Virus record (IMG/VR): IMGVR_UViG_3300029305_001653
Coordinates: 32,001 to 96,000 of that record
Reading direction: 5' to 3' (one strand)
Length of the DNA stretch: 64,000 nucleotides
From: a virus
Lineage: Duplodnaviria > Caudoviricetes
The notes under the pieces are model-generated. The model saw only the letters and a list, made by a program, of their open reading frames with translations. It did not search any database and had not been told where the DNA came from. Below, one piece after another: positions 1-64,000 of the stretch (the first letter of the stretch is position 1; every line of letters starts with the position of its first letter). The translations under genes were made by a program, and so were the position numbers.

Positions 1-27
1 TACATATGTAGATAGTAGAGAGGCATT

Positions 28-504
28 ATGGATACCTTAAAGAAAATAATAGCAGAAGCATTTAAGTATAAATACATCTCCGAGTCTGCCGTAGAGTGGA
101 TAGGAGGGCATCCATGGGACGATGACTTATTTCATAAGAATGCTGAGAAATTTGGATTGTCCGTAGAACAAGAATTTATATCTGTCCGAGGTAAGTCTCT
201 AGAATTTGACTATGTAGTACTAAATACTCCTACTGTATTCTATCATGCTACTCCAAAAGAGAATGTAGAGAAGATTAAGAAAGAAGGTCTTCTACTATCT
301 AATTCTGCGGAACAGTCAAGAGGTAAATATGTAGTAGGTGTATTCTTATCAGGGTCTAGTGAAGGTATCTCCAGATGGAGAGGAGATAATACTGCTGTAT
401 TAAAGATAATCCTCCCTAGAGGTACTAAAGTATATCAAGATAGACAATCTAATGCAGTTTTCGTTAGAGAAAATATCCCTAGCAAATTTATTTCAGTAAA
501 TTAA
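28..504 (+). CDS. ADP-ribosyltransferase-fold protein (Tpt1/KptA-like, H-x-T type), possibly head-packaged
   Basis: FYHATPKENVEKIKKEGL, GVFLS, AVLKI and terminal NIPSKFI follow the Tpt1/KptA-like ART pattern; N-terminus ...KKIIAEAFKYKYISE-S resembles leader of 6497. Confidence 0.55.
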   Translation: MDTLKKIIAEAFKYKYISESAVEWIGGHPWDDDLFHKNAEKFGLSVEQEFISVRGKSLEFDYVVLNTPTVFYHATPKENVEKIKKEGLLLSNSAEQSRGKYVVGVFLSGSSEGISRWRGDNTAVLKIILPRGTKVYQDRQSNAVFVRENIPSKFISVN

Positions 505-543
505 AGGGATTCTAGTGTATTCGACGTATTATAATAATGTAAG
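505..543 (+). promoter_or_regulatory. Conserved bipartite phage promoter, copy 1 (upstream of SigH-like sigma)
   Basis: AGGGATT-N12-ACGTATTATAATAATGTAAG; one of six copies with identical spacing. Confidence 0.85.
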
Positions 544-564
544 CAATCCAAGAGGAGGATTAGG

Positions 565-1674
565 ATGAATAGTATTAATAATATAGTGAAGAAGCTTCGA
601 GAAAATCGAATATTAAATGAGCGTGAGGACTATAGTAAGTATCCAAGAGATAAGTTAATCTCTCTAGCACAAGATGGAGATCAACTTGCTGTCGAGACTC
701 TTATCTCTACTCATGAAGATTTCATAAAGAGAATGAGTAGTAAGTACTTCCTAGGTAGTGGAGATAAAGAAGATGTGGAACAGATAGCTACTATTGCTTT
801 CTGGGATGCTATCAATACTTACGACCCTAAGATTAGTGGAGATTTCGAAGCTTATGCAGGTAGGACTATTAAACGTAGGATGTCTGATGAGATACGTAAA
901 GAAGCAACTGATAAACGTCAAGCTAATAACTTAGCTACTTCTCTTGATGAGCCTGTAGCTAGTGATGATGAAGGTGGAGAGAGTACTCTAGGTTCTACAT
1001 TATCTTCTCAGGTATCTACAGAAGAAGAGTATCTAGGAAAGTTTGGAGCTCGAGATATAATGAAGTTCATAGAGAATAACTTATCTGATACTGAAAGAGA
1101 AGTTATAAAGAAGTATATTCAAGGTTATAAAATCCCTGAGATAGTGGAGGAGATGGACATGAAGTATAAGAGTGTAGAGAATGCTATCTTGAGAGTGAAG
1201 AATAAACTTGCAGAGCATATGAGAAGATCTCACAGTGAGTCAAAGAAACTGAAAGAGGATAATTCCTTAGAGTTCACAGAAGAAGAGAAGCAGGTACTCT
1301 CTAGCATCTTCGGTAAGATAGAGGAGAAAATTTCTATCAGTGAATCTGTACGTAGTGAGCTTGCAGCTACTTATGAGAAGTATACAGAAGAGCAGTTCGA
1401 TTATGAATTAGAAGATATCGAGGATGATGTAGAGGAGATATTATCCGAGTTAGAGGATACTGACTATGATAGCAGAGATGATCTAATTGATTCTTTAGGA
1501 GATCTAAGAGTTAAGCTCTTGACTATGGAGGAGTTCCTGAGTGATGAGCAATATGAAGTATCAGAGAAAATATTAAGTAATATTCGTAATGCCGAGAATG
1601 TAGAATTCAGAGGAGATACTCCTGACGTAGATCCTTACAGAGATAGAGGATTACGTCAGTCAGATTTTGTATAA
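565..1674 (+). CDS. Sigma-70 family RNA polymerase sigma factor, SigH-like, with N-terminal leader and acidic C-terminal extension
   Basis: LISLAQDGDQLAVETL, SKYFLGSGDKEDVEQ..IAFWDAINTYD (region 2), SLDEPV, LSDTEREVIKKYIQGYKIPEIVEEMDMKYKSVENAILRVKNKL (region 4, close to the SigH KSIDNALQRVKRKL pattern); GGAGG RBS. Confidence 0.9.
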   Translation: MNSINNIVKKLRENRILNEREDYSKYPRDKLISLAQDGDQLAVETLISTHEDFIKRMSSKYFLGSGDKEDVEQIATIAFWDAINTYDPKISGDFEAYAGRTIKRRMSDEIRKEATDKRQANNLATSLDEPVASDDEGGESTLGSTLSSQVSTEEEYLGKFGARDIMKFIENNLSDTEREVIKKYIQGYKIPEIVEEMDMKYKSVENAILRVKNKLAEHMRRSHSESKKLKEDNSLEFTEEEKQVLSSIFGKIEEKISISESVRSELAATYEKYTEEQFDYELEDIEDDVEEILSELEDTDYDSRDDLIDSLGDLRVKLLTMEEFLSDEQYEVSEKILSNIRNAENVEFRGDTPDVDPYRDRGLRQSDFV

Positions 1675-1695
1675 TTCAGGAGGGAGAGATTGATT

Positions 1696-2694
1696 ATGAG
1701 CATTGACAATATAGTGAAGAGACTTAGAGAGTCTAGATTAAATGAAGAATCTAAAAAGTATGAATATAAGTTCGATATTCCGTGGAGAGAATCCATGAGT
1801 AATGAGTATGATGAGATGTATCATTACTATCCTAATATGGAATATGCAGATAGAATCATGAAGTCAGCAATCGCAGATTTCAATGATATAGACTGGTCAG
1901 AGTATACTTCCTCAGATGATCGTACAGAAGATTGTAATATCATCCGTATGACTATGGACTTTGATAGTAAAGGAAACTGCGTCATCACAGTAGTTACTAA
2001 TACTGTATGGGATGATGAACAGATCCAGTCTGTCATGGACTATCTTGAAGGTCAGATGAGTGATGGCTGGGGAGAAGGATTTGAGCAGAGAGAAGTTGCT
2101 CAAGAAACTGACTATGAAGAAGAGTGGGTAGAAGATGAAGAGGAAGAAGATGGAGGATACTATACAGAGAATAGGATTGTAAAGTATTACTATGGTCAAT
2201 TCTGGTGGAGTAGTAGGAGTAATCCGTGGACTATTACACTCCTCAGTACTCCTCATGATAAGAACATGCCTACGAATGAATCTAATAGTATCTCCATGGA
2301 ATTCGCTACAGATTCTGAAGCTCATGAGTGGGCAGAGGAGAATGGTTATCAAGTAGATAAGATTCAGCAAGGTAAGGGAGATAAGTCTTGTATCTGTTGG
2401 ATGAGTAAGATTGAGGAGTCTTCAGATTATCTGAATTCATTTAGTAAAGATGTCATGAGAGCAGTCAATAGTGAAGCTCCTAGTGCTCTTCACTGGAAAG
2501 ATGGAGACCTTGTTCAGAATACTAAAACTAATATAGTAGCTACTTTTAGAGGATATGAAAAGAACTCTATTACAGGTACGTATAGAGCAGTATTTGAGTA
2601 CGAAGATGACGGAGATTCTGTTATTGATAAAATCCCTCTCAAGACATTACAGTCAGATATCAAAAGTAAAATTTTAGTAAAGGTAATGAAATAG
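1696..2694 (+). CDS. Putative internal head (poly)protein with leader MSIDNIVKRLRESRLNE
   Basis: ATG at 1696 fits RBS better than TTG 1690; shared leader; internal TNE-S and IEE-S sites; conserved-looking GQMSDGWGEGFEQRE motif. Confidence 0.55.
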   Translation: MSIDNIVKRLRESRLNEESKKYEYKFDIPWRESMSNEYDEMYHYYPNMEYADRIMKSAIADFNDIDWSEYTSSDDRTEDCNIIRMTMDFDSKGNCVITVVTNTVWDDEQIQSVMDYLEGQMSDGWGEGFEQREVAQETDYEEEWVEDEEEEDGGYYTENRIVKYYYGQFWWSSRSNPWTITLLSTPHDKNMPTNESNSISMEFATDSEAHEWAEENGYQVDKIQQGKGDKSCICWMSKIEESSDYLNSFSKDVMRAVNSEAPSALHWKDGDLVQNTKTNIVATFRGYEKNSITGTYRAVFEYEDDGDSVIDKIPLKTLQSDIKSKILVKVMK

Positions 2695-2717
2695 ATTGAT
2701 CGTAGGTGGTGGAGGAT

Positions 2718-4631
2718 ATGCGTAATTTAAGTAGTATCCCTCAAATTAAGAATCTTAATGAAGAAGAGAGTAGACTATTCTATGCTATTCTGTCAGCGTC
2801 ATCTAATAGATCTTCCTTAGATCTGTCTCCTATTGAAAATTTGTACAAGGTAGACTATGATGAGATCCCTGTATCTATAGATGAATTCCTAGAGAATGAT
2901 TACTATCTAGGAAAAGTATATAATAATGGTAAAAATATCTATCCTTACTGGAGAAATTTCCTACATAACTTCTTCCATGATAATCCAGAGAAGGCTTTCG
3001 AAGTAGCGTTAACAGGAGCTATCGGTGTCGGTAAGACAACTATCGCATCGATAGCTCTTATCTACTTAATATACAAAACTCTTTGTCTCAAAGATCCTCA
3101 AAAATTCTATGGACTATCTGCTAACTCTCCTATCGTATTCGTAGTAATGAATTTAACTTTAGAGTTGGCTTATAGCGGTCTTTATTCCTTGATAGTAGAA
3201 GCTATTAGATTGTCTCCTTGGTTCTGTGAAAGAGTAGATATAAGAGGTAAGTATGAATTCTCTATCACATTCCCTAAGAATGTAGCACTTATGGCTGGAT
3301 CTCAAACTACTCACACAATAGGTAAGAACGTATTAGGAGCTGTACTCGATGAAGTTAACTTCAGTAGTGCTCCTAAAGGTTCTAAAAATTCAGTGATGGA
3401 TATGTATCGTAATATTCGTAGACGTCTTGAGTCTCGATTCTTGAAGCAAGGTCGTATGCCAGGTATCCTGATGATGGTATCTTCTAAGAATACAGAGTTA
3501 GACTTCTTGGAGCAGTATATACAGAGTATCAAACATCAGAAGACTACATGGGTAGTAGATGAACCTGTATATAATATCAAACCTCCAGAGACATACATAG
3601 GTACTAGATTCAAAGTGGCTGTAGGTGATAAAACTAAAGAAAGTTATCTAGTAAAAGAAACAGATGATATAGATGAGATTTTGAGTAGAGGTTATCGTAT
3701 TATAGAAGTACCTACAGAGTATAGAGTAGCATTTGAGCAGGATATTAATGATGCCTTGAAGGACATAGCAGGTATCTCTGCTGTATCCACTAGTAAATTA
3801 ATTCCATATGCTGGACGTATAGATATATGCTTCGATAGTAAACGAAAGTCTCCATTCTATACAGAAGAGATTCAGTTAGGATTAGATAGTATCGATGATA
3901 TAAAAGACTTCTTGGAGGATCTTTCTATTCTAAGAAGAAATCTTAATAAACCAAGATTCGCTCATATAGATATAGGATTAAAGGGAGACAGATTAGGATT
4001 AGCAATCGCTCATAGTAGTAAGTCTATTACAGTAGATAGATATACAGCTACAGGAGCTATAGATAAAGTATCCGAGAATTTGTACGATATTGATTTAATG
4101 CTTTCTATAAAAGCATTACCTGGTAGCGAGATACCTCTCTTTAAAGTACGTGAATTTCTCATATGGCTCAATTCATATATAGGATATAAATTTAAGAAGA
4201 TTACTTTCGACGGATTCCAGTCTGCTGATAGTATCCAGTTATTGCAGATATCAGGATTACCTTCAGGATTGTTGTCTGTAGATAGGACTGATATCCCTTA
4301 TTTAAATCTTCGAGCTTGTATACTAGAACAGAGATTAGTAGGATACTACAATAGTATTTTACTAGAGGAATTACGTGACCTAGAGTATGACAGGAGAGCT
4401 AAAAAGGTAGACCATCCGATAGTTAAGTACGATGGTAGTCCTGGCTCAAAAGACTTATCTGATGCTCTTTGCGGAGCAGTATATAATGCTCAAGAATATT
4501 ATTCGAAGCAGAAAAATAATCATATCTCTAAAGAGACTAATGTTAATGCAGCTATGGATGCTTTAGCTAGACTAAAGAATCTGCGTAATATAGAGAAGAG
4601 TAAAGAGTATGATTGGGTACTATATGATTAA
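2718..4631 (+). CDS. terL: Terminase large subunit
   Basis: Walker A TGAIGVGKTT, Walker B AVLDE, nuclease motifs HIDIGLKGD, TFDGFQS, SKDLSDAL; ATG 2718 preferred over GTG 2706. Confidence 0.9.
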   Translation: MRNLSSIPQIKNLNEEESRLFYAILSASSNRSSLDLSPIENLYKVDYDEIPVSIDEFLENDYYLGKVYNNGKNIYPYWRNFLHNFFHDNPEKAFEVALTGAIGVGKTTIASIALIYLIYKTLCLKDPQKFYGLSANSPIVFVVMNLTLELAYSGLYSLIVEAIRLSPWFCERVDIRGKYEFSITFPKNVALMAGSQTTHTIGKNVLGAVLDEVNFSSAPKGSKNSVMDMYRNIRRRLESRFLKQGRMPGILMMVSSKNTELDFLEQYIQSIKHQKTTWVVDEPVYNIKPPETYIGTRFKVAVGDKTKESYLVKETDDIDEILSRGYRIIEVPTEYRVAFEQDINDALKDIAGISAVSTSKLIPYAGRIDICFDSKRKSPFYTEEIQLGLDSIDDIKDFLEDLSILRRNLNKPRFAHIDIGLKGDRLGLAIAHSSKSITVDRYTATGAIDKVSENLYDIDLMLSIKALPGSEIPLFKVREFLIWLNSYIGYKFKKITFDGFQSADSIQLLQISGLPSGLLSVDRTDIPYLNLRACILEQRLVGYYNSILLEELRDLEYDRRAKKVDHPIVKYDGSPGSKDLSDALCGAVYNAQEYYSKQKNNHISKETNVNAAMDALARLKNLRNIEKSKEYDWVLYD

Positions 4632-4651
4632 ACAGGAGGTGAAGATTTTCT

Positions 4652-5599
4652 ATGAATTGTATATCTGAGATACTGCAATCTCTCAGAGAAAGTAGGGTCA
4701 GAGAAACTGTATTCGTCTATAAAGGTGCAGAGTATGAGAATAGATATGGGAATTATTATAGAAATCATAAACCTATCTCTAAGAAAGAGTATCATATTGC
4801 TCGGAGAGGGATACTATCTCAGAAAGACACACAAGGTACTATAGAGTATAGATTGAATTTACCTTACAAAGAATTCGCTAAGAAGATAGAGGATTTTCAA
4901 GAATTCATAGATGAGCTAGAGTATGACAAGGAGTACGAATTACCTAGAGAGACAAGAGGTCATCTTCCTAGGATAGATCCTTATGATGAGTATGAGAGAG
5001 TAGCTCAGATCATGGAAGATACTCAGATGTCTAAATTTGAAGCTTCTCAGGTAAATGATATCCTTTCTAGATATACATCTACTGATAGTTATACTACATT
5101 CTCAGATGAAGAAAAAGAGCTGTTAGATACTTACATAGATACTTCACCTATTTACTCTCCTCCTCCTGTATATAGAGGATTAGGGTTTAGAAAAAGATTA
5201 GGAGACGATAGTCTTAGTGGGTATAAATTGTTCTTAGATTTAGAAGAAGGTAGTGTAATTTCCTCTGAGAATTATTCATCTTTCAGTAGTAATCTTGATG
5301 TTGCAGTAGCATTTGCGAGTACTCACGGAGACTATCATGTGTACATCGTTAATACTAAGAATTTGTCTGGAGTAAGTATAGACCATTTATCTTCTATAGA
5401 CTACAATGAAGATGAGTTAATTTACAAAGCTAATACTAATATGACTGTCTTGAAGAAATTAGTGAAAGACAATATAGTTTATCTTCACGTTATAGAGTCT
5501 CCTATAGAAGAAGATTCAGAGGAAGAGATAATAAAAGTACCTCTACAAGGTAGTATGTTTATAGAGGAAGGAAGAAATTATGCGAGAAATCATAGATAG
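4652..5599 (+). CDS. R-S-E clade ADP-ribosyltransferase (Alt/ModA/VIP2-like) with leader MNCISEILQSLRESRVRE
   Basis: PVYRG, NYSSFSSNLDVAVAFA, GVSIDHLS, NEDELI (ExE, typical of arginine-specific ARTs). Confidence 0.8.
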   Translation: MNCISEILQSLRESRVRETVFVYKGAEYENRYGNYYRNHKPISKKEYHIARRGILSQKDTQGTIEYRLNLPYKEFAKKIEDFQEFIDELEYDKEYELPRETRGHLPRIDPYDEYERVAQIMEDTQMSKFEASQVNDILSRYTSTDSYTTFSDEEKELLDTYIDTSPIYSPPPVYRGLGFRKRLGDDSLSGYKLFLDLEEGSVISSENYSSFSSNLDVAVAFASTHGDYHVYIVNTKNLSGVSIDHLSSIDYNEDELIYKANTNMTVLKKLVKDNIVYLHVIESPIEEDSEEEIIKVPLQGSMFIEEGRNYARNHR

Positions 5600-6080
5600 A
5601 CTAAGGACTAGTCGTATAGACGAAGCTAGGAAGAAAGTAGCTTTAGAAGCTCTAGCTACAGAGTTAAAAGATAAGTTATCTAAAGTAGAAGGTTACTCTC
5701 ATCATAAATTATCTATATCTCCGAACTACGATGAAGGATGCGTAGATGTACTATTCAGAGGTACTGATGATGCTTTTAGAGTATACCCTCAGAAGACTAA
5801 GATCTCTAATGAGAATTCTAATAAAGTAATATCTGTATCTTCTATAGATGGAGCTTATATATTAGGTACTAAAGTATATGATGAGGAAGGTAATTTGTTA
5901 GGAGAAGCTTTAGTAAGAACAAAAGCTGTACATAACAAATCAGATTACTCTGAGGACTTAACAAAAGCTGAGTATCGTTTTAATTCTAAGATTACTAATC
6001 TTCAGAAGTTAGAAAAGTATATAGCTAGGGAAGCTATTAATAATATGGAAAAGAACTCTAGAAAGAGAAGGGATTCTTAG
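5580..6080 (+). CDS. Hypothetical protein with leader MREIIDRLRTSRIDE (putative internal head protein)
   Basis: ORF plus shared leader motif. Confidence 0.55.
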   Translation: MREIIDRLRTSRIDEARKKVALEALATELKDKLSKVEGYSHHKLSISPNYDEGCVDVLFRGTDDAFRVYPQKTKISNENSNKVISVSSIDGAYILGTKVYDEEGNLLGEALVRTKAVHNKSDYSEDLTKAEYRFNSKITNLQKLEKYIAREAINNMEKNSRKRRDS

Positions 6081-6107
6081 TTGTATCACGTATTATAATA
6101 ATGTAAG
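6069..6107 (+). promoter_or_regulatory. Conserved bipartite phage promoter, copy 2
   Basis: AGGGATT-N12-ACGTATTATAATAATGTAAG followed by TAAGG-GAAA-CCTTA hairpin. Confidence 0.85.
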
Positions 6108-6139
6108 GGAAACCTTATAATAATAAAAGGAGAGATAAT

Positions 6140-6442
6140 ATGTATATTGAACCTACAAAAGAAGTAAAAGAAGGCTCTATTTTTGATATTCATGAAGATG
6201 CTATGGATATATTACTCTATCCTGCTAGTGAAGACGTACCCTGTCCTTGGGATGCAGATATCATTATCAAAGATGGAGAAGTTATCCTCTCTGGAGGACT
6301 AGGACCTGGATTCTTCGGAGGAGCTAAATGTATCTGTAATTGTACTATAGGTAGATTTTCTCAGTTCTACAAGTTAGAGGTACCTGAAGATAATGAAGAA
6401 CTTATTGATGCTTTAACTTCTGCAGGATGGGAAGTAGTGTAA
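6140..6442 (+). CDS. Hypothetical acidic protein in its own promoter-gene-terminator unit
   Basis: AAAGGAG RBS; flanked by promoter copy 2 and a hairpin. Confidence 0.65.
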   Translation: MYIEPTKEVKEGSIFDIHEDAMDILLYPASEDVPCPWDADIIIKDGEVILSGGLGPGFFGGAKCICNCTIGRFSQFYKLEVPEDNEELIDALTSAGWEVV

Positions 6443-6453
6443 TTCATGTCGAT

Positions 6454-6486
6454 ATAAAAGAAGAGTATCAGATACTCTTCTTTTAT
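6454..6486. terminator. Intrinsic terminator-like palindrome
   Basis: ATAAAAGAAGAGTATC-A-GATACTCTTCTTTTAT. Confidence 0.75.
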
Positions 6487-6496
6487 TTAAGAAGGA

Positions 6497-6877
6497 GTGA
6501 TATTGTTGACTATAGAAGAAAAGATTAAAGAAGCGTTCAAGAAAGATAAGTTACTGAAGGAAGCTTCTAAGTGGGATCCTGAAACTCATCCTAATATCTA
6601 TGAATTATCTAATTTCCTGAGGAAGTCAGGATACAAACTAGTAGATATTATCCCTCAGAATACTGAACTATTAATAGAACCTGTAGAGAAAACATATATG
6701 TATCCTGAGATATTACATGACGTACCTACTAAGAGTTTTCATATAAAAGTAGTAGAACATGGATTCTTGGTATCCTCCGATGTAGAGAGTGTAATATCAG
6801 GGTATGAAAATGCTCTAGGAGTAGTACGTCATCTTGAAGCTCTAGATCTTGACAAATTAGAAATTGAAGAGGAGTAG
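6497..6877 (+). CDS. Hypothetical protein with leader ..EKIKEAFKKDKLLKE-A (true start probably TTG 6503/6506)
   Basis: ORF with AAGGAG RBS; leader similar to that of ORF 28. Confidence 0.55.
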   Translation: MILLTIEEKIKEAFKKDKLLKEASKWDPETHPNIYELSNFLRKSGYKLVDIIPQNTELLIEPVEKTYMYPEILHDVPTKSFHIKVVEHGFLVSSDVESVISGYENALGVVRHLEALDLDKLEIEEE

Positions 6878-6952
6878 TTACTACTATACTACTTCCTAGC
6901 ATAGCAGATAAGAAAACCATTCACGTAAGTAAAGAAATAAAGGAGGTGAGGA

Positions 6953-8641
6953 GTGAAGATGGGATTATTCAGTAAATCTAAGAAGCCTACTCAATCAAAC
7001 TCTCTCCCTGATGAAGCTTCTCTTCTGAAATATATAGCTAATCTGACTCCTGAAGATATAGATCTTCTGAAAGATGCAGCTATCAATAGATACAATGTAA
7101 ACCCTGAAGAGAGAAGTAAATCTTTAACAGATTATTTTAATCTGTTAAATTCTGTATTTAACAATGTTAATTTCAACTCTACAGGAAATACTCCTCATAC
7201 TAGAAATCAAAGGTATGAGATATATGATGAGATGGATGAGAGTACAGCGTATATCTCTTCTGCACTAGATATCCTTTCTGATGACGCTACACAAGCAGAT
7301 GAAGAAGGTATTATCATACATATTAAGTCTGAGTCAGCTAAGATACAGACTTTAGTCTCTGAATTCTTCGAAGAATTCGAGATAGAAGATAAAATATCTA
7401 AGTGGACAAGAGCAGTTGCGAAGTACGGAGATCTATTCATCAAGGTAGGAGGAGAGTACGGAAGAGGAGTAACTCATGTTAATGATACTATCTATCCTAG
7501 TATCATTGAACGTAGAGATCTGAATGGTAAATTAGTAGCTTTTTCTAATAGTCAAGATTCTGTCTACTCTAATACAGACTTGTACGCTCCTTGGGAGTTC
7601 ATACATTTTAGACACAAGGGAGATATCTATAAGGAAGAGAGTACTCATACACGACTAGGGAATAATGATGATACATTCGATAAGAATTTAACATCTGCGT
7701 ATGGACAGTCTATACTACGTCCAGCTATAAAAGTATACGCTCAGTTAAGATTCGTCGAGAATATGATTCTTCTTTCTCGATTGACTAATAGTATTCGTAG
7801 AAATATATTTTTAATCAATGTAGGAGATGTATCTCCTGATAAAGCTTTTGAGACTATATCTAATTATGCTCGATTATTAAAAAAGGATATTAATTTAAAT
7901 ATTGAAGAAGGTATATACTCATCTTCCAAGCATACTGTAAATTATGATGAAGATATCTTCATTCCTGTAGGAGATCCTCAGAATGATGTACGTATAGAGT
8001 CTGTAGGAGGAGAAGTTAATATACAGGAGCAGTATGATTTAGAGTACCTACTAAATAAATTATTTTCTGCATTAAAAGTCCCTAAAGCTTATCTGAACTA
8101 TGAACAAGATCTAAATGCAAGATCTACTCTCATACAATTAGATATACGATATGCAAGATCAGTAAGTCAGTTACAGACTACTATGACTGCAGGATTACGT
8201 AGATTAGTTAAGATTCATTTAGCTTATCTAGGACTGAACCCAGATGAAGTAGATTTAGATATCACATTGACTCCTGTCTCTGCTATAGATGAAGAAGCTA
8301 GAGCAGAACAGCAGCAAAAACAGATATCTAATGCAAGAGACATGTGGGACGTATTAACTTCTATGAGAGATGGTATAGGAGAGACTGCAGAGCCTATGAA
8401 TATATCAGAAGCTGCAGAGCATATTATGAGTAAGTACCTTGAGTTAGACAAGTCTATTATAGATAAAATCTTTAATAGAGAGTCTGATATAAATCCTCCT
8501 ACTAGAGTATTCAGTCATAGAGAGTATAGAGGTACAGACTATAATGCTATGTATCCGTCTACTAGCAATCAGGAAAGATATGAGCAAATTAGAGAGTCTT
8601 TAATAGACTCTAAAATTAATAATACAGAACAAATTCACTAA
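6953..8641 (+). CDS. Portal protein (T4 gp20-like)
   Basis: RYEIYDEMD..ISSALDILSDDA, HFR, YGQSILRPA, ENMILLSRL..RNIFLINVG, LFSALKVPKAYL; position after terminase. Confidence 0.88.
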   Translation: MKMGLFSKSKKPTQSNSLPDEASLLKYIANLTPEDIDLLKDAAINRYNVNPEERSKSLTDYFNLLNSVFNNVNFNSTGNTPHTRNQRYEIYDEMDESTAYISSALDILSDDATQADEEGIIIHIKSESAKIQTLVSEFFEEFEIEDKISKWTRAVAKYGDLFIKVGGEYGRGVTHVNDTIYPSIIERRDLNGKLVAFSNSQDSVYSNTDLYAPWEFIHFRHKGDIYKEESTHTRLGNNDDTFDKNLTSAYGQSILRPAIKVYAQLRFVENMILLSRLTNSIRRNIFLINVGDVSPDKAFETISNYARLLKKDINLNIEEGIYSSSKHTVNYDEDIFIPVGDPQNDVRIESVGGEVNIQEQYDLEYLLNKLFSALKVPKAYLNYEQDLNARSTLIQLDIRYARSVSQLQTTMTAGLRRLVKIHLAYLGLNPDEVDLDITLTPVSAIDEEARAEQQQKQISNARDMWDVLTSMRDGIGETAEPMNISEAAEHIMSKYLELDKSIIDKIFNRESDINPPTRVFSHREYRGTDYNAMYPSTSNQERYEQIRESLIDSKINNTEQIH

Positions 8642-8670
8642 AGACTTTTAGAGAAGAGAGGTAAAATTCG

Positions 8671-10245
8671 ATGAGACGTAATAAACTTTTAGAATCTTTG
8701 AGTGCTAAATCTCAGGAGAATACAATGTTCAGAAGATATAATCTATCTGAGATTATATCTGAGAGTTACAAGACTCTCTACGATAGTGAGAGAGGATCTA
8801 ATCTCCAGAAGCTAGTAGAAGCACATCTCGAAGATGTAAGGAACAATCCTACAGATATTGATAGACTTTCTCGTCAGTTATGCAATCTAAAATATTTATC
8901 GATGATGGTAGAGTCTAAAAAGATGGAGGATGAAGAGCTTTTAGTCCCTGAAGAGGAGTATAGTAAAGTAGTTCCTGACGAGACTATAGAAGAGTCGAAA
9001 GAGGCAGAAGAGAAAGAGGTAGTAGAGGAAAATGACAAAACAGTTGCAGGAGATATAGAACTCTCTGATGAAGAATTAGAGGAATTAGCTAAGCATCTAG
9101 AAGAGATTCGTAAGAATAAGAAAACTAATGAGTCTTCTAGACCTCGTAGATTGAAGAAGTTAGGAGAAGCAGAGGTCTCAGGGTATACCTGGGATAGTGA
9201 GTGGTCTAAAGAATATGGACTCTCTGGACGTACAAAGTATTATATCAATAGAGGAGAATCTCTTGATAATCAGATTATAGGTACTATTTATGAGCCTGAT
9301 GGTGAAGAGTTTTTAGACTACGGTGTTGATATCTACGATACTCGTAAAAATGATATATTAGCAGGTACAGGTTATGATGAAGATGCTAATAGTTTTAGTT
9401 CGGAAGAAGAAGCTAAAAGATGGGTAGAGAATTGGTTCTCTAAAAATCTGAAAGAATCTTCTAGACCTCGTAGATTGAAGAGAACTAATGAATCTTCTTC
9501 ATGGGATAGAATTCCCTTGACTGAGTTCAAGAAGAAGTCGGCTACTAAGGCTTTCGTGAAGACATTCAGAAAGCTAGATAGTAAATTGCGTGAAGGTGCA
9601 GCACTAACTCGTCAAGAGTCTATTGCTCTTTATAAAGCAGCTAATTCTGCTATGACTCAACTCTCCGTAGAGTTAGAATACAATCCTGAATTCCTTAATA
9701 CATTCAGAGAATCTACACAGCTCCTTTCTGTAGATGTATCTAAGTTATTAGGTAGCTTAATGGAAGGTAAAGCTCCTAGTAAAGCTACTATGAAGTCTTT
9801 AGCTAAATTCTCTGAAGCTCTCCTCTATGAAGAGGAAGAAGAGGAGTTACCTCCTATCGAAGACGAAGATGTTAATTCCTCTGAAGAGTCTGAGGAGTTT
9901 GATCAGGAGTATGCAGAGGCGAGAGTAGAGTTACATAAAGAGTTAGCTAAAGAACATGAAGATTCTGAAGATCCTGATGTCCAAGAGAAACTCTCTCAGG
10001 ATGCAGAGGAAGTAACATCTTTACCTGGAATCACTGAGGAGCAAGTTGCTGAGATCGTAGGAGAAGAAGAATCAGAAGAAGAAGAAGCTCCTGTAGAAGA
10101 TGAATCTGACTCAGAGCTAGAAGAGGAAGAAGATATTACAGATGAGGAATTAGCTGCTCTCAAGAAACATCTCAAAGAGATGAGAGACACTAAGAAGAAT
10201 CCTGTAGAAGAGTCTACTAAACCTCGTAAATTACTTAAGAGGTAA
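8671..10245 (+). CDS. Prohead core/scaffold-like acidic polyprotein with many x-x-E-S sites
   Basis: Between portal and protease; very Glu-rich; repeated (T/L)xESSRPRRLK and DEEL..L.KHL.E.R units. Confidence 0.6.
   Translation: MRRNKLLESLSAKSQENTMFRRYNLSEIISESYKTLYDSERGSNLQKLVEAHLEDVRNNPTDIDRLSRQLCNLKYLSMMVESKKMEDEELLVPEEEYSKVVPDETIEESKEAEEKEVVEENDKTVAGDIELSDEELEELAKHLEEIRKNKKTNESSRPRRLKKLGEAEVSGYTWDSEWSKEYGLSGRTKYYINRGESLDNQIIGTIYEPDGEEFLDYGVDIYDTRKNDILAGTGYDEDANSFSSEEEAKRWVENWFSKNLKESSRPRRLKRTNESSSWDRIPLTEFKKKSATKAFVKTFRKLDSKLREGAALTRQESIALYKAANSAMTQLSVELEYNPEFLNTFRESTQLLSVDVSKLLGSLMEGKAPSKATMKSLAKFSEALLYEEEEEELPPIEDEDVNSSEESEEFDQEYAEARVELHKELAKEHEDSEDPDVQEKLSQDAEEVTSLPGITEEQVAEIVGEEESEEEEAPVEDESDSELEEEEDITDEELAALKKHLKEMRDTKKNPVEESTKPRKLLKR
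9133..9481 (+). repeat. Perfect 25-bp direct repeat (9133-9157 and 9457-9481) flanking an in-frame 108-codon module
   Basis: TCTTCTAGACCTCGTAGATTGAAGA twice, 324 bp apart. Confidence 0.9.
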
Positions 10246-10256
10246 GTAAGAGGAGT

Positions 10257-10643
10257 ATGGAGTATATAGTTAGGCGTCTAATAGAGTCTCGTAGACTCGA
10301 AGAAGCTAGAGGAGATACGACATTAAGACAAACTCTTGAGATATTAGCTGATGAATTTAATATAGAGAATTATGACTCTACTATAGAGTACTGCCTTCAT
10401 CATAAAAATGGTAACCATGATGAAAATAAGTTATACAATCTAGTACTTATGCCTAGTAGACGTCACAATAGTTATCATACTAAACTCAATCGTAGAGGTA
10501 TAGATAAACAGTCTAAAGAAGCTCTAGAACTCTTCGATAAAGAGTATGCAAACGACTGTGTATTCGTAGGAGAATTTCTTTACAGTAAGTTGATATTAGC
10601 TACTCAAGAAGTAAAAACAGCAGATAGTGAATGTCTAGAATAA
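10257..10643 (+). CDS. HNH-motif protein with leader MEYIVRRLIESRRLEE
   Basis: LHHKNGNHDENKLYNLVLMPSRRHNSYH is a beta-beta-alpha-Me HNH motif. Confidence 0.75.
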   Translation: MEYIVRRLIESRRLEEARGDTTLRQTLEILADEFNIENYDSTIEYCLHHKNGNHDENKLYNLVLMPSRRHNSYHTKLNRRGIDKQSKEALELFDKEYANDCVFVGEFLYSKLILATQEVKTADSECLE

Positions 10644-10657
10644 GATAATACTCTTTG

Positions 10658-10689
10658 ATACTGAGTGTAGTCAGTACTACACTCAGTAT
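10658..10689. terminator. Stem-loop, probable terminator
   Basis: ATACTGAGTGTAGT-CAGT-ACTACACTCAGTAT followed by TTCTTT. Confidence 0.7.
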
Positions 10690-10744
10690 TTCTTTAGATA
10701 TTTATAATAATACACATAATTAACAAGAAATGAGGTGAAACTCT

Positions 10745-11860
10745 TTGCAGCTTGTAGAAAAATCTATAGGTCCTTTATCAACTCAAGGAAAGAAAATCTT
10801 ATCAGGACTTTTTGCTGAGCTAGGTACACTTAATCAAAATGGCAGACGCTATCCTGATGACATATACGAATCTGCGTATGAAGAGTTGATACCAAAGATA
10901 AAAGATAAAAGATTGTTAGGTGAATTAGATCACCCTGTAGACTACGATGAAGTTAGATTATCTAATGTTTCTCATGTCATTACAGACTGTGAGATTCTAG
11001 AAGATCAAGGAGTCAAGAAAGTATATGGCTCTGTCGAATTATTAGATACTCCAGCTGGATTGATAGCTCAGTCTTTAGTAGAAGCAGGTATTCCTTTAGG
11101 CATCTCTTCTAGAGGAGTAGGCTCTACAAGACAAGTAAGAGATGGAGTAGAAGTTACTGACTTAAAACTTATCACTTATGATTTAGTAGCTGATCCGTCA
11201 TTTGCTAATGCGGTACTTTCTCCAGATCAGTCTAAAAAATTATCAGATAGTCTAGAATACATTGAGTCTAAACTACCTCTAAATGAATCTTTAGAGCATA
11301 ATAGCATAAGAGATATGATACATAATATTCGTGAATCTCTCATTAGTAAGAAGACTACTCCTACTAAAGAGATTAGTATAAATAAAGCAGAGACTGATAA
11401 TCTAAAAAGATTATTAGAGACTGCAGAGTCTACTATTAAATCAGATACAGAGAAGATGATAGAGTCTCGTAAAGAGATTAAATCTTTGAGAAGAGAGCTC
11501 ATGAGTGCTAATAAGAAGTATGAAAGCTTATTAGAAAATATGTTTAATCTACAAGAAGATTATAATAGATTGAAAGAAGCCTCTACCTATAAAGAAAAGA
11601 TTAATTCTCTTGAGCTAGAAATCGTAGAGCTAAGAAAAAATTTAGCTGTTGAAAAGAGAGGTATGTCGTACTCTCAAGTATCTGAATTACTAGAAGGAGC
11701 TAATACTATAGATGAAATCGAGAATAGACTGAATTCTCTATCTTCTGTAGGACGGAAACGTCAGACTACCATCAATATACAGTCTAATACTTTGACTGAG
11801 AGTACTAAGACTGAAAATCCTAGATTGTCTGGATTAGCTGCTATAGTATCTAGAGTTTAG
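10745..11860 (+). CDS. Prohead protease (T4 gp21-like) with C-terminal coiled-coil scaffold-like region
   Basis: NQNGRRYP, LGELDHP, VSH, GISSRGVGS, YDLVADPS. Confidence 0.92.
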   Translation: MQLVEKSIGPLSTQGKKILSGLFAELGTLNQNGRRYPDDIYESAYEELIPKIKDKRLLGELDHPVDYDEVRLSNVSHVITDCEILEDQGVKKVYGSVELLDTPAGLIAQSLVEAGIPLGISSRGVGSTRQVRDGVEVTDLKLITYDLVADPSFANAVLSPDQSKKLSDSLEYIESKLPLNESLEHNSIRDMIHNIRESLISKKTTPTKEISINKAETDNLKRLLETAESTIKSDTEKMIESRKEIKSLRRELMSANKKYESLLENMFNLQEDYNRLKEASTYKEKINSLELEIVELRKNLAVEKRGMSYSQVSELLEGANTIDEIENRLNSLSSVGRKRQTTINIQSNTLTESTKTENPRLSGLAAIVSRV

Positions 11861-11880
11861 TTAATTAGGAGGATATTTTA

Positions 11881-13386
11881 ATGAAGTTCAATAATAACAA
11901 GACTCTCGCTGAGAGTGTAATTATGAGAGGTCTTGATCTCTCTGAGTCTCGTAGATGGAAAGACTACACAACTGCTATCCGTGAAGGTTACAAGCAGAAG
12001 CACAAGTCTTCTATTCCGGACAATATCATCGCTACTACTGCTACTCTTCTTGAGAATACTTATCAGTATGCAGCTCGTATGGATGAAACAACTAGAGCAG
12101 TAAATCTCGGTACTTTCATCGACTATGGTTTCGATGTTATCTCCGCTACTGTTCCTAACCTTATCGCTCATGATATCGTATCCGTTCAGCCTATGAACGC
12201 TAAGCATGGTGCTATCTTCTATCTCCAGTACCTCTACGGTAACAACAAGGGTACTATCACTGCAGGTACTGAGATGAATTCTCCGTTCACTGGTATCAAT
12301 GGTAACTCCTTCAACTTCTCTAATGACGTAGTTGATGGTGAGTCCATTGGTCTTGGTGATGGTGCTACTACATCTTTCTCTACTACATTAGGTTACACTC
12401 CTGTACGTTCAGGTGCTACTGTAATTTATGTAGGCGGTGTTGAAGTTGCTAGAGTAGTTAGCTCTGCAAATGGTGTAGATACACTCGCAGCAATCGCTGG
12501 TTCTGGTGTATCGGGTACTGTAAACTTAGCTACTGGTGAAATTTCTCTTACTCTTGCAAATGCTCCTGCAGCAGATGCAGCAATCACTGCAGTTTATCGT
12601 TATGATATGGATCTAACTACTGTAGGTTACTCTCAGGTAGATCTTGATCTCGCTTCTATCTCTCTTGAAGCATTCCCGAGAAAGCTTCGTGCTCGTTGGC
12701 TCCTTGATGCTGGCTTCGAACTTCAGAAGATGAAGGGTATCGATGCTGAGTCTGAACTTGTTACTGCTATGAGCAATGAGATCAAGTTTGAAATCGATGG
12801 TGAGCTTCTCAAGGAACTCTATGCTAAGGCTGCTTGGACTGGATTCACTTGGGACTGCCAGATGCCTGGTAATCAGCTTAGCTACATGGAATACAAGCGT
12901 ACTATTATCGATCTCTTTACTGAAATGAGTAATAAGATCTTCACTGGTACAAAGCGTGTAGGTGCAAACTTCATTGTAGCTGGTGTTAATGTATGTAATA
13001 TCATTGAGACACTTCCTGAGTTCTCTGCTGATAACCTTGGTACTAAGTCTATCAATGGTCCTCACAAGATCGGTCGTCTCTCTAACAAGTGGGATGTTTA
13101 CAAGAATCCGTTCTACAATGACAACAACTTCGTACTTGGTTACAAGGGTAGCTCTTGGTTAGATGCTGGTTTCGTATACGCTCCTTACATGCCTCTCTAC
13201 GCTACTCCGACTCAGGTACTTGATGACTTCATCTTCCGTAAGGGTCTTGCTACTTCTTATGGTCAGGTGATGCTCAACAACAAGCTCTATGCTAAGGGTA
13301 GTATTACTAACTTCACTGCATCTCGTATGGTTAGTGATGCACTCACTGTTTCTCCTGCAGAAGGCTCTATCTGGGCTAATGCTTAA
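11881..13386 (+). CDS. Major capsid protein (T4 gp23-like)
   Basis: PNLIAHDIVSVQPM, RKLRARW, ELVTAMSNEIKFEID, GYKG..DAGFVYAPYMPL; high-expression codon bias. Confidence 0.95.
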   Translation: MKFNNNKTLAESVIMRGLDLSESRRWKDYTTAIREGYKQKHKSSIPDNIIATTATLLENTYQYAARMDETTRAVNLGTFIDYGFDVISATVPNLIAHDIVSVQPMNAKHGAIFYLQYLYGNNKGTITAGTEMNSPFTGINGNSFNFSNDVVDGESIGLGDGATTSFSTTLGYTPVRSGATVIYVGGVEVARVVSSANGVDTLAAIAGSGVSGTVNLATGEISLTLANAPAADAAITAVYRYDMDLTTVGYSQVDLDLASISLEAFPRKLRARWLLDAGFELQKMKGIDAESELVTAMSNEIKFEIDGELLKELYAKAAWTGFTWDCQMPGNQLSYMEYKRTIIDLFTEMSNKIFTGTKRVGANFIVAGVNVCNIIETLPEFSADNLGTKSINGPHKIGRLSNKWDVYKNPFYNDNNFVLGYKGSSWLDAGFVYAPYMPLYATPTQVLDDFIFRKGLATSYGQVMLNNKLYAKGSITNFTASRMVSDALTVSPAEGSIWANA

Positions 13387-13414
13387 TCTCTAGAGAATAG
13401 AGTATATACTGAGT

Positions 13415-13442
13415 AAGGGAGGAGGAGGAATCCTCCTCCCTT
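13415..13442 (+). terminator. Terminator after major capsid gene
   Basis: AAGGGAGGAGGA-GGAA-TCCTCCTCCCTT then TATA. Confidence 0.7.
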
Positions 13443-13472
13443 TATACATTTATAGAAAGATGAGGTGATCGT

Positions 13473-14168
13473 ATGCTACTATCTGAATTAGTAGAAGAGA
13501 TTAAAGTCGACTTAGGGTGCGATATAAATTCTTTAGGTATCAGTGATGAGTCTATAGCAAGAAAAGTACATGAAGCACTTAGGAAGATTAGTATATATGC
13601 TCCTTATGTTTGCGTAGAGAACTTTACTGTAGAAGGTAACTCTGTACAATTACCTAAAGATACTACAACTGTAGTCGAAGTACTTAATCTAGATAAACCT
13701 TCTGCTACTAGAGCTAGAGTAGTAGCAGATGACACTGATCTATTCTCTGTGAGTAGGTATTTGTACAACTATAATGATCTTAGTGACCCTTATATCTTCT
13801 TGATGCAAAAGAATGCAGTGAGCACTCTCCAGAATTTTGTAAGACTCACAGATACAAGATTTGAGAAGTCTGAACATAAATTATATCTTAGTAACGTTGA
13901 TGTAAAGAATCTATGTATTAAATATCTCAGGAACTACAGATCAGTAGAAGAAATAGAGGATAATGATGTATTACAGAGAGTGAAAGAGTACGCACTAGCT
14001 TTATGTAAGATAATAGAAGGGAATATCCGTAGAAAATTACAGTCAGCTCCAGGAGCTATTCAGTTAGATGGAGATAGTCTAGTATCTGAAGGCATGGAGG
14101 AGAAACGCAATATAGAGGAAAGACTAGTTTCAGAATTCCAGAACATAAGATTTGGAATTAGATGTTAG
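13473..14168 (+). CDS. Neck/head-tail adaptor (T4 gp13-like)
   Basis: EYALALCK..G.IRRK..GAIQLDGDSLVSEG pattern; position after capsid. Confidence 0.7.
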   Translation: MLLSELVEEIKVDLGCDINSLGISDESIARKVHEALRKISIYAPYVCVENFTVEGNSVQLPKDTTTVVEVLNLDKPSATRARVVADDTDLFSVSRYLYNYNDLSDPYIFLMQKNAVSTLQNFVRLTDTRFEKSEHKLYLSNVDVKNLCIKYLRNYRSVEEIEDNDVLQRVKEYALALCKIIEGNIRRKLQSAPGAIQLDGDSLVSEGMEEKRNIEERLVSEFQNIRFGIRC

Positions 14169-14181
14169 GTGAGAGGTACCT

Positions 14182-14673
14182 ATGGAAAGAAGATTAGATG
14201 AAATTACTCGTAAAGATATGATAAGTGATACGGATTCATGGACTAAAGACAAGGCAAAATTAGTCAAGAGAGCTGTATACTTAGGTATTACTGAGGACTA
14301 TACAGCATTCTTCCGAGTACCTTCTGTCACGGCTGATCCTCCTACTACTTACACTGTGAAGATTAAATTATCTGAGTATCCAGATATAGAAGATTCTGAA
14401 GATCTGGATGTTAGAGAGAAAGTCAGATTAGCTATAGCAGGAGACCTACATATTAGTTGTACTTGTCCTGCTTATTTATATTTCGGATATAAGTACATAC
14501 TTACTCAATTAGATGCTAATGAGTCAGAAGATGAGAATAGATTCCCTAAGATTAGGAATCCTAAATTACAAGGAGTCATGTGTAAACACTGTTATACTGC
14601 AATGAATGCGTTCCCTCTAAACTGGTCTTCTATCGCGAGAGATATCTCTAGCAAGAAGTTCCTTAGGAAGTAG
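14182..14673 (+). CDS. SWIM-type zinc finger protein
   Basis: CTCPAY ... CKH; short leader MERRLDE. Confidence 0.65.
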   Translation: MERRLDEITRKDMISDTDSWTKDKAKLVKRAVYLGITEDYTAFFRVPSVTADPPTTYTVKIKLSEYPDIEDSEDLDVREKVRLAIAGDLHISCTCPAYLYFGYKYILTQLDANESEDENRFPKIRNPKLQGVMCKHCYTAMNAFPLNWSSIARDISSKKFLRK

Positions 14674-14683
14674 GTGAGTAGTT

Positions 14684-15160
14684 GTGGGGTTACAGATCTC
14701 TAAGAAAGAAGTTCTCTACCATCGTAAGCAGATGTATGAAAATATGAAGGTACATGGAATCTCTGCAGTTATTGATTCTATAAAGGATAGTTATCTTGAT
14801 ACTTATGATTTCTATAATGATATCGTAGGAGAAGAAACTTCTTTTGACAGAACTATTAATACATTTATTACATATGAGGAAGTCCCTAGTATAAGAACTC
14901 TTAAGTCTTTAGGGTGGTATGTGGAGACAGAGGAATTCCCTGTAGTAGCTTACATACCTGTACTTTATATTAGAGAAAGTGGAAAACCTGCAGATTTTAG
15001 ACCTGCAGTTGATGATAAAGTAACTTTGGTGTCTAATCCTATAGATGATAATAGTAGTACAAGAAGTTTCCTTATAAAAGATTTTAAAGGTAATGGATTC
15101 CCTAATACTATATATTATACTGTAAAATTAGTACCTTTCAGAGCTGACAACTATGAGTAA
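14684..15160 (+). CDS. Putative head-closure/neck protein (gp14-like)
   Basis: TLKSLGW motif and synteny. Confidence 0.45.
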   Translation: MGLQISKKEVLYHRKQMYENMKVHGISAVIDSIKDSYLDTYDFYNDIVGEETSFDRTINTFITYEEVPSIRTLKSLGWYVETEEFPVVAYIPVLYIRESGKPADFRPAVDDKVTLVSNPIDDNSSTRSFLIKDFKGNGFPNTIYYTVKLVPFRADNYE

Positions 15161-15635
15161 TTTTGATATACGTATAAGTATTAAAAAGTTATCGAACTAT
15201 AGTGCATCATTAGATAATACAGAAGATAAAAAGACTTTATTACTGATGATTAAATCATTCTCTTACTATATCTCCAATCTCTATCTACGACTTATAGAAG
15301 AGAGTATTAATTCTAGGAGATATAACGGAGATTGGGAGCCTGTCGAGGACAAAGAGTATAAGAATTATATAGGTACAGTCCCTACTACAGATATCCTATA
15401 CGTAATAGGAGATGCTCTAGAAGTAGTTAAGATAGGTCACAATTTTGTAGTAAGAGTGAGTCCTAAGTACAAGTATCCAGGGACTAATATCCCTCTAATA
15501 AGAGTACTTAGAGCAATAGAGTACGGGACTTCTAAGTTCAATGCTCGTCCTCTCCTAGCGAAGAATTCTCAGCATATTAATCGTAGGATACTAGATTTGT
15601 GGAGAGGTTATTTGATGATGAAGGGAGTGATCTAG
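15153..15635 (+). CDS. Putative neck/tail completion protein (HK97 gp10-like motif)
   Basis: AIEYGTSKFNARPL. Confidence 0.5.
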   Translation: MSNFDIRISIKKLSNYSASLDNTEDKKTLLLMIKSFSYYISNLYLRLIEESINSRRYNGDWEPVEDKEYKNYIGTVPTTDILYVIGDALEVVKIGHNFVVRVSPKYKYPGTNIPLIRVLRAIEYGTSKFNARPLLAKNSQHINRRILDLWRGYLMMKGVI

Positions 15636-15636
15636 T

Positions 15637-16242
15637 ATATCTAACAGTCATACAGATATAGAGAAGTACGATAGAGCTGTTTTCGAGTATCTATCCTCTA
15701 TCTCTAGTAAAGTTGTCTATGCTCCTACACAAGTAGCTATAAGAACTATTACAAAACAAGAGAAGTATTCTGATAAGAAACCTTGGAATTTCATCAGCTT
15801 TTATCGTAGTTCCTCATTTGATATAGACTGGAATAGGATGAATAATCCTGCTACTGTATCAGGTGACTTAGTCAGTATGTCCCTCTTAACTGAACAACTT
15901 AGAGAAGCTAAGTATGTAAGGAATATCCCAGTTAATCTTACTTACAATGTGGAGATATGGGCATCTAAAGAGATAGAAGTACAAAATTTAGCTGTAGCTC
16001 TCATCTCCAAGATTTTCATGCAGGAACAAGTACTATTAGTACCTATAAATCCTGGAGGAGAGGTAGGTAGATTCCATATACTAGATGTATCCTGGAATGA
16101 TAACTCCGACCTAGAAAGAGAAACAGAGATAGGAAGGATATATAGACACACTATAGGATTTACTATAGACGCTAGAATAACTCTAACAGTAGATGTAGAG
16201 ACTGAGAAGTTCCCTATCATCCCTGTAGATATATATGAATGA
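15637..16242 (+). CDS. Putative tail terminator/completion protein; probable ATA start at 15637
   Basis: Frame of track ORF 15838-16242 is open back to 15631; GGGAGTGA lies 6 nt before ATA; fills an otherwise empty 200-bp gap; position before sheath. Confidence 0.5.
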   Translation: MSNSHTDIEKYDRAVFEYLSSISSKVVYAPTQVAIRTITKQEKYSDKKPWNFISFYRSSSFDIDWNRMNNPATVSGDLVSMSLLTEQLREAKYVRNIPVNLTYNVEIWASKEIEVQNLAVALISKIFMQEQVLLVPINPGGEVGRFHILDVSWNDNSDLERETEIGRIYRHTIGFTIDARITLTVDVETEKFPIIPVDIYE

Positions 16243-16277
16243 GTATAAGATACTAATCATCGAAAGGAGGAGTAAGA

Positions 16278-16664
16278 ATGAAGATTAAAAATCTAACTCC
16301 TGTAGTACAACAAGTGAAGATAGTAGAGATTATAGGAGGAAGAGAATTTACTATCTATATTGAAGGTAATGGATGCACTGAATTACAAGGATTCTATCTC
16401 TCAGATACAAATAAATTGAGAGGTATCATTGAAGTAGTCGGAACATCTCCATTTACTCATAGTGAAGAATTCATCAGTGAAGATGACTTTTCTAGTGAAG
16501 AAGAATTAGATCTCAGTGAAGATTCTCCTGAGGAAGAGGAAGTAACTCCTGATGAAGATGATCCCTCTAGTGTAGATAAATTTATCTGTGAAATTTGTGG
16601 AGCAGAATTTGCATCTGCTAGAGGATTAACTTCTCATAGAAGTAGATCTCATATAGAAGAATAA
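16278..16664 (+). CDS. Acidic protein with C-terminal C2H2 zinc finger
   Basis: FICEICGAEFASARGLTSHRSRSH. Confidence 0.7.
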   Translation: MKIKNLTPVVQQVKIVEIIGGREFTIYIEGNGCTELQGFYLSDTNKLRGIIEVVGTSPFTHSEEFISEDDFSSEEELDLSEDSPEEEEVTPDEDDPSSVDKFICEICGAEFASARGLTSHRSRSHIEE

Positions 16665-16683
16665 TACAAGGAGGGTTATTAAT

Positions 16684-18177
16684 ATGCAAATAGGAGCTTA
16701 TCCAATAGAAAGAGATTACTCTCACTATGTCGCATATGCTGCAAAGACAGTATTTGCTGTAGTAGGTACAGCTACTAAAGGTCCTATCGGAGTAGCGACA
16801 GTATGCACTAGTGCACAGGATCTTGTGAATAAATTCGGTCCTTTACACTCTAAGTGCTATGGACTATATGCAGGACAGTATTTCTTAAGTCAGTCATCTA
16901 AATTATATTTCGTAAGAGCAGCTTCTGAGAGTGCTACAGGATCTACTGTATCAATCTCTGGAGTAGATGCTGAAGGTAAAGAAGTGAGTGCCATCACTCT
17001 GAGCTTCATAGAGTCAGGTACTTACTATGATGGATACACAGTAGTCGTAGGCAAAGGAATTCCTAAAGTCATCGAAGGTGAGTCTATTGACACATACAAG
17101 TTCGCTATTAAGTCTAAAGCAGGTACTACACTAGAGACTATAGATAATATCCTGATAGAAGATATAGGTACTAAGTTCGTATCTAATTATGTCTCTGTAA
17201 CATATATGAATCCTGCTGTAGTAGCTCTAACTGAAGATGTGTACACATTTACTGGAGGAGCAGATGGTATAGAAGATATCTCTGAAGCAGACTATATAAA
17301 TGCTGCTCAAGTACTCGCTTCCGATACTATCGATATGAACTTATTCGCAGTACCTGGAGTTTCTGAAGCTCCTGTAGTAACTGCGATGTTAGCTTTAGCA
17401 GAATCTAGAGGAGACTGTCTCTATTTAGTAGATCCTCCTGCAGGATTGACTAAGGAAGGAGTAGCTCAGTGGCATAATGGTGCAGGAGAGTATCAGCATA
17501 CTGCATTTAATTCTAGTTATGGAGCTCTTTATTATGACTGGATTACTATCTATGATCCTATCAACAAGACAAGAGTGAATGTTCCTCCGAGTGTACTAGT
17601 AGCTGCAAGTTATGCTTATAGTGATCGTATTACTGAAGTGTGGTATGCACCTGCAGGTCTCAATAGAGGAATTATAAGAGGAGCATTAGATTCAGTAACT
17701 AAGTTAGGTAAGACAGACACAGAATACCTCTATACAGGAGACAATAGTATAAATGCTATTTATGATGATCCTCAGGTAGGACTCGTTATATGGGGTCAGA
17801 AGACTTTACTTAGAGCAGATACTGCATTAAATAGAGTAAATGTACGTAGAATGATGAATTACTTGAAGAGAGTCATCACTGCTGCATGTAATTATCTAAC
17901 ATTCGAACCTAATGATAGAGTTACATGGAATAGCTTCACTCTGAAAATATTACCTGTACTTAAGAATATCCAAGCAAAGAGAGGTATCTATGAGTTCAGA
18001 ATTATCAAGGGTGAGACTATTGTCACAGAAGAAGATATCGATAACTACAAGATGCCTTGTATGGTAATGATTAGACCTACGAAGTCTGCGGAGGAAATTC
18101 CGATTTACTTCACGATCACTAGCACAGGTGCTGACTTCAATGAAGTACTTGAAGCTAATGGTATCATTACAGAATAA
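16684..18177 (+). CDS. Tail sheath protein
   Basis: VGTATKGP, WYAPAGLNRG, IWGQKTL, RVNVRR, FEPND. Confidence 0.95.
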   Translation: MQIGAYPIERDYSHYVAYAAKTVFAVVGTATKGPIGVATVCTSAQDLVNKFGPLHSKCYGLYAGQYFLSQSSKLYFVRAASESATGSTVSISGVDAEGKEVSAITLSFIESGTYYDGYTVVVGKGIPKVIEGESIDTYKFAIKSKAGTTLETIDNILIEDIGTKFVSNYVSVTYMNPAVVALTEDVYTFTGGADGIEDISEADYINAAQVLASDTIDMNLFAVPGVSEAPVVTAMLALAESRGDCLYLVDPPAGLTKEGVAQWHNGAGEYQHTAFNSSYGALYYDWITIYDPINKTRVNVPPSVLVAASYAYSDRITEVWYAPAGLNRGIIRGALDSVTKLGKTDTEYLYTGDNSINAIYDDPQVGLVIWGQKTLLRADTALNRVNVRRMMNYLKRVITAACNYLTFEPNDRVTWNSFTLKILPVLKNIQAKRGIYEFRIIKGETIVTEEDIDNYKMPCMVMIRPTKSAEEIPIYFTITSTGADFNEVLEANGIITE

Positions 18178-18193
18178 TTGAAGGAGGGGTATT

Positions 18194-18739
18194 ATGCCGT
18201 CTAATATAGAATCTTTAGGAGCTTCTCATCTTGCGAGTGCAGGATTCGAAGTACAACGTACTAATAACTTTGAAATCCAGATTGATAATGTTTCTAAAGT
18301 AAGACCTTTAATTCTTGCTGTAGTATCTGGATTCTTACCTAATGAGTCGAATGAAGTTATCTCCTTGAACTATGGTAATACTACTATCACAGTAGCTGGT
18401 AAAGCTAACGCTAATGGTAGTGGTTCTCTCGTAGTAAGAGACTTTGTACAAGAAGATATAGAGCAAGTTATCGACGAATGGAGAAAGACTGTTTACGACA
18501 AAGATACAGATGCTATCGGATTCGCTGCGGATTACAAGAAGCCTGCATATGTTACTCAGTATGCTCCAGATGGATCTCTTCTACGTGTATGGACTCTTGA
18601 AGGTGTCTGGCCATCTGCAGTAGACTATGGTCAGGTAAGTTACGATAGTCCTGGAGTAAAGACTATCAATATCACACTTCAGTATGATAAAGCTACTATT
18701 AATAGAGACAATTATCAGACTGAGAAGGTTACTAGATAA
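18194..18739 (+). CDS. Tail tube protein (T4 gp19-like)
   Basis: QRTNNFE, YKK..QYAPDG...WTLEGVWP, LQYD; follows sheath. Confidence 0.88.
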   Translation: MPSNIESLGASHLASAGFEVQRTNNFEIQIDNVSKVRPLILAVVSGFLPNESNEVISLNYGNTTITVAGKANANGSGSLVVRDFVQEDIEQVIDEWRKTVYDKDTDAIGFAADYKKPAYVTQYAPDGSLLRVWTLEGVWPSAVDYGQVSYDSPGVKTINITLQYDKATINRDNYQTEKVTR

Positions 18740-18794
18740 TCATACTTCCTCTATAATCTCATTCACTATGATGTGTATCGAGATATATAAATTG

Positions 18795-18828
18795 AAAGAA
18801 GCCTTAGGAGATCTCCTAAGGCTTCTTT
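18795..18828. terminator. Perfect 34-bp palindrome after tail tube gene
   Basis: AAAGAAGCCTTAGGAGA-TCTCCTAAGGCTTCTTT. Confidence 0.75.
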
Positions 18829-18962
18829 AGTATTATACTAATATCAGATAATGAGGAGTATATTAGAGAAGACTTAATGTCTGAATTCCATCAGAAGATG
18901 TTGTTTAGATATCTCATCTATAGAGGGTGGAGATTGAAGGATATGAAAGAGAGGTATTATCA

Positions 18963-19736
18963 ATGTCAACTAATTATAATTTTACTCAAGAAGTCACATT
19001 ACCATCTCAAGGTTTGCTAAATCCTGAGATACCTGGAGGTGTAGTAGTCCAGAGATGTATGATGGTAGCAGATCAGAAATATCTGTCAGGAGCTAGTCAA
19101 GCTGCGTCATCTTCTATACATCAGCTACTACAGCGTACCATAACTTCTCCTGAGAATATCGATGTATCAGCATTAACATTACCTGATACTCTATATCTAT
19201 TATTCAAATTAAGAATTCTATCTTATGGTAGTGATTACAAGTTCCGTACTAGATGTCCTGAGTGTGGTAAAAAGATAGATATCACAGTTGATTTATCGGA
19301 ATTGCCTGTAGAGATTCTAGATGAAAATTATTTAGATGAGTTAAAAGTAAAATTACCTCACAGAGGAGATACAGTATATACTAAATTACCTACAAATGCT
19401 GATATCGAAGAGATAGATAGAGAGATCAAACGTAGAAAGAGAAGAAATGCTAATGACGAGTCTGAGTATATAGTACGTATCGTGAGATCTATCGAAAAGA
19501 TCGAGCTCGCATCTCCGAACAAAGATGGGAAGAAAGAATTGACAAATCTCGTAGAGATTGAAAGATATGTAGGAGCTCTTACTAACTTAGATGCATCTGT
19601 CATACTATCTACTAGAGAGAATATAAGATTCGGAGTAGTTCCTAGTATTGAATATACTTGTCCTGAATGTAGACAATATATCGATGTAAATATACAGTTC
19701 TCTCCAGAATTTTTTCGTCCTGTCTTTAGCAGGTAA
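18963..19736 (+). CDS. Baseplate hub/tail assembly chaperone (T4 gp26-like)
   Basis: VTLPS, D..YLLFKLRILSYG, two CPEC motifs, ends FFRP; ATG 18963 has GAGGT RBS. Confidence 0.75.
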   Translation: MSTNYNFTQEVTLPSQGLLNPEIPGGVVVQRCMMVADQKYLSGASQAASSSIHQLLQRTITSPENIDVSALTLPDTLYLLFKLRILSYGSDYKFRTRCPECGKKIDITVDLSELPVEILDENYLDELKVKLPHRGDTVYTKLPTNADIEEIDREIKRRKRRNANDESEYIVRIVRSIEKIELASPNKDGKKELTNLVEIERYVGALTNLDASVILSTRENIRFGVVPSIEYTCPECRQYIDVNIQFSPEFFRPVFSR

Positions 19737-19749
19737 TTTAGAGAATATC

Positions 19750-19941
19750 GTGGAATCTTCATTCTATCTGTCTTACTATGCAGGTATACAGCCTTCAGAA
19801 GTAGACAACTTATCTACTTATGAATTCCGTAAATATGTAGAGTTGCTTAACTCTCAGTTAAAATCAGATAGAGAGTATGATGAATCTCTAGCTCAGATGT
19901 ATGGAGGAGCTAGAGGTAGAAAACAAATGAATAATATATAA
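19750..19941 (+). CDS. gp51-like small chaperone, possibly expressed by +1 frameshift from the upstream gene
   Basis: LENIVESSFYLSYY..PSEVDNL..EFRKYVELL; weak own RBS; frame open back through TTTTTTCGTC. Confidence 0.6.
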   Translation: MESSFYLSYYAGIQPSEVDNLSTYEFRKYVELLNSQLKSDREYDESLAQMYGGARGRKQMNNI

Positions 19942-19980
19942 AGGGAATTAAGATAATTCCACGTATTATAATAATGTAAG
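19942..19980 (+). promoter_or_regulatory. Conserved bipartite phage promoter, copy 3
   Basis: AGGGAAT-N12-ACGTATTATAATAATGTAAG. Confidence 0.85.
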
Positions 19981-20022
19981 GGTGAAAGAAACACCATAAT
20001 AACTATTAAAGGAGAATGACTT

Positions 20023-20346
20023 ATGAAGAATAAAATATTCACTACTGGCGAGATACTGACTATCAAGACTAATCTTAGAGAAATTGAAAAGAATTTAGGA
20101 GGTCCTATCCCTGGAGGAGTAATTGATGTAGATGATTTGAAAGATCATATATTACGTCCAGGAGAAGTAGTTACAGTATGTAGCAATTTGAGAGCTTTAA
20201 ATAAGAGAGATTCTTCCTATAAAGGTAGTACTCCTTACGGAAGCAAGACTACACCAGGTAGTGCTATAAAAGCTATAATATTCTTACTAGCAGTATCTGG
20301 GATAATATTCATAATAGAGAAAATATTAGGTCTGACTATATTATAA
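20023..20346 (+). CDS. Small membrane-anchored protein with internal duplication
   Basis: TGEILTIKTNLREIEK / PGEVVTVCSNLRALNK; C-terminal hydrophobic AIIFLLAVSGIIFII. Confidence 0.65.
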   Translation: MKNKIFTTGEILTIKTNLREIEKNLGGPIPGGVIDVDDLKDHILRPGEVVTVCSNLRALNKRDSSYKGSTPYGSKTTPGSAIKAIIFLLAVSGIIFIIEKILGLTIL

Positions 20347-20372
20347 CGCATTAATCGAGGAGGTGATAGCTC

Positions 20373-23351
20373 TTGGCAGTATTAAAAACTGAATTAAATT
20401 GGAGTACTTATCAACAGAAGCAGTTATCTATACTACAAGACTTAGAGAAGTCTTTCGCTAGAAGCTTGAGGATAAGTGAACACTTAGCTACTACTATGAA
20501 TAAAGTAGAGTACTCCATAAAATCTATCGCTATTGCCTCTGAGAATTCTGCGAAGAATATTCAATCTATAACTCAGAAACTTCTTAAAAATTATGAGACT
20601 CTAGAGCAGACTACAGCCTCTTATGAAGCTAAGATGAGAGAGGCAGGAAAGTCCCTAGGAGGATTCAGTGTTCGCATTAATTCAGCTGGGGAAAGTGCTG
20701 AGAGAAGTGGTAGACAGGTAGAACAGGCAGGTGGAAGATTTGCATCTGTCCTTGATAGTACTAGCAATTTATTATCTAACTATTGGGATCATCTAGGAAG
20801 ACTTGAAGGAGTAGGTAGGGAAATAGATAAATTCTCTGACGCTAGTAATCAGATGATTAAGTTATCTGGTATGTCCGGAGATATAGTAAGAGAGTTCCGA
20901 GGAGAGATAATGAGCACAGTAGCAGAGCTGAACGTAGCTACAGGTTCAGCTTTCAGTCCTCAGGAATCCTACGGACAGATCATATCTATTTTCCAAGGAG
21001 TAACTAGTAATCTAGATGCTATCGAAGAGATGGCGAAGCCTATGCTCCTCACTCAAGAAACACTAGACGTTAATATTAATACAGTAGCAGATATCTTTAA
21101 TAAATTCTATACTAGATATAATTTCTCCTCTATGCATATGGAAGATGCGTTAGACGAGATTAGAGGTAATACTGCAGGTAATTCAGCTAATGCTGAAGCT
21201 ACGCTAGAGAATCTGAAGACTCTAGAACATTGGATTAACAATTATGCTGGAGACAATAATGAACTTAGAGAGGAACTGATAGAACGTACTTCACACTTTA
21301 CTTCATGGTTAGAGAGTATGAATATGGACTCAGGTCCTTTTGCTGCATATATGAAGAATGTAGCAGATAGTGTCTCTAATGTAAGCCAAGACGGGTTACA
21401 ATTGATACTCAGTAGAGTAGGTATAGGAGCTTTAGAAGCTCAGAACTTAGCTAGATCTGGAGAGTATGAATATCTAACATCTAATATAGTAGAAGGTATC
21501 TACGCAGTCATGTCAGATTTTGACAGTAATAGAGATGGTAGATTCGGAGAAGGAGAAGCAGTTAATCTAAGTAAGATGCTAGAGAATTACGGTATAAGTA
21601 TGGATCTAGCTATGGAAGTATGGAATCTGAAGAATTCTGATGGATGGACTTCATTAGAAGATTTCATAGAGAAAAATTCTGATAAATCTTCAGCAGAAGA
21701 GTTAGTAGCAGATAAATATGTATCTATGGCTAATAAGACTAATCATTGGTTAGAGCAGATATACGCAGTAACTGCTAGTATCCAAGAACTTCTCCCATTC
21801 GGCTTCTCTGATATAGCATTAGCTATCGCTCTACTAGGAGGTACAGGATCAGGTGGAGGTCTCGGAGGTAGAGCTGTATCAGGTATGAGAAGTATAGGCA
21901 TGCAGAGTATGTATAGAGGTATTTTCTCTACTCCTAGAAGTCTAGGAGGAGTTACTCAAGGTCTATCTAGAGTAGCAGGTATCGGAGGAGGTATCGGAGG
22001 AGCTGCTATGCTCGGAGGAGGAGTAGTAGCAGGAGGAGCTCTAGCTTTCGACGGATTCTCTGACATGGTAGATACAGGAAATAGTACAGGTACTAGAGTA
22101 TTAGGAGGACTTGAAGGAGGACTCGGAGTAGCTGGTGCAGGTACTCTACTAGCTGCAGGTGTTACGAATCCTGTAGGATGGGCTCTACTAGCAGCAGGAG
22201 GATTAGCTGCATTAGGTAAGGTTGCTTACGAGAATGCTACAGCTCTTGGAGGAAATGCTCAAGCTGCAGTAGATGAATTAGCTAAGATAGAAAAAAGTCT
22301 ACAAGAAGAGAATCAACAAAGATTCACTGATATCCTAGATCTTTCTTATAATTTCAATAAAGAAACAGATATAGAAAAACAGAGACAATTACTCCTAGAA
22401 GCAGGCATAGCGGAAGAAGAAGAATTACGTAGCATGCAGAAAGATCAGATGAGTAATCTTATAAAAGAGTATCAATCTGCGGCTTCTGCTATGACTACTA
22501 TCACAGATAATATTCTAGGAGAAGCTGAAAGATATACTACTGAGAAACATAAAGAACAGCAGAGTAAGTTTTTACAGATGGTAGAGCAGCAGGCAGATAC
22601 TCCTGAAGAGAGACTACAGTTCCTCAATATGATCAAATCTTCGGTTACTGACGAAGATACTCGTAACAAGATAGATAAAGTAGTGGAGAGAGGATGGATC
22701 TCAGATGATCAATGGAATGATATCCTCATGGGAGGACAGAACTGGCTTTGGGATAAGCATCATCTAGGGAATACTACTATCAATGCCACAGATATGAATA
22801 GAGCTGCTACATATTTAGGAGGAGAAGCTAATTACAGCAATTTCGACGAAATAGATGAAGCAACTGAATTATGGAATAAATATCAGGAAGCGATTATATA
22901 TAAAAATAGAAAATCAGCTGATGAGATATGGAAAGAGATATTAGATAAGGATTACGATGATGAAGTAGCAGAGATGTTCGGAGCAACTGGTCCTGAACAT
23001 TTACATCTCCCTGCATATAGACAAGGTACTAATTACATCACAAAAGATCATATAGCTCTTCTCCATGAAGGAGAGGCTGTAGTACCTAAGAAGTATAATC
23101 CTGCAGTAAATAGTAAAGAATTACAATACTTAACTGAATATTTGACAAGAGAGCAAGAAAATACTCAGAGAGAGTATCAAGAGAGTAAAGAGTACTTAAT
23201 ATCCTTTATAGAAGAGATGAGAGAGATAAGGATGTTCTTATCTCTATGGAAAGAAGAGAATAATCTGAAAGAGAGATTATCGAGTGCACACTCAAAACAT
23301 AATGATATAAATAAAGTACTCTTAAGACAGTATTTAAGTATGAATACTTGA
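20373..23351 (+). CDS. Tape measure protein
   Basis: Long helical protein with Gly/Ala-rich hydrophobic core, C-terminal GTNYI..ALLHEGEAVVP; position. Confidence 0.8.
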   Translation: MAVLKTELNWSTYQQKQLSILQDLEKSFARSLRISEHLATTMNKVEYSIKSIAIASENSAKNIQSITQKLLKNYETLEQTTASYEAKMREAGKSLGGFSVRINSAGESAERSGRQVEQAGGRFASVLDSTSNLLSNYWDHLGRLEGVGREIDKFSDASNQMIKLSGMSGDIVREFRGEIMSTVAELNVATGSAFSPQESYGQIISIFQGVTSNLDAIEEMAKPMLLTQETLDVNINTVADIFNKFYTRYNFSSMHMEDALDEIRGNTAGNSANAEATLENLKTLEHWINNYAGDNNELREELIERTSHFTSWLESMNMDSGPFAAYMKNVADSVSNVSQDGLQLILSRVGIGALEAQNLARSGEYEYLTSNIVEGIYAVMSDFDSNRDGRFGEGEAVNLSKMLENYGISMDLAMEVWNLKNSDGWTSLEDFIEKNSDKSSAEELVADKYVSMANKTNHWLEQIYAVTASIQELLPFGFSDIALAIALLGGTGSGGGLGGRAVSGMRSIGMQSMYRGIFSTPRSLGGVTQGLSRVAGIGGGIGGAAMLGGGVVAGGALAFDGFSDMVDTGNSTGTRVLGGLEGGLGVAGAGTLLAAGVTNPVGWALLAAGGLAALGKVAYENATALGGNAQAAVDELAKIEKSLQEENQQRFTDILDLSYNFNKETDIEKQRQLLLEAGIAEEEELRSMQKDQMSNLIKEYQSAASAMTTITDNILGEAERYTTEKHKEQQSKFLQMVEQQADTPEERLQFLNMIKSSVTDEDTRNKIDKVVERGWISDDQWNDILMGGQNWLWDKHHLGNTTINATDMNRAATYLGGEANYSNFDEIDEATELWNKYQEAIIYKNRKSADEIWKEILDKDYDDEVAEMFGATGPEHLHLPAYRQGTNYITKDHIALLHEGEAVVPKKYNPAVNSKELQYLTEYLTREQENTQREYQESKEYLISFIEEMREIRMFLSLWKEENNLKERLSSAHSKHNDINKVLLRQYLSMNT

Positions 23352-23372
23352 TAGAATTGAGGTGAGACTAAA

Positions 23373-24932
23373 TTGAGTGTTCAAGATCAAATCTATCGTT
23401 ACGTAATTGATGAGTTAGGATTCAATCATGCTATAGCTTGTGGTATATTAGCTAATGCTCAAGCAGAGTCTGGATTTAGACCTAATGCTGTAGGAGATAG
23501 TGGAGATGCTTACGGACTATTCCAGTGGAACTCTAGAAGAGAGGAGCTATTCTCCTATGCAGGGACTAGAAGTCCTTCTGTAGCTCAACAATTAGAGTTC
23601 CTCGGATATGAACTTTACAATTCTGAGTATGTTGCTAGATCTCATATAGAGGATTTAGAAGATACTAGAGATGGAGCATACGAAGCAGGATATAATTTCT
23701 GCGTATATTATGAACGTCCATCTAATAAAGAAGAGAAAGGTGATATTAGAGGGAAAGCAGCTCAGACTCTATTTGATAGATATACACCTACATCCTCTCC
23801 TGTTAGCTCTAAAGGAAAGAGTATCGTGTCTATAGCTCGCACAGTAGTTGAGAAGAAAATCCCTTATATCAAGGGAGAGTCTTTGTATGACAATGATCAG
23901 AGAGGTACAGATAGTCCTGGACTAGTTTACTACGCTTACAGAGAAGCTGGAGTAGATATACAAGAGTATTCAGCTAGTGAGTATTACTACAAGTATAAAG
24001 ATAGAGCTAGGAAAGTCACTACTTCTGAATTAGCTCCTGGAGATTTACTATTCTATGATTACCACAATCAAATAATTGATGTAGCTATAGCTACAGGTGA
24101 GGGTACTCGTATCTACTCTAAAGAAGGAGTAGGTGTAATAGAAGAGACTAGTATAGGTAGTCCTATATATGTTTTGAGATTACTCTCTAGTGCTGAAACC
24201 TCTATAGGAAGAGATTCAGAGGCTACTCATACTCCAGGGTTCGAGTCTATATCTCCAGAGGAGTATATTGCACTCTCTTCTCTAGATTTTAATGCTGCTA
24301 AAGTAGCTAGTAGATTATCAGAATTATCTACTACAGGATTTGATTATGGTTATCTCATAGATATTACTCATAATGAAGAGTTTAGATTTTATATACCTGA
24401 ATTCTCTGAACAAGCAGGAGCTCAATGGAGTGATGTAGAGATAAGAGGGAGATCTGTCTCTGTGAAGTCTTATGAGTCTACTAACTCTAGAGTAGTGAGT
24501 CTATCTTTAGACCTATATGCAGGTGTAGGTCTTTACGCTCCTACCTCAGGAGAGAGCAAGGAAGAAACTTTAGATAGAATGTACAAGGATATAAATTTTG
24601 TGAAATCCTTAGAATATCCTGACTACTCTAATCCTATCATCAAACCTCCTCCTACAGTACACTTAATACTAGGTCCTACTCTGAGTATAGTAGGCGTAAT
24701 TAGTAATGTGAGTGTGGAGCATCTCAAACCTTTTGATGAACAGAAGAGAGCTATGTATGTGAAATTGAATTTCACAGTTACACAGATAGCTGTTAATCCT
24801 CCAGATTATAGAGATATTAGATCAGGTCCGACTTCTGCACTTAGTACTTCAAATACAGCTTCTCTTTATACTGCAGGTACTACGATAGAAGGAGACCCTA
24901 CTAATGTACCTACTTACTCAGAAGGAGAGTGA
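23373..24932 (+). CDS. Tail lysozyme (Phage_lysozyme2-like) + degenerate NlpC/P60 + tube-initiator-like domain
   Basis: GILANAQAESG..YGLFQW..R, YERP; GTDSPGLVYYAY and LAPGDLLF; C-terminal YPDY..PPTVHLILG. Confidence 0.75.
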   Translation: MSVQDQIYRYVIDELGFNHAIACGILANAQAESGFRPNAVGDSGDAYGLFQWNSRREELFSYAGTRSPSVAQQLEFLGYELYNSEYVARSHIEDLEDTRDGAYEAGYNFCVYYERPSNKEEKGDIRGKAAQTLFDRYTPTSSPVSSKGKSIVSIARTVVEKKIPYIKGESLYDNDQRGTDSPGLVYYAYREAGVDIQEYSASEYYYKYKDRARKVTTSELAPGDLLFYDYHNQIIDVAIATGEGTRIYSKEGVGVIEETSIGSPIYVLRLLSSAETSIGRDSEATHTPGFESISPEEYIALSSLDFNAAKVASRLSELSTTGFDYGYLIDITHNEEFRFYIPEFSEQAGAQWSDVEIRGRSVSVKSYESTNSRVVSLSLDLYAGVGLYAPTSGESKEETLDRMYKDINFVKSLEYPDYSNPIIKPPPTVHLILGPTLSIVGVISNVSVEHLKPFDEQKRAMYVKLNFTVTQIAVNPPDYRDIRSGPTSALSTSNTASLYTAGTTIEGDPTNVPTYSEGE

Positions 24933-24937
24933 AGTAA

Positions 24938-25288
24938 TTGAATACTAGAGAGTTCTATGAAGAGTCAAAGAATTCTTCGAAATCTTACTCAGATAGATAC
25001 AAGAATTGTAAAATATTGAAAGACATAGAGACGAAAGAAGTATTACTGTCTACGAGGGAGATAGTAGATATACCTAGTCATCCTAATGATTTATATCATA
25101 GAGTGAAATCTAATGAAGTATCTAGATTAGATTTACTAGCTCACAAGTATTATAGCAATCCTCTACTATGGTGGGTGATAGCTCAAGCTAATGATATCTA
25201 TGACCCGATGACTATGTTACTACCAGGTACTCTATTGAGGATACCTTCTCTAGAAGTACTGTATGGTAATAATGGAATACTTCTATAG
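24938..25288 (+). CDS. Baseplate wedge LysM-like protein (gp53-like)
   Basis: RLDLLAHKYYSNPLLWWVIAQAN..PGTLLRIP. Confidence 0.85.
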   Translation: MNTREFYEESKNSSKSYSDRYKNCKILKDIETKEVLLSTREIVDIPSHPNDLYHRVKSNEVSRLDLLAHKYYSNPLLWWVIAQANDIYDPMTMLLPGTLLRIPSLEVLYGNNGILL

Positions 25289-25304
25289 GTCATAAGGAGG
25301 AACT

Positions 25305-27026
25305 ATGGAATTTGTATATAAAAATAATCCTCTTAATGATGGTACATATACTGTAACTAGTCCTTACGGGCAGAGAGGTAGTGGATTCCATGGAGCTATA
25401 GATCTAGGCACGTATGGAGGAGCAGCAGAGCCTATATTCGCAGTAGCAGATGGTACAGTAGCTCGTGTAGGTAGTGATCCTGATGGTTATGGATACTACG
25501 TATATCTGGATCACGATGGAGGAGTACGTACTGTATATGCTCATATGATAGAAAAGAGCCAGCTGATAGAAGGCAATCCTATAAGTGCAGGAGAGCAGAT
25601 AGGTAATGTAGGTAGTACAGGAAATAGTACAGGACCTCATTTACATTTCGAGATAATAGTAGGAGGGGATAAAGTAGATCCTACACCTTACATAGAACAT
25701 GGAGGACCTACTTATCTTTCAGCATCTTACACTCCTGGATCTAACTTAAATTTAGAGGATGTACTATTAGAGGATATACACAAATCTTATCACAGTGTGG
25801 TAGATGCTGGAGGTACTACTGTAGGACAGAGAGTATCAGGAGCAACCCCTCAACCTGTTCATGCATTCGTAAATATCTATGTAGGGGATAATCAAACTCT
25901 ACTAGCTACGAATCCAGCTAGACCTAACTTCATCCAATCTTTCGAATACAGTAGATTAGACGGAGCAGGAGAGTCCGTTATATTTACTGTATTCGATGAT
26001 AATTGGCAAGAGATGGAGAAAGTACTTGCTGCTAATTACAACAATATCTATATAGAGTACGGATACTATGGTATAGGAGTAAAATCAAAGAGAGTTAAAT
26101 TAATGCTACTAAATTATAGTTTATCTTTCGAAGATACAGGTACTATCCTCTCAGTAGAAGCTGTAACAGAAGGTGTAGTGGATAATTTAACTCAGACTAG
26201 TATAGTATTAGATACGTATAATCCTACAGAAGCTGTAAAGAAGATATGTGAATATCTTGGATATACTGTACTAGATGAAAACTTCGATGAATCCCAAGAC
26301 GTACAGGCAGACAATCCTTTTAATATAATAGAAGATTTTCCTATCACTTACATCTATGATACTATTATCCCACAAGCTTCACAAGTAGGAGAAGAATTAT
26401 TCAGTTTCGATATAGACTCAGAAGGAGTAGCTTACTTTAAAAGAGAAGGATACAGTACTACTAGGACAGATAATCTTCGTACTTATATTGTAAGAAAAGG
26501 ATATGATAGTTCAGTAATAGACTTCACTGTAGATATAAAAGGAGTATTCGGAGGTAGTGGTACATTCGAAATAGCTACTGAATACAGAAGTTCTGTATTC
26601 GATACTAAGACGAAGAATCAAGAGTACTATGAAGTTAATAAAGGAGATACTATCACTACAGCTACAGGAGATATAGTTCATACTAAGTTCGACCAGTCAA
26701 GTGTACTAGTAGAACAGTCAGGGTACACACCATCGCAGACGAAGAGTAGAGTGTATTATGATATGAAGTCCATGATACATGATGGTTACTCTGCTACCTT
26801 GACTATATTAGGTGATCCTACTATACAGATACATGACTTTGTTAGAGTAATTAATATGACAGACTCAGGACATCTACATCATACTTCAGGAGTCTACTGG
26901 ATCCAAGGTATTACAGATTCTATCCAAGGTGGTAGTATGACTACAACACTGAAGTTGCTGAAGAATGCAACTGCAGGAGATATAGATGGATTAGAGATAC
27001 TCCACTCTAAGCCTATACTGAAATAG
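25305..27026 (+). CDS. M23 peptidase fused to baseplate hub (gp27-like)
   Basis: HGAID, YAHM, GNSTGPHLHFE; C-terminal LTILGDP..SGVYWI..TTTLKL. Confidence 0.85.
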   Translation: MEFVYKNNPLNDGTYTVTSPYGQRGSGFHGAIDLGTYGGAAEPIFAVADGTVARVGSDPDGYGYYVYLDHDGGVRTVYAHMIEKSQLIEGNPISAGEQIGNVGSTGNSTGPHLHFEIIVGGDKVDPTPYIEHGGPTYLSASYTPGSNLNLEDVLLEDIHKSYHSVVDAGGTTVGQRVSGATPQPVHAFVNIYVGDNQTLLATNPARPNFIQSFEYSRLDGAGESVIFTVFDDNWQEMEKVLAANYNNIYIEYGYYGIGVKSKRVKLMLLNYSLSFEDTGTILSVEAVTEGVVDNLTQTSIVLDTYNPTEAVKKICEYLGYTVLDENFDESQDVQADNPFNIIEDFPITYIYDTIIPQASQVGEELFSFDIDSEGVAYFKREGYSTTRTDNLRTYIVRKGYDSSVIDFTVDIKGVFGGSGTFEIATEYRSSVFDTKTKNQEYYEVNKGDTITTATGDIVHTKFDQSSVLVEQSGYTPSQTKSRVYYDMKSMIHDGYSATLTILGDPTIQIHDFVRVINMTDSGHLHHTSGVYWIQGITDSIQGGSMTTTLKLLKNATAGDIDGLEILHSKPILK

Positions 27027-27036
27027 AGGTGAGTAT

Positions 27037-27618
27037 ATGTTTAAGAACGCTTACACGAGAACCTACTCGTCTATTTATAGAGGAATAGTAGAAGACAATA
27101 TAGACCCTGAGAATTTAGGGAGATGCAAGATTAGAGTTCCTTCAGTACATGGAGAACTTACTTATCCTGTAGAGATACTACCTTGGGCTAGACCTATAGT
27201 CTTATCTCCTATAAGTAAAGAGCGAGGAAGTGTTCACATACCTGATAAAGGAGATATAGTATGGGTATTCTTCGAAGGTGCAAATAGAGATTTTCCTGTC
27301 TATATAGGAGGTACTTATGGTATAGGAGATATAGAAATCAAGAATGACGTAATAGATTTCTATATAGAAAAAGATAATAAAATTTCTTATAATAGGAGTA
27401 CTAACACCTACCATATCATGATAGGAAATAATTCCATTACAGTAAGTCCTAAGAATATTACTATTGAAGGTAGTGTCTTAGTAAAAGGAGATATGAAAGT
27501 CTCCGGAGTTATTGAATCTGATACTGATGTATTATCGAATGATATTAGTCTTATATCTCATAGACATGGTGGAGTAATGCTAGGAGTAGGATCTACTGGA
27601 GGTCCTAGAGGGAGGTAA
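27037..27618 (+). CDS. Baseplate spike (gp5 OB-fold/gpV-like)
   Basis: YRGIVEDNIDPENLGRCKIRVP, PWA, VWVFFE; C-terminal HRH. Confidence 0.88.
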   Translation: MFKNAYTRTYSSIYRGIVEDNIDPENLGRCKIRVPSVHGELTYPVEILPWARPIVLSPISKERGSVHIPDKGDIVWVFFEGANRDFPVYIGGTYGIGDIEIKNDVIDFYIEKDNKISYNRSTNTYHIMIGNNSITVSPKNITIEGSVLVKGDMKVSGVIESDTDVLSNDISLISHRHGGVMLGVGSTGGPRGR

Positions 27619-27621
27619 TAA

Positions 27622-28050
27622 ATGGCACAGTCTAATAACTTAATAGGTAGAGGTCCTTCATTTCCTTACAATAAATCTTCTTCAGGAGGACTAGAGTATA
27701 CTGAAGATATAGCTCGTATCAATCAAAGTTTATTTCTGATATTTGAAACTCCTAAAGGTAGTAGATTGATGATGCCTGAATTTGGATCTGACTTACGAAA
27801 GTATAAGTTCGACCCTCTAGATAGAGTACTGATGGAAAAGGTTAGATACACTATAACTGAAGACATCAAGAGATGGGAGCCTCGTATATCATTGTCTAGT
27901 ATAGAATTTTTACTGGATGACGATGTCATTGATAATAACATACTCTATGTATCTATAAGCTATAGAGTAATAAATACTAATGTACCTGCTAATTATGTAT
28001 ATCCTTACAGATTAGGTACGTATGATACAAATGAAATAAGCTATAACTAA
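27622..28050 (+). CDS. Baseplate wedge subunit (gp25-like)
   Basis: TPKGSRLMMPEFGS, FDP, WEPRI. Confidence 0.9.
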   Translation: MAQSNNLIGRGPSFPYNKSSSGGLEYTEDIARINQSLFLIFETPKGSRLMMPEFGSDLRKYKFDPLDRVLMEKVRYTITEDIKRWEPRISLSSIEFLLDDDVIDNNILYVSISYRVINTNVPANYVYPYRLGTYDTNEISYN

Positions 28051-28065
28051 ATAAGGAGGTACAGG

Positions 28066-29499
28066 ATGTCAGAGAATAATATATTTTCTTATACGAGACG
28101 TGATTATGAGAATTCACGTCAAGAAGGAATATCTAAAATCCCTATTATCAGTAATGGAAAATGGACAGACTTGAATGTGACTGATCCTGGTATAATCATA
28201 CTAGACTATGTACATGCATTAGTGGATATGATGCAATATTATCAAGATCATCAAGCATTAGAAGCTTTCATCACTACTGCAAAAGAGAGAGCTAACATAT
28301 TCAGACTAGCTAAGCAGCTATCCTATGATATTAGGTCATCTAAAGGAGCTATATGTGATGTAGAGTTCACTAGTTCATCTATATATGGACATACAGTAAA
28401 GATACCTAAACATACATCTCTTTCTACAAAGTCAGGTATAAAATATTTGACTATGCAAGATGCTTATTTATTAGCAGGAGAACATAGAGTAGTAGTGCCA
28501 TGTTATCAAGGTAAATTAGTGACTATTAACTATAAAGGTACTGGAATCTCTAGATTCAGTAACGTAGTAGGTGCTAAGAATCAAAGTATTAGATTAGTAG
28601 ACAATAATATAGATATAGAGTCTATTGAAATAATTGATGATAGAGAAAGATTATGGAGTCCTATTGATTATATCATATTCTCTACAGAACTAGATAGAGT
28701 TTATCAATCAGAGTTAAATACAGACAACTCTATCACTATTTATTTTGGAGATGGACTGAGAGGTATAATTCCTAGTACTGAAGATGATCTTACTATTTCA
28801 TACATATCTACTCTAGCTGAGGAAGGAAGAGTTGAGAGTAATAGTATAACAATCCTCGAGACAAGTATAAAAGATGATACTGTAGGATATATAGAATTCT
28901 CAGTAAATAATAACAATCCTAGTACAGGAGGTTCCTCTTCACAATCTAGTAGAGAAATTAGAGAGACAGCTCCAGGAGCTATCAAAGCTCAAGGAAGAGC
29001 AGTTACTTTAGGAGATTATGAAAGTTTAGCTAAGTTAGTAGATGGAGTTGCAGATGCTAAAGCTTATGATATCAATACACTACCTGATCTCTGTCTCTAT
29101 CATGAAGTGAAGGTAATAGTAGTTCCTAAAAACTCAGAAGATTCCTTAGATACATTAAAAAAGATAGTATATGACTATCTATCTAGGAGAGCTATTCCTC
29201 CTGTAAATGTACAAGTAATTACTCCTTCTTACATTTACTTAGATTTAAGTGTAACAATAGAGAAAAGATATAATAATATATCTGATAGTAGACTCCAGTA
29301 CAATGTAACTCAAACTATAATAGACTACTTCAAGTCTAGAGAAAGAGATATAGGAGAATCATTCTATCCACTGAGTTTAGCTACTACTATTATGAGTATA
29401 GAAGGAGTTAAAGATGTGGCGATCACTCCTAATGAAGTATATCATATCGGAGAATTCTCAGCTATAAAATTAGGTAAATTAGATTTACATATAAGATAA
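28066..29499 (+). CDS. Baseplate wedge protein (gp6/J-like)
   Basis: WTD..DPG, FGDGLRG.IP, RAVTLGDYE. Confidence 0.88.
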   Translation: MSENNIFSYTRRDYENSRQEGISKIPIISNGKWTDLNVTDPGIIILDYVHALVDMMQYYQDHQALEAFITTAKERANIFRLAKQLSYDIRSSKGAICDVEFTSSSIYGHTVKIPKHTSLSTKSGIKYLTMQDAYLLAGEHRVVVPCYQGKLVTINYKGTGISRFSNVVGAKNQSIRLVDNNIDIESIEIIDDRERLWSPIDYIIFSTELDRVYQSELNTDNSITIYFGDGLRGIIPSTEDDLTISYISTLAEEGRVESNSITILETSIKDDTVGYIEFSVNNNNPSTGGSSSQSSREIRETAPGAIKAQGRAVTLGDYESLAKLVDGVADAKAYDINTLPDLCLYHEVKVIVVPKNSEDSLDTLKKIVYDYLSRRAIPPVNVQVITPSYIYLDLSVTIEKRYNNISDSRLQYNVTQTIIDYFKSRERDIGESFYPLSLATTIMSIEGVKDVAITPNEVYHIGEFSAIKLGKLDLHIR

Positions 29500-29510
29500 G
29501 GAGGATACTC

Positions 29511-30848
29511 ATGACTGATATAAGTTCATTTATTAGGTCTCACTTACTAGAACCTTTGAAACAGTATCCTACAGTTATACAGGATACTTTAATAGAGATA
29601 ATTACACAGAAATTACAGACTCTATATGAGTACACTGTAAGATTCCCTGAAATTGTTTCTCCTTCTAGTAATAGATTAGATATTCTGAAGACTATAGCAG
29701 AACAATTCCTCTTTACTATTAGAGAAGATGCAGATATAGAGGAACAGATAGCTATCTTAGATAATATACTGTATGTGTACAAGATGAGAGGGTCTGTGGA
29801 CACTATAGAAAATATGTGGAAGTATTATGGAGGTACTCTCCCTAAAGATGTAAAAGTAATAATACCTTCATATACTATATTCAGATATAGTATGTCTAAG
29901 TTGTCAGGTACTCATAAATTCATAGATGGAAGATCTAGTTATGTAGAATTAGACACTCCTGCTCCTGAGAATATTCCTTCAGGTACTTTAGTATACGATA
30001 TATACAGTGATAATTATAAAGCTACTCTAGGAATATTGGAAAATACTACTCGAGTACTCCTCACTAATATTGATAATTTAAATATAGGAGATATACTACG
30101 AATAGGAGATTATTATGAAGGTAAGATAGTTAGTCTCTATGAGAATAAAACTCCTACTATGAATCGTTCAGGAGTCTACGAGATAAGACTCACTAATAAT
30201 ACATACCCTATACCTGACTTGAAAGAATTCTTAATAAAAGAATTAGTAGCAGCAGGTAATTATATTTATTTCACTAACACTCTCCATATGGATGTTAATC
30301 AAACGGATGAGAATTCTAATTACTATAGGTACTCTGTTAATGAACATACATTATTACAGATACAGTTAGATGTATTAAAGGCAAGACAAGGACTTATGTT
30401 GAGTGGATATAATCCCTTAAGTCCTAATCCTAAATTCTCTGAAGAAGAGATAAATGAGATGCTCCGACGAGGGTTTACTGAGACAGATATAGAGAGGATG
30501 ACAACTCCTAGAGATGCTAATGACTCTCTATGGTCAGGTAGAAGATCTATATTCTTAGAATTGACTAGACTTATAAATCTCCCGATGATAGAGCTAAATA
30601 ATTACAGTCCTTATAAATTCTTAGGAATTTCTATGACTATGTTCCCTGATATAGAAAAGATAGTCTATAGTATAAATAGTAATAAAAGTTATGATCGTAT
30701 CATAGAATCAATTCTGTACTGTACTCCTAGTACGTCTTCATACTATATGTCTCGTCACTTATATAATAGAAATGGAGAACTGTTAGAATCTAATTATCCT
30801 GGATATTTCATATTAGGAGAATCTCTTTTAGGAGAAGCTATAAAATAA
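29511..30848 (+). CDS. Baseplate wedge protein (gp7/I-like)
   Basis: YKMRGS, SKLSGTH; follows gp6-like gene. Confidence 0.6.
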   Translation: MTDISSFIRSHLLEPLKQYPTVIQDTLIEIITQKLQTLYEYTVRFPEIVSPSSNRLDILKTIAEQFLFTIREDADIEEQIAILDNILYVYKMRGSVDTIENMWKYYGGTLPKDVKVIIPSYTIFRYSMSKLSGTHKFIDGRSSYVELDTPAPENIPSGTLVYDIYSDNYKATLGILENTTRVLLTNIDNLNIGDILRIGDYYEGKIVSLYENKTPTMNRSGVYEIRLTNNTYPIPDLKEFLIKELVAAGNYIYFTNTLHMDVNQTDENSNYYRYSVNEHTLLQIQLDVLKARQGLMLSGYNPLSPNPKFSEEEINEMLRRGFTETDIERMTTPRDANDSLWSGRRSIFLELTRLINLPMIELNNYSPYKFLGISMTMFPDIEKIVYSINSNKSYDRIIESILYCTPSTSSYYMSRHLYNRNGELLESNYPGYFILGESLLGEAIK

Positions 30849-30874
30849 ATGTTTAAGATGAAGGGGAGGAGAAT

Positions 30875-31060
30875 ATGGATTTCACAATAGGTGAAAAACT
30901 CCAGCATACTTACACTAAAGAAGTACTTTGGGTACTCCGTATAGGTAATGAGCAGATATTATGCAGAACTAAAGATTTAAGAGAGATATGGTTCTATCCT
31001 TATGAGTTAGAGAGAATAGATTCTGTAACTGAGAGTAGACGTAGTAAAAGATTTTTATGA
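30875..31060 (+). CDS. Hypothetical small protein
   Basis: ORF with GGAG RBS. Confidence 0.5.
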   Translation: MDFTIGEKLQHTYTKEVLWVLRIGNEQILCRTKDLREIWFYPYELERIDSVTESRRSKRFL

Positions 31061-31085
31061 TTCAAGGTAGATAGTAGGTGAAATT

Positions 31086-31685
31086 TTGATTTCTATAGTA
31101 GGTACTAGAATATACATATATCAGAGTATAGATTATGCTTTTAGAGTCAAGTATAGAAATTCAGAAGGAGATATCTTTAACTTTACTCCTACAGATACTA
31201 TAACTATGATAATCCGTGATAGAGATACTGAAAAGATTATTCTCTCTAAAGTAGCTGAGTCTATAACTATAAACGATGAACCATGTTCTATAATCGTATT
31301 TACTTCTCGAGATATGATACCTAAAGGAGACTATAAGTATGATCTAATACTAGGTACTATAGATGACTCCAAACATATGTTGGTTAGTAAAGCTGATTTA
31401 AATGTACTAGAGGATAGAACCCTTACAAGAGATCTACCTCAATTAGGAGAATTCGAACCTCATTCTTTAGAAGACATAAATAGCAATACTATGTCTCTCA
31501 GTAAAGATGAACTAATATGTAATTTTACTCCTATCATAATTAATAAGGAAGAAGCAGAAGGAACTCTCATATTATTCAATAAGATAAATAAAGTTGATGA
31601 TACAGACGAAGATACTACTGAAGGTGATTTAATACTATTTGACCCTAAAGTAGAAAATTCTGAAGATACTCTAATATTATTCTAG
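31086..31685 (+). CDS. Putative baseplate/fibre-attachment protein (BppU N-terminal-like)
   Basis: beta-rich N-terminus with GDYKYDL. Confidence 0.4.
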   Translation: MISIVGTRIYIYQSIDYAFRVKYRNSEGDIFNFTPTDTITMIIRDRDTEKIILSKVAESITINDEPCSIIVFTSRDMIPKGDYKYDLILGTIDDSKHMLVSKADLNVLEDRTLTRDLPQLGEFEPHSLEDINSNTMSLSKDELICNFTPIIINKEEAEGTLILFNKINKVDDTDEDTTEGDLILFDPKVENSEDTLILF

Positions 31686-31701
31686 GAAAGGAGAGAGTTA
31701 T

Positions 31702-32355
31702 ATGGCTAATTACAAAGTAGCTTACGGTCATAAAGATAATATAGACTTAGCTATTACCTTAGGAGTTATACCTCCAGGTAGTATAATACTCACAGAAGAT
31801 TCTAATGAAATTTTCTTCTATGACCTTAATAATAGAATAAAGACTTATGAACAAAGATATAAATTTGAGTCCTATGAGGAAGCTGAGTCCTGGGTACAGA
31901 GATACAATTGTCAGGGGCAGATTCTTTCTGTCCATGAAGTTGATAAATGTAATCTGTATATAGTAGAGTACGATAACCAGTTACGTAAATTAGGTGCAGA
32001 CTACAAAGCATCTGATAAGAACCCTACTATAGACGACATTGGATATGACCTACTTACTCACTGGATTAATGTTGTAACTGAAGATGTATACATCTTAGTT
32101 TCTTTAAAAGATAATAAAGCTTCTTGGAAGAAACTAGTAACAGATATTACTGATTCTAAAGATTTATCTTATAAGTTCACTCAGTCTACTAAAGCTTCTA
32201 AGTGGGTAATAGACCACAGTCTAGGAAAATATCCTTCAGTCTCTGTAATAGATGATTTAGGTAATGCTGTAATAGGTGATGTAGCTTATATTGATGAAAA
32301 TTCTATCTATCTAGAATTCACTAGTCCTGTTGCAGGTTACGCTTATCTCAATTAA
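31702..32355 (+). CDS. Putative tail fibre-associated structural protein
   Basis: C-terminal W.IDHSLGKYPSVSVID..G module. Confidence 0.5.
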   Translation: MANYKVAYGHKDNIDLAITLGVIPPGSIILTEDSNEIFFYDLNNRIKTYEQRYKFESYEEAESWVQRYNCQGQILSVHEVDKCNLYIVEYDNQLRKLGADYKASDKNPTIDDIGYDLLTHWINVVTEDVYILVSLKDNKASWKKLVTDITDSKDLSYKFTQSTKASKWVIDHSLGKYPSVSVIDDLGNAVIGDVAYIDENSIYLEFTSPVAGYAYLN

Positions 32356-32372
32356 GAAAGGAGGTTCCTAGA

Positions 32373-33284
32373 GTGCGTCGTTATTTGACTGATATCGATA
32401 TGAGCAAGAATACAGTAAAGAATGCTAGATTTCATCCAGATATAGAGGCTCCATCTTCTCCTGTAAGTGGTATGTTCTGGACAGATACTTCTGTATTTCC
32501 TAATAAGTTATACTGGTATGATGGAGAAAAGTGGGTCCCTTTAGGAGTTAGTACTCCTGATAAATTTCCTGAGAAGGTAGAACCTTCTATTAGAATTACA
32601 CTATCTGATGTTGATGCATCAGGAGCAGAAGTAGGTTCGACTATTCCTATCTCCTATAGTACTGTATTCCATCCTGGTTCCTATACATATTCTAACGATA
32701 CAGGTGTAGTTCTAGAGAGCTTAAGAGTATACGATAACAATACTCCTCCTCACGAGTCTAGTGATGCTTCAGATACATTTGAACAAGTAGTTATAGGAGA
32801 TACTACAGAATATAAAATCTTTGTAGAAGCTACTCACTCTGCAGGGTATGTCCCTCTGACAGAGCAAGGGAATCCTTATCCTGAGTCTCAGATTTCTGCA
32901 GGTACTAAAAAGTCTTCTACGAGTGCTATATCAGGATTTCGTAAGTATTTCTACGGATCTATTATATCTCCTATAGAATTAAATTCAGGTAATATTAGGT
33001 CTCTCACTCATAGTAGTGTTCCTGCTTCTGAAGGTACTACATTCGATCTAGATATATCAGAAGGGACTAATCAAGTTGTGATAGCATTCCCTACAAATCT
33101 TAATCTATCTTTATCTAGTGTCATAGATACAGGAGCTTTCAATATCAACGTATATGATGTATTTGAAAAAGTGAACGTAGAAGTTGAAGGTGCTAATGGT
33201 TATGATCCTATTAGCTATGATGTATACGTTTACTCTCCTGATGTAAGTCTTAGTAAGAATCTTTATAAAGTAACTATATCTTAA
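32373..33284 (+). CDS. Putative structural protein with Ig-like beta-rich region
   Basis: APSSPVSGMFWTD..LYWYDGEKW, AEVGST, RKYFYG. Confidence 0.5.
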   Translation: MRRYLTDIDMSKNTVKNARFHPDIEAPSSPVSGMFWTDTSVFPNKLYWYDGEKWVPLGVSTPDKFPEKVEPSIRITLSDVDASGAEVGSTIPISYSTVFHPGSYTYSNDTGVVLESLRVYDNNTPPHESSDASDTFEQVVIGDTTEYKIFVEATHSAGYVPLTEQGNPYPESQISAGTKKSSTSAISGFRKYFYGSIISPIELNSGNIRSLTHSSVPASEGTTFDLDISEGTNQVVIAFPTNLNLSLSSVIDTGAFNINVYDVFEKVNVEVEGANGYDPISYDVYVYSPDVSLSKNLYKVTIS

Positions 33285-33300
33285 GAAAGGAGTGAGACTA

Positions 33301-33789
33301 TTGGCTAGTTATGTCGAAAATTTTAAAAGTAAAGTAGACTTTCCAAAACCTTTTCAACGTACAGGTAAATTCCCTATAGACCGTACGGATTTATTCGATA
33401 GTTATGCAGATGCTGTAAAATATGCAGCTGGTAATAGATCTGATCCTGATAGTCGAGGACTGTGCGGTACATCGTATATAGGACAGATAATTACTGTATA
33501 TGAGGATGACGTAGTTACTGTCTATAAGATTGATGCTGACCGTACTTTAAAAGAAATAGGAGCTGCTCCTGACTTCCAGACAGGTTATATGCCCTCTACT
33601 CTTATTGCAGGGACTACATCTGTAGATATCAATATCCCTGAAGGTAGTAACTTCGTTGATGCAGTAGTTAAGGATTCTACTGGAGAGCAGGTATTGACTG
33701 ATGTATTATGTAAAGACAATTTAGTAACTATCTCTGTCTCTGAAGCTCTTTCTTTTGATCTAAGTATCATAGTAACGTATTACAGGTAG
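33301..33789 (+). CDS. Putative structural protein
   Basis: FQRTGKFPIDR, YIGQIITV; TTG 33301 fits AAAGGAG. Confidence 0.5.
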   Translation: MASYVENFKSKVDFPKPFQRTGKFPIDRTDLFDSYADAVKYAAGNRSDPDSRGLCGTSYIGQIITVYEDDVVTVYKIDADRTLKEIGAAPDFQTGYMPSTLIAGTTSVDINIPEGSNFVDAVVKDSTGEQVLTDVLCKDNLVTISVSEALSFDLSIIVTYYR

Positions 33790-33800
33790 GAGGTAGTATC

Positions 33801-33983
33801 ATGAAATTTTTCGGAAGAATCTCAGACCCTAAAGATGTTACTACTAAAGAGTATGTAGATAGTAAATTTAAAGAACTCGATGAATCTAAAGTAAATTCGA
33901 AAGACATAGAAGAGTATACTCCTCAGGATGTAGAATCTCTTTGGTCACAATTGTTTAATACTAGTAGCAATACTAGTAATTAA
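33801..33983 (+). CDS. Small fibre-linker-like protein
   Basis: DVTTKEYVD fibre motif; C-terminal EYTPQDVESLW. Confidence 0.5.
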   Translation: MKFFGRISDPKDVTTKEYVDSKFKELDESKVNSKDIEEYTPQDVESLWSQLFNTSSNTSN

Positions 33984-34010
33984 TAAATTTTATTTGGAGG
34001 TAATTCTATT

Positions 34011-35327
34011 ATGGCAACAAACTACAAGCATTTAGGTAATGATGGTTTACAGAAATTACTACAGTTATTAGTTACTGAATTCAGTAAGGTTCAGTATGAA
34101 GAAGCTGGTAAGGGTCTATCTACTAACGACTTTACTAATGAGCTTCTTGCAAAGCTGAATGGTATCGAAGAAAATGCTAATAACTACATTCATCCCGAAT
34201 ACACAGCTCGTGATATCGGACTTTACAAGGTTCAGGTAGATGCTACAGGTCATGTTGTAGCAGTATCTGCAGTTGAGAAGGCTGACATCACAGGTCTTGG
34301 TATTCCTGGTCAGGATACTACTTACGTATTAGCTACTGCAGAAGCTGACGGTCTCATGTCTAAGGGTGACTTCAGTAAGTTAGCAGGTATCGAAGAGGGT
34401 GCTAATAAGTACGTTCACGCTACTCACGGTGCTTACGACGCTGGTATCTACAAGATTACTGTTGATGGTGAAGGTCATGTAACTGCTGCATCTGCTGTTA
34501 CTAAGGCTGAACTTGATGCTATCATTGGCTTAGCTACTCAGTCTGAAAATGGTCTTATGTCTAAGGAAGACAAGGCTAAGGTTGATGGTCTTAAGGCTCT
34601 TGCTTCCAAGGATCAGGTTGCTGAAGGTGATTTAGAAGAATCTCTTAAGGCAAAGGTTAACGCTTCTCACAGCCATACTAATAAGGATCTTCTTGATACT
34701 TACACTCAGTCCAATGAAGATTTAGCTGATGCTGTTACTAAGAAGCATAATCATGAGAATGCTGATGAGCTTAATAAGATCGCTGCTGGCGATAAGGAAA
34801 AGTGGGATGGCATGCAGGCTGCTGCTGAAGCAACTGCTGCTGCTGAGTTAAAGAAGGTAGTAGAAGGTACTATCGCTCAAAATACTGCTGCTGCCGCTGC
34901 TGCTCAGTCTACTGCTGACGAAGCTAAGGCTGCTGCCGTTACTAATGCTGCTAATATCACATCTGGTGATGCTGCTACACTTCAGTCTGCTAAGGATTAT
35001 GCAGATGCTGCTGTTAAGGCTCAGATTGCTGCTGCTTACAAGGCATCGGGTACAATTGTTTACGAAGAACTTCCTGAACCTGCAGAAGCAGTTCTTGGTA
35101 ATGTTTACAATATCTCCAACGACTTCACTACTGACGCAGACTTCGTTGAAGGTACTGGTAAGCAGTATAAGGCAGGCGTTAACGTTGCTATCGTAGAGAT
35201 CGATGGAGCTTATAAGTATGACGTAATGGCTATGAGCTTCGACGGCTTTGTTCAGGAAGCTAATATTTCTGAATACTCTGCTGACGATATTCAGACTCTC
35301 TGGACTAACGCTGGATTTACTGCTTAA
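34011..35327 (+). CDS. Fibre protein (likely high copy)
   Basis: GKGLSTNDFT, repeated GIEEGAN.Y.H, DGLMSK.DK; capsid-like codon bias; followed by terminator. Confidence 0.75.
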   Translation: MATNYKHLGNDGLQKLLQLLVTEFSKVQYEEAGKGLSTNDFTNELLAKLNGIEENANNYIHPEYTARDIGLYKVQVDATGHVVAVSAVEKADITGLGIPGQDTTYVLATAEADGLMSKGDFSKLAGIEEGANKYVHATHGAYDAGIYKITVDGEGHVTAASAVTKAELDAIIGLATQSENGLMSKEDKAKVDGLKALASKDQVAEGDLEESLKAKVNASHSHTNKDLLDTYTQSNEDLADAVTKKHNHENADELNKIAAGDKEKWDGMQAAAEATAAAELKKVVEGTIAQNTAAAAAAQSTADEAKAAAVTNAANITSGDAATLQSAKDYADAAVKAQIAAAYKASGTIVYEELPEPAEAVLGNVYNISNDFTTDADFVEGTGKQYKAGVNVAIVEIDGAYKYDVMAMSFDGFVQEANISEYSADDIQTLWTNAGFTA

Positions 35328-35357
35328 TCATAGATTCGCAAGATATAATTATTGAAT

Positions 35358-35395
35358 TATAAAGGTGAGGTGAGTTAACTCACCTCACCTTTATA
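35358..35395. terminator. Perfect 38-bp palindrome
   Basis: TATAAAGGTGAGGTGAGTT-AACTCACCTCACCTTTATA. Confidence 0.75.
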
Positions 35396-35430
35396 CTATA
35401 ATCAATATAATATCGATAGGAGGTCATAAA

Positions 35431-38400
35431 TTGTCTGACTCTAAATTCAAAAATCTAGGAGATACTGGAATAACTAAGATATTCCAGTTAATGAAAGGTG
35501 CTCTAGACTCCATCGAAACTACATTTTATGTAACTGTATCTGAAAGTGGTGGAGTATATACCTCTGATAAATCTGTAGAAGAGATATATAATGCTATAGC
35601 TGAAGGTAAGGTAGTAATCTGTACTACAACTATAGATAATTTAGAATACCATCTACCGTTAGTTCAAGTATCAGAGGATCGTGCTTTCTTCTCTTCTACA
35701 GTAGATAGTGAGTGTACTTGTATAGTAATTGATCTTAATGAAGTCTTAGTAGAACAGATGATAGTAGCTACAGAAGATGATTTAAACTTCTACGTTATAT
35801 TAGATATGGAAAATGGTATGGAGTCTGAAGAAGGTTATATTATCTGTCCTACTGACAAGACATATGCTCAGGTACTAGATGCTTACAGTGCAGGTAGGTC
35901 TATGTATGCTAAAGTTAATTTGGATGATAATATATACTTAGTACCTCTAGTTTCTAATGAGTCTGGAAATCTTATGTTTATGATATTCACAGGTGCTGAA
36001 GTATTAGCTATACAGATACCTAGTGATACAGATAATATAGCTGCTTTACTGATATTTAGTATCTCAGAGCAGTTAGGCATAGATAAAGTTGAGAATAAAT
36101 CCTCTGAGGATATACGCAATGAGATTACTGCAATGAATATCGTGAGTGCTTTAGGATTTGTTCCTGGTCAGTATAATTCAGACTACTTAGATGTCCAAGG
36201 TAATCCTGACGGTACTAATAATGTTATTAAACATGTTGGAGATATGTACGATGCAGTATTCCATAATACCTTCGTATACTGTAAATATAATGATTTATCT
36301 ACTGGACGTCTCATAAATTTGTTCTTATCAAAAGTATTCTATGAGGGTGGACAGTATATATATGTATTTTCTAATGTCGTAGATAAAGAGATATATCGAC
36401 TATATTACTATCAGGAAGCTAGTACTGTTCAAGTTTCTCGTACGCCTATCTATGACAATGCTACTACTGATGCTGACGGTCTTATGTCTAAAGAGGATAA
36501 AGAGAAGTTAGAGGGTATTACTCCAGGAGCTAATAAAATTAGTATTAATGTAGGTACTACAACTACAGGAGCTCCTGGTAGTTCTGCTAGTGTAACTAAC
36601 TCAGGTACTACTACTGACCTTGTTCTGAACTTTACTATTCCTCAAGGTCCTAAGGGAGATAAAGGTGACCAAGGTATCCAGGGTGTCAAGGGTGATACAG
36701 GTACTGCTGCTACTATCTCCGTAGGGACTGTTACCACAGGTGCAGCAGGTAGCTCTGCTTCAGTGTCTAATGCAGGTACATCTTCTGCAGCTAAATTTGA
36801 TTTCACTATTCCTAAAGGTGATAAAGGTGACAAGGGAGATAAGGGTGACCAAGGTATTCAAGGTGAGAAAGGTGATACTGGCTCACAAGGACCTAAAGGA
36901 GATACAGGTACTGCTGCTACTATCACTGTTGGGACAGTAACTACTGGCTCTGCTGGTTCCTCAGCTAAGGTAACTAACTCAGGTACATCATTTGCAGCTA
37001 AACTTGACTTTACTATTCCTAAAGGCGATAAAGGTGATAAGGGAGATAAGGGTGATACAGGTTCCCAAGGACCTCAAGGTGATAAAGGTGACAAGGGTGA
37101 CCAAGGTATTCAAGGACCTACAGGGTCTCAAGGTCCTAAGGGTGATAAAGGTGATCCTTTCTCAATCTCTAAAGTATATGCTAGCGTATCTGCTATGAAT
37201 GCTGGATACTCCTCTGACGGAGTACCTGTAGGTGGATTTGTTATTATCGATACAGGTAATGTAAATAATGCTGATAATGCTAAACTTTATTATAAAGGCT
37301 CCTCTTCATATCAGTATCTGACAGACTTGTCAGGTGCTCAGGGTATCCAAGGACCTCAAGGTCCTCAAGGTGATCAAGGTCCTCAAGGACCTACAGGAGC
37401 AACAGGTGCAACAGGTACTGCTGCTACTATTACTGTTGAAACAGTGACTACAGGAGCTGCAGGTACTAATGCATCTGTAACTAATTCAGGTAATAGCTCA
37501 GCAGTTAAACTTAACTTTACTATCCCTAGAGGTGCAACAGGAGCTCAGGGTCCACAAGGTGATACTGGACCACAAGGACCTCAAGGCGATAAGGGTGATA
37601 AAGGTGATGCTGGTACTAACGCTACTATCACAGGTGCTACTGCTACAGTAGATGCTAATGTCGGTACTCCTTCAGTTACAGTCACTCCAGGAGGTACTGC
37701 TTCTGCTAGAACTTTCGCTTTTGCATTCAAGAATTTGAAAGGTGCTAAAGGCGATAAGGGTGATACTGGAGCAACAGGTCCTCAAGGACCTCAAGGTGAT
37801 AAGGGAGATAAAGGTGATACTGGAGCAACTGGCACGACTCCTACTATCAAGGTTGCTAACGGAACTAATGTAGGTACCGTAGGTACTCCTAGTGTAACTG
37901 CTAGTACTTCAGGTACTACTACTACATTTACCTTTGATTACTTGAAAGGTGCTAAAGGTGATAAAGGTGATACTGGTGCAACAGGTGCTACAGGAAGTAG
38001 AGGTACTGGTATCCTGAAAGTTACAACAGCTCCTTCTAGTTATACTACGGCTATAGGTAGTTATACACCTAAATATCGTATTGCCTTATCAACAGTAAAG
38101 AGTCAAAGCGATGTTTCAGAAGTATTAATAGGTGATATTATTATTTGCTCCTATTATATGTATAAAGTTGACTACCTTGATAGCTCCTATGCTTATATCA
38201 GTGAGACAAGAGTCTCCACTAGAGGATCAACAGGTGCTACAGGATCTGCTGCTACGATTAATGTAGGTACTGTTACTACAGGTGCAGCAGGATCTTCTGC
38301 TTCTGTAACTAACTCTGGTTCCACTAGTGCTGCTGTATTAGACTTTACTATCCCTAAGGGTGACAAAGGTGATAAAGGTGATAAGGGTGATACAGGAGCT

Positions 38401-39609
38401 ACAGGTACTGCTGCTACTATTTCGATAGGTACCGTAACTACAGGAGCTGCAGGAAGTTCTGCTACTGTTTCTAATGCAGGTACATCCTCTGCGGCTAAAC
38501 TTAACTTTACTATCCCTCAAGGAGCTAAAGGTGATACAGGAGCTACAGGTACTAGAGGATCTCAGATTTACTCAGGTACAGGTGTAACAGGTACTAGCAC
38601 TACAGCTACTGTCTTTAGTGGGTCTGGTGTTAGCTCTGCTTTAGTAAATGATATTTATATCAATACTAGCACATTCAACTATTATCAGTGTACTACAGCA
38701 GGTGCAGCTTCTGCTGCTAAGTGGGTATATAAAGGATGTCTCAAAGGTGCTACAGGTACAGCAGGTACTACTCCGACTATTAAGGCTGCTAGTGGTACTA
38801 ATATAAGTACCGTAGGCACACCTTCTGTAACCGCCTCAACTTCAGGCACTACTACTACATTCACCTTTAATTATCTAAAAGGGGCTAAGGGAGATAAAGG
38901 TGACAAGGGTGACCAAGGTATTCAAGGACCTGAAGGTCCACAAGGTCCTGCAGGTACTAACGCTACTACGACAGCTGTTGTATCTACTAGTGCTAATGGT
39001 CTAGCTCCTAAGAGAGATGGAAGCACTACTAAGTTCCTGAGAGGAGATGGCACTTGGGCAGCATTACCTGCAGCTAGTGGTACTGCAGCAGGTATTACTA
39101 TTGTTTATCCAGCAGCTAGTTGTACTACATTCTCTAGTGACTCTGGTACTGTAACTCCTCTTGCAGTTCAAAAAGGTGCTAAGATGTTCGCTATTACTAG
39201 ACCTTCTTCTACTACTAGTAAAGCTATTACTAGATATAGCAATACAACTGGTGATGTTCAAAATTCTAACATTATCATTGAAGACGTAACAAACACAAGA
39301 GATGGTAGTAAGGCACAGGTAATTGCAATTCCAGCTTCTGATGGCAAGAAAATGGTCTATGGTTACTGTACTGACCAGATTGACGGTACATCATTTATTG
39401 GTGGTGTATTTGACCAATCTGCTACATCATATCCTTATAATGCTGGTCTTGCCATTGGAGGAACTTCTGGCAATCTTTTATGGAAAGGTGTTAGGATTGA
39501 CGGTGGTGCAGGCACTGACTATACAACATTCCGTCCTAGAGGTATAGCACTAATGGACGCTGAGCCTGACTCCATATCTAATGGCTGTATCGTAGGTGTT
39601 TATGAATAA
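35431..39609 (+). CDS. Long tail fibre with collagen-like Gly-X-Y repeats
   Basis: Many [12 protein letters not shown] runs alternating with [23 protein letters not shown] units. Confidence 0.88.
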
Positions 39610-39649
39610 ATAAAGTCATGTCTAGATAAACAAAGGAGGTAATCAAGGT

Positions 39650-41521
39650 ATGGCTGAAATGATTGATGCTCTAGATAACATAAAGGTTATTAGTGCTACA
39701 CTCCCAAAAGGTCGTATGAAAGGTGATGTTGACGGCGACGGAGTCATCGCAGAAAATGATTATAAGTTGATTCTGCAAGCAATATCTGGCACAACATCTC
39801 TTGATGATATACAAAACTGGTGTGGTGATGTCGATAATAGTGGCAAGGCAGATAGTAGTGACTCTGTACTACTAATGAACGTCGTAGCTGGGAGAGAGAC
39901 TGTTCTGACATCTGTTCCAACTATGGCTGATTATTATGGTAATTGGACATGGGTTAAAATAGATGACTTAAGTGGATATTTCTATTACGATATCCCTGTT
40001 GCGACAGCGACTATAGGTTCAACAGCAGCATTAGCAACATCAGATGATGCAGATATGTTTATTGACTTTGAGTGTAGAGATGGCTCTATAAGAGTATATG
40101 CTAAAAGATTACCTCTTGAATCCACTGAGATTTCCATCTCAGTGGATTCAGAGCCTACTAATAAGACCTCTACACTAATAGGTAATCAATATTCTAACAA
40201 TAGAGTATACAGAGGTATTAGACATTACGATCATCTCCCTATAACTAGTGAAGATATCCACGAATATGCAGATACAGTTTATATGAAAACAGCTTATATC
40301 ATGAATAACATATTAGGCTGTGGTATCTTAAATACTCCTTCTATCACTACATCAGGTGATGGTATCAGTCTCAGTGAACCTGCTGTATTGCTCGTAAATG
40401 GTGATGTATCTTTGATACAGTCTGATGATAATACTCCTCTCGTATCTAAGTCTGCTATTGCTACTGCTAATCACTCCTCAGGTACTGTATGTATTGTAGG
40501 ATGGTATCAGCATCTATTAGCTACTAGTAAAATGAGAAATTATGGAGGGGTCTATAACTCGATAATCCCTAATACTCTCTTAGATAATGAACTCAATATA
40601 CAACTATCTACTAGATATCAATTTAGATGGATGCCTGTACTAATAGCTACAGAGTCTATATCTAGTGATACTATAACCTTTGATATAGAAAGTCTTAGAG
40701 AAGATGGTAGTAGTACAGGAGATGTACATACTATAATAGCTAAGAAAGATGAAAGTATCTTTAAAGCTTCTGCTCCTTCTTCTATGACGTATTCCCTGTC
40801 AGGACTCTATGTAATACCTCTACTGAAGTATTCATATTCTAGTAGTTCAGGTACTATTACAGGTACTTCTCCTTACTTACCTGTGAAACCTAAAGGAGGA
40901 TCCTCAGGTTTCATTAAAAGTGACTCCGAGCCTATAGGAGATTATGCTGAAGGTACTACATGGTATAATCCATTAACTAGAGAGTTCAAGACTTACGTAG
41001 AAGGTGTAGGATTCGTTGATAGTGCCTCTACTATGGGATTCTTACAATATCAGTCTGTATATACTGTACCTAATACAATTTATGAAGAACAAGATATTGT
41101 TGTCCCCATTGAGATAAGTGAACTACAAGAAGGAGATATCTTACAAGTAGTTTATGAAGGACTAGTATTGTCCTTAGGAGAACACTATACAGTAGATTAT
41201 AGGAATAATACAGTAAAGTTATTAGGATTTACTGTGAATGCAGGAGAGAAGATAACCTTCACAGCGACTAAGATAGTAGAAGCTAGTGACATTACAAATG
41301 TCACTCTCACATTCACTAGTCATATGGCTACTACGAGCTCTAGTACTGTAGAGGGACATGTTAAATTATCCGACTATGCTGACGACTTATTGACTGTAGA
41401 TGATGGAGTTGCTGCAACTCCAAAAGCGGTCTATCAGTCTCGATTAATCAAAGATAATACTAATAATATAAATTATAAATTTGGGGTAGAGAATGGATTA
41501 CTCTATCTAGAGGAGGTGTAG
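39650..41521 (+). CDS. Tail/fibre protein with N-terminal dockerin-like domain
   Basis: GDVDGDGVIAENDYKLIL and GDVDNSGKADSSDSVLLM paired Ca-binding repeats; C-terminal GHVKLSD..AATPKAV fibre motif. Confidence 0.75.
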   Translation: MAEMIDALDNIKVISATLPKGRMKGDVDGDGVIAENDYKLILQAISGTTSLDDIQNWCGDVDNSGKADSSDSVLLMNVVAGRETVLTSVPTMADYYGNWTWVKIDDLSGYFYYDIPVATATIGSTAALATSDDADMFIDFECRDGSIRVYAKRLPLESTEISISVDSEPTNKTSTLIGNQYSNNRVYRGIRHYDHLPITSEDIHEYADTVYMKTAYIMNNILGCGILNTPSITTSGDGISLSEPAVLLVNGDVSLIQSDDNTPLVSKSAIATANHSSGTVCIVGWYQHLLATSKMRNYGGVYNSIIPNTLLDNELNIQLSTRYQFRWMPVLIATESISSDTITFDIESLREDGSSTGDVHTIIAKKDESIFKASAPSSMTYSLSGLYVIPLLKYSYSSSSGTITGTSPYLPVKPKGGSSGFIKSDSEPIGDYAEGTTWYNPLTREFKTYVEGVGFVDSASTMGFLQYQSVYTVPNTIYEEQDIVVPIEISELQEGDILQVVYEGLVLSLGEHYTVDYRNNTVKLLGFTVNAGEKITFTATKIVEASDITNVTLTFTSHMATTSSSTVEGHVKLSDYADDLLTVDDGVAATPKAVYQSRLIKDNTNNINYKFGVENGLLYLEEV

Positions 41522-41522
41522 T

Positions 41523-42137
41523 ATGGCTACAGGAGATAAGTTATATCTAGCAGATAAACCTACATTAGATAATATTAAGACAGATACTAGTGCTATCAAG
41601 AATACATTGACTGTTATCTCTGATAAGATAGACGATGTAGAAGCTAATAGTAAGTCTAATGAGTACTATAAGCCTACAGATGTTCGTGATAATAAATTCA
41701 AGGTAGGACAGCTCTCTGTAACTAATGTTACTACACCACAATTGAATATAACAGGGTCAGGAATATTCTATGGTTTTGTCTATAATAGTACTTACTACCT
41801 TACAGGAAACTCCTCTATAGATTATATCACTATCAATATAGATAATGTAAGAGTATATTATTCTGCCCTAGCTCATACTGAAAGAAGTGTCTACGGTATG
41901 ATAACTCCTCAGATACCTTTATTCGGACAAAATCCTTCTGCAATGATCCCATATAGTATTCCATTGAGTCTGTACAACAAGAGCTTAGCTACTGATACGC
42001 AGAATGCAAGTAATAACTTAGTATACTTGCCTAAACCTATAAGATTCGAGAGTAATTTACAGATCACAGGCTATACCTCTAATATGACTAATATAGTACA
42101 GCAAGGTTTCTTGTATTACTATTATGAATTAGATTAA
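41523..42137 (+). CDS. Putative fibre tip/receptor-binding protein
   Basis: LADKPTLD short coiled coil then beta-rich domain; position. Confidence 0.45.
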   Translation: MATGDKLYLADKPTLDNIKTDTSAIKNTLTVISDKIDDVEANSKSNEYYKPTDVRDNKFKVGQLSVTNVTTPQLNITGSGIFYGFVYNSTYYLTGNSSIDYITINIDNVRVYYSALAHTERSVYGMITPQIPLFGQNPSAMIPYSIPLSLYNKSLATDTQNASNNLVYLPKPIRFESNLQITGYTSNMTNIVQQGFLYYYYELD

Positions 42138-42154
42138 ATGAGGAGGTAATACAG

Positions 42155-42757
42155 ATGAGTAGACCTAACTTATTAAAGATATTCAATGAGACTACTGAGT
42201 CTACAGCCTATAGTAGGCTGAATAATCCTGTAGATGTGACTAAATCAGGAAGCTCTCTTATAGTATCCAAGACTATAACTGTGCACAATAATTCTTTCTT
42301 AACATTTAGAGCTCCATGTTCCTGTCAAGGAATATTGAGTATAACTATTAATAAGGTAGTATACAACCTCATAGATTCCGCAGGTAATACTCTAGAAGGT
42401 ACGCAGTCCTTCATTGAAAATGCTCTAGTCTCTGTAATAATAGATACTACTAATAAAAAAGCTTATATACTGAACTCTGCTTCAGTATTAGATTTAGACT
42501 CTTTACTAGAATTAACTCCTGACTCTATCGTAACAACAGACTCTGATGGTAGTCTATCTACAAGTACTGCTAGCATTGTTAGACGTAAATTAGGACTAGG
42601 AGAGTCTACAGGTGCATTAAGTACAGAGTATGGAGGTACAGGTGTAGGGAGTATGGTAGGAGATGACTACAACGTAAATCGCCCTAGAGGTATAATACTA
42701 CAGGATAGAGAACCTAACTCTGTATCTAATGGATGCATTGTTGGAGTTTATGAATAA
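42155..42757 (+). CDS. Putative short fibre protein
   Basis: GGTG motif; C-terminus nearly the same as that of 35431-39609. Confidence 0.55.
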   Translation: MSRPNLLKIFNETTESTAYSRLNNPVDVTKSGSSLIVSKTITVHNNSFLTFRAPCSCQGILSITINKVVYNLIDSAGNTLEGTQSFIENALVSVIIDTTNKKAYILNSASVLDLDSLLELTPDSIVTTDSDGSLSTSTASIVRRKLGLGESTGALSTEYGGTGVGSMVGDDYNVNRPRGIILQDREPNSVSNGCIVGVYE

Positions 42758-42776
42758 TTATGAGGAGGTATGACAA

Positions 42777-43175
42777 ATGAGCAATCGTTATCAGGTCAAA
42801 GTAGGAGAATTTTTATTTGAGGCTTTGAAACAGCCTATGGCTACTAAGAGAGTTTTTAGAGGAGAGAATAGAGATACACTTCTCCTTGTATTCCATAAGG
42901 ACGTATTCGGAGATAATAATCCTTCAGATATTTTTGTAGATGACTGTGCATTCTCGATTATTGAGACTGTAGAACTCATGAACGTATCTGGTCTCCCTTC
43001 TAGAGAATATGAAGATAGAGAATATTCTAAAGAATTATTCTGTGTTGCTGGAGATATTACAGATCACAGAGATGGAACTCTCTCTATCCTTATGGGTAAG
43101 AAGACAGATAGAGAATTATTAGAAGAAGAAAATGCCGTTCTGTTATTTGAAAATCTGACTGGAGAGGATTTCTAA
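42777..43175 (+). CDS. Putative fibre assembly protein
   Basis: AGDITDHRDGTLSILMGK; position. Confidence 0.45.
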   Translation: MSNRYQVKVGEFLFEALKQPMATKRVFRGENRDTLLLVFHKDVFGDNNPSDIFVDDCAFSIIETVELMNVSGLPSREYEDREYSKELFCVAGDITDHRDGTLSILMGKKTDRELLEEENAVLLFENLTGEDF

Positions 43176-45100
43176 TGCCTGTATATACAAGTATTGATGG
43201 TGTAAAAAGACAACTTACTGCCTTCTACGAATCTGTAGGAGGCACTAAGGTAGAGACTATCACTAAGTATGCAGGTCATGAAGGTGAGAAACGTATTATC
43301 TTCTCTAAAGCAGGTGCAGGTTATATAAAGTTCATGATAGCTACTACTGATGGTATCTATTATACATTAGATAGGATCAACTGGGTAAAACTTATATCAG
43401 ACACTATTACAGAGGCTTATATAGATGGTATACAACTTAGTACAGGAGAGAAAAAGTGGGCTGTAGTTACATATGAATATTATTCAGTTCCAGGCATGTC
43501 TCTCTCTGCTTATCGTATTAAAGTATATCTGATTGACGAGTTAAATAATGATACTCCTGTAATCACTACTCTTCACGAGAGTGAGTTGAACTCTTATAAG
43601 TTATACTCGAATATATTTATGACGGAGAACTGCATTTGGACTGTTAATGAGAATGACGGTAACCTCACAGCTTTCAAGTATGACGGAACTTCTTTTGCAG
43701 TTACTCCTAAAGATACTAGTAATAATACTATAACAGATGCTACTATTGTAGATTTCTCTAGCAAAGCGTATCTGTTACAGTGGATAAATGGAGATACATC
43801 AGAAGATTCTACAGCAGGATTCATCATTTACTCATATCCTACAGAAGCAGCAGGTACTAGTGTATCTTCTTTATTAGCTTCAGGTCCTAAGAATCTTAAT
43901 AATGTTACATCAGTATATAGTCTAGACGGAACATCTTTAACATCAAGTGACTGGACATATACTCTTAGCTCAGGTACTGTAGGACCTTCAGGTATAAAAG
44001 GAGAGACTGTAGGAGGAGCTATTGAGTATCCTTCAGCAAAATTTAAGTATTTCAATGGTAGACTATATAATATCATATATGCAGATATAGGTGTTAATAA
44101 GTCTTCTAGTAAGTATGCTTATCAGCTTTATGGGGTGATGGAGATCTCTTATGAAAATGATACACTAACTACTAGAGTTTTCATAGAACCTAACAAAACT
44201 ACTTCTTATACAAATTATAGAGTTAAATCTCTTATAGATGTAAATGAGTCAGGTATTTTCTATACTAGAAACGATGGTAATCTCTACTATAAACCTTCTA
44301 TGGACTCTGCGGAGGTACAACTAAGTTGGGGATTTACTCCTTCTTTCCTAGAGACTTCTATAGATAATTCTGCTATTGCAATCACTCCTCCTGATTCTTA
44401 TGTACCGGATAATGACTCCTTGTCTGAGAATACAGTATGGACAGGTAGTGACATCTCTACATTTGTAACAGGTACTATAAATAACTTGAGTGCTTCTCAT
44501 CTCTCTGTCTTTGGATCAGTTGGAGCTAACGCATTCTTAAATCTCGCTAATGGTACAGAGATATTAGTCAACGAATCTGGTACTTATGTTCCTTATATAA
44601 AGGTATCTTCTAATAGACTCATAAGAAAGTATCTGCCTAATTATACTTCTAAAGCTTATGTATATATCGAAGGGTCTACACTAAGAGGTTCAGACTATCT
44701 AGAGTCTAAGCATATAAGAACTCGTATGTCTAGCTATATACTTTCTATAGCAAAGGGTGAAGCAGCTACAGAATCTAATATTAACTCATATGCTAATATC
44801 CTAGGTAGTAGAGTAGCTTATGTAGAAGGGACTACTACTGCAGGAGAGTATTGGTTAAGCGAGACATACAATCCTGGAGGAGAATTTAACACAGATTTTT
44901 ATGATCCTATTGTTGTTTATTACGTAACTACATCCGGGTCTATTGGCGAAGCTTCAGGAGATGTCACTCCTACTCATGGTAATACTGATTATCCTGTAGA
45001 TGTATCTGCTAAATATATAAGACCTATACTCGAATTAACTAGTCCTGCTGTCATTATGGAAGAAAATGCAGATGGGACTATAAAGTTTAAGGGGGACTGA
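43175..45100 (+). CDS. Putative receptor-binding protein with C-terminal lectin-like (DUF6273-like) domain
   Basis: N-terminal IDGVKR..Y.SVGG; C-terminal YWLS..VYYVTTSG..IRPILEL. Confidence 0.5.
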   Translation: MPVYTSIDGVKRQLTAFYESVGGTKVETITKYAGHEGEKRIIFSKAGAGYIKFMIATTDGIYYTLDRINWVKLISDTITEAYIDGIQLSTGEKKWAVVTYEYYSVPGMSLSAYRIKVYLIDELNNDTPVITTLHESELNSYKLYSNIFMTENCIWTVNENDGNLTAFKYDGTSFAVTPKDTSNNTITDATIVDFSSKAYLLQWINGDTSEDSTAGFIIYSYPTEAAGTSVSSLLASGPKNLNNVTSVYSLDGTSLTSSDWTYTLSSGTVGPSGIKGETVGGAIEYPSAKFKYFNGRLYNIIYADIGVNKSSSKYAYQLYGVMEISYENDTLTTRVFIEPNKTTSYTNYRVKSLIDVNESGIFYTRNDGNLYYKPSMDSAEVQLSWGFTPSFLETSIDNSAIAITPPDSYVPDNDSLSENTVWTGSDISTFVTGTINNLSASHLSVFGSVGANAFLNLANGTEILVNESGTYVPYIKVSSNRLIRKYLPNYTSKAYVYIEGSTLRGSDYLESKHIRTRMSSYILSIAKGEAATESNINSYANILGSRVAYVEGTTTAGEYWLSETYNPGGEFNTDFYDPIVVYYVTTSGSIGEASGDVTPTHGNTDYPVDVSAKYIRPILELTSPAVIMEENADGTIKFKGD

Positions 45101-45104
45101 TGAT

Positions 45105-45782
45105 ATGGATATCTACGTAAATCATTTCAGTAGTGTGAAGGATGGTCTAAAATTCCTGGAGGGTCTGAGAGTATCTCCTGAGGTTTATGATGTACATATT
45201 ACATTAGTCAAAGCGAATACTCCTCTAGCTGTATCTTTGAGTGGGAATTTCTTAGATGAGAATCTCAACTGGGAATATGTAGAGTCTCAAGGATATGTAA
45301 TAGAGAAGGATTCTCACTCTTTCGGAGAGTATAGTGCATTCCTATCAGTACCTGAAAATTCCTTTACTATTACTATCCCTACAAACACTCCAGAGCAGTT
45401 CTCCATACCTTATGTAGAAGCTATGTTTGAGAGACTTTATGGTTGTAAGAAGCCTAGTTATCGTAAGAAGACTAATGATTTCATGGTAGAGAGTAAGAAA
45501 GTCCTAGGACGTGCATTCTTCCGTGAAGGTGAACTCTATCATGCTATAGGTACATTAGACTCTATCCCTGTAGAATTAGATAAGATATTCACAGATAAAT
45601 GGTTAGAGAATAGTGGAAAGATTCCACCTTCTGAACGTGTAATTGGTTACCGTGAAGCTACTAATCAACCTGAAGCTACTATAGAGACTTTCGCTGAAGA
45701 TCTCAAGTTCCGTATTAATGAGCAGTTAAAGAATACTGTACAGAATATATACCACATTGATGCAGATAAGGAGAGTGAATAA
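45105..45782 (+). CDS. Hypothetical protein
   Basis: ORF only. Confidence 0.55.
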   Translation: MDIYVNHFSSVKDGLKFLEGLRVSPEVYDVHITLVKANTPLAVSLSGNFLDENLNWEYVESQGYVIEKDSHSFGEYSAFLSVPENSFTITIPTNTPEQFSIPYVEAMFERLYGCKKPSYRKKTNDFMVESKKVLGRAFFREGELYHAIGTLDSIPVELDKIFTDKWLENSGKIPPSERVIGYREATNQPEATIETFAEDLKFRINEQLKNTVQNIYHIDADKESE

Positions 45783-45784
45783 TC

Positions 45785-45916
45785 ATGTTTGAAAAGATTA
45801 AGAAGTATTACATCAAGGGTCTTTACAAGGATTCACATTTAAAAGTTCTCGTAGCTAAGGAAGCAATCACTCCAGAACAGTATACTGAGATTACTGGAAA
45901 GCCTTACGAGAAGTAA
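45785..45916 (+). CDS. XkdX family protein (not in ORF track)
   Basis: MFEKIKKYYIKGLY..V.KEAITPEQYTEITGKPY; AAGGAG RBS. Confidence 0.8.
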   Translation: MFEKIKKYYIKGLYKDSHLKVLVAKEAITPEQYTEITGKPYEK

Positions 45917-45981
45917 TCTGTATTTAGTACCTATAAGGTATTAGATAAATAATTAAATTTATATTATAGGAGGAAGAAATT

Positions 45982-46296
45982 ATGGCTAATGTATTTATGG
46001 AAAACCTTAAGGGTATCGTTGAGACATCCTATGCAGGTGAAGAAAAACCGAAGTATGACTGGCAGACTTCTATCGATATGTTTATCAACGAAAATCGTAT
46101 CACTGTAGGTATGAATCCTGCAGAGATCGAGGCTCAGAGAACTGAATTCCTCGAGTATGTAGCTGCACGTCAGTTTGATAAGGAAGGTAATGATATCACT
46201 AAGCCTGCTCCTGGTATCGGTGAAATCCCGCAGGGAGATATGTATCTTGTTAACGGAAAGTACATCAAGATCACTGGAGATATGATTAAGGACTAA
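45982..46296 (+). CDS. Hypothetical protein
   Basis: ORF with AGGAGG RBS. Confidence 0.6.
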   Translation: MANVFMENLKGIVETSYAGEEKPKYDWQTSIDMFINENRITVGMNPAEIEAQRTEFLEYVAARQFDKEGNDITKPAPGIGEIPQGDMYLVNGKYIKITGDMIKD

Positions 46297-46312
46297 GATA
46301 TCTTAGTCCTTA
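46287..46312. terminator. Perfect 26-bp palindrome over the stop codon, before holin
   Basis: TAAGGACTAAGAT-ATCTTAGTCCTTA. Confidence 0.55.
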
Positions 46313-46340
46313 TCTATACTATCTAAGGAGAGATGAGCTC

Positions 46341-46595
46341 ATGAAGATTAAAACTGAGACTATTGTGAGATTAGTTATATTATTCATTGCTCTCGTAAAC
46401 CAAGTACTCACATCAATGGGTATGAGTCCATTACCTTTTGAAGATGAAACTGTAACGGAGCTAGTTAGTATTACAGTCACTGTAGCAGCTTCTGCGTGGG
46501 CTTGGTGGAAGAATAATTCCTTTACTAAGGAAGCTATTGCAGCAGATGAATACTTAACTACTCTCAAGAAAGAGGGTAGTGTAAAGAATGGCTAA
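46341..46595 (+). CDS. Holin (SPP1-type)
   Basis: TIVRLVILFIALVNQVL..SPLP, AWWKNNSFTKEAI.AD. Confidence 0.9.
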   Translation: MKIKTETIVRLVILFIALVNQVLTSMGMSPLPFEDETVTELVSITVTVAASAWAWWKNNSFTKEAIAADEYLTTLKKEGSVKNG

Positions 46596-47274
46596 GGTAT
46601 TTTTAGGTGTAGGTCATGGAGGTAAAGATCCAGGAGCTACTGCAAATGGATTAGTAGAAGCGGATATTAATCTAGTTATTGCACTGTCCTGTAGAGATGT
46701 CTTAGAACGTCATGGAGTTACTGTATTAATGAGTCGTTATAAAGATGAAGATGATATAGTATCAGAAGAGATTAAAGAATGTAATGCATTTAATCCTGAC
46801 TTAGCTATAGATATCCATACTAATGCAGGTGGAGGAGATGGTTTTGAAATATTCCACCACTATGGTGGAGGAGTATCAAAGACACTAGCTTCTAATATTA
46901 ATAATGAAGTAATTTCTATAGGTCAGAATAGTAGAGGACTTAAGACTAAACTTAACTCTGCAGGAAAAGATTACTATGCATTCATCCGATCTACTAATGC
47001 ACCTGCTGTAATAGCAGAGTGTGCATTCATTGATAATAAAACAGACATCCAGATTATTAATAGTGTTGAGAAACAATTAGTATTCGGAGTAGCTTACGCT
47101 AAAGGAATTCTTAAGACTCTAGGTATCACATATCAAGATGAAAGACCTTGGTATGCAGATGCTAGAGACTGGTGTATGAGGAAGAATATTACCGATGGTA
47201 CAAACCCTCAGAACTATGCAACAAGAGCTGAAATCTGGACTATGCTATATCGTACATTTAGTCAGATGAATTAA
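46588..47274 (+). CDS. Endolysin, N-acetylmuramoyl-L-alanine amidase (Amidase_3) with SLH-like C-terminus
   Basis: GHGGKDPGA, E..NL, IHTNAGGG.G.E, ECAFIDN; ATRAE..MLYR. Confidence 0.92.
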   Translation: MAKVFLGVGHGGKDPGATANGLVEADINLVIALSCRDVLERHGVTVLMSRYKDEDDIVSEEIKECNAFNPDLAIDIHTNAGGGDGFEIFHHYGGGVSKTLASNINNEVISIGQNSRGLKTKLNSAGKDYYAFIRSTNAPAVIAECAFIDNKTDIQIINSVEKQLVFGVAYAKGILKTLGITYQDERPWYADARDWCMRKNITDGTNPQNYATRAEIWTMLYRTFSQMN

Positions 47275-47280
47275 TTGAGT

Positions 47281-47309
47281 GATACTCGTAAGATACCCTT
47301 ACGAGTATC
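47281..47309 (+). terminator. Terminator after lysis cassette
   Basis: GATACTCGTAAG-ATACC-CTTACGAGTATC then TTCTTTT. Confidence 0.8.
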
Positions 47310-47408
47310 TTCTTTTATAAATATGAAGTACTACACTATAATAGTTTACTATCATTTAGATGTAAGTAACTAGTTTAGTGAATAATCACAGAAAGAAGGT
47401 GACTAATC

Positions 47409-48143
47409 TTGGCAATTGCGGTTAATGGAGGTCACGTATCGAGAGCTTTAGATTTCTATAATACAGATAGTAAATACTTCATCATAGGAGGTACTACTCC
47501 TTGGGAAGACGATACTACTCCTCTCTCTCCTAGTGTCGAAGATTATAAACTAATTGATGTCGTAGGTCTTAAAAAAGTAGATAATACATATATGGTAATA
47601 CCGACAGATGAGACAGAAAATGTCATATCGTATCGTAATCAAAATTGGAAGAGAGTAGAACCTCAGATAAAAACTACTATAGGTACTACAGGAGTTACTG
47701 CAGGGTCTAAAGTAATTACCGTATTCTCTGTAGCAGGGTTGACTGTAGGAGCTAAAGTACGTGTAAATAATCTGTATGAAGGTAAAATAACTAATATATC
47801 AGGACTATCTCTTACTCTAGATACAGAAGCTCCAGTTAGTATTCCTGCAGGTAGCGAAGTACTAGGAGGAGCTCTTGTAGAGGGAGCAAAGTATGTATAC
47901 GTAGACTGTTATTTAGAATATGATAACTTCCCTCTAGTTACTTATAGACAGATAGGACTCTGTACTAATGTAGTCCCAGTAGAAAATATTGACAGAAATA
48001 TACTAAGATCTGCTCGCTATAATCCTACTAAGAATGAAGATGAATATACATCTTTAGGTATCTTAGAAGTATTAGATAATAGAGTCCCTGGTACTAGAGA
48101 CATAGATCAGCGTGAGCTACTATCGCTTATAATAGAATTTTAA
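47409..48143 (+). CDS. Baseplate protein (gp8-like; SPO1/Twort-type)
   Basis: MAIA..HVSRA, IGGTTPW.D..P.P, YRQIG, DNR. Confidence 0.7.
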   Translation: MAIAVNGGHVSRALDFYNTDSKYFIIGGTTPWEDDTTPLSPSVEDYKLIDVVGLKKVDNTYMVIPTDETENVISYRNQNWKRVEPQIKTTIGTTGVTAGSKVITVFSVAGLTVGAKVRVNNLYEGKITNISGLSLTLDTEAPVSIPAGSEVLGGALVEGAKYVYVDCYLEYDNFPLVTYRQIGLCTNVVPVENIDRNILRSARYNPTKNEDEYTSLGILEVLDNRVPGTRDIDQRELLSLIIEF

Positions 48144-48192
48144 GTCTTGATATCTATGTGTATATAATCTAGTAAAGGAGGATTATCTAGTC

Positions 48193-51100
48193 ATGCCGAA
48201 ATTTAATCAGTCAGTAGCTCCTTACTATAATATTAGAGACAATAAGGAGCAATACCCTCATTACTCACAGTATACTCAATTACTTGCTGTACCTGGGCGT
48301 GTAGCACAAGCTAGAGAACTTACTGAGATTCAGTCTACTGTAAAAGATATTGTAAAATCTCTAGGAGATAGTATCCTAAAAGACGGTAACGTAATAGAAG
48401 GATGTCAAGTCATAGTAAATGATGATAAAAGTACTGTTACAGTTACAGCAGGAAGAGTCTATCTAAATGGTATGGTATTACCTGTAGAAGAAACTACTAT
48501 AGGTATCACAGGAAAAGGTACTGAAATCATAGGATTCAAGTTAATTGAGACTCTGATTACAGAGAACGAAGATATCACCTTGAGAGATCCAGCACAAGGG
48601 TATGATAATTTCAATCAAGCTGGATGTCATCGTATTAAGAGTGAAGTAAGCGTAATAAAAGTAGGAGAGAATGATTCAGACTATGCTATATTAACTACTC
48701 TAGCAGACGGAGCTGTGACAGTAGAGAAATACGCTCCAGAGTATGATGTACTTACTCAGACTTTAGCTAGAAGAACATACGATGAATCAGGTTCCTATAT
48801 CGTAGAAGGATTAACTGTCAGAGTAGAGGATAATATAACTAACAGTAATAAGGTAAATGTAGTAATAGAGTCAGGTAAAGCTTATGTATTAGGTTATGAA
48901 TTGAAAATACCTGCTCCTAGAAGAATTGAAATAGATAGAGCTCTAACTACTGAGCAGCCTATCAATCCAGCTACTGGGCTCTACCGTACGGGTATCAATA
49001 GTTATAAGATACATGATGATCCTTATATATCATCCATCAAACAAGTAACAGGGTATAAATCTCATGTAGAAAATTTAGGAGCTCCTGCTACTAATACTGC
49101 GGAAATCCCTCTAGAAAAATCTACTATAGAAACACAACAGCAGTATGATGGAAAATATACTTACCATATTGAAGGATACGAGGCAGGAGTCGATTATGAA
49201 ATCTATCCTGAAGGAAACTATTGTTTCCTAGTATGGAAAGGTACTAATAACTACCCTACTAGTTCTTACAATGTATCATATAGGTACATTCATACATTTG
49301 AGTCAGGCGTAGACTATGAATTGCATCATAATGAATCGGATAACAGTCATGAAATTAAATGGATATCTAGTAATACTCCTCTAGTAGGTACGACTTTTAC
49401 AGTAGTGTATGAACAGTATCTAGCTCGTAAAGACGTAGTATATATAGATCAGTATGGAGATATATCTGTAGTACAAGGCACTCCTGCACAGTATAACTTT
49501 GAATTGACTCCAGGAGCTCCTGTTAATACTCTAACTCTTGCTACTATCTCGAGTCCTCCAGGAGGAAATAATTCGAATAATAGTAAATTAAAAATCATTA
49601 CATCTAATGTAGGATTGACTAGATTCACAATGAATGATATCCAGAAGATATTAAATCGCATCAAAACTCTGGAGTATGATCAGACTATCCTTTCATTGAA
49701 TGATGAAGCTAGACAATATGAAACTACTAGTGAGAAGAGAGGCATCTTTACAGACCCACTTATAGACTTCTCTAAGATAGATTATACTTACAACTTAGAA
49801 GATGGAGTAGCTGTAGATCCTACATTACCTATCTATGACGCTACTATAGATACTGATAGCAATATGAGTTATTTGCCTGTAAATACTAGAGCTTATGATG
49901 CAACTCCTAGTAACTTAAGTACTGCTAATATATCAGGTAGAACTGCTACACTAGCAGTCACAGGAGAGTCTGTAGTATTGTCTCAATTGTACGCTACTAA
50001 ATCTTTTTTAGTTAATCCGTATACTACATTCCCTCAATTACCTGAAATATCTATCACACCTGCTGTAGATACTTGGATAGATGAAACTCTCATCACAGTG
50101 CCTGTATCTAGATCTACTACTGAAGTAATACAAGCCTCTACTAGACATATATCGAACTGGGGTAGAGCTTCTGGATCTAGTACTACGGATACAGCTATAG
50201 GTCAGAGAGTAGATACATTTAGTGAAGAATCTATTGTAGCAGAGTCCTCTATAAAGTACATAAGAAGAAGAGAAATAGAAGTAGATGGTAGTCTATTCCC
50301 TCCAAATTTAGAAAATATCAAATGTTACTTCGATGGAGTAGAAGTTCCTTTGATAGCTACAGGAGATACAGAAGCAGGAGAAGGAGGTTCAGTTAAATCT
50401 AATGAATCTGGAGCTTTCACTGCTAAATTTACTATACCTGAGAATATCCTTACAGGTATAAGAGAAGTTAGATTATCTTCGGATGTAAAAGTCGATGGCT
50501 ATGAAACTTCTGCATTTGCTTTATATCAAGCTTCAGGTACTTCTAGGACAATACAACGCACGGTAACTACATTAACTACTGTATTACTGAATAGAGTTAC
50601 TACAGTAAATACTATAGTATCTCCTATCGATCCTGTAGGTCAGACTTTCGTATTAGACAGAATGACTTTGGTTAGTGGTATTGATCTTTATTTCGAGTCC
50701 AAACCTACAGGTAACGTACCTATCACCTGCGATATAAGAGAAGTGATAAATGGAAATATCACATCTACTGTATATGGTCACTCAACTCTACCTGCAGATA
50801 GTGTACTTATTAGTAGTGATAGTAGTGTAGCTACAAGATTTAAATTTGATACTCCTGTTCTACTAGAAGAGAATAAAGAGTATGCATTCGTAGTGAGATC
50901 TACATCTCCTAACTATAGATTATGGGTAGCTGAACTCGGAAGTAGCGATATCTTATCAGGAAATTTAGTATTGTCTAATCCGTACCTCATAGGTGTAATG
51001 ATGTCTTCTTCGAACAATAGTTCATGGACTACTCATCAGACTATGGATATAAAGTTTAGATTAGTAGAAAATACTTACAGTAATACTTCTGACATATATT

Positions 51101-51705
51101 TTGGTAGTATTACTAGTGAGGAAGAGTTCGGTAGGATATATTTATTAGCAGAGTCTGCTATATTAGAAGGCACTACTGTGACCTGGTACTATAGTGTGGA
51201 TGATGGAGTAACTTACAGAGAGATATCTCCTTATGATATATTAGTGCTAAATCAGACGGCGGAAACTATTAATATTAAAGCTACTTTAGCTAAATCCGTA
51301 AGACCTAATTTATCTCTGACTCACTTATCTCCTATCGTAGCACTGGATACTATAGGAGTTGTATTGTCTAGTTACGACACTCTAGGGTGGTATATAACTG
51401 ATAAAGTCCCTGGTATAGATCCTTACACTAACGTAGATGTAGTAATTGATACTTACAATACTAATAATACTTCTATGGAAGTATATGTAGCTTCAGTAGA
51501 GAAACCTACAGCTGATGATTTGATAAAAGCTACTATAAATAAATCTTCGGATTTGAATTACGGATGGAAGCAACTTACTTATAAAGCTACTGTACCAGAT
51601 TTAGGTCAAGATACAGACTACTATCTAAGAGTATATATCAAAATGGGGAGTACTCTTAAATATGAGACTCCTGCATTCAGAAGATTGAGAGTGATAATGT
51701 CGTGA
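48193..51705 (+). CDS. Large baseplate/adsorption-associated tail protein (DUF4815-like)
   Basis: QARELTEIQS, LARRTYDESGSY, GKAYVLGYE, DPVGQTF, SSNNSSWT.HQ. Confidence 0.8.
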   Translation: MPKFNQSVAPYYNIRDNKEQYPHYSQYTQLLAVPGRVAQARELTEIQSTVKDIVKSLGDSILKDGNVIEGCQVIVNDDKSTVTVTAGRVYLNGMVLPVEETTIGITGKGTEIIGFKLIETLITENEDITLRDPAQGYDNFNQAGCHRIKSEVSVIKVGENDSDYAILTTLADGAVTVEKYAPEYDVLTQTLARRTYDESGSYIVEGLTVRVEDNITNSNKVNVVIESGKAYVLGYELKIPAPRRIEIDRALTTEQPINPATGLYRTGINSYKIHDDPYISSIKQVTGYKSHVENLGAPATNTAEIPLEKSTIETQQQYDGKYTYHIEGYEAGVDYEIYPEGNYCFLVWKGTNNYPTSSYNVSYRYIHTFESGVDYELHHNESDNSHEIKWISSNTPLVGTTFTVVYEQYLARKDVVYIDQYGDISVVQGTPAQYNFELTPGAPVNTLTLATISSPPGGNNSNNSKLKIITSNVGLTRFTMNDIQKILNRIKTLEYDQTILSLNDEARQYETTSEKRGIFTDPLIDFSKIDYTYNLEDGVAVDPTLPIYDATIDTDSNMSYLPVNTRAYDATPSNLSTANISGRTATLAVTGESVVLSQLYATKSFLVNPYTTFPQLPEISITPAVDTWIDETLITVPVSRSTTEVIQASTRHISNWGRASGSSTTDTAIGQRVDTFSEESIVAESSIKYIRRREIEVDGSLFPPNLENIKCYFDGVEVPLIATGDTEAGEGGSVKSNESGAFTAKFTIPENILTGIREVRLSSDVKVDGYETSAFALYQASGTSRTIQRTVTTLTTVLLNRVTTVNTIVSPIDPVGQTFVLDRMTLVSGIDLYFESKPTGNVPITCDIREVINGNITSTVYGHSTLPADSVLISSDSSVATRFKFDTPVLLEENKEYAFVVRSTSPNYRLWVAELGSSDILSGNLVLSNPYLIGVMMSSSNNSSWTTHQTMDIKFRLVENTYSNTSDIYFGSITSEEEFGRIYLLAESAILEGTTVTWYYSVDDGVTYREISPYDILVLNQTAETINIKATLAKSVRPNLSLTHLSPIVALDTIGVVLSSYDTLGWYITDKVPGIDPYTNVDVVIDTYNTNNTSMEVYVASVEKPTADDLIKATINKSSDLNYGWKQLTYKATVPDLGQDTDYYLRVYIKMGSTLKYETPAFRRLRVIMS

Positions 51706-51872
51706 GAAAAGAAATCGTAGATCCTAAGAATGGAGCAATACTTTTCAAGAAAACAGAGGAGACTATAACTCTAGAAATCCTTGTAGGTAAAGTGAAAGAT
51801 CTAGAGAGTAGAAATAAGAAACTTGAAAAGCGTTTATCAGAGATAGAAAAATTACTAAAAAAGGACTCGTAA
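51702..51872 (+). CDS. Small coiled-coil protein (not in ORF track)
   Basis: GTGA overlap with upstream stop; MRKEIVDPKNGAILF...LEKRLSEIEKLL. Confidence 0.55.
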   Translation: MRKEIVDPKNGAILFKKTEETITLEILVGKVKDLESRNKKLEKRLSEIEKLLKKDS

Positions 51873-51883
51873 GAGTCCTTTTT
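51858..51883 (+). terminator. Intrinsic terminator ending the structural region
   Basis: AAAAAGGACTC-GTAA-GAGTCCTTTTT. Confidence 0.85.
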
Positions 51884-51900
51884 CTTTTATAAATTATTAG

Positions 51901-51939
51901 AGGGAAATAGAATTTTATCACGTATTATGATAATGTAAG
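51901..51939 (+). promoter_or_regulatory. Conserved bipartite phage promoter, copy 4
   Basis: AGGGAAA-N12-ACGTATTATGATAATGTAAG. Confidence 0.8.
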
Positions 51940-51979
51940 GAAGAACCTCATCGTGAAATTAACTTAAAGGAGTACATCT

Positions 51980-52585
51980 ATGAATAACAACATTGACTGG
52001 AAAGAGATAGAAGATAAAATAGCTATCATCTGTTACAAATTTAGTAACTTATCTTCATACCATGAAGATTTAGCACAAGAGCTTAGAATCCACGCCTACT
52101 ATGTCTCAGATAATTATTATGACTTGTATCGTAAAGCTATAGACTTCTGGAGAAAGTTACAATCTAGACAGTCTCCTGAAGTTCCTTACTTTGATTTAGA
52201 ACTTTTAGGAGGTTCCTATTCCATGGAGAAAGAAGCTACAGATCAGTTTAACGATATAGTATTTCTTATCCGTAAGGAATTAAATAGATTTCCTCAGAGT
52301 AAGTGGGATAGTAATAAGATAGACGTAGCTACGAAACTTTTAGATATCATCTTAGAAGATATAGACCCTAAGAAGGTAGAAGGTAATTCTGATATAGTAG
52401 GAGATTCTAATCTTAACCACTATATCAATCATAGACTAAATTTATCATGGGTTTCTGAAGAGACAGGTATCGGATATAAACAGATAGTTATGGCTATGAA
52501 ACTCTTAGAAGATATAGTTAGAGGATTACATGCTATGAAGAAGATAGAGATTCCTTTAGAGTATTTCCAGGGATACTACGAATAA
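51980..52585 (+). CDS. Divergent sigma-70-like factor (region 2 and region 4-like HTH)
   Basis: HEDLAQEL..RKAIDFWRK (region 2-like); LSWVSEETGIGYKQIVMAMKLL (HTH). Confidence 0.55.
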   Translation: MNNNIDWKEIEDKIAIICYKFSNLSSYHEDLAQELRIHAYYVSDNYYDLYRKAIDFWRKLQSRQSPEVPYFDLELLGGSYSMEKEATDQFNDIVFLIRKELNRFPQSKWDSNKIDVATKLLDIILEDIDPKKVEGNSDIVGDSNLNHYINHRLNLSWVSEETGIGYKQIVMAMKLLEDIVRGLHAMKKIEIPLEYFQGYYE

Positions 52586-52607
52586 TCTTCCTTACAATTG
52601 AATAACA

Positions 52608-52642
52608 AATAAGAGCTCCTAGACGATCTAGGAGCTCTTATT
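52608..52642. terminator. Bidirectional terminator between convergent genes
   Basis: AATAAGAGCTCCTAGA-CGA-TCTAGGAGCTCTTATT. Confidence 0.8.
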
Positions 52643-52717
52643 ATTTTAAGGTTAGGCGTGGAAGGAAACTCATAAATAGACTGTTGTAGAGTCAATATTG
52701 TAGTGAATTAACCTATC

Positions 52718-53797
52718 TCAAGTCTCATTCACTACAGTGTCAATATGATTTACGATAGTCTCGTAATGAGACAAGATATTCTCCTCTACTAAATCATACA
52801 AGGTACTTACTCTCTCTAATCTTTCTTCTTCTGACAAACTTCCTAATATATCAGGTAGATCCTTATAATTAGTCTTACTTACTCTTATAGCAGAGTTGAA
52901 TCCTAACCAGTCAGGTGTAGATTCTTGACAAAGTACAGGTAGACATCCTTCTCTGATAGCTTCCATAGTAGCTATCTCTACTCTAGGTTGATGATTACGT
53001 AATCCCATATTCCTCATCAAGAATAAGAAATTCCAATGGTACTTGACATCTTCTAATAATCTAGGTACTTGACTAGGCTCAAAATATCCTAAATCATGAT
53101 AAGACTCTGTAGGTAATTCTTCCATCTTTAAATTATACCAGTAACTCTGATGAGATCCTGCAGCATACACTTCTATACCATTCTTTACAAAATCATCAGA
53201 CATAGACAAGTACTCATAAATCCTTTTTGCTGTAGTCCATCTGCAGGTAGACATAATCTTATTACTCTTCTTCTTAGCTTTCTCTAGTATCTTCTCTTTA
53301 GGAGGTAATAAAGGACTGAAGCTAACATACTCCCAATCTCCACAGATATCAATATAGTCATCGAAGCAGTCTGCCATACCAGGACAATTGAACATAACAA
53401 ATGTCATATTAGGATGATTAAGAAAATTCATGTGATAAGGGTAAAGTTTCCTATCATTCTCCTCATGACATATGAATGTAAACTTCTTAGTATGGTTCAA
53501 TACATCTATATACTTATCAGGAGTAGCTTCATTATACTTTTCGTAAGTCAGACCTGGGGAAGAGAATATTACGAAATCATAATTAGAGAGTATCGAAGGA
53601 TTAGAGTGATACTCTACAGCTTCAGCTAAAGGAGACTTGTAGTTCTTATTATCACGTAATGTAATTAAATCTACATCTTTTATGTATCTACGTAATTGAT
53701 CTGCTAGGTAAATAGGAGCAGAAGAAGCTCCACCTACTTCTCCAGGACCAAATCCATTGTGAAATGTACATATACAAACTTTAAAATTATCTCTCAT
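52718..53797 (-). CDS. GT-B glycosyltransferase, T4 DNA alpha-glucosyltransferase-like
   Basis: N-terminal Gly loop, YDFVIFSS, ICHEE, RWTTAK, EIATMEA..GCLPVL line up with my recollection of T4 Agt motifs (RTTTWK; EYTHLE..GTIPVF). Confidence 0.75.
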   Translation of the reverse strand: MRDNFKVCICTFHNGFGPGEVGGASSAPIYLADQLRRYIKDVDLITLRDNKNYKSPLAEAVEYHSNPSILSNYDFVIFSSPGLTYEKYNEATPDKYIDVLNHTKKFTFICHEENDRKLYPYHMNFLNHPNMTFVMFNCPGMADCFDDYIDICGDWEYVSFSPLLPPKEKILEKAKKKSNKIMSTCRWTTAKRIYEYLSMSDDFVKNGIEVYAAGSHQSYWYNLKMEELPTESYHDLGYFEPSQVPRLLEDVKYHWNFLFLMRNMGLRNHQPRVEIATMEAIREGCLPVLCQESTPDWLGFNSAIRVSKTNYKDLPDILGSLSEEERLERVSTLYDLVEENILSHYETIVNHIDTVVNET

Positions 53798-53807
53798 ACT
53801 CTACTCC

Positions 53808-54095
53808 TTAATACTTTGCTATATAGTATTCAGCATACTCCGTGAGATCTATACCTTCTATTACTGCTCTAGCTTCTAAGATTGCTAGATAATCTGCCAT
53901 AGCTCTAACTTGAATATTGTAAGTGCTACGAGGACATGTAGGCTTAAATCCTATGATCTCTTCTCCTCCGAAATCCCACTTACTCAGTAGATCTCTTAAT
54001 TTATTATATCTTATAGCTAATTGTAAGTATTCAGATTTAAATCTTTCTTTATAATCTGAACTTGTCATCATAGAAATAGTATCTTTCAATTCCAT
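53808..54095 (-). CDS. Conserved small phage protein (crAss001_48-like)
   Basis: MMTSSDYKERFK.EY.QL.IRY.KL, PTCP, Q..AM..YL.ILE.RA.IEGI. Confidence 0.7.
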   Translation of the reverse strand: MELKDTISMMTSSDYKERFKSEYLQLAIRYNKLRDLLSKWDFGGEEIIGFKPTCPRSTYNIQVRAMADYLAILEARAVIEGIDLTEYAEYYIAKY

Positions 54096-54097
54096 AA

Positions 54098-55174
54098 TTA
54101 ATTATCCTTTCCATCTAAATATTTTATACAGAGATAACCATCTTCATCTACATAAGCCATATCAGGTAGTTTCCAGGAAGGGTTATACTTCATACGATCA
54201 GAGTATTTATAATTAGACCTTAACTCAACTGTACGATTCTCCTCATCATATCCTAGTACATTATTAGGAGTAAGAGTAATCTTACCTATCTGAGTCATGA
54301 GAGCTAATATAGGCTTACTCCTACCTGTCACATGTCCTGAATTCACTAGAGATTCGTAACAGTCTATCATCTTTGATACTGAAGGTCTTAGATGATGAGT
54401 ACCTTTCATAGGTACTGCATGGAATAGATAATGAGCTTCTATTCCTCTCATTCTCATAGAGTGATATAGTTCAATGAGTTGCTTAGGAGTATCATTTACT
54501 CCCTTTAAGAAAACATTTTGAGAGTAGATAGTGATACCTATACTCTGTAATCTCTTTATTACATTATCTACATCTTCATCGAATTCAAGATGTGAATTTA
54601 TTTGAGTAGCTACTTCTACTCTCTTGACTTTACTATATCTGCTAAGAACAGAATATATCTTCTCTGAGATGGTCTTAGGAGACTGAGTAATCATCCTAGT
54701 AGCTATACGATAAATTTGTACATTAGGAGCTATATCATAGAGATAGCCTAAGAATTTACTAAGAGCCTTGATATTAGTAAATGGATCTCCTCCAGTAATC
54801 AATATCTCCTCGAATCCTTCATCTCTGCAGTACTCAGCTATAGCTATCAGATTATCGTCAGTAAGTCTATAATGATCTTCATAATTACTCCTCAAACAGT
54901 ATCTACAGTTAGAAGCACATCCCCAAGCTATCTCCACACATCCATGTCTTCGATATAACCTTTCAAGATTCTTTATAGAGTCTCCTTCACAATCTGCTTC
55001 ATAGTGTCTATTATTCACTTCATCAGTGACTATATCCTCTTCTTCCCTATATACGTACTGATTATATATAGACAAGTACTCCTCAGAATCTTTACCATAT
55101 GTTTCTTCAAGAAAAGATAATTTATCTTTTAAGTGTTTACTTATCACTTGTCTGAATTCTTCTCTTCTACTCAA
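54098..55174 (-). CDS. KamA-family radical SAM/PLP 2,3-aminomutase-like enzyme
   Basis: LERLY, CASNCRYCLR, EILITGGDP, RIATR, QNVFLKGVND, YLFH, GK (PLP lysine position). Confidence 0.88.
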   Translation of the reverse strand: MSRREEFRQVISKHLKDKLSFLEETYGKDSEEYLSIYNQYVYREEEDIVTDEVNNRHYEADCEGDSIKNLERLYRRHGCVEIAWGCASNCRYCLRSNYEDHYRLTDDNLIAIAEYCRDEGFEEILITGGDPFTNIKALSKFLGYLYDIAPNVQIYRIATRMITQSPKTISEKIYSVLSRYSKVKRVEVATQINSHLEFDEDVDNVIKRLQSIGITIYSQNVFLKGVNDTPKQLIELYHSMRMRGIEAHYLFHAVPMKGTHHLRPSVSKMIDCYESLVNSGHVTGRSKPILALMTQIGKITLTPNNVLGYDEENRTVELRSNYKYSDRMKYNPSWKLPDMAYVDEDGYLCIKYLDGKDN

Positions 55175-56286
55175 TCTATATTCCTCCTAACTGACCTAAT
55201 TTTGCCTGTATTCGAAACTTCAATTAAACCGAATTTTACAGGAATATTCAGAGATAATTTATTACGTATCTCTACTCTGATATAGTCTACTATTTCCTCA
55301 TTATGGATATAATCTACACTGCTAATTATTAACTCTGCGTACTCAATAGGATCTTCTCTAGAGACACGTAACTGACTGATAAGATCAGGACATCCATAGA
55401 GTAATCCAGCCTCTGCTACGATGTCTCTAATAGTATTAGGATAAACATTTAATCCTCTTATGACTAACATTTCATCTGATCTTCCTAATATATTGAATCT
55501 AAAGTTAGGTCCATCAGACAGAACTTCTACGATATCTCCTACATTGTAGTTGATACGATTAATAAGTCCTCCCTCATATGTAGTAGTGATGAGTAACTCT
55601 CCTACTAAACCCTTTTTAGGAGGTAGAATCTGATCTCCTACTTTAATACTAGCAAAAGCAATATCATCTGCTAAGAATTGAAGACTATCTCTAGTATAAT
55701 AATTCTCAGAAGCTAACATTGAGATACTATCAGCAGAGCCATAATTAGCATTCAAAGCTTCAATACCCCACTCTTCCTCAATATTTTTCCTAAAATTAGG
55801 ATTCTGGATACCACTTTCTCCTCCGAAAAATCCATACTTGAGTCCAAGATTCCTAGGACTCATATTAAATTCATCCTTGAGAACTTCTTTAATTTTGTAC
55901 ATATAAGAAGGAGTACAAGAGATACCTTCAATATTATAGTACATGATAGTATTAATCAATTCTTTAGTGTTACCTACTCCGTAAGGAAATACAGCAGCTC
56001 CTGCTTTCATAAGACTAGTACAGTCTACGAATCCTCCAGACCACATCTGGAAATTAAGGCAGTGTATTATCCTCATACCTGGACGAACTCCTGCATTAAT
56101 GAAGCATCTAGCTCCTACATCAGTAATCTTCTCGAAATCTATCTTGTTCATAGCTATAGACAAAGGAACTCCTGATGTAGAACCTGAGGTTCTCACTACT
56201 AAATTAATATCTCTTTCTTTTACTTCAGAAACTCCTAAATGATTAGTAGACTGAAAAGATAGTAAATCTGACTTATAAGTAATCAT
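55171..56286 (-). CDS. Phenylacetate-CoA ligase-like adenylate-forming enzyme
   Basis: TSGSTSG, CTPSY, GGE, NYG, GD, GRSDEMLVIRGLNVYP, TGKIR. Confidence 0.85.
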   Translation of the reverse strand: MITYKSDLLSFQSTNHLGVSEVKERDINLVVRTSGSTSGVPLSIAMNKIDFEKITDVGARCFINAGVRPGMRIIHCLNFQMWSGGFVDCTSLMKAGAAVFPYGVGNTKELINTIMYYNIEGISCTPSYMYKIKEVLKDEFNMSPRNLGLKYGFFGGESGIQNPNFRKNIEEEWGIEALNANYGSADSISMLASENYYTRDSLQFLADDIAFASIKVGDQILPPKKGLVGELLITTTYEGGLINRINYNVGDIVEVLSDGPNFRFNILGRSDEMLVIRGLNVYPNTIRDIVAEAGLLYGCPDLISQLRVSREDPIEYAELIISSVDYIHNEEIVDYIRVEIRNKLSLNIPVKFGLIEVSNTGKIRSVRRNID

Positions 56287-57128
56287 TAGATTAAACCTCC
56301 TTCATCGAATATCTTTTTATGATCTATGATATGAGCAGGATTACCTACTACAACACTATTGTCAGGTATATCTCTTATAACTACAGCTCCCATACCTATT
56401 GAAACGTTCTTACCAATCTTTATTCCATTACGTATTTTAGCTCCTATACCTATCACTGTATGGTCACCTATCACTGTACTACCTCCTATGATAGTACCTG
56501 CAGCTATGATACAAGACTTACCTATAATACAATTATGACCTATCTGACACCCAAAATCAATTTGAGTATTATCTCCTATTTTAGTATAATTGAATGTTCC
56601 TCTACCTACCATAGTATTGTATTTGATTACTACATTATTTCCTATCAAGACTCCTCCTAATTGAGGAAATTGTACTATAGTCTCTGCATCATACCCTAGG
56701 ACAGGACTAAAATCAATACCTCCTAATATGACTCCATGATCTATCCAGCAGTTACGTCCTATAATAATTTCTTTACAGTAAATATTAGGTAGATATCTAA
56801 GATAGTCAGATTTAGACAGATTATCTGTATGAATCCTTTGAAGTCTAGAGAGCAATTCAAATTTAGATACAACAAGACAAAATGTAAATTTAGGATTCTT
56901 TACTCTAATGAAATCATTTCTTTTAGACTGGAGTTCAGGATAAGATTCATTTATGAGATAAACACAGTGCTCACTATTGTCTAATCTTTCTAGATTAATG
57001 TCAGGTTTATTTATGAACATCAAAGTATTGTAATTAACGTCTAAAGAGTCTACTTGTATGATGTTGAATTCTTTATCTGAGGGACTCAGTGATAGAAAGC
57101 TTCGTATATCATTATTAGTTACACTCAT
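56286..57128 (-). CDS. LpxD-like hexapeptide-repeat N-acyltransferase
   Basis: VKNPKFTF, FPQLGGVLIGNNV, QIGHNCIIG, IGMGAVVIRDIP..VVGNPA. Confidence 0.85.
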   Translation of the reverse strand: MSVTNNDIRSFLSLSPSDKEFNIIQVDSLDVNYNTLMFINKPDINLERLDNSEHCVYLINESYPELQSKRNDFIRVKNPKFTFCLVVSKFELLSRLQRIHTDNLSKSDYLRYLPNIYCKEIIIGRNCWIDHGVILGGIDFSPVLGYDAETIVQFPQLGGVLIGNNVVIKYNTMVGRGTFNYTKIGDNTQIDFGCQIGHNCIIGKSCIIAAGTIIGGSTVIGDHTVIGIGAKIRNGIKIGKNVSIGMGAVVIRDIPDNSVVVGNPAHIIDHKKIFDEGGLI

Positions 57129-57129
57129 A

Positions 57130-57834
57130 CTAAAAATCCTCCGTTACAATAGTCATAGGATAAAATGCCTCTGCGTAATCTCTACCTATTTCAGTACCTC
57201 TTACTTTAGCGAGTGTAATTATGGAAGAGATATCTAGAATATCTCTCGGATCTCTGACTAATTGAGATCTATATTCAGATAAAGCTAATTTCTTCTTCTC
57301 AATATCTTCAGCTGAGAGTGGTACATAAAGCTTACTATTAGGGCTCAAGTTACTACTCCAAGTATTCACGTAAGGGTACTCATACATAGCTTTCAGCTGT
57401 ATATAATTAGTATCTACTGTAGGACGTAGTGCAGCAACACTAGCTTGGAATACTGCTTGATGATCTTGGTGATGACTACTATAAGGGAAAAGAACTGCTG
57501 TAGGTCTAAACTCTCTAATCACTTTGTCTAACTGAGTTACTAAAGATTTCTTGTCTACCTGGTCTAGCTTTCCGTCTATAAATCCTTTTAATTGGATTAG
57601 ACTTATACAGCCTTTACGAAATCCTAATCTCCATAGAGCATTTACAGTCTCTGATATTCTTTCCTCATTAGAAACTACTCTACCTACATTGTAATTATGT
57701 ACATTAGAATGAGTAGCTACTAGTACTACCATAACTTTATTCTCAGTATCAGTAGCTAGCTTGCTCATCAAACCTCCGCATCCGATAGTTTCATCATCAC
57801 AGTGAGGAGTGATGATTAAAGTACGTTTGAACAT
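57130..57834 (-). CDS. PIG-L/LmbE family N-deacetylase
   Basis: PHCDDETIGCGG, R..E, DG, HHQDH, Y.SQ, YAEAF. Confidence 0.9.
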   Translation of the reverse strand: MFKRTLIITPHCDDETIGCGGLMSKLATDTENKVMVVLVATHSNVHNYNVGRVVSNEERISETVNALWRLGFRKGCISLIQLKGFIDGKLDQVDKKSLVTQLDKVIREFRPTAVLFPYSSHHQDHQAVFQASVAALRPTVDTNYIQLKAMYEYPYVNTWSSNLSPNSKLYVPLSAEDIEKKKLALSEYRSQLVRDPRDILDISSIITLAKVRGTEIGRDYAEAFYPMTIVTEDF

Positions 57835-57846
57835 GAGTACCTCCTC

Positions 57847-58506
57847 TTATATCATAGAATGTCCATAGATATTTAAAGAGTTCATAATCTCTTTATTTTC
57901 AGATAAAGTGTCTTTCATAGACTTGATAGCTCCTCTTACTACAGTAGACAAATAATGATTTACAGGGATAGTAAAATAATCAATCTTATACTCCTTCAAG
58001 TACTGGAGAACTTCATGAGCTACCCTTAACATATAATAATTGTGTAATAAAGAGACTTCTTTTATCACTTTATTAGCTACTACTAAAGTATCTACAAGCT
58101 TCAATATCAATCCTTCAGGTTCTTCCTTAGCATCTCTCCACAATTCATAGTGGAGTTCACTATTACTGAATTGAGACTTGAAGAACTTCTTAGCTACACT
58201 ATCAGCTACATCTTTTAAAGATTCTCTAGTACCTTCACTGTAATACTTGACAGGTCTAGGAATATCTCCTGTAATGACTTCCTCTAAATCGTGATAAACT
58301 GCTTTCATAACATACTTACTAGATTGTATGTATTCGAAGCCTGCAATTTTATTCACTTCATCGATTATCTTTAATCCTAACATTACAGTATCTATAATGT
58401 GTTGAGATAAAGATTCTGCCTCTACTAGCTTAGTACCACTATATCTGTAAGTATGGTCTAAGTTCATGAGAGGACTGGATACTAGTTCTAAAAATTTATT
58501 GTCCAT
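57847..58506 (-). CDS. HD-domain (YfbR-like) deoxynucleotide phosphohydrolase
   Basis: RYS..ESLSQH, HDLEEVITGDIP.PVK, KLVD. Confidence 0.85.
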   Translation of the reverse strand: MDNKFLELVSSPLMNLDHTYRYSGTKLVEAESLSQHIIDTVMLGLKIIDEVNKIAGFEYIQSSKYVMKAVYHDLEEVITGDIPRPVKYYSEGTRESLKDVADSVAKKFFKSQFSNSELHYELWRDAKEEPEGLILKLVDTLVVANKVIKEVSLLHNYYMLRVAHEVLQYLKEYKIDYFTIPVNHYLSTVVRGAIKSMKDTLSENKEIMNSLNIYGHSMI

Positions 58507-58563
58507 TTAACGTCTCCTCCTTGCCCTTATCTTCTAAAATAAGAAACGTGACATATCTTATTA

Positions 58564-58781
58564 TTGAGCTACTTTTATGATTTTATGCAAAAGTAGCTCA
58601 ACGTTAGAGTTTCTTACGTTGCTTAGCATGTAAGCTTTTAAGCTTACAAGGCTGCGGAGCAGCAAGCAACTACGTAAGATGGAGGAGCTATATTATTATA
58701 ATAATTAACATTATTATAATAATCACTTATAATGCTTAGCATGTAAGCTTAAGAAAAATGAAATCTGAGAGATTTCATTTT
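58564..58781. other. Highly structured divergent intergenic region (multiple inverted and direct repeats)
   Basis: 13-bp IR 58564-58601, branched fold 58613-58678, two ATTATTATAATAAT palindromes, 18-bp direct repeat, hairpin 58755-58781. Confidence 0.65.
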
Positions 58782-58799
58782 ATATCTGAAGAGTAGAAA

Positions 58800-58838
58800 A
58801 GGGATTCTTGAAGATATCACGTATTATAATAATGTAAA
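58800..58838 (+). promoter_or_regulatory. Conserved bipartite phage promoter, copy 5
   Basis: AGGGATT-N12-ACGTATTATAATAATGTAAA. Confidence 0.85.
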
Positions 58839-58864
58839 AGAAAATTAAATAGGGAGAGTGTATC

Positions 58865-60649
58865 ATGAAGACTTACAATGATGAGAGTATTAAAGTACTT
58901 TCTGATATAGAGCATATCCGTACTCGTCCTACTATGTATATCTCTACTGAGAGACCTTCATATCAAATGTGGACTGAGATAGCTGATAATGCTGTAGATG
59001 AAGCTATGAATGGATATGCTTCAGAGATTGTTTTTGAAATTGATTTCATTAATAATTATATATGTGTAGAAGATAATGGTAGAGGACTTCCTCAAGGCAG
59101 GAATGAAGAACTTGGTAAGCCTACTATCTTTGCTATTTACCAGAAACTCAACGCAGGTGGTAAATATGATCAAGATTCTTACGCTATGAGCGGAGGTTTA
59201 AATGGAGTAGGTAGTACAGTTGTAAATGCTCTATCTAAAGAATTCCATGTATTTTCTTGGAGAGACGGATCTTGTATTACAGCTGACTTTGAGTATGGTG
59301 AGACTGTAGGATCTAATATTCCATTCCATGATCCTCAGTATAACAAGAAATCAGGTACTAGAGTATTCTATCGTATTGATACTGAACATTCTCTTTTCAC
59401 TGACAAACTTTCCGACTATGAACAAGACATTATTAATAAAGTACGTCTTTTGAAAACTTTGATGCCTAAAGTCAAAATTATCTATAATAATGAAGAGATT
59501 CAAGCTAGAGATTTTAGAGAATTCCTTCAGTTATCTAAAGAACCTTTACTAGATAATTCTATACTTATAGAGTGCAAAGACTATTCTGTAGCATTGAATT
59601 GGTCTAAAGATACTAATAAAAGTACACAAATTTCTTATTGCAATAGTATTTTTACTCCTAATGGAGGAGATCACGTCAATGGTATTCATAACGCATTGAT
59701 AGATATATTTGGTACTGATAGTATGTATGGTCTCAATATAGCACTTTCAGTTAAATATCCTAGAGTAGAATTCGATAGCCAAGCTAAGACTAAAGCAATT
59801 TCTAAGGATATGAAATCATATCTTACAGAGAACTTCAGTACAGAATTCAAGTCTTATCTTCGTAAGTATCCTGATATTAAAGAGTCTATCTCTAAGTTAA
59901 TTGCATATAAGAGAAATGAACTTAATAAACGTAATAACAAGAGTAATGTACGTAGAGATAGGAAGAGTACATTCTTAAATACCTTAGGAGTCTCTGGATT
60001 CGCAGACTGTAATTGCAGTGATAGATCAGGAGCTGAATTGTATATAGTAGAAGGTAATTCAGCTGCAGGTTCTGCTAAACAAGCTAGGGATGTTGAGACA
60101 CAAGCTGTTATGCCATTAAGAGGTAAAGTACTCAATGTATTGAATTCTGATATGAAGTCTATCCTGAACAATAAAGAAATTGCGACTATTTATGCAAATC
60201 TTGATACAGGTATTATGGAAGACTTCAATATTAAGAAATCTCGTTATAGTAAAGTAATTATATTTACAGATGCGGATGAGGATGGCAAAAACATAGCAGC
60301 ATTGTTGATTACTCTCTTCGCTACATTATCTCCTGAATTGATAGATTCAGGTTATCTTTACTTAGCTCTTCCTCCACTCTATGGTACATATGAAGGTAAG
60401 AAATTCATCCCTATAAATGATGAAGAAACTAAGAATGAGTATCTCAGTAAAGGATACTCTATCACAAGATATAAAGGACTCGGTGAGATGAATCCTGAGC
60501 AACTTCGTATCTCTTGTATGGATCCTAGTACTAGAGTATTGATTAGATTGGATAGATCTCCTGAATGCTCTCATAGGATACAGCAAGTCATGGGTTCAGA
60601 TACTTCTTTTCGAAGAAAACTTCTTCAAGAAGAAGGGATTCTAGTATAG
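58865..60649 (+). CDS. Type IIA DNA topoisomerase subunit B (GyrB/ParE-like)
   Basis: EIADNAVDE, DNGRG, GGLNGVG, EGNSA, PLRGK, DADEDG, RYKGLGEM. Confidence 0.95.
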   Translation: MKTYNDESIKVLSDIEHIRTRPTMYISTERPSYQMWTEIADNAVDEAMNGYASEIVFEIDFINNYICVEDNGRGLPQGRNEELGKPTIFAIYQKLNAGGKYDQDSYAMSGGLNGVGSTVVNALSKEFHVFSWRDGSCITADFEYGETVGSNIPFHDPQYNKKSGTRVFYRIDTEHSLFTDKLSDYEQDIINKVRLLKTLMPKVKIIYNNEEIQARDFREFLQLSKEPLLDNSILIECKDYSVALNWSKDTNKSTQISYCNSIFTPNGGDHVNGIHNALIDIFGTDSMYGLNIALSVKYPRVEFDSQAKTKAISKDMKSYLTENFSTEFKSYLRKYPDIKESISKLIAYKRNELNKRNNKSNVRRDRKSTFLNTLGVSGFADCNCSDRSGAELYIVEGNSAAGSAKQARDVETQAVMPLRGKVLNVLNSDMKSILNNKEIATIYANLDTGIMEDFNIKKSRYSKVIIFTDADEDGKNIAALLITLFATLSPELIDSGYLYLALPPLYGTYEGKKFIPINDEETKNEYLSKGYSITRYKGLGEMNPEQLRISCMDPSTRVLIRLDRSPECSHRIQQVMGSDTSFRRKLLQEEGILV

Positions 60650-60672
60650 TCCACGTATTATACTAATGTAAG
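60634..60672 (+). promoter_or_regulatory. Conserved bipartite phage promoter, copy 6 (overlaps last codons of topo B)
   Basis: AGGGATT-N12-ACGTATTATACTAATGTAAG. Confidence 0.82.
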
Positions 60673-60718
60673 GGAGAAAGAAACTCCACAATAACTAATT
60701 AAAGAGAGGTAGAAGATT

Positions 60719-61045
60719 ATGACATTTAAGATGATTACAGTTGATGAGTTCAACAAGGAACATGGTACTTCTTGGAAAGCTCCTAAGAGCGAGTATAGTG
60801 GAGAAGTTCAGGGTTTATATTTAGGAGTTAACCCTGAAGTAGTCTTAGAAGATGGTACTCTTGACGCAGAGAGTACGACTTTTATCTGTAATATCGATGA
60901 GTTAGATAATGACTTTTGGACTTGGCACAGAGAAGATATGTCTTACAAATATTCATGGACTGGAAGATTAGTATTCAGAGGATATTATTCTTCTCACTAT
61001 GACTTTGAAGAACGTGATGAGTATTTCATAGAAGAGACTGTGTAG
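60719..61045 (+). CDS. Hypothetical acidic protein between topoisomerase subunits
   Basis: ORF with GAGGT RBS behind promoter copy 6. Confidence 0.6.
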   Translation: MTFKMITVDEFNKEHGTSWKAPKSEYSGEVQGLYLGVNPEVVLEDGTLDAESTTFICNIDELDNDFWTWHREDMSYKYSWTGRLVFRGYYSSHYDFEERDEYFIEETV

Positions 61046-61068
61046 TCATAATACGAAGGAGCAGATTT

Positions 61069-62859
61069 ATGAATTATATAAAAGATATAACTAGTAATTA
61101 TACTGCTAGTTATGCAAAATACGTAGCAACTTCTAGAGCTATCCCTTCTTTAAGTGATGGACTTAAACCTGTACAGAGGAGATGTATTAATTCAGCTCAC
61201 GACTTAAAGCTATTCCATGATAGGAAGTTCTTAAAAGTAGCTAAGCTAGAAGGTCAGGTAATGGGTGATTACCATCCTCATGGAGGAGCTAGTATGGTAA
61301 TCTTAGCTCAGCCATTCAAGACGAGATATCCATTATTTGAAGGACAAGGAAATTTTGGTAGTCCTGATGAACCAAATAGTGTAGCAGCTAGTAGGTACAT
61401 AGAGACAAGAATGACTAAATTTTGTGAAGATTTTTATCTATCCTCAGCTGATTATGCTGATAGAGATGATAACTATGATGGAAGACTGAAAGAAGTAGTG
61501 CAGTATTATCCTCCTATACCTGGAGTATTATTGACAGGGTCTTCAGGTATTGCAGTTGGATTATCTACTAATATTCCAACACATAGGATTTCTGATGTAT
61601 GTTCATCTCTTCTTGAGTATATAATGAATCCTGAATCTTCTAAGTATCTAGACGATATGATGCCTGAGACTTGTGAAGAGTCGATCATTACAACTTCGAG
61701 AGCAGATATCAAGAAGTTGTATCAGACTGGAGAAGGCTCTATCCAGTATAAAGCTAAGACTCACTATGAGAGTATTGAAGGTAAGTTAGCTCTTGTAGTA
61801 GATGCATTTCCTCCAGATTACAGTAAGAAAAGATTAGAGACAGCGTTCATACTTGATGCAGTCGAAGCAGGTAATCTTGAGCTTAGGAATGAATCATCTA
61901 CAGGTATTAGGTACGTATTCTTATCAGATAGTAAAGAAATACTTTCTGCTGTAGAAGAGAGACTTGTGAGTTCTTCAGGATATAGATTCTACATAGAGCA
62001 TAAAGATAAGATTCATCTCTATACTCTTTCTGAATTATATGATGACTTCATAGAAGCACGTAAAGAATATGTGGTACGTAAATATGAAGATCTTGTCAAG
62101 AAGAATGAGATAGAGATTGAATTCATAAGAGTACTATTAGAATTCAAAGAAGACAGAGAGTATGTGAAGTCTATATTTGATAAGTCTCCGAAGGAAGTAT
62201 CGAAAGAGATAGTTAAGAGATACAGTACTTCAGTAGATATAGCTTCTAGAATTATATCTACATCTCTGTCTAGTATGATGAGAGACAACATAGAGAAGTT
62301 AAAAACTAAGTACGAGGAATTGAATGAACAGATTACTGAATACAAAGGGTATGTAGATAATCCTATCTCGAAAATAGTATTAGATATCAGGAGACTTCAT
62401 AAAGAGTATTCAGGTGAAGAGAGAAGAGCAGTTCATATCAAAGATATTAAGGAGAGTATAAGTTTTAATTACAGAGGAGAGACTATTACAGCTCATCCTT
62501 CTTCTCTATTCTATATTGCAGATACGAATAATCACTATGATATAATTCATGCAGCTGATCTCCAATCTAAAAATTTAGATGATAAGATTCTAGTACCTAC
62601 GAACTGTGATTATTACGTATTCTATGATAGACAAGGATTAGTGGTAGTTACTAGTGAGACTATGAGTAGATTTGATAATAAATTCAAGAGTGATTCTCTC
62701 CTAGGTATCATAGGTACGGATGATTTATCTACTATTAGAGTAGATAGGAGTAATACTAAAAGAGCTTTGTATCTCGGAGATTGGGCTATACGTACTAGAC
62801 TTTCCTATGTGAGGCAGGTAGATGGAGATGAAAGTATAGAATTAGTAGTCCAAGGTTGA
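61069..62859 (+). CDS. Type IIA DNA topoisomerase subunit A (GyrA/ParC-like)
   Basis: RAIP..DGLKPVQRR, YHPHG, GQGNFG, AASRY, GIAVGLSTNIP. Confidence 0.95.
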   Translation: MNYIKDITSNYTASYAKYVATSRAIPSLSDGLKPVQRRCINSAHDLKLFHDRKFLKVAKLEGQVMGDYHPHGGASMVILAQPFKTRYPLFEGQGNFGSPDEPNSVAASRYIETRMTKFCEDFYLSSADYADRDDNYDGRLKEVVQYYPPIPGVLLTGSSGIAVGLSTNIPTHRISDVCSSLLEYIMNPESSKYLDDMMPETCEESIITTSRADIKKLYQTGEGSIQYKAKTHYESIEGKLALVVDAFPPDYSKKRLETAFILDAVEAGNLELRNESSTGIRYVFLSDSKEILSAVEERLVSSSGYRFYIEHKDKIHLYTLSELYDDFIEARKEYVVRKYEDLVKKNEIEIEFIRVLLEFKEDREYVKSIFDKSPKEVSKEIVKRYSTSVDIASRIISTSLSSMMRDNIEKLKTKYEELNEQITEYKGYVDNPISKIVLDIRRLHKEYSGEERRAVHIKDIKESISFNYRGETITAHPSSLFYIADTNNHYDIIHAADLQSKNLDDKILVPTNCDYYVFYDRQGLVVVTSETMSRFDNKFKSDSLLGIIGTDDLSTIRVDRSNTKRALYLGDWAIRTRLSYVRQVDGDESIELVVQG

Positions 62860-62899
62860 GATTTGACACGTTACTAATAATGAGACTAATTAAGAAAGG

Positions 62900-63754
62900 A
62901 TGTTTTGTTTGAATAAGAAGATTTCTATTTATCTTGCTTCATCTTGGTTTACACCTAAGATGAGAGAGATTCTTGACATACTAGAGAGTGAGCTGTCCTC
63001 AAGAGATAATATATCTCTTTACTCTCCTAGGAGAGATGGTATTGTGCTTCCTCCTAATCAGAAACATGATACTTCTTTGAGAGAGAGTATCTTCAAGGAG
63101 AATATCGAAAATATTATTAAAGCAGATCTAGTATTAGCTAACATAGATTGTACGGATTCATACAATGATCCAGGTACTATATATGAAGTAGGGTATGCTA
63201 TGGCTAATAATGTTCCTGTAATAGGATTTACTTCTAGCATGAAAGACCTCGGAAGTAGATTCAAAGGGATCAGTGATGGATTCGATTTTATAATCCTCGG
63301 ATATGATGAGTTAAATAAATATCTGGATACATTAATTCCTTCTACTAAAGATACGTCAAATAAAGTACTCTTAGTTGGAGCAGGTAATGAGGATGTGGAT
63401 AATAAGATAGCTTCTTATATCATGGATAGTGGAGCTAATCTTCGATGGGTTAATGAGATGCATAGTGATATATACTCTAGGATCGATGAAATTTTCGAGA
63501 ATGTACAGTATATGATTGCGATCATAGATGATAGGAAAACTCTTGTTTCCTGGATGATAGGACAAGCTTATGCAAGAGGAATACCTATCATTACATACTC
63601 AGATTTTAATTGGGGAATTAATGTGATGTTACTCGTATCTGTATTGACTCATCTTAGAGGTGTGGATGAATTATCACAATTTTTACAGCAAGTTAAGAGA
63701 GAAGGATTAGAGTCTATCCCTAAATTCGACATCTCTCAGATAGATTCTATGTAG
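62900..63754 (+). CDS. Nucleoside 2-deoxyribosyltransferase/nucleotide N-glycosidase family protein, two tandem domains
   Basis: IYLASSWF, YSP, D.GTIYEVGYA.A...PV; second copy TLVSWMIGQAYARGIPII..INVML. Confidence 0.8.
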   Translation: MFCLNKKISIYLASSWFTPKMREILDILESELSSRDNISLYSPRRDGIVLPPNQKHDTSLRESIFKENIENIIKADLVLANIDCTDSYNDPGTIYEVGYAMANNVPVIGFTSSMKDLGSRFKGISDGFDFIILGYDELNKYLDTLIPSTKDTSNKVLLVGAGNEDVDNKIASYIMDSGANLRWVNEMHSDIYSRIDEIFENVQYMIAIIDDRKTLVSWMIGQAYARGIPIITYSDFNWGINVMLLVSVLTHLRGVDELSQFLQQVKREGLESIPKFDISQIDSM

Positions 63755-63762
63755 GTGAGTAA

Positions 63763-64000
63763 ATGAGACTGTACAATAATGTAGAACATCCTCTTCGAGT
63801 ATACCTCGAAGAGGAATATTCAGGAGAAATATCGAAATTGATTTATTCTCTCGATAGTAAATATTCTCCTCCTGAGAATTCATACAACTCAGAGGATGAA
63901 GTAGAGAGTATAATCTTCTATGATGAATATTCAGAAAAGTACTACGTAGTTCATGGATTGTTACATATAATAATTAAAGAAGCTTCCATAATAGGTATAG
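63763..64000 (+). CDS. Hypothetical protein, truncated by window end
   Basis: AGGTGA RBS, ATG 63763, frame open to 64000. Confidence 0.55.
   Translation, partial: MRLYNNVEHPLRVYLEEEYSGEISKLIYSLDSKYSPPENSYNSEDEVESIIFYDEYSEKYYVVHGLLHIIIKEASIIGI

Follow-up and report, generated by a model that had tools for sequence, protein, structure and literature searches.

The phage studied here most likely transcribes a set of its genes from 18 sigma-H-type promoters read by its own SigH-like sigma factor rather than by a host factor, and since the sigma gene lies behind one of them, the factor would boost its own synthesis. The probability of this reading is put at roughly 0.7. The window analysed spans 64,000 nucleotides (bases 32001-96000 of a 112,222-bp virus record, one contig); the ends of the contig overlap and the genome looks closed. 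The repeated signal, hereafter class 1, has the form AGGGAWW-N12-ACG(T/A)ATTATAATAATGTAAG. Six copies fall in the window, all on the + strand and exactly where an earlier note on this DNA had placed them. They are listed below with the sigma gene, each copy beginning at the first base of its AGGGAWW box:

505 to 543, + strand: putative class-1 promoter (AGGGATT at 505-511, 20-nt core at 524-543), upstream of the SigH-like sigma gene.
565 to 1674, + strand: gene for the SigH-like sigma factor, 369 aa, with a region 2 and region 4 core at about residues 28-220.
6069 to 6107, + strand: putative class-1 promoter (core from 6088), upstream of a 100-aa gene (6140-6442).
19942 to 19980, + strand: putative class-1 promoter (core from 19961), upstream of a 107-aa gene (20023-20346).
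51901 to 51939, + strand: putative class-1 promoter (core from 51920), upstream of a 201-aa sigma-like gene (51980-52585).
58800 to 58838, + strand: putative class-1 promoter (core from 58819), upstream of the topoisomerase II B-type subunit gene (58865-60649).
60634 to 60672, + strand: putative class-1 promoter (core from 60653), upstream of a 108-aa gene (60719-61045) and the topoisomerase II A-type subunit gene (61069-62859).

At up to three mismatches the 20-mer is found six times, against 0.17 expected from shuffles. In every window copy the C of CGTAT lies 19 nt downstream of the first G of GGGA while the sequence of the 12-nt spacer varies, as had been claimed, and the ribosome-binding site said to follow each motif is indeed present in all six cases, being of GGAG type and preceding a start codon 22-48 nt downstream of the motif. 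A regulon of six was too narrow a proposal. Scanning the whole genome gives 18 sites, all 18 on the + strand and intergenic, which score 43-59 bits with a weight matrix, while the remaining positions on either strand reach 8 bits at most; the set is discrete and has no weak members. The AGGGAWW pattern holds without exception in the 18 and in about 50 sites from related phages. When this genome is pooled with 11 related-phage loci, the N12 spacing yields 51 + strand matches and the other spacings within 9-16 yield 0-2 each. The -10 box reads GTATTA in 16 copies and GAATTA in two, and a further 14 nt beyond it are also conserved. The motifs appear to behave as promoters, the role that the earlier note had given them.

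Which genes would such promoters serve? The copy at 505 (51.8 bits) has a leader of 22 nt to the ATG of the sigma gene, and its unit continues through a terminase-like gene. Behind the 6069 copy, a hairpin and T-run at about 6456-6490 lie between the 100-aa gene and the portal gene. The 107-aa gene is separated from a tape-measure-like gene by a gap of 26 nt, and the 19942 unit thus reaches the tape-measure and tail genes. The 51901 copy is the weakest of the set (AGGGAAA, TATGAT, 43.3 bits); it stands behind a terminator hairpin (51858-51883) and has syntenic copies in two relatives (L008 and L009). The last window copy overlaps the 3' end of the topoisomerase B gene. Besides the 201-aa protein and both topoisomerase II subunits, genes behind class-1 copies include many small early-region genes, a UvrD-like helicase, an NAD ligase and a flap exonuclease. 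The description of the targets as non-structural therefore holds for the first gene after each copy, but not for the units that reach terminase or tail genes. Behind one copy stands a cluster of 9-11 tRNA genes, which argues that the signal works on transcription and not on translation.

The identification of the 565 gene product as SigH-like is borne out by profile and structure searches. Pfam recognizes Sigma70_r2 (3e-12), Sigma70_ECF and r4_2; the NCBIfam SigH models (TIGR02859 and NF0061xx) align over the full length (E 2.5e-28 to 2e-27), and the five best models all belong to the SigH group, three of them named SigH. Among PDB entries the SigH structure 3mzy matches best (3e-35, the next sigma following at 5e-15), and the -35 recognition helices of the two proteins are similar, KSVENALMRVKNK in the phage sigma and KSIDNTIQRIRKK in 3mzy. 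The protein nevertheless scores below the curated cut-off (97.8 bits vs 294.8 for TIGR02859, with an alignment spanning 6-197 of 198), and it is best described as SigH-like rather than as a SigH equivalog. Like sigma-H (Spo0H) of Bacillus subtilis and other Bacillota, it has two domains (regions 2 and 4), and it aligns with the SigH model from end to end. Unlike cellular SigH it is encoded by a phage, is only about 25-30% identical to cellular SigH-like proteins, and carries a 19-aa N-terminal leader ending in ILNE and, at the C-terminus, an acidic extension of about 145 aa. Fifty metagenomic homologues were found.

Nine related metagenomic phages, whose sigmas are 41-60% identical, were compared. 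They hold the motif at syntenic sites, including those of the 201-aa gene and both topoisomerase genes, with the N12 spacing unchanged. In nine of nine phages a copy precedes the sigma operon, so that the autoregulatory arrangement claimed for this phage is general among them. Where this phage has GTAT the relatives have GAATTA in essentially all copies. One (L013) keeps GAAT but loses the preceding C and GTAAG, while in two others (L014 and L009) AGGGA and CGAAT persist with unchanged spacing but the TATAAT that overlaps this region elsewhere is lost. Because GAAT is present in the relatives and TATAAT is lost in the most distant of them, the invariant core is AGGGAWW-N14-GAAT. The sigma-H promoter consensus is RNAGGAWWW / RNNGAATWW (PMC8510167). 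AGGGAWW fits its AGG-AWW with G replacing A at one position, and the distance from the A of AGG to the G of GAAT is invariably 21 nt, equal to an 11-nt spacer in sigma-H notation. Britton et al. are said to have put the spacer between the nine-base boxes at 11-12 nt in 2002. The predicted class-1 promoters are probably of the sigma-H type, by the consensus for Bacillus subtilis and other Bacillota. The earlier suggestion of a "shifted" SigH-like promoter stands as regards the sigma-H likeness, but no shift is needed given the true GAAT of the relatives. Differences from cellular sigma-H promoters are the extra G of AGGGA, GTAT in 16 of the 18 copies and the 14 further conserved nucleotides. 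A private change in the sigma matching GTAT was sought and not found, the single unique substitution seen lying far from region 2, which speaks against the pairing of this sigma with GTAT.

A quite different reading is that host SigA uses the embedded TATAAT and that AGGGAWW binds a phage activator or appropriator replacing the -35 contact, for which MotA/AsiA at T4 middle promoters is the model. TATAAT is perfect in 14 of the 18 copies and is kept in most copies of close relatives, a conservation beyond what a sigma-H promoter needs, and AGGGAWW occupies the place of a -35 element, 18 nt from TATAAT. Against it, the sites have neither a TG extension nor a TTGACA-like -35 element, no MotA-like or AsiA-like protein is present among those identified without a targeted search, and the two distant relatives mentioned above discard TATAAT while retaining both boxes of the invariant core. 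The leaders bear on the same point. Perfect stems of at least 5 bp beginning at the G or T of GTAAG occur in 11 of 48 leaders (10 distinct sequences) against 0.83 expected, and the stem starts peak at this position and fall off upstream. As the hairpins begin there, the transcription start probably lies at the G of GTAAG or at a neighbouring base, a position that fits GAAT and not TATAAT as the -10 element; the hairpins start 3-4 nt upstream of the start that TATAAT would imply. The use of these sites by host SigA, which the earlier note had offered as an alternative, is weakened by these observations and seems improbable. Canonical SigA promoters are also not enriched genome-wide, numbering 69 where shuffles give about 75, and intergenic ones are few.

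In the favoured reading, recognition by the phage's own SigH-like factor, host core RNA polymerase would be joined by the 565-1674 product, with region 4 binding AGGGAWW and region 2 binding G(T/A)AT 14 nt further downstream. With the first transcribed base at the G of GTAAG or beside it, G(T/A)AT would fall at about -13 to -10 and the leaders would be short (22-48 nt), often opening with a 5'-terminal hairpin. From its position behind a motif copy, the sigma gene would be driven by its own product, and something else must then start the loop. Since the recognition helix of the phage sigma is close to that of cellular SigH, host SigH might read the same sites: it could read the class-1 promoters throughout, or start the programme, with the phage sigma only amplifying it or serving other promoters. 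The fit of the motif to the cellular consensus (PMC8510167) speaks for this, and it would solve the start-up of a self-dependent sigma gene in a genome where SigA-type promoters are not enriched. We consider it unlikely, since a host factor able to do the work alone would hardly account for a phage sigma kept directly behind a motif copy in nine of nine phages, and the cellular consensus has neither the invariant additional G (AGGGA vs AGGA) nor the GTAT variant.

The spacer CTAGAAATCTTC is identical in three copies, and some 35-nt leaders are identical although the genes behind them are unrelated. The repeats might be primarily recombination or mobility modules, that is duplicated promoter-leader cassettes whose identity reflects recent copying and not selection by a sigma factor. 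This is very improbable as a full account: it does not explain conserved boxes and spacing around a free spacer at 41-60% protein identity, nor the strict rules of strand and position. The copying of cassettes is moreover compatible with a promoter role, and so is not an alternative to promoters.

A second promoter-like class, TAGCYYAAC-N13-ACGTTWCT, was absent from the earlier note:

58531 to 58571, - strand: class-2 promoter-like site, TAGCTCAAT-N13-ACGTTTCTT, syntenic in L008, 43 nt upstream of the first gene of a seven-gene minus-strand operon (52718-58506).
58594 to 58634, + strand: class-2 promoter-like site, TAGCTCAAC-N13-ACGTTGCTTAGCATGTAAG, syntenic in L008, at the head of a short, conserved hairpin-forming segment that has an AT-rich stretch behind it.
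62846 to 62886, + strand: weaker class-2 promoter-like site, its core deviating at 4 of 19 positions, that precedes a nucleoside deoxyribosyltransferase-like gene.

Could these be read by another phage factor? A possible reader is encoded behind the 51901 copy:

51980 to 52585, + strand: gene for a 201-aa protein conserved in the clade, possibly a very divergent two-domain sigma factor.

The gene is followed by a bidirectional terminator (52608-52642), and its product is strongly conserved in the clade, with 113 homologues at 39-77% identity. Neither the protein nor its most distant relatives match Pfam, PHROG or NCBIfam. Several weak signals point to a sigma factor: an hhalign match to region 4.2 (probability 32%), Foldseek top matches that are nearly all ECF sigmas (E of 0.16 or above), VIA Z values of 5.3-6.7 (6.7 to 3mzy), PF04542 in a six-frame search (E 0.07), and Atlas features, in which 20 of 30 named matches fall in viral Sigma70_r2 clusters (0.91-0.93). 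The claim of a second sigma is thus backed by such signals but by no family match. Class-2 promoters may be read by the 201-aa protein, as a second and very divergent sigma, and would be the likely target of the sigma cascade that had been proposed; because its sigma likeness is weakly supported, the cascade is still put forward as a hypothesis.

Bacillus phage SPO1 encodes gp28 as its middle-gene sigma and gp33/gp34 for late transcription, and it starts from host SigA early promoters. Like SPO1, the phage studied here belongs with the large virulent myoviruses of Gram-positive type and would use its own sigma to redirect host core polymerase to two-box phage promoters, and its baseplate protein is about 31% identical to SPO1 gp16.2. 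Unlike SPO1, it has no SigA-type promoters that stand out, and its head genes are T4-like. SPO1 was absent from the 13 weak matches given by tblastn of the sigma against phage records. SPO1 gp28 groups with sigD/sigH/sigI-like factors (bioRxiv 10.1101/2021.11.12.468384). The likeness to T4 lies in the head, as a T4-type portal, a gp21-type prohead protease and a gp23-type capsid protein are encoded. T4 has a late sigma, gp55, and early promoters of the SigA (sigma-70) type. Coliphage phiEco32 gp36 and similar two-domain phage sigmas have a promoter consensus of their own, and the proposed system resembles them as a small phage sigma whose highly uniform cognate promoters stand ahead of phage genes; gp36 differs from the SigH-like phage sigma in sigma lineage, promoter sequence and host phylum.

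The head genes bring in a further, tentative idea. In T4 the Alt ADP-ribosyltransferase and internal proteins are directed into the capsid, and gp21 cleaves them after L/I-x-E (PMC9026906). Here a Peptidase_S77-type protease is encoded at 10745-11860, and a leader of the form I(V/I)xRLRE(S/N)R..[LIV]xE is found on the sigma and on unrelated proteins encoded at window positions 1690, 4652, 5580 and 10257, beside the head genes; it is nearly invariant in the sigma homologues. The SigH-like sigma might therefore be capsid cargo, targeted to the prohead by its leader, trimmed and injected with the DNA, in which case the 18 promoters would be immediate-early, with the injected sigma and host core polymerase reading them. 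This is possible but on balance doubtful; if true, it would explain both the lack of evident SigA promoters and the self-dependence of the sigma gene. To our knowledge no sigma factor is packaged by T4, and we know of no injected sigma factor described to date.

Phage sigmas with their own promoters are textbook, as in SPO1 and T4, and a self-activating phage sigma is a familiar strategy; what is new is its very cleanly defined form. The clade is uncultured and known from metagenomic contigs, dozens of them at 112-122 kb, and it joins T4-type heads to SPO1-type tails. Judged from its genomes, its transcription seems to depend on two phage-specific promoter classes, without sign of ordinary host-type promoters. 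Two boxes at a fixed spacing, no weak members, a predicted start and an identifiable SigH-like factor make this a candidate orthogonal sigma/promoter pair, and GAAT in the relatives against GTAT here offers a good case for joint drift of a promoter set and its sigma. The self-dependent programme poses the question of how it is started, and delivery of the sigma in the capsid, if true, would be new.

The earlier note had described six two-box promoters in the window with the pattern AGGGAWW-N12-ACGTATTAT(A/G)(A/C)TAATGTAA(G/A). All six (hereafter class-1) are found on the plus strand, ahead of the following genes:

505, plus strand: SigH-like sigma gene (565-1674), then genes for a 334-aa protein, a terminase-like protein and two further proteins (315 aa, then 166 aa)
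6069, plus strand: 100-aa gene and, beyond a hairpin with a T-run, the portal gene
19942, plus strand: 107-aa gene, then a 26-nt gap, a tape-measure-like gene and tail genes
51901, plus strand: gene for a 201-aa protein (51980-52585), with terminators on both sides
58800 and 60634, plus strand: genes for two topoisomerase II subunits

When up to three mismatches are allowed in the 20-nt core, six sites are found against 0.17 expected in shuffled sequence. Alignment of the six regions agrees with the variable 12-nt spacer described previously, as conservation is confined to the two boxes and the first few bases of the transcript and does not extend to the spacer and flanks. Each site does lie 22-48 nt ahead of a start codon whose ribosome-binding site is strong and of the GGAG type. 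The genes behind the copies had been described as non-structural; this holds for whichever gene comes first but not for whole transcription units, given the terminase-like gene in the 505 unit and the tape-measure-like and tail genes in the 19942 unit. The small first genes showed no paralogy when compared with one another.

The sites are real but the proposed six-site regulon is too narrow in scope, and is to be widened to 18 sites and to the whole phage clade. Across the virus genome the motif occurs in 18 copies, every one intergenic and on the plus strand. A weight matrix built from these copies scores them at 43-59 bits and the rest of the genome, on both strands, at 8 bits or less, so the class is without weak members. 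Ten copies lie in a region of small genes at 10-30 kb, upstream of the window, and further copies precede genes for a UvrD-like helicase, an NAD-dependent ligase and a flap exonuclease. One copy heads a cluster of 9-11 tRNA genes, which indicates that the signal acts on transcription. Against Rfam, tRNAs were the sole matches above the gathering threshold. Terminator and promoter overlap in three copies (genome 16880-16920, 19820-19860 and 29160-29200), where the AGGGATT box also forms the 3' side of a terminator-like hairpin lying upstream (AAATCCCTYCT..AGRAGGGATTT, then a T-run). Searches of IMG/VR for the exact motif and the sigma gave no match, and the motif pattern was not found in GTDB genomes or JGI metagenome contigs.

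The window covers bases 32001-96000 of the record, which is one contig of 112,222 bp (35% G+C) whose ends (genome 1-126 and about 112,050-112,222) have about 125 nt in common. The assembly therefore looks closed, with a probable closed length of about 112.1 kb for the genome; the automatic completeness estimate is 69%, and a short inverted stretch after the repeated end sequence resembles an assembly artefact. The phage carries T4-type head genes (portal, gp21-type protease and gp23-type capsid protein) and a baseplate protein that shares about 31% identity with the one in SPO1-like phages. When the first 8 kb were compared with phage records by megablast, no match was returned.

Relatives were drawn solely from ENA and Logan assemblies, via protein look-ups; their source samples include ERZ28436057, ERZ28436083 and ERZ28436109. 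Homologs of the sigma comprise 50 metagenomic proteins at 41-60% identity and two cellular-type SigH-like proteins at 25-30%, and the comparison set was made up of eight sigma-bearing contigs and three contigs carrying the 201-aa protein. Gene order around the sigma gene is unchanged in all contigs compared. The class-1 motif is found in 8/8 sigma-bearing contigs, in the related contig L008 and, as one copy, in L009; in L010 it appears only as a one-mismatch candidate. Syntenic copies stand upstream of the sigma operon in nine of nine phages, of the 201-aa gene in three of four, and of both topoisomerase genes. In a scan of spacings from 9 to 16, N12 gave 51 plus-strand matches and any other spacing 0-2 on that strand. 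The sequence in close relatives is ACGAATTATAATAATGTAAG, with GAAT in place of GTAT; GTAT is used in 16 of the 18 copies of this phage and GAAT in every relative examined, which by sequence comparison is a concerted shift of the whole promoter set. More distant phages keep less of the motif: L013 retains only AGGGAWW-N14-GAATTATAAT, and L014 and L009 retain AGGGA and CGAAT and have lost TATAAT (TATGTA, TGTATA or TATTAAGG instead). The core surviving across the clade, AGGGAWW-N14-GAAT, is by its sequence of the sigma-H consensus type, RNAGGAWWW / RNNGAATWW (PMC8510167). In sigma-H notation, the class-1 spacing corresponds to 11 nt between two nine-base boxes. For sigma-H promoters the published range of this gap is 11-12 nt.

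The 369-aa sigma matches Sigma70_r2, Sigma70_ECF and r4_2 in Pfam. Its top five NCBIfam models all belong to the SigH group, three of them named SigH, and align over nearly the full length (TIGR02859, positions 6-197 of 198, E 5e-28), with scores under the curated cut-offs. With a profile of the phage sigma family, the top-scoring sigma structure is the SigH 3mzy (3e-35), followed by another sigma at 5e-15, and the -35 recognition helices are alike (KSVENALMRVKNK in the phage family, KSIDNTIQRIRKK in 3mzy). By sequence, the protein resembles SigH without being an orthologue. Its N-terminal leader of 19 residues and its acidic tail (about 145 residues) have no counterpart in cellular SigH; a lenient Pfam scan of the tail and of the leader-bearing proteins gave nothing significant. 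At conserved columns the phage sigma has one private substitution only, F348, in the tail. M100R was considered as a cause of GTAT use and discarded, since the same change occurs in relatives that use GAAT.

Where would transcription start? Many leaders open with a hairpin that pairs the promoter-fixed GTAAGG (5' arm) with a complementary CCTTAC (3' arm), with loops that differ between copies. At 11 of 48 sites, which represent ten distinct leaders, a perfect stem (5 bp or longer) begins at the G or T of GTAAG; the expectation from shuffled leaders is 0.83. Stem starts are at their maximum at the GTAAG position, falling away upstream. The pattern points to GTAAG being part of the transcript, with the RNA beginning at its G or just ahead of it; G(T/A)AT would then sit at about -13 to -10, where a sigma-H-type -10 box is expected. 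The embedded TATAAT had been offered as an alternative -10 element for host SigA. Used in this way, it would shift the start downstream by 3-4 nt and into the stem, in disagreement with the start point argued for here. TATAAT is also lost in distant relatives, the sites have neither a TTGACA-like box nor a TG extension, and canonical SigA promoters are not in excess in the closed genome (69 found, about 75 in shuffles); reading by host SigA is thus unlikely.

The most economical reading of these comparisons is that the 18 promoters are read by the phage's own SigH-like sigma, its own gene's promoter included. As a class-1 copy precedes that gene, positive feedback would follow. The earlier proposal of SigH-like promoters read by this sigma with self-activation is well supported by comparison, through the AGGGAWW-N14-GAAT core, the SigH-like character of the sigma and the 9/9 synteny. 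Host SigH could instead read the class-1 promoters, or at least start the loop, given how similar the recognition helix of the phage sigma is to that of 3mzy; we regard this as improbable. Comparison with the relatives' sigmas found no substitution tracking the GTAT/GAAT difference, a point against the phage sigma as reader.

The 201-aa protein had been called a second sigma. It has no match in Pfam, PHROG or NCBIfam, and distant members of its family, a narrow one of 19 representative clusters by profile search, gave no match in Pfam and no sigma domain. Its 113 homologs are at 39-77% identity, and within the clade it is better conserved than the SigH-like sigma. Weak signals come from profile-profile comparison (sigma region 4.2, probability 32%), from a six-frame search (Sigma70_r2, E 0.07) and from a structural model of mean pLDDT 78.6, for which the best Foldseek matches are nearly all ECF sigma factors at E 0.16 or worse and VIA Z is 5.3-6.7 to SigH, SigL and SigW and 5.5 to T4 gp55. 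Viral Sigma70_r2 clusters account for 20 of 30 named Atlas neighbors. Several weak signals thus agree, and we rate the 201-aa protein a likely candidate for a two-domain sigma-like protein. Some relatives encode a further sigma in their early region (L005:3969-4730, L013:1743-2489 and L014:1059-1547); the 253-aa product in L005 is SigB/F/G-like, and those of L013 and L014 have a Sigma70_r2 match only. A six-frame Sigma70_r2 search of this genome found no counterpart.

A second promoter-like set (class-2), TAGCYYAAC-N13-ACGTTWCTTATAATGTAAG, has eleven intergenic sites genome-wide, three of them within the window:

58594-58634, plus strand (58616): class-2 site
58531-58571, minus strand (58549): class-2 site
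62846-62886, plus strand (62868): class-2 site

In genome coordinates the sites are at 2431, 7434, 30207, 90616, 94868, 97306, 99839, 101682, 108205 and 110661, and at 90549 on the minus strand. They head genes for a DnaB-like helicase, a single-strand-binding protein and a deoxyribosyltransferase and a seven-gene minus-strand operon, and one serves as a second promoter of the tRNA cluster. The set is kept in relatives, of which distant ones retain AACGTTTCT and lose TATAAT. The AAC...CGT pattern resembles ECF-type promoters, which makes the 201-aa protein a natural candidate reader. The sigma cascade proposed earlier is plausible, resting on two links that are both putative.

The seven-gene operon occupies 52718-58506. 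Its products in a relative match an HD phosphohydrolase, PIG-L deacetylase, hexapeptide acyltransferase, AMP-binding ligase and radical-SAM enzyme; from these matches, the operon could encode a pathway that modifies nucleotides or DNA. Relatives at greater distance encode a choline kinase and a BCCT transporter in its place. A module present at 58507-58864 and, upstream of the window, at genome 30171-30401 consists, in order, of a class-2 promoter, a conserved hairpin GTAAGCTT..AAGCTTAC, a long-range pairing and an AT-rich stretch with tandem TTATTATAATAAT. Each relative conserves one copy, and the hairpin has a compensatory GGAAGC/GCTTCC variant in L012. For this module, a small RNA and a transcription-primed replication origin are both conceivable. 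In L004-L007, L011, L012 and L014, ACTATATA(R)TATGA follows a conserved TACTACTATACT hairpin and lies 8-10 nt ahead of the ribosome-binding site of the portal gene, a candidate late promoter, on its sequence, with a -10-like box only. In this phage the element is absent at that place (6878-6952 differs).

The leader of the sigma, I(V)xxLRE(N/S)R..[LIV]xE, is nearly invariant across its homologs. A leader I(V/I)xRLRE(S/N)R..[LIV]xE is also N-terminal on at least four unrelated proteins beside the head genes (1690, 4652, 5580 and 10257) and the same leader occurs on small proteins of relatives. In T4, the gp21 protease cleaves after L/I-x-E, and short N-terminal sequences direct internal proteins, as well as Alt, an enzyme that modifies RNA polymerase, into the capsid (PMC9026906). 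This phage likewise encodes a gp21-type protease, and the leader ends in a gp21-type cleavage motif. By analogy with T4, one tentative and rather doubtful possibility is that the sigma is leader-targeted capsid cargo that would be injected with the DNA and start the programme.

The strategy of a phage sigma with cognate promoters is already known. The variant seen here would be distinguished by the SigH lineage of the sigma and the leader it carries, the extreme uniformity of the promoter set and an apparent lack of host-type promoters.

What the first reader, a model, noticed from the sequence alone, without database searches (positions are those of the whole stretch)
565..10643. Shared N-terminal capsid-targeting-like leader on a sigma factor, an ART, an HNH protein and hypotheticals
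Seen: otherwise unrelated proteins begin alike: MNSINNIVKKLRENRILNE (565 sigma), MSIDNIVKRLRESRLNE (1696), MNCISEILQSLRESRVRE (4652 ART), MREIIDRLRTSRIDE (5580), MEYIVRRLIESRRLEE (10257 HNH); consensus I-x-x-x-L-R-E-S-R-(x)-[LIV]-x-E. A second class occurs at 28 (KKIIAEAFKYKYISE) and 6497 (EKIKEAFKKDKLLKE). Similar IRES strings occur in the portal tail and protease. Established: T4 internal proteins and Alt are packaged via N-terminal propeptides removed by gp21 after (L/I)-x-E, and a gp21 homologue is at 10745. Inference: this is a portable packaging tag marking a set of injected effectors.
Basis: partly seen in the sequence, partly recalled or inferred. Interest (0 to 1): 0.82.

Follow-up and report, generated by a model that had tools for sequence, protein, structure and literature searches.

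The report
Capsid-loading tag on phage cargo proteins
Five unrelated proteins encoded among the head genes of an uncultured phage, among them a sigma factor and an ADP-ribosyltransferase-like enzyme, begin with the same 15-19-residue helix ending in the cutting motif of the phage's T4-type head protease, so they are probably loaded into the capsid as T4 loads its internal proteins, though nothing has been measured.

Summary
Five proteins (starts 565, 1696, 4652, 5580, 10257) begin with I-[IV]-x-x-L-[RI]-[ET]-[SN]-R-(x)-[LIV]-x-E. No pattern derived from them occurs anywhere else in six frames of the whole 112-kb phage record. Codons differ (Ser TCT/AGT, Arg CGN/AGR), so selection acts on the peptide. 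The tag is kept on about 48 sigma-factor homologues, 5 ART-like homologues and 3 ORF1696 homologues. It also sits on a sixth, unrelated cargo in the closest relative.

In the sigma family the tag is the best-conserved segment, with P3 Leu and P1 Glu in 37 of 40 sequences while P2 varies. The phage has a gp20 portal, gp23 capsid protein and an S77 (gp21-family) protease with His/Ser/Asp in place. Its capsid protein keeps an L-L-E site near the position of T4's maturation cut.

Best reading (about 0.6): a T4-CTS-like capsid-targeting propeptide with a new sequence and new cargo. Packaging, cleavage and injection are untested. The proposed "second class" leader is not statistically supported. The leader's likeness to the portal and protease IRES strings is not significant either.

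The same scan has reported CTS-like leaders, with other sequences, in other T4-like genomes. What is new here is the lineage and the sigma-factor cargo.

The parts
565..621 (+). Leader 1 (MNSINNIVKKLRENRILNE), predicted cut after Glu19
   Evidence: It is conserved in about 48 homologues, with I7, R12 and E13 invariant and L11, R15, L17 and E19 in at least 90%. The AF2 model shows helix 2-18, then a break at 19-22.
565..1674 (+). Cargo 1: SigH-like sigma factor (core about residues 20-222) plus a 145-residue acidic helical tail
   Evidence: Pfam Sigma70_r2 3e-12, r4_2 and ECF. PHROG sigma factor 1.5e-25. The best fold match is B. subtilis SigH, 9a4r_A. The tail is a separate ORF after a TGA in L004.
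1696..1746 (+). Leader 2 (MSIDNIVKRLRESRLNE)
   Evidence: Homologues P0061, P0064 and P0065 keep it, ending INE/INE/MNE.
1696..2694 (+). Cargo 2: protein of unknown function with a conserved N-domain (FDIPWRE ... GQMSDGWGEGFEQRE ... GQFWW)
   Evidence: No Pfam, PHROG or PADLOC match. The Atlas search was uninformative. The G001 homologue lacks the N-terminal leader.
4652..4705 (+). Leader 3 (MNCISEILQSLRESRVRE)
   Evidence: All 5 homologues carry a leader and Glu18 is invariant.
4652..5599 (+). Cargo 3: ADP-ribosyltransferase-like protein (R175, S210-x-S212, E253-x-E255)
   Evidence: The invariant motif residues are seen in alignment A5. The profile search of the PDB is topped by Vis ART (E 0.037) and ExoT ART (E 0.25), with the STS and ExE motifs aligned. 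PHROG 'minor head protein' 6e-9. The AF2 model was too poor to use.
5580..5624 (+). Leader 4 (MREIIDRLRTSRIDE)
   Evidence: 26.6 bits.
5580..6080 (+). Cargo 4: 166-residue protein of unknown function
   Evidence: No family match. Atlas leads were weak.
10257..10304 (+). Leader 5 (MEYIVRRLIESRRLEE)
   Evidence: 23.4 bits.
10257..10643 (+). Cargo 5: small HNH endonuclease
   Evidence: PHROG HNH 9e-8. Weak Pfam HNH_3. Absent at this position in L004 and G001-G003.
10745..11860 (+). Prohead protease, S77/gp21 family, with a long C-terminal coiled region and the conserved MIHNIRESLI motif at residues 191-200 (nt 11315-11344)
   Evidence: Pfam Peptidase_S77 4.8e-15. It aligns to T4 gp21 5JBL with His63 (GELDHP), Ser122 (GISSRG) and Asp146 (ITYDLV) in place. 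The motif is conserved in 5 relatives.
11881..13386 (+). Major capsid protein (gp23 family); conserved T-L-L-E|N-T at residues 55-60 (nt 12043-12060) is the likely maturation cut
   Evidence: Pfam Gp23 3.6e-56. Residue 33 of mature T4 gp23* aligns to query residue 86. LLENT is conserved in the clade.
8671..10245 (+). Scaffold-like acidic protein. Its [LIVM]-x-E density is 4.8 per 100 aa against 2.1 overall, and its N-terminus MRRNKLLESLSAKSQE loosely resembles the leader
   Evidence: It lies between portal and protease, as T4 gene 22 does.
6953..8641 (+). Portal protein (gp20 family); C-terminal YEQIRESLIDSK at nt about 8579-8614
   Evidence: Pfam Portal_T4 2.2e-41.
2706..4631 (+). Terminase large subunit-like ATPase
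   Evidence: PHROG terminase large subunit 5e-6.
28..504 (+). Tpt1/KptA-like (RNA 2'-phosphotransferase-like) protein with the proposed class-2 leader MDTLKKIIAEAFKYKYISE
   Evidence: PHROG 3e-4. The class-2 likeness is not above the null.
6497..6877 (+). Small protein with the proposed class-2 leader. The true start is probably TTG 6503 or 6506, behind the RBS AAGGAG
   Evidence: Its orthologue in L004 is ORF 3656.
505..541 (+). Promoter-like element AGGGATT-N12-ACGTAT-TATAATAATGTA in front of the sigma gene; 6 copies in the window and 16 in the record
   Evidence: 6 found against 0.11 expected.

Best explanation
The shared N-terminal peptide is a capsid-targeting propeptide of the T4 CTS type, in a new sequence form.

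Shown:
- It is a 15-19-residue peptide, predicted helical, that occurs only at the N-terminus of six unrelated protein families of this phage lineage.
- It is under peptide-level selection.
- It ends in hydrophobic-x-Glu.
- The five genes in this window all lie in the head-assembly block, beside a gp21-family serine protease that keeps its catalytic residues.

Inferred:
- During prohead assembly the helix docks the cargo onto the scaffold/protease core that grows on the portal.
- After the shell closes, the S77 protease cuts after the Glu: E19 in the sigma factor, E17 in ORF1696, E18 in the ART-like protein, E15 in ORF5580, E16 in the HNH protein. The same protease cuts the capsid protein at L-L-E58 and fragments the scaffold.
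- The freed cargo stays in the head with the DNA.

More weakly inferred: the cargo is expelled into the next host, where the sigma factor, the ART-like enzyme and the nuclease act before any phage gene is expressed.
For: Uniqueness and N-terminal anchoring of the motif:
-.
- In the 1.84-billion-protein search, 11 of 12 hits start at the N-terminus.

Peptide-level selection:
- Ser is encoded by TCT and AGT, Arg by CGN and AGR.

Portability:
- The six bodies are unrelated. They are the sigma factor, ORF1696, the ART-like protein, ORF5580, HNH and L004_70.
- Leaderless sigma homologues (P0057, P0058, and all cultured-phage matches) begin at or after residue 23-31.

Conservation pattern fits a cut site:
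- In 40 sigma homologues the leader is the most conserved segment: 3.45 bits per column, against 2.96 for region 2 and 3.23 for region 4.
- P3 Leu and P1 Glu are each present in 37 of 40, while the commonest P2 residue (Asn) is in only 23 of 40.
- Glu is invariant in the ART family.

Structure:
- AF2 puts the sigma leader in helix 2-18 and the Glu at the helix-to-core break.

Machinery:
- S77 protease with His/Ser/Asp, gp20 portal, gp23 capsid protein.
- A conserved LLE|NT in the capsid protein lies within about 5 residues of the position of T4's gp23 cut.
- [LIVM]-x-E density is doubled in the scaffold and the protease.

Location:
- All five genes lie in the 12-gene block from the sigma gene to the capsid gene, out of about 130 genes. 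That is roughly 3 in a million by hypergeometric count, with the block chosen after the fact.

Precedent:
- T4 IPs and Alt carry N-terminal propeptides of 7-19 residues that target them to the core and are removed by gp21. Processing depends on residues 8 and 10 of MKTYQEFIAE (PMC9026906, PMC8442874, PMC3012670).
- Alt is an ART.
Against: - There are no virion proteomics and no cleavage data. The phage is uncultured, and the specificity of this S77 protease is assumed from T4.
- The leader has no sequence likeness to the T4 CTS beyond the ending.
- The sigma gene sits behind a promoter-like element of the same class that precedes replication and topoisomerase genes. It may therefore be made when no proheads exist.
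- The HNH gene is absent from all relatives at that position and could be a selfish homing endonuclease.
- In relative G001 the ORF1696 homologue has no N-terminal leader, and a leader-like helix is internal instead.
- Two ART homologues have a poor P3 (KDE, VEE).
- The leader helix has only moderate pLDDT, 53-62.
Confidence: 0.6

Rival explanations
1. Core-assembly helper only. The helix brings these proteins into the prohead core, where they act or are merely tolerated during assembly. They are then degraded or expelled with the scaffold, so nothing is delivered to the next host.
For: The leader resembles the scaffold N-terminus and a conserved protease motif only loosely. Most T4 core proteins are destroyed after assembly (PMC9026906). 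[LIVM]-x-E sites are also frequent inside the sigma factor, at 3.8 per 100 aa.
Against: A sigma factor, an ART-like enzyme and a nuclease have no obvious role in building a head. They are accessory genes: they are missing from L004 and G001 at these positions, while the head genes are kept. T4's own CTS cargo survives and is ejected.
Confidence: 0.12
2. Inhibitory pro-sequence without packaging. The leader keeps potentially harmful enzymes and the sigma factor inactive until a protease removes it, as in Bacillus pro-sigma-E and pro-sigma-K. The protease could be the phage S77 enzyme or a host enzyme. This would time their activity within one infection.
For: Sigma factors activated by removal of an N-terminal pro-sequence are established. 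The fold search lists the SpoIVFB:pro-sigma-K complex among sigma matches. All three cargo proteins with a recognisable function (sigma, ART, HNH) are ones whose untimely activity could be costly.
Against: Procapsid proteases of this family act inside the closed prohead (PMC9026906). The leader bears no likeness to pro-sigma-E/K sequences (my knowledge, not tested). It is unclear why unknown small proteins such as ORF5580 and L004_70 would need the same control. The position in the head module is left unexplained.
Confidence: 0.1
3. The helix is a docking peptide for some other common partner. Candidates are host RNA polymerase, a chaperone, or an unfoldase that uses it as a degradation tag. 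It would have nothing to do with the capsid.
For: Two cargo proteins (sigma, ART-like) plausibly act on RNA polymerase. Leader-like N-termini with lower scores occur outside the head module, at G000 107131 and 23968/24362.
Against: The true leaders (22 bits or more) are confined to the head block, and the next best hit scores 6.9 bits. The strictly kept hydrophobic-x-Glu ending with a free P2 fits a protease site better than a binding helix. An HNH nuclease has no known need for RNA polymerase.
Confidence: 0.1
4. Chance resemblance or a relic of recent duplication or recombination at the DNA level, with no function.
For: Short helical N-termini rich in I, L, R and E are common.
Against: Zero background hits in 112 kb and in about 60 other loci. 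The codons are divergent. The leader is conserved across proteins that are otherwise 41-60% identical.
Confidence: 0.02

Closest known systems
Phage T4 capsid targeting sequence (CTS) on IPI, IPII, IPIII and the propeptide of Alt, removed by gp21 (Mullaney and Black 1996; reviews PMC3012670, PMC9026906)
   Same: A short N-terminal propeptide sits on otherwise unrelated, dispensable proteins and ends in (L/I)-x-E. The phage has a gp21-family protease, a gp20 portal and a gp23 capsid protein. One cargo is an ADP-ribosyltransferase-like enzyme, as Alt is.
   Different: There is no sequence likeness to MKTYQEFIAE. The leader here is longer (15-19 residues) and contains a conserved L-R-E-S-R core. 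The lineage is only distantly T4-like, with the capsid protein about 40% identical to Thornevirus phages of Firmicutes. The cargo includes a sigma factor and an HNH nuclease. The genes sit inside the head operon rather than scattered. Nothing is shown experimentally.
Propeptides of head and ejection proteins of giant phages phiKZ, 201phi2-1 and SPN3US, cut by an S80 protease after Glu (PMC5694885, PMC7411985)
   Same: The protease cuts after Glu. Propeptides are thought to target proteins, including transcription machinery (virion RNA polymerase subunits), into the head for ejection.
   Different: Those propeptides are mostly 100 residues or longer and share no common leader. The protease family is S80 rather than S77. 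The delivered transcription machinery is a whole polymerase, not a sigma factor.
Phage P1 DarB N-terminal capsid targeting signal (PMC9024508)
   Same: An N-terminal segment of 30 residues or fewer is sufficient to send a protein into the capsid for delivery.
   Different: There is no consensus among the Dar proteins and no evidence of removal by a gp21-type protease. The head lineage is different.
Bacillus pro-sigma-E and pro-sigma-K (N-terminal pro-sequences removed by SpoIIGA and SpoIVFB)
   Same: A sigma factor of the Firmicute type carries an N-terminal extension of about 20 residues ahead of region 2 that would be removed by a dedicated protease.
   Different: Here the same extension sits on non-sigma proteins. 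The candidate protease is a capsid-maturation enzyme. There is no membrane-tethering character.
CTS-like leaders reported by this same scan in other uncultured T4-like phages (e.g. e1-1066390, e1-3862018, e1-5656867)
   Same: A shared short N-terminal tag ending in hydrophobic-x-Glu sits on unrelated proteins next to a T4-type head protease.
   Different: The tag sequences and lineages differ. As far as the notes say, none has a sigma factor as cargo. I did not test those findings.

Membership tests
T4-type capsid targeting sequence (CTS) system | Short (about 7-20 residue) peptide at the extreme N-terminus | tested here: met
   The leaders are 15-19 residues long, and all HMM hits of 22 bits or more start at residue 1-4 of the ORF. 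The T4 propeptide lengths are taken from PMC9026906 and PMC5694885.
T4-type capsid targeting sequence (CTS) system | Shared by proteins whose mature parts are unrelated | tested here: met
   Six bodies have different or no family matches and no mutual BLAST similarity.
T4-type capsid targeting sequence (CTS) system | Ends in the prohead-protease motif (L/I)-x-E | tested here: met
   The endings are LNE, LNE, VRE, IDE and LEE in the window, and MSE and LLE in L004. P3 and P1 are each kept in 37/40 sigma homologues while P2 varies.
T4-type capsid targeting sequence (CTS) system | Phage encodes a gp21-family protease with catalytic residues, plus a portal, scaffold and gp23-type shell | tested here: met
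   The scaffold is assigned by position and composition only.
T4-type capsid targeting sequence (CTS) system | Sequence similarity to the T4 CTS MKTYQEFIAE | tested here: not met
   By eye there is no similarity beyond the I/L-x-E ending. The T4 sequence is taken from PMC8442874.
T4-type capsid targeting sequence (CTS) system | Leader necessary and sufficient for encapsidation; removed in the prohead; cargo ejected into the host | not testable with these tools
   This needs virions or reconstituted procapsids.
Peptidase S77 (T4 gp21 prohead protease) | Profile match and His-Ser-Asp triad | tested here: met
   PF03420 4.8e-15, above its cut-off. In the alignment to 5JBL, His63, Ser122 and Asp146 are aligned. 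The identity of the triad residues is taken from PMC5694885.
R-S-E (C3/ExoS/Vis-like) mono-ADP-ribosyltransferases | Arg, Ser-x-Ser and Glu-x-Glu motifs in order on an ART fold | tested here: inconclusive
   R175, S210/S212 and E253/E255 are invariant in 6 homologues. The top two PDB profile hits are the ARTs Vis and ExoT with STS and ExE aligned, but at E 0.037 and 0.25. There is no Pfam hit. The AF2 model was too poor for a fold search, pLDDT 49.
Group 3/4 sigma-70 family, SigH-like | Regions 2 and 4 present | tested here: met
   PF04542 3e-12, above its cut-off. PF08281 scored 25.2 against a cut-off of 25.7, just below. The best structural match is B. subtilis SigH.
Pro-sigma factors (pro-sigma-E/K type) | N-terminal pro-sequence specific to the sigma factor and cut by a sporulation protease | tested here: not met
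   The same extension occurs on five non-sigma families. The sporulation protease could not be tested.

The most novel reading that the evidence does not exclude
The SigH-like sigma factor is made as a pro-protein, loaded into the head through the leader, trimmed by the capsid protease and injected with the DNA. It then turns host core RNA polymerase onto the phage's own promoter class, AGGGAWW-N12-ACGTAT-TATAATAATGTA. That class has 16 copies in the record, one of them in front of the sigma gene itself. This would solve the bootstrap problem of a phage whose promoters need a phage sigma. It would be a sigma-factor counterpart of the virion RNA polymerases of N4 and phiKZ, with the ART-like enzyme and the HNH nuclease as co-injected helpers.
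Probability: 0.3. Interest if true: 0.85.

Novelty: new variant of a known kind. Interest (0 to 1): 0.62.

Why it matters
If the tag works as proposed, the set of proteins that this uncultured phage lineage delivers into its Firmicute host can be read directly from sequence. The first of them would be a sigma factor. I found no report of a virion-delivered sigma factor in the library searched. It would show that phages can carry a promoter-specificity subunit, rather than a whole polymerase, into the cell.

The tag would extend the T4 CTS principle to a distant lineage with a different peptide. That argues the principle goes with the gp21-type protease rather than with a particular sequence. 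The tag would also be a candidate handle for loading foreign proteins into phages of Gram-positive gut bacteria.

The general idea is not new. It is textbook for T4, and the same scan has met CTS-like leaders in many other T4-like genomes.

Tried and rejected
- **Relatives for context.** Megablast of the window against cultured phages found nothing. Protease and portal single-protein scans of IMG/VR gave nothing or one locus. The metagenome scan with the terminase alignment added no new usable relative; L058 is not syntenic. The genome-contig scan with the sigma alignment found nothing.
- The long contigs that hold the sigma and ART homologues could therefore not be inspected for further tagged genes.
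- **Leader search in the 5.8-billion-protein set.** Using residues 1-40 of ORF1696 returned only the query itself.
- **Structure.** AF2 of the ART-like protein with 6 sequences was too poor (pLDDT 49), so no fold search was run on it.
- **Function of the unknowns.** Atlas searches for ORF1696 and ORF5580 gave no usable lead. PADLOC gave nothing.
- **Thornevirus relatives.** LIS04 and HSE3 show no shared N-terminal tag in their head regions.
- **Sigma-70-type promoter scan of 1-14000.** The count equals the shuffle expectation.
- **Rejected readings.** A DNA-level repeat or RNA element is excluded by codon diversity. Class-2 leaders are not a supported family. Homology between the leader and the protease/portal IRES strings is not supported, at 3 bits or less.

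Full report
**What the window is.** The window is bases 32001-96000 of a 112,222-bp IMG/VR virus record. Its first 13 kb hold a head-assembly block, all on the + strand:

- a SigH-like sigma factor (565-1674; Pfam regions 2 and 4);
- ORF1696;
- a terminase-like ATPase (2706-4631);
- an ART-like protein (4652-5599);
- ORF5580, and two small ORFs at 6140 and 6497;
- a gp20-type portal (6953-8641);
- an acidic scaffold-like protein (8671-10245);
- a small HNH endonuclease (10257-10643);
- an S77/gp21-family prohead protease (10745-11860);
- a gp23-type capsid protein (11881-13386).

The nearest named phages are Listeria phage LIS04, Bacillus phage SP-15 (Thornevirus) and Bacillus phage HSE3. Their capsid proteins are about 40% identical to this one. 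Four closer uncultured relatives were found in IMG/VR: L004 (80% capsid identity) and G001-G003 (about 67-68%).

Strict, core and loose regular expressions of the motif match only these five places in all six frames of the window and of the whole record.

- An HMM trained on the five alone was run against 1.2 million residues of six-frame translation from about 60 T4-like loci. Its best non-training hits are the two leaders of L004 (18.5 and 13.6 bits), each exactly at an ORF start. The next hit scores 7.9 bits in a non-coding frame.
- With a larger HMM, the seven leaders in the five genomes score 22-52 bits and everything else scores 6.9 or less.
- Among all pairs of N-terminal 24-mers of the record, leader pairs score 60, 44, 39, 38, 38 and 33. 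The 99.9th percentile for internal segments is 31.
- The DNA alignment shows Ser encoded by TCT and AGT, and Arg by CGN and AGR. The conservation is therefore in the peptide, not in the DNA or RNA.

**Conservation beyond this genome.**

- The sigma factor has about 50 homologues at 41-60% identity, and about 48 of them carry the leader. Two distant ones (26-30% identity) and one with a deletion do not. The leaderless ones begin about where the leader ends.
- In 40 aligned homologues the leader is the most conserved segment of the protein, at 3.45 bits per column. Region 2 has 2.96 and region 4 has 3.23.
- I7, R12 and E13 are invariant. L17 (P3) and E19 (P1) are each present in 37 of 40, while the commonest residue at position 18 (P2) is in only 23 of 40.
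- All five homologues of the ART-like protein carry a leader, and the Glu is invariant.
- A seven-sequence leader profile run against 1.84 billion proteins gave 12 hits at E<=0.001. Eleven begin at the N-terminus and belong to the sigma or ORF1696 families.
- L004 carries the leader on a 92-residue protein with no counterpart in this genome. That is a sixth cargo family.
- Matches of the sigma factor in cultured phages start at residue 23-31 and never include the leader.

**Link to the protease.**

- The protease matches Peptidase_S77 above its cut-off and aligns to T4 gp21 (5JBL), with His63, Ser122 and Asp146 in place. The identity of the T4 triad is from PMC5694885.
- Every leader ends in hydrophobic-x-Glu: LNE, LNE, VRE, IDE and LEE here, MSE and LLE in L004.
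- In T4, processing of the CTS MKTYQEFIAE depends on residues 8 and 10, and the propeptides of the head proteins are 7-65 residues long (PMC9026906, PMC8442874).
- The capsid protein here has a clade-conserved T-L-L-E|N-T at residues 55-60. By alignment, the first residue of mature T4 gp23* corresponds to about residue 54.
- [LIVM]-x-E density is 4.8 per 100 residues in the scaffold and 4.6 in the protease, against 2.1 overall and 1.6 in the portal and capsid proteins. This is weak support, because composition is confounded.
- The AF2 model of the sigma factor (40 sequences, pLDDT 77) places the leader in a helix over residues 2-18 and the Glu at the break before the core. The leader's own pLDDT is only 53-62.

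**Cargo.**

- Sigma factor: Pfam, PHROG and fold evidence agree. The best structural match is B. subtilis SigH. A 145-residue acidic helical tail is a separate ORF after a TGA in L004.
- ART-like protein: R175, S210-x-S212 and E253-x-E255 are invariant. The two best PDB profile hits are the ARTs Vis and ExoT, with those motifs aligned but at weak E-values. I treat this call as probable, not proven.
- HNH: PHROG 9e-8.
- ORF1696 and ORF5580 remain unknown.

**Points that weaken or qualify the reading.**

- Packaging, cutting and ejection are all inferred.
- The leader does not resemble the T4 CTS.
- The second class (28 and 6497) is a single pair that does not exceed the null.
- The IRESL strings of the portal and the protease are real, and the protease copy is conserved in all five relatives. 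Against the leader HMM they score 3 bits or less. A common docking motif is therefore a hypothesis only.
- In G001 the ORF1696 homologue lacks the N-terminal leader. A leader-like helix, EIIYNKIRES[KR]IK-L-E, lies inside two proteins instead.
- The HNH gene is missing from all relatives at that site and could be a homing endonuclease.
- The sigma gene lies behind a promoter-like element whose 16 copies in the record also precede topoisomerase, ligase and other non-structural genes. The sigma factor may therefore not be a purely late protein.

**Comparison with what is known.** The closest known system is the T4 CTS with gp21 (PMC3012670, PMC9026906). All sequence-testable defining features are met except similarity of the peptide itself. 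The functional features cannot be tested here.

- Giant-phage propeptides (PMC5694885) and the P1 DarB signal (PMC9024508) are looser analogues.
- Bacillus pro-sigma factors are an analogue for the sigma cargo alone.
- The review literature already notes CTS-like sequences on varied proteins in T4 relatives. This scan has reported many CTS-like leaders in other T4-like genomes.

I therefore class the finding as a new variant of a known kind. It has a new leader sequence, in a distant Firmicute-phage lineage, with a sigma factor as the unusual cargo. I found no paper describing a virion-packaged sigma factor in the library searched. That is absence of a hit, not proof of novelty.

**Verdict.** Observation confirmed. 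Interpretation partly supported. Confidence in the capsid-targeting/propeptide mechanism is about 0.6. The bolder reading, an injected sigma factor that starts the phage's own promoter class, is at about 0.3.

Noticed in passing
window 505, 6069, 19942, 51901, 58800, 60634 (and 10 more in the record outside the window): A highly conserved promoter-like element, AGGGAWW-N12-ACGTAT-TATAATAATGTA, always on the + strand and 60-90 nt before a gene. There are 6 in the window against 0.11 expected. One precedes the leader-bearing sigma gene; others precede topoisomerase, ligase and a second sigma-like gene.
   Followed up: partly
window 8671-10245: The scaffold-like protein holds three copies of [ED]-E-S-[ST]-[RK]-P-R-[RK]-L-[LK]-K. 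Two follow an acidic helix of the form EEL..L.KHL.E.R, and the last copy is at the C-terminus. They may be repeated docking or cleavage modules.
   Followed up: no
window 6497-6877; L004:1152-1538; G001 (L014) 679-843; record positions 23968 and 24362 (before the window): A short motif L-[RL]-[KG]-S-G-Y-[KR]-[LV]-V recurs in several small proteins. In some it directly follows a leader-like helix (MEEIISRLEDRR..., MRNTIDKLHEQRQI...).
   Followed up: no
L014:875-1891 and the G001 ORF at 101371: In the relative G001 a leader-like helix followed by L-x-E (DL[SN]EIIYNKIRES[KR]IK.L.E|S) lies in the middle of two proteins, not at the N-terminus. One of them has BspA-type leucine-rich repeats.
   Followed up: partly
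window 565-1674 against L004:363-1538: The 145-residue acidic helical tail of the sigma factor (pLDDT 83-95) is fused here. In L004 it is a separate ORF after a single TGA, and several homologues of about 250 residues lack it.
   Followed up: partly
window 28-504: A small protein with a weak match to RNA 2'-phosphotransferase (Tpt1/KptA, an ART-fold enzyme) lies directly upstream of the sigma gene.
   Followed up: no
record position 31425-32015 (just before the window): A 196-residue protein has an N-terminus MMNNLIAQELVRSRMKRLRE|DFS that scores 38 against the sigma leader in the N-terminal comparison but about 0 bits against the leader HMM. Its homologues in G001 and L006 have other short N-termini ending in L-x-E or Y-x-E.
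   Followed up: no
window 51980-52585: A second, leaderless sigma-like gene (201 residues) sits behind its own copy of the promoter-like element.
   Followed up: no

Follow-up and report, generated by a model that had tools for sequence, protein, structure and literature searches.

In phage T4, the internal proteins IPI-III and Alt bear a capsid targeting sequence, undergo cleavage by the prohead protease gp21 and leave the capsid together with the DNA. The protease is active only inside proheads, and the [L/I]-x-E specificity of gp21-type proteases is known from this phage; in the Firmicutes, activation by proteolysis is established for the sigma factors pro-sigma-E and pro-sigma-K. The internal proteins of T4 are diverse and have only their targeting sequence in common (PMC3012670). 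A description of a sigma factor as packaged cargo of the T4 type was not found in the literature. The virion proteome of Salmonella phage Arash comprised an RNA polymerase (RNAP) plus a sigma factor, the latter represented by 24 unique peptides; its authors also allow for carry-over and describe no targeting tag (PMC10585845). The occurrence of sigma factors in virion preparations was attributed to carry-over (PMC5618024), and among the published virion proteomes found that list sigma factors, none describes such a tag. Furthermore, SigH homologues and truncated homologues of spo0A were reported from gut phages and interpreted in terms of dormancy control (PMC10294663).

The sigma gene analyzed here belongs to an uncultured, T4-like phage featuring a genome of approximately 112 kb, its host presumably being a spore-forming bacterium. 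Coordinates refer to the window, i.e., the whole 64-kb stretch of this genome that was analyzed. The encoded sigma factor starts with the same tag as unrelated proteins of the head region, suggesting that the phage probably loads the sigma factor into its capsid and delivers it together with the DNA.

The locus resembles T4 in that its protease, portal and capsid proteins belong to the gp21, gp20 and gp23 families, respectively. As described for IPI-III and Alt, a short N-terminal tag ending in an [L/I]-x-E pattern occurs on unrelated proteins, and one of the tagged proteins is, like Alt, a probable ADP-ribosyltransferase (ART). In contrast to the T4 proteins, the candidate cargo is a sigma factor, the tag sequence differs, and packaging and cleavage are predictions from sequence. 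The idea of a phage importing its own transcription specificity is shared with the N4 virion RNAP, the phiKZ-type virion RNAP and Arash. Unlike in those cases, no match to the RNAP beta-subunit family was obtained in the phage genome (the positive controls in 14 genomes matched), and thus the phage would deliver nothing but the specificity subunit and use the core enzyme of the host. A search for single-subunit RNAPs likewise returned no match in the genome, and its positive controls gave none either.

No near-identical cultured phage was recovered by megablast. The nearest cultured phages, as deduced from the capsid protein, are LIS04, SP-15 and HSE3 (39–41% identity); all three lack the tag, and their head blocks contain no sigma gene, so that no published proteome applies. 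For the partner gene downstream of the sigma gene (ORF 1690) and the ART gene, tblastn searches against cultured phages yielded no match. The host search across bacterial genomes returned one irrelevant match, and the scan of viral contigs two loci only.

Domain architecture of the sigma factor

The sigma gene, its upstream signals and the segments of its product are as follows:

505 to 543, + strand: promoter of SigH geometry before the sigma gene, consisting of AGGGATT (505–511), a 12-nt spacer, ACGTAT (524–529) and the invariant TATAATAATGTAAG (530–543)
552 to 558, + strand: ribosome-binding site GAGGAGG, after the promoter and before the sigma gene
565 to 1674, + strand: SigH-type phage sigma gene with leader and C-terminal module, 369 aa, stop codon at 1672–1674
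565 to 624, + strand: N-terminal leader, predicted amphipathic helix, residues 1–20, with L11-R-E13-N-R and L18-N-E20 as candidate prohead-protease sites
646 to 942, + strand: sigma domain 2 (core binding, -10 recognition), residues 28–126
943 to 1014, + strand: acidic, predicted disordered linker joining domains 2 and 4, residues 127–150
1015 to 1230, + strand: sigma domain 4 (-35 recognition), residues 151–222, Pfam Sigma70_r4_2 and GerE
1231 to 1278, + strand: predicted disordered junction with HSE225-S226-K and LKE231-D, residues 223–238, candidate cut
1279 to 1374, + strand: conserved helix with the motif EF-x-x-EEK-x-x-L, ending in I258-S-E260-S, residues 239–270
1375 to 1671, + strand: mobile acidic helical module ending in DPY-x-x-RG-x-x-x-SDF, residues 271–369

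The first-pass annotation had proposed an intact SigH-like core, and Pfam, NCBIfam, the match of the sigma family profile to a solved SigH structure and Foldseek agree on this point. The Pfam profile Sigma70_r2 matched residues 46–114 (E = 3e-12; 46.6 bits vs. a cut-off of 24), and domain 2 was modelled by AlphaFold2 (AF2) at pLDDT values of 80–91. The Sigma70_r4_2 match at residues 172–215 (E = 1.3e-5; 25.2 bits) lies slightly below the cut-off of 25.7; domain 4 is nonetheless covered up to residue 222 by the alignment with SigH models and with the solved SigH structure 3mzy, which the sigma family profile matched at E = 1e-23. NCBIfam SigH models aligned end to end over residues 28–219 (E = 5e-28), covering domains 2 and 4 as in bacterial SigH. 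In the Foldseek search with the whole sigma model, the B. subtilis SigH model was the top match and all matches were sigma factors, a pro-sigma-K complex being among them. In region 4.2, the recognition helix also closely resembles its counterpart in bacterial SigH-like proteins. These results confirmed a genuine SigH-type core at about residues 21–225. Its score with TIGR02859 was 97.8 bits vs. an equivalog cut-off of 294.8, i.e., approximately one third, and the PRK08295 models behaved similarly; judged by these scores, the phage sigma factor is SigH-like and not a SigH orthologue.

The family comprises 50 homologues, mostly of full length. Within the inter-domain linker, six acidic and no basic residues were counted, and the AF2 model falls below a pLDDT of 50 at residues 126–150. 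The model of the whole protein reached a pTM of 0.39 and contained no confident packing of the tail on the core.

In contrast to bacterial SigH, the phage protein has a leader of 20 residues and 146 C-terminal residues, and its gene is located in a head block. The acidic tail of about 145 residues previously pointed out as unexpected in SigH corresponds to residues 224–369 (45 D+E vs. 17 K+R, pI 4.07); the bacterial SigH-like matches P0051 and P0052 (212–214 aa) have neither leader nor tail and end near the junction. The sites read earlier as possible cleavage points, next to a leader ending in ILNE (residues 17–20), are all present, namely HSE-S at residues 223–226, LKE-D at 229–232 and ISE-S at 258–261. 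At residues 224–231, pLDDT values were below 50, and E225 and S226 are conserved in at least 90% of the homologues. Because predicted disorder coincides here with a nearly invariant E-S, the junction is a candidate cut freeing a SigH-sized core. Its E-[S/N]-[R/K] form is common to the leader and to residues 22–24 of the capsid protein. Further downstream, F237, E241, K242 and L245 are nearly invariant. The position of ISE260 is [LIVM]xE in 19 of 24 homologues, with Ser at P1' in 18, and is placed inside a helix by AF2. Four homologues (P0032, P0035, P0040 and P0047) end at this helix, and the related locus L008 has a TGA stop there.

The tail is not a loose acidic extension: helices at residues 275–345 were predicted at pLDDT values of 80–94, and, according to the model, the C-terminal part is a folded four-helix region, of which the last 100 or so residues are an autonomous mobile module. 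A word-index search at near-query length recovered only the query's own cluster; the exhaustive search revealed copies of the module standing alone or otherwise fused (P0059–P0066), some of them joined to other leader-bearing proteins without a sigma part. Sigma factor and module are encoded by separate adjacent genes in L008, the module being downstream, and the tail is largely lost in L011. The fold search in the structure atlas returned generic helical bundles only. No further protein of the genome and the fetched loci has the terminal DPY...SDF peptide. It is confined to the module, and a clamp-binding or other shared C-terminal peptide was thereby ruled out. Our leading guess is that the module has a sigma-partner or regulatory role, acting as an anti-sigma factor or as a DNA mimic comparable to region 1.1 of primary sigma factors. 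Mobile, acidic and with a conserved end peptide, the module is a new domain.

The head block and its shared N-terminal leader

The gene is located two ORFs upstream of the large terminase gene, in a block that also comprises the portal, protease and capsid genes, and 59 nt after a promoter element, in agreement with the position behind a promoter in the head-packaging region originally assigned to it. The neighbouring genes are:

28 to 504, + strand: protein whose leader is of a second type, KKIIAE-AF...ISE-S; faint Tpt1/KptA-like match (PHROG, NCBIfam)
1690 to 2694, + strand: leader-bearing protein of 334 aa, partner downstream of the sigma gene, leader with LRESR
2706 to 4631, + strand: large terminase subunit, weak PHROG terminase match
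4652 to 5599, + strand: leader-bearing probable arginine ADP-ribosyltransferase, 315 aa, PHROG 'minor head protein' (E = 6e-9)
5580 to 6080, + strand: leader-bearing basic protein, 166 aa, with leader-bearing homologues in L004 and L006
6953 to 8641, + strand: portal protein, gp20 family, Pfam Portal_T4 (E = 2.2e-41)
8671 to 10245, + strand: scaffold-like protein after the portal gene, 524 aa, rich in [L/I]xE[S/N/G/A] sites
10257 to 10643, + strand: leader-bearing HNH-like protein, 128 aa, PHROG HNH endonuclease (E = 9e-8), leader with LIESR
10745 to 11860, + strand: prohead protease, T4 gp21 family, with a C-terminal extension, Pfam Peptidase_S77 (E = 4.8e-15)
11881 to 13386, + strand: major capsid protein, gp23 family, Pfam Gp23 (E = 3.6e-56)

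The order of the sigma gene and ORF 1690 is the same in L004, L006 and L010, and the terminase homologues of the relatives, which match Pfam MJ0330_N, occupy an unchanged position. In the ART ORF, R175, SFSS at residues 210–213 and E253-x-E255 are invariant in six homologues, corresponding to the R/STS/ExE triad, and weak profile matches to the ARTs Vis and ExoT extend across these motifs. Its AF2 model is too poor for a structure search (pLDDT 49); the assignment as a probable ART is based on the invariant triad and these weak matches. The HNH-like ORF is flanked by the scaffold-like ORF and the protease gene, and ORF 6497–6877 features the second leader type also found in ORF 28–504.

The leader of the sigma factor (tag sequence I-V-K-K-L-R-E-N-R) is the best-conserved segment of the family, with a mean pairwise identity of 64%, and is present in all 26 aligned homologues. 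Among these, I7, R12 and E13 are invariant; [L/I]xE is found at residues 11–13 in 26 of 26 and at residues 18–20 in 23 of 25. AF2 proposed a helix at residues 3–18 with low confidence, suggesting that the leader is not packed on the sigma core. Within the genome, L-x-E-[S/N/G]-R occurs at the N-termini of six proteins (vs. 0.38 expected in shuffled proteins), and tag-bearing ORFs account for 5 of 12 in the head block vs. 1 of 119 elsewhere (Fisher p = 1.5e-5). The tag is common to unrelated proteins and located only at N-termini; in relatives, as many as nine neighbouring genes encode it. The region of small early-type genes contains three small ORFs with a tag or tag-like sequence.

The tag is conserved in protein and not in DNA: its copies differ by synonymous codons (e.g., Ser TCT vs. 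AGT), indicating selection for the amino acid sequence. On the same grounds, the tag was ruled out as a nucleic acid element (DNA or RNA) and as the scar of a recombination event.

The [L/I]-x-E pattern in the leader is the one expected for the encoded gp21-family protease. As this tripeptide is common, the exact cut sites named here are guesses. The protease was also assigned to the PHROG head maturation proteases (E = 7e-40) and itself contains eight [L/I]xE[S/N/G/A] sites, as does the scaffold-like ORF 8671; both are among the highest in site density, the genome mean being 0.48 per 100 aa. Within its N-terminal 70 residues, the capsid protein features LAE-S, LSE-SR, IRE-G, LLE-N and MDE-T, of which LSE-SR represents the leader motif. 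Comparative evidence supports the view that the leader resembles a T4-type capsid-targeting and cleavage tag in its behaviour. Compared by eye with the T4 targeting sequence, the tag appears to share only the pattern of an amphipathic helix followed by [L/I]xE, and the KKIIAE-AF leader of ORF 28–504 appears closer. The earlier proposal that the sigma factor is packaged and cleaved in the prohead is compatible with the tag, its clustering, the selection at protein level and the presence of a gp21-family protease; by analogy with T4, packaging and cleavage may be expected.

Promoters, the proposed cycle and its alternatives

The promoter class AGGGAWT-N12-ACG(T/A)AT is represented by 18 copies in the approximately 112-kb genome, all on the + strand. 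The count of six given previously holds for the window (6 vs. 1.07 expected) and underestimates the genome as a whole. The phage promoters resemble those of bacterial SigH in their AGGA-type -35 element, their GAAT-/GTAT-type -10 element and their spacing. Relatives have the variant ACGAAT, which contains GAAT, a part of the SigH -10 consensus, and keep the copy before the sigma operon. Each copy is followed by a perfect TATAAT, and a SigA -35 element at proper spacing was found in none of the 18 promoter sequences; a sigma-A/sigma-70-type promoter class was not enriched in the genome, its frequency not exceeding that in shuffled sequence. On the basis of SigH-like geometry only, the sigma factor would read the 18 promoters, and the copy before its own gene would make its expression self-reinforcing. 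Initiation at these promoters by host SigH is equally conceivable. The class had been considered early; it precedes topoisomerase and helicase genes and also the operons containing the terminase and portal genes, and is therefore not clearly an early class.

The sigma gene shares its promoter class with replication genes. This observation speaks against packaging insofar as it suggests that the protein acts in the cell that produces it, and its existence can be explained without packaging.

Furthermore, the phage encodes a receiver-less protein with a Spo0A C-terminal domain (E = 1.7e-30), which suggests an endospore-forming Firmicute as host. Spo0A boxes were not enriched in the intergenic regions, and the one near-match, located in the sigma promoter, does not exceed chance expectation.

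The explanation we propose, and to which we give roughly even chances, is that of a phage sigma factor for the host core polymerase that is also capsid cargo in the style of T4, trimmed by the protease and ejected to seed a self-activating regulon. ORF 565–1674 would be the main sigma factor of the phage, belonging to the SigH branch and working with the host core RNAP, which its core (residues 21–225, approximately) most likely guides to the AGGGAWT-N12-ACG(T/A)AT promoters. The first 13–20 residues are the tag placed on otherwise unrelated head-block proteins of this phage family; by analogy with the T4 internal proteins and Alt, they most likely direct a fraction of the sigma molecules into proheads during assembly. 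There, the gp21-family protease would remove the tag by cutting after LRE13 and/or LNE20 and would probably also cut at HSE225-S and/or ISE260-S, parting the SigH-sized core from the C-terminal part. The trimmed sigma factor would then leave the capsid together with the DNA and seed the first transcription, including that of its own gene. The need for such a starter fits the regulon, which comprises 18 SigH-type promoters including that of the sigma gene, and the lack of enrichment of a sigma-A class.

An ordinary phage sigma factor that is never packaged would dispense with several of these steps. Host SigH, or SigA by means of TATAAT, would start the promoters, the phage protein would amplify their activity, and the leader would be a different kind of handle, for example for timed turnover, a chaperone or a cytoplasmic complex. 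The SigH geometry together with ACGAAT in relatives means that host SigH could plausibly read these promoters, every copy of which has the perfect TATAAT. The location of the sigma gene behind the same class of promoter as the topoisomerase and helicase genes, the tagged or tag-like small ORFs in the early-type region and the carry-over verdict on sigma factors in virion preparations (PMC5618024) are also in line with it. What it leaves unexplained is the protease-type motif common to the tag and the capsid N-terminus, the clustering of the tag in the head block, its presence on an HNH protein and a probable ART, which is reminiscent of the cargo of T4, and the finding that no other part of the sigma factor is as conserved. 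Moreover, the SigA -35 element is absent at the right spacing. We consider this explanation possible but rather improbable. Manipulation of the host, by which the SigH mimic and the receiver-less Spo0A domain protein would rewire entry into sporulation and not phage transcription, appears very unlikely. It draws on the SigH-type core, the Spo0A domain and the dormancy interpretation of the gut-phage homologues (PMC10294663); against it, the 18 matching promoters, one of them before the sigma gene, indicate that its chief role lies in phage transcription, the SigH equivalog cut-offs are far above the scores obtained, and Spo0A boxes lack intergenic enrichment.

It is also conceivable that the sigma factor is kept inactive in the cytoplasm by its leader, its tail or both until it is activated by cleavage, the tail being a built-in anti-sigma factor or DNA mimic, as originally suggested, and travel in the virion being optional. 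Gating by a removable N-terminal peptide or a fused C-terminal domain is a feature of pro-sigma-E, pro-sigma-K and ECF41/42, and the activation of Firmicute sigma factors by proteolysis lends this switch some plausibility. The nearly invariant E-S in a disordered linker, the highly acidic, folded helical bundle predicted for the tail and the arrangement of sigma factor and tail, fused in most relatives and encoded by separate adjacent genes in L008 as usual for sigma/anti-sigma pairs, are consistent with it, the split and fused forms not being specific to an inhibitory role. Unlike in pro-sigma-E and pro-sigma-K, the leader also occurs on non-sigma proteins and is thus not a sigma-specific pro-sequence, and the likely protease is the prohead protease and not SpoIIGA or SpoIVFB. 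The module, an acidic bundle of helices that is mobile, differs from the extensions of ECF41/42 in that it does not resemble SnoaL or TPR domains; it also occurs on non-sigma proteins, is largely lost in L011 and is not confidently packed on the core in the model (pTM 0.39). Since gp21 works only in proheads, activation in the producing cell would be improbable, and we regard the switch as distinctly unlikely.

A stricter form of the packaged starter sigma factor is a closed, self-starting circuit, in which a few molecules of the capsid-delivered, trimmed protein would seize the host core enzyme as the DNA enters and turn on the 18 promoters, that of the sigma gene among them, with no host sigma factor involved, the cleavable acidic module silencing the sigma factor or keeping it away from DNA until maturation in the prohead. 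This version is put forward tentatively, and its realization in full seems doubtful.

Implications for the phage family

If the sigma factor is truly delivered by the capsid, shipping the specificity subunit alone would be a cheap way of taking over host transcription from the first second of infection. It would also explain why nearly all promoters of a genome can be phage-specific, including the one preceding the sigma gene, and would render the infection independent of the sigma levels associated with the growth phase of the host, which matters for stationary-phase or sporulating hosts. The closed circuit, if true, would represent a third route to transcription specificity, beside modification by T4 Alt and the injection of a whole polymerase (N4, phiKZ). 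Furthermore, the tag offers a way to list likely injected proteins across this uncultured phage family by sequence; the set obtained here comprises the sigma factor, the probable ADP-ribosyltransferase, the HNH protein and several further proteins. The same tag could serve to load foreign proteins into the capsids of Firmicute phages.

A SigH-branch sigma factor in the head block

The ORF at 565-1674 (+) encodes a protein of 369 residues with Pfam matches to Sigma70_r2 (46-114) and Sigma70_r4_2 (172-215). The NCBIfam SigH models align with it end to end over residues 28-219 (E 5e-28), the profile of its family matches the solved SigH structure 3mzy (E 1e-23), and a Foldseek search with the predicted structure returned the model of B. 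subtilis SigH as top match, in line with the SigH-like core proposed in the first-pass annotation. Given these domain, profile and structure matches, with NCBIfam scores at about one third of the equivalog cut-offs, the product is classified as a real sigma factor of the SigH branch and not as a SigH orthologue. Further elements named in that annotation were also recovered, namely a leader ending in ILNE (residues 1-20), the sites HSE-S (223-226), LKE-D (229-232) and ISE-S (258-261), and an acidic C-terminal tail of 146 residues (45 acidic versus 17 basic, pI 4.07). Two bacterial SigH-like matches of 212-214 residues possess neither leader nor tail and end near the position of E225. In the AlphaFold2 model (26 input sequences; mean pLDDT 76, pTM 0.39), the tail is folded, as deduced from its four helices.

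Segments of the sigma protein in the AlphaFold2 model
Residues 3-18, leader helix (low confidence)
Residues 28-126, domain 2
Residues 126-150, acidic disordered linker
Residues 152-222, domain 4
Residues 224-231, disordered stretch
Residues 239-345, four helices (pLDDT 80-94)
C-terminal end (low confidence)

The viral contig (window: bases 32001-96000) comprises 112,222 bases, the first 126 of which are repeated exactly near its end (genome 1-126 and 112059-112184), followed by a short inverted artefact. Given this overlap, we regard the ~112-kb genome as probably complete, although CheckV estimates its completeness at 69%. As judged from the annotated neighbours, the sigma gene is located within a T4-type head block with terminase, portal, protease and capsid genes, in agreement with the proposed head-packaging location.

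Genes of the head block
2706-4631, large terminase
6953-8641, portal (gp20 family)
8671-10245, scaffold-like ORF
10745-11860, prohead protease, Peptidase_S77 (T4 gp21 family)
11881-13386, capsid protein (gp23 family)

Three long metagenomic contigs, whose sigma proteins are 52-56% identical to the one studied here, show the same arrangement of genes, with sigma, the partner ORF (here 1690-2694) and terminase followed by portal, scaffold-like ORF, protease and capsid protein. In a related locus (L011, 10192-13392), the terminase gene (1066 aa versus 635-641 aa elsewhere) contains an HNH-domain intein. Judged by capsid protein identity (39-41%), Listeria phage LIS04, Bacillus phage SP-15 and vB_BceM-HSE3 are the nearest cultured phages. 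Their head block contains no sigma gene, and they lack the leader; therefore, published virion proteomes are not transferable to this phage.

The leader as a shared tag and putative protease sites

In six genome proteins (0.38 expected from shuffled proteins), the core of the leader, L-x-E-[S/N/G]-R, lies in the N-terminal 15 residues; it is present in 5 of 12 head-block ORFs versus 1 of 119 other ORFs (Fisher p 1.5e-5). The head-block carriers, i.e., the sigma factor, its partner ORF, ORF 4652-5599, ORF 5580-6080 and an HNH-like ORF (10257-10643), are mutually unrelated. Since the copies differ in synonymous codons (Ser TCT vs. AGT; Arg CGA, AGA, AGG, CGT), conservation of this tag is considered to reside in the peptide and not in the DNA. 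In an alignment of 26 sigma homologues, residues I7, R12 and E13 do not vary, and the leader has the highest mean pairwise identity of all segments (64%; domains 2 and 4, 50-56%; tail, 30%). In related contigs, the same tag was found on up to nine neighbouring genes, DUF5662 proteins included.

A second tag type (KKIIAE-AF, EKIKE-AF), presumably closer to the T4 targeting sequence than the main tag, was detected at the start of ORFs 28-504 (MDTLKKIIAE-AF...) and 6497-6877 (...EEKIKE-AF...). ORF 28-504 also showed faint matches to Tpt1/KptA (RNA 2'-phosphotransferase, ART-fold). Furthermore, one family of small proteins starts with the tag joined to another conserved peptide, RQIELAKSILE-x-x-GY, which may represent an additional targeting or cleavage unit. 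The stand-alone acidic-module proteins P0059-P0061 likewise start with a peptide of this kind.

Small proteins with tag and RQIELAKSILE-x-x-GY
Genome 23968-24321 and 24362-24970, upstream of the window
Related locus L006, 7937-8560, 8634-9032 and 14919-15344

In ORF 4652-5599, R175, SFSS 210-213 and E253-x-E255 are invariant in six homologues, and its profile has weak matches, spanning these R/SFSS/E-x-E motifs, to the arginine ADP-ribosyltransferases Vis and ExoT; it also matches the PHROG family 'minor head protein'. This ORF is a probable tagged ADP-ribosyltransferase, which recalls T4 Alt, and is probably an Alt-like injected enzyme. T4 internal proteins have been described as diverse, with the capsid targeting sequence as their sole common feature (PMC3012670). 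The tagged HNH-like ORF is flanked by the scaffold-like ORF and the gene of the prohead protease; packaging of a nuclease would be unusual.

T4 gp21 cleaves after [L/I]-x-E. LRE at residues 11-13 is conserved throughout the sigma family (26 of 26 sequences), and LNE at 18-20 almost throughout (23 of 25). The N-terminal 70 residues of the capsid protein contain LAE-S, LSE-SR, IRE-G, LLE-N and MDE-T, LSE-SR being an exact match to the tag-core form. The protease and the scaffold-like ORF have some of the highest densities of [L/I]xE[S/N/G/A] sites (eight each; genome mean 0.48 per 100 residues), which agrees with the expectation for a digested core. The sharper form E-[S/N]-[R/K] recurs as E13-N-R in the tag, as E22-S-R in the capsid protein and as E225-S-K in the sigma linker. 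In the model, the nearly invariant E225-S226 falls in a disordered stretch, and conservation within disorder is typical of short linear motifs such as cleavage sites. After a putative cut at E225-S226, the remaining core would be about as long as bacterial SigH. ISE260-S, located within a modelled helix, is kept in 19 of 24 sequences, with Ser next in 18.

A mobile tail module

Several sigma homologues end at about residue 255-273, and other relatives carry different C-terminal domains. L011 has lost most of the tail, with a remnant of the end peptide persisting out of frame; in another related locus, L008, a TGA follows residue 260 and the remainder is encoded by a separate ORF of 128 residues with TTG start and ribosome-binding site. 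Eight copies (P0059-P0066), either stand-alone or in other fusions, were identified in an exhaustive search with this ORF. Three of them (~126-128 residues) open with the peptide [I/F]RLAKKIL-x-x-x-GY (ILE in two), and four others start with a tag of their own and continue with a small domain resembling the N-terminus of ORF 4652-5599. The N-terminal small domain of that ORF (about residues 18-55) recurs on P0062-P0066. The module proper extends from about residue 271 to the C-terminus and ends in DPY-x-x-RG-x-x-x-SDF, a motif absent from all other proteins examined here. Because truncated, deleted, split, stand-alone and re-fused forms occur among relatives, the module is regarded as autonomous, mobile and often itself tagged. 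That it is fused or adjacent to sigma suggests a functional link between the two; its occurrence on proteins that contain no sigma speaks against a role confined to sigma.

Promoters and possible roles of the sigma factor

The element AGGGAWT-N12-ACG(T/A)AT-TATAATAATGTAAGG is present in 18 genome copies, all on the + strand and, with one exception, 50-290 nt before a gene. As the first-pass annotation had indicated, one copy precedes the sigma gene, ending 22 nt before the start codon region (ATG at 565).

Promoter copies in the window (12 more elsewhere in the genome)
505-543 (+)
6069-6107 (+)
19942-19980 (+)
51901-51939 (+)
58800-58838 (+)
60634-60672 (+)

Other copies precede helicase, topoisomerase, small early-type genes, a second, faintly sigma-like gene (51980-52585) and the portal-containing operon. 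In relatives, the element has ACGAAT instead of ACGTAT, and the sigma operon is likewise preceded by a copy. SigH promoters combine an AGGA-type -35 with a GAAT -10 at this spacing, and the phage element agrees with this consensus in its -35, in the -10 of the relatives and in spacing. TATAATAATGTAAGG is almost invariant after the -10 in every copy, exceeding the -35 element in conservation, and may represent a shared transcript 5' end or an overlapping second signal. The 201-aa product of 51980-52585 shows a faint Sigma70_r2 match (E 0.07) and may act as the late member of a sigma cascade; clearer extra sigma genes occur in relatives (L006 3969-4730, L011 1059-1547). Furthermore, eight genes (starts at, e.g., window 51962; genome 10478, 17350, 21617 and 29245), mostly located behind SigH-type promoters, have a conserved AACTTAAAGGAG leader immediately before the start codon; it looks like a shared translation initiation region.

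Sigma-70-type sites were not enriched in the phage sequence (53 versus 51.9 in shuffled sequence). Since a search with working controls found no genome match to the RNA polymerase beta-subunit family, the phage is predicted to rely on the host core polymerase. It seems that it mostly uses one phage-specific promoter class, which also drives the sigma gene, so that the first sigma must come from host SigH or from the capsid. The best-supported reading, to which we give an even chance, follows the capsid route: the protein would be the phage's main sigma factor and, at the same time, a T4-style capsid cargo. The tag would bring it into the prohead, the gp21-family protease would remove the tag and probably cut the linker too, and the trimmed sigma would enter the next cell with the DNA and seed its own regulon; beyond the sequence anatomy, we infer all of these steps. 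The host route, in which an unpackaged sigma is started by host SigH and the tag serves another purpose, appears rather unlikely; the likeness of the element to SigH promoters is compatible with it, whereas it does not explain why the tag is concentrated on head-block proteins.

A pro-sigma or anti-sigma switch is considered improbable, and a SigH mimic manipulating sporulation very unlikely. A receiver-less protein with the Spo0A C-terminal domain (genome 8127-8510, locus L016; Pfam Spo0A_C, E 1.7e-30) points to an endospore-forming host and agrees with published gut-phage surveys (PMC10294663); however, this protein by itself shows no dormancy effect, and Spo0A boxes were not enriched in the intergenic regions of the phage.

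Regarding the preferred cargo reading, the virion proteome of phage Arash lists a sigma factor together with the phage RNA polymerase (PMC10585845), and the sigma factor in that of fRuSau02 was judged to be carry-over by its authors (PMC5618024). No description of a sigma factor with a targeting tag was found in a literature search. Sigma factors in virion proteomes and T4-type capsid cargo are both known already, and a tagged sigma factor as such cargo would represent a variant of the latter.
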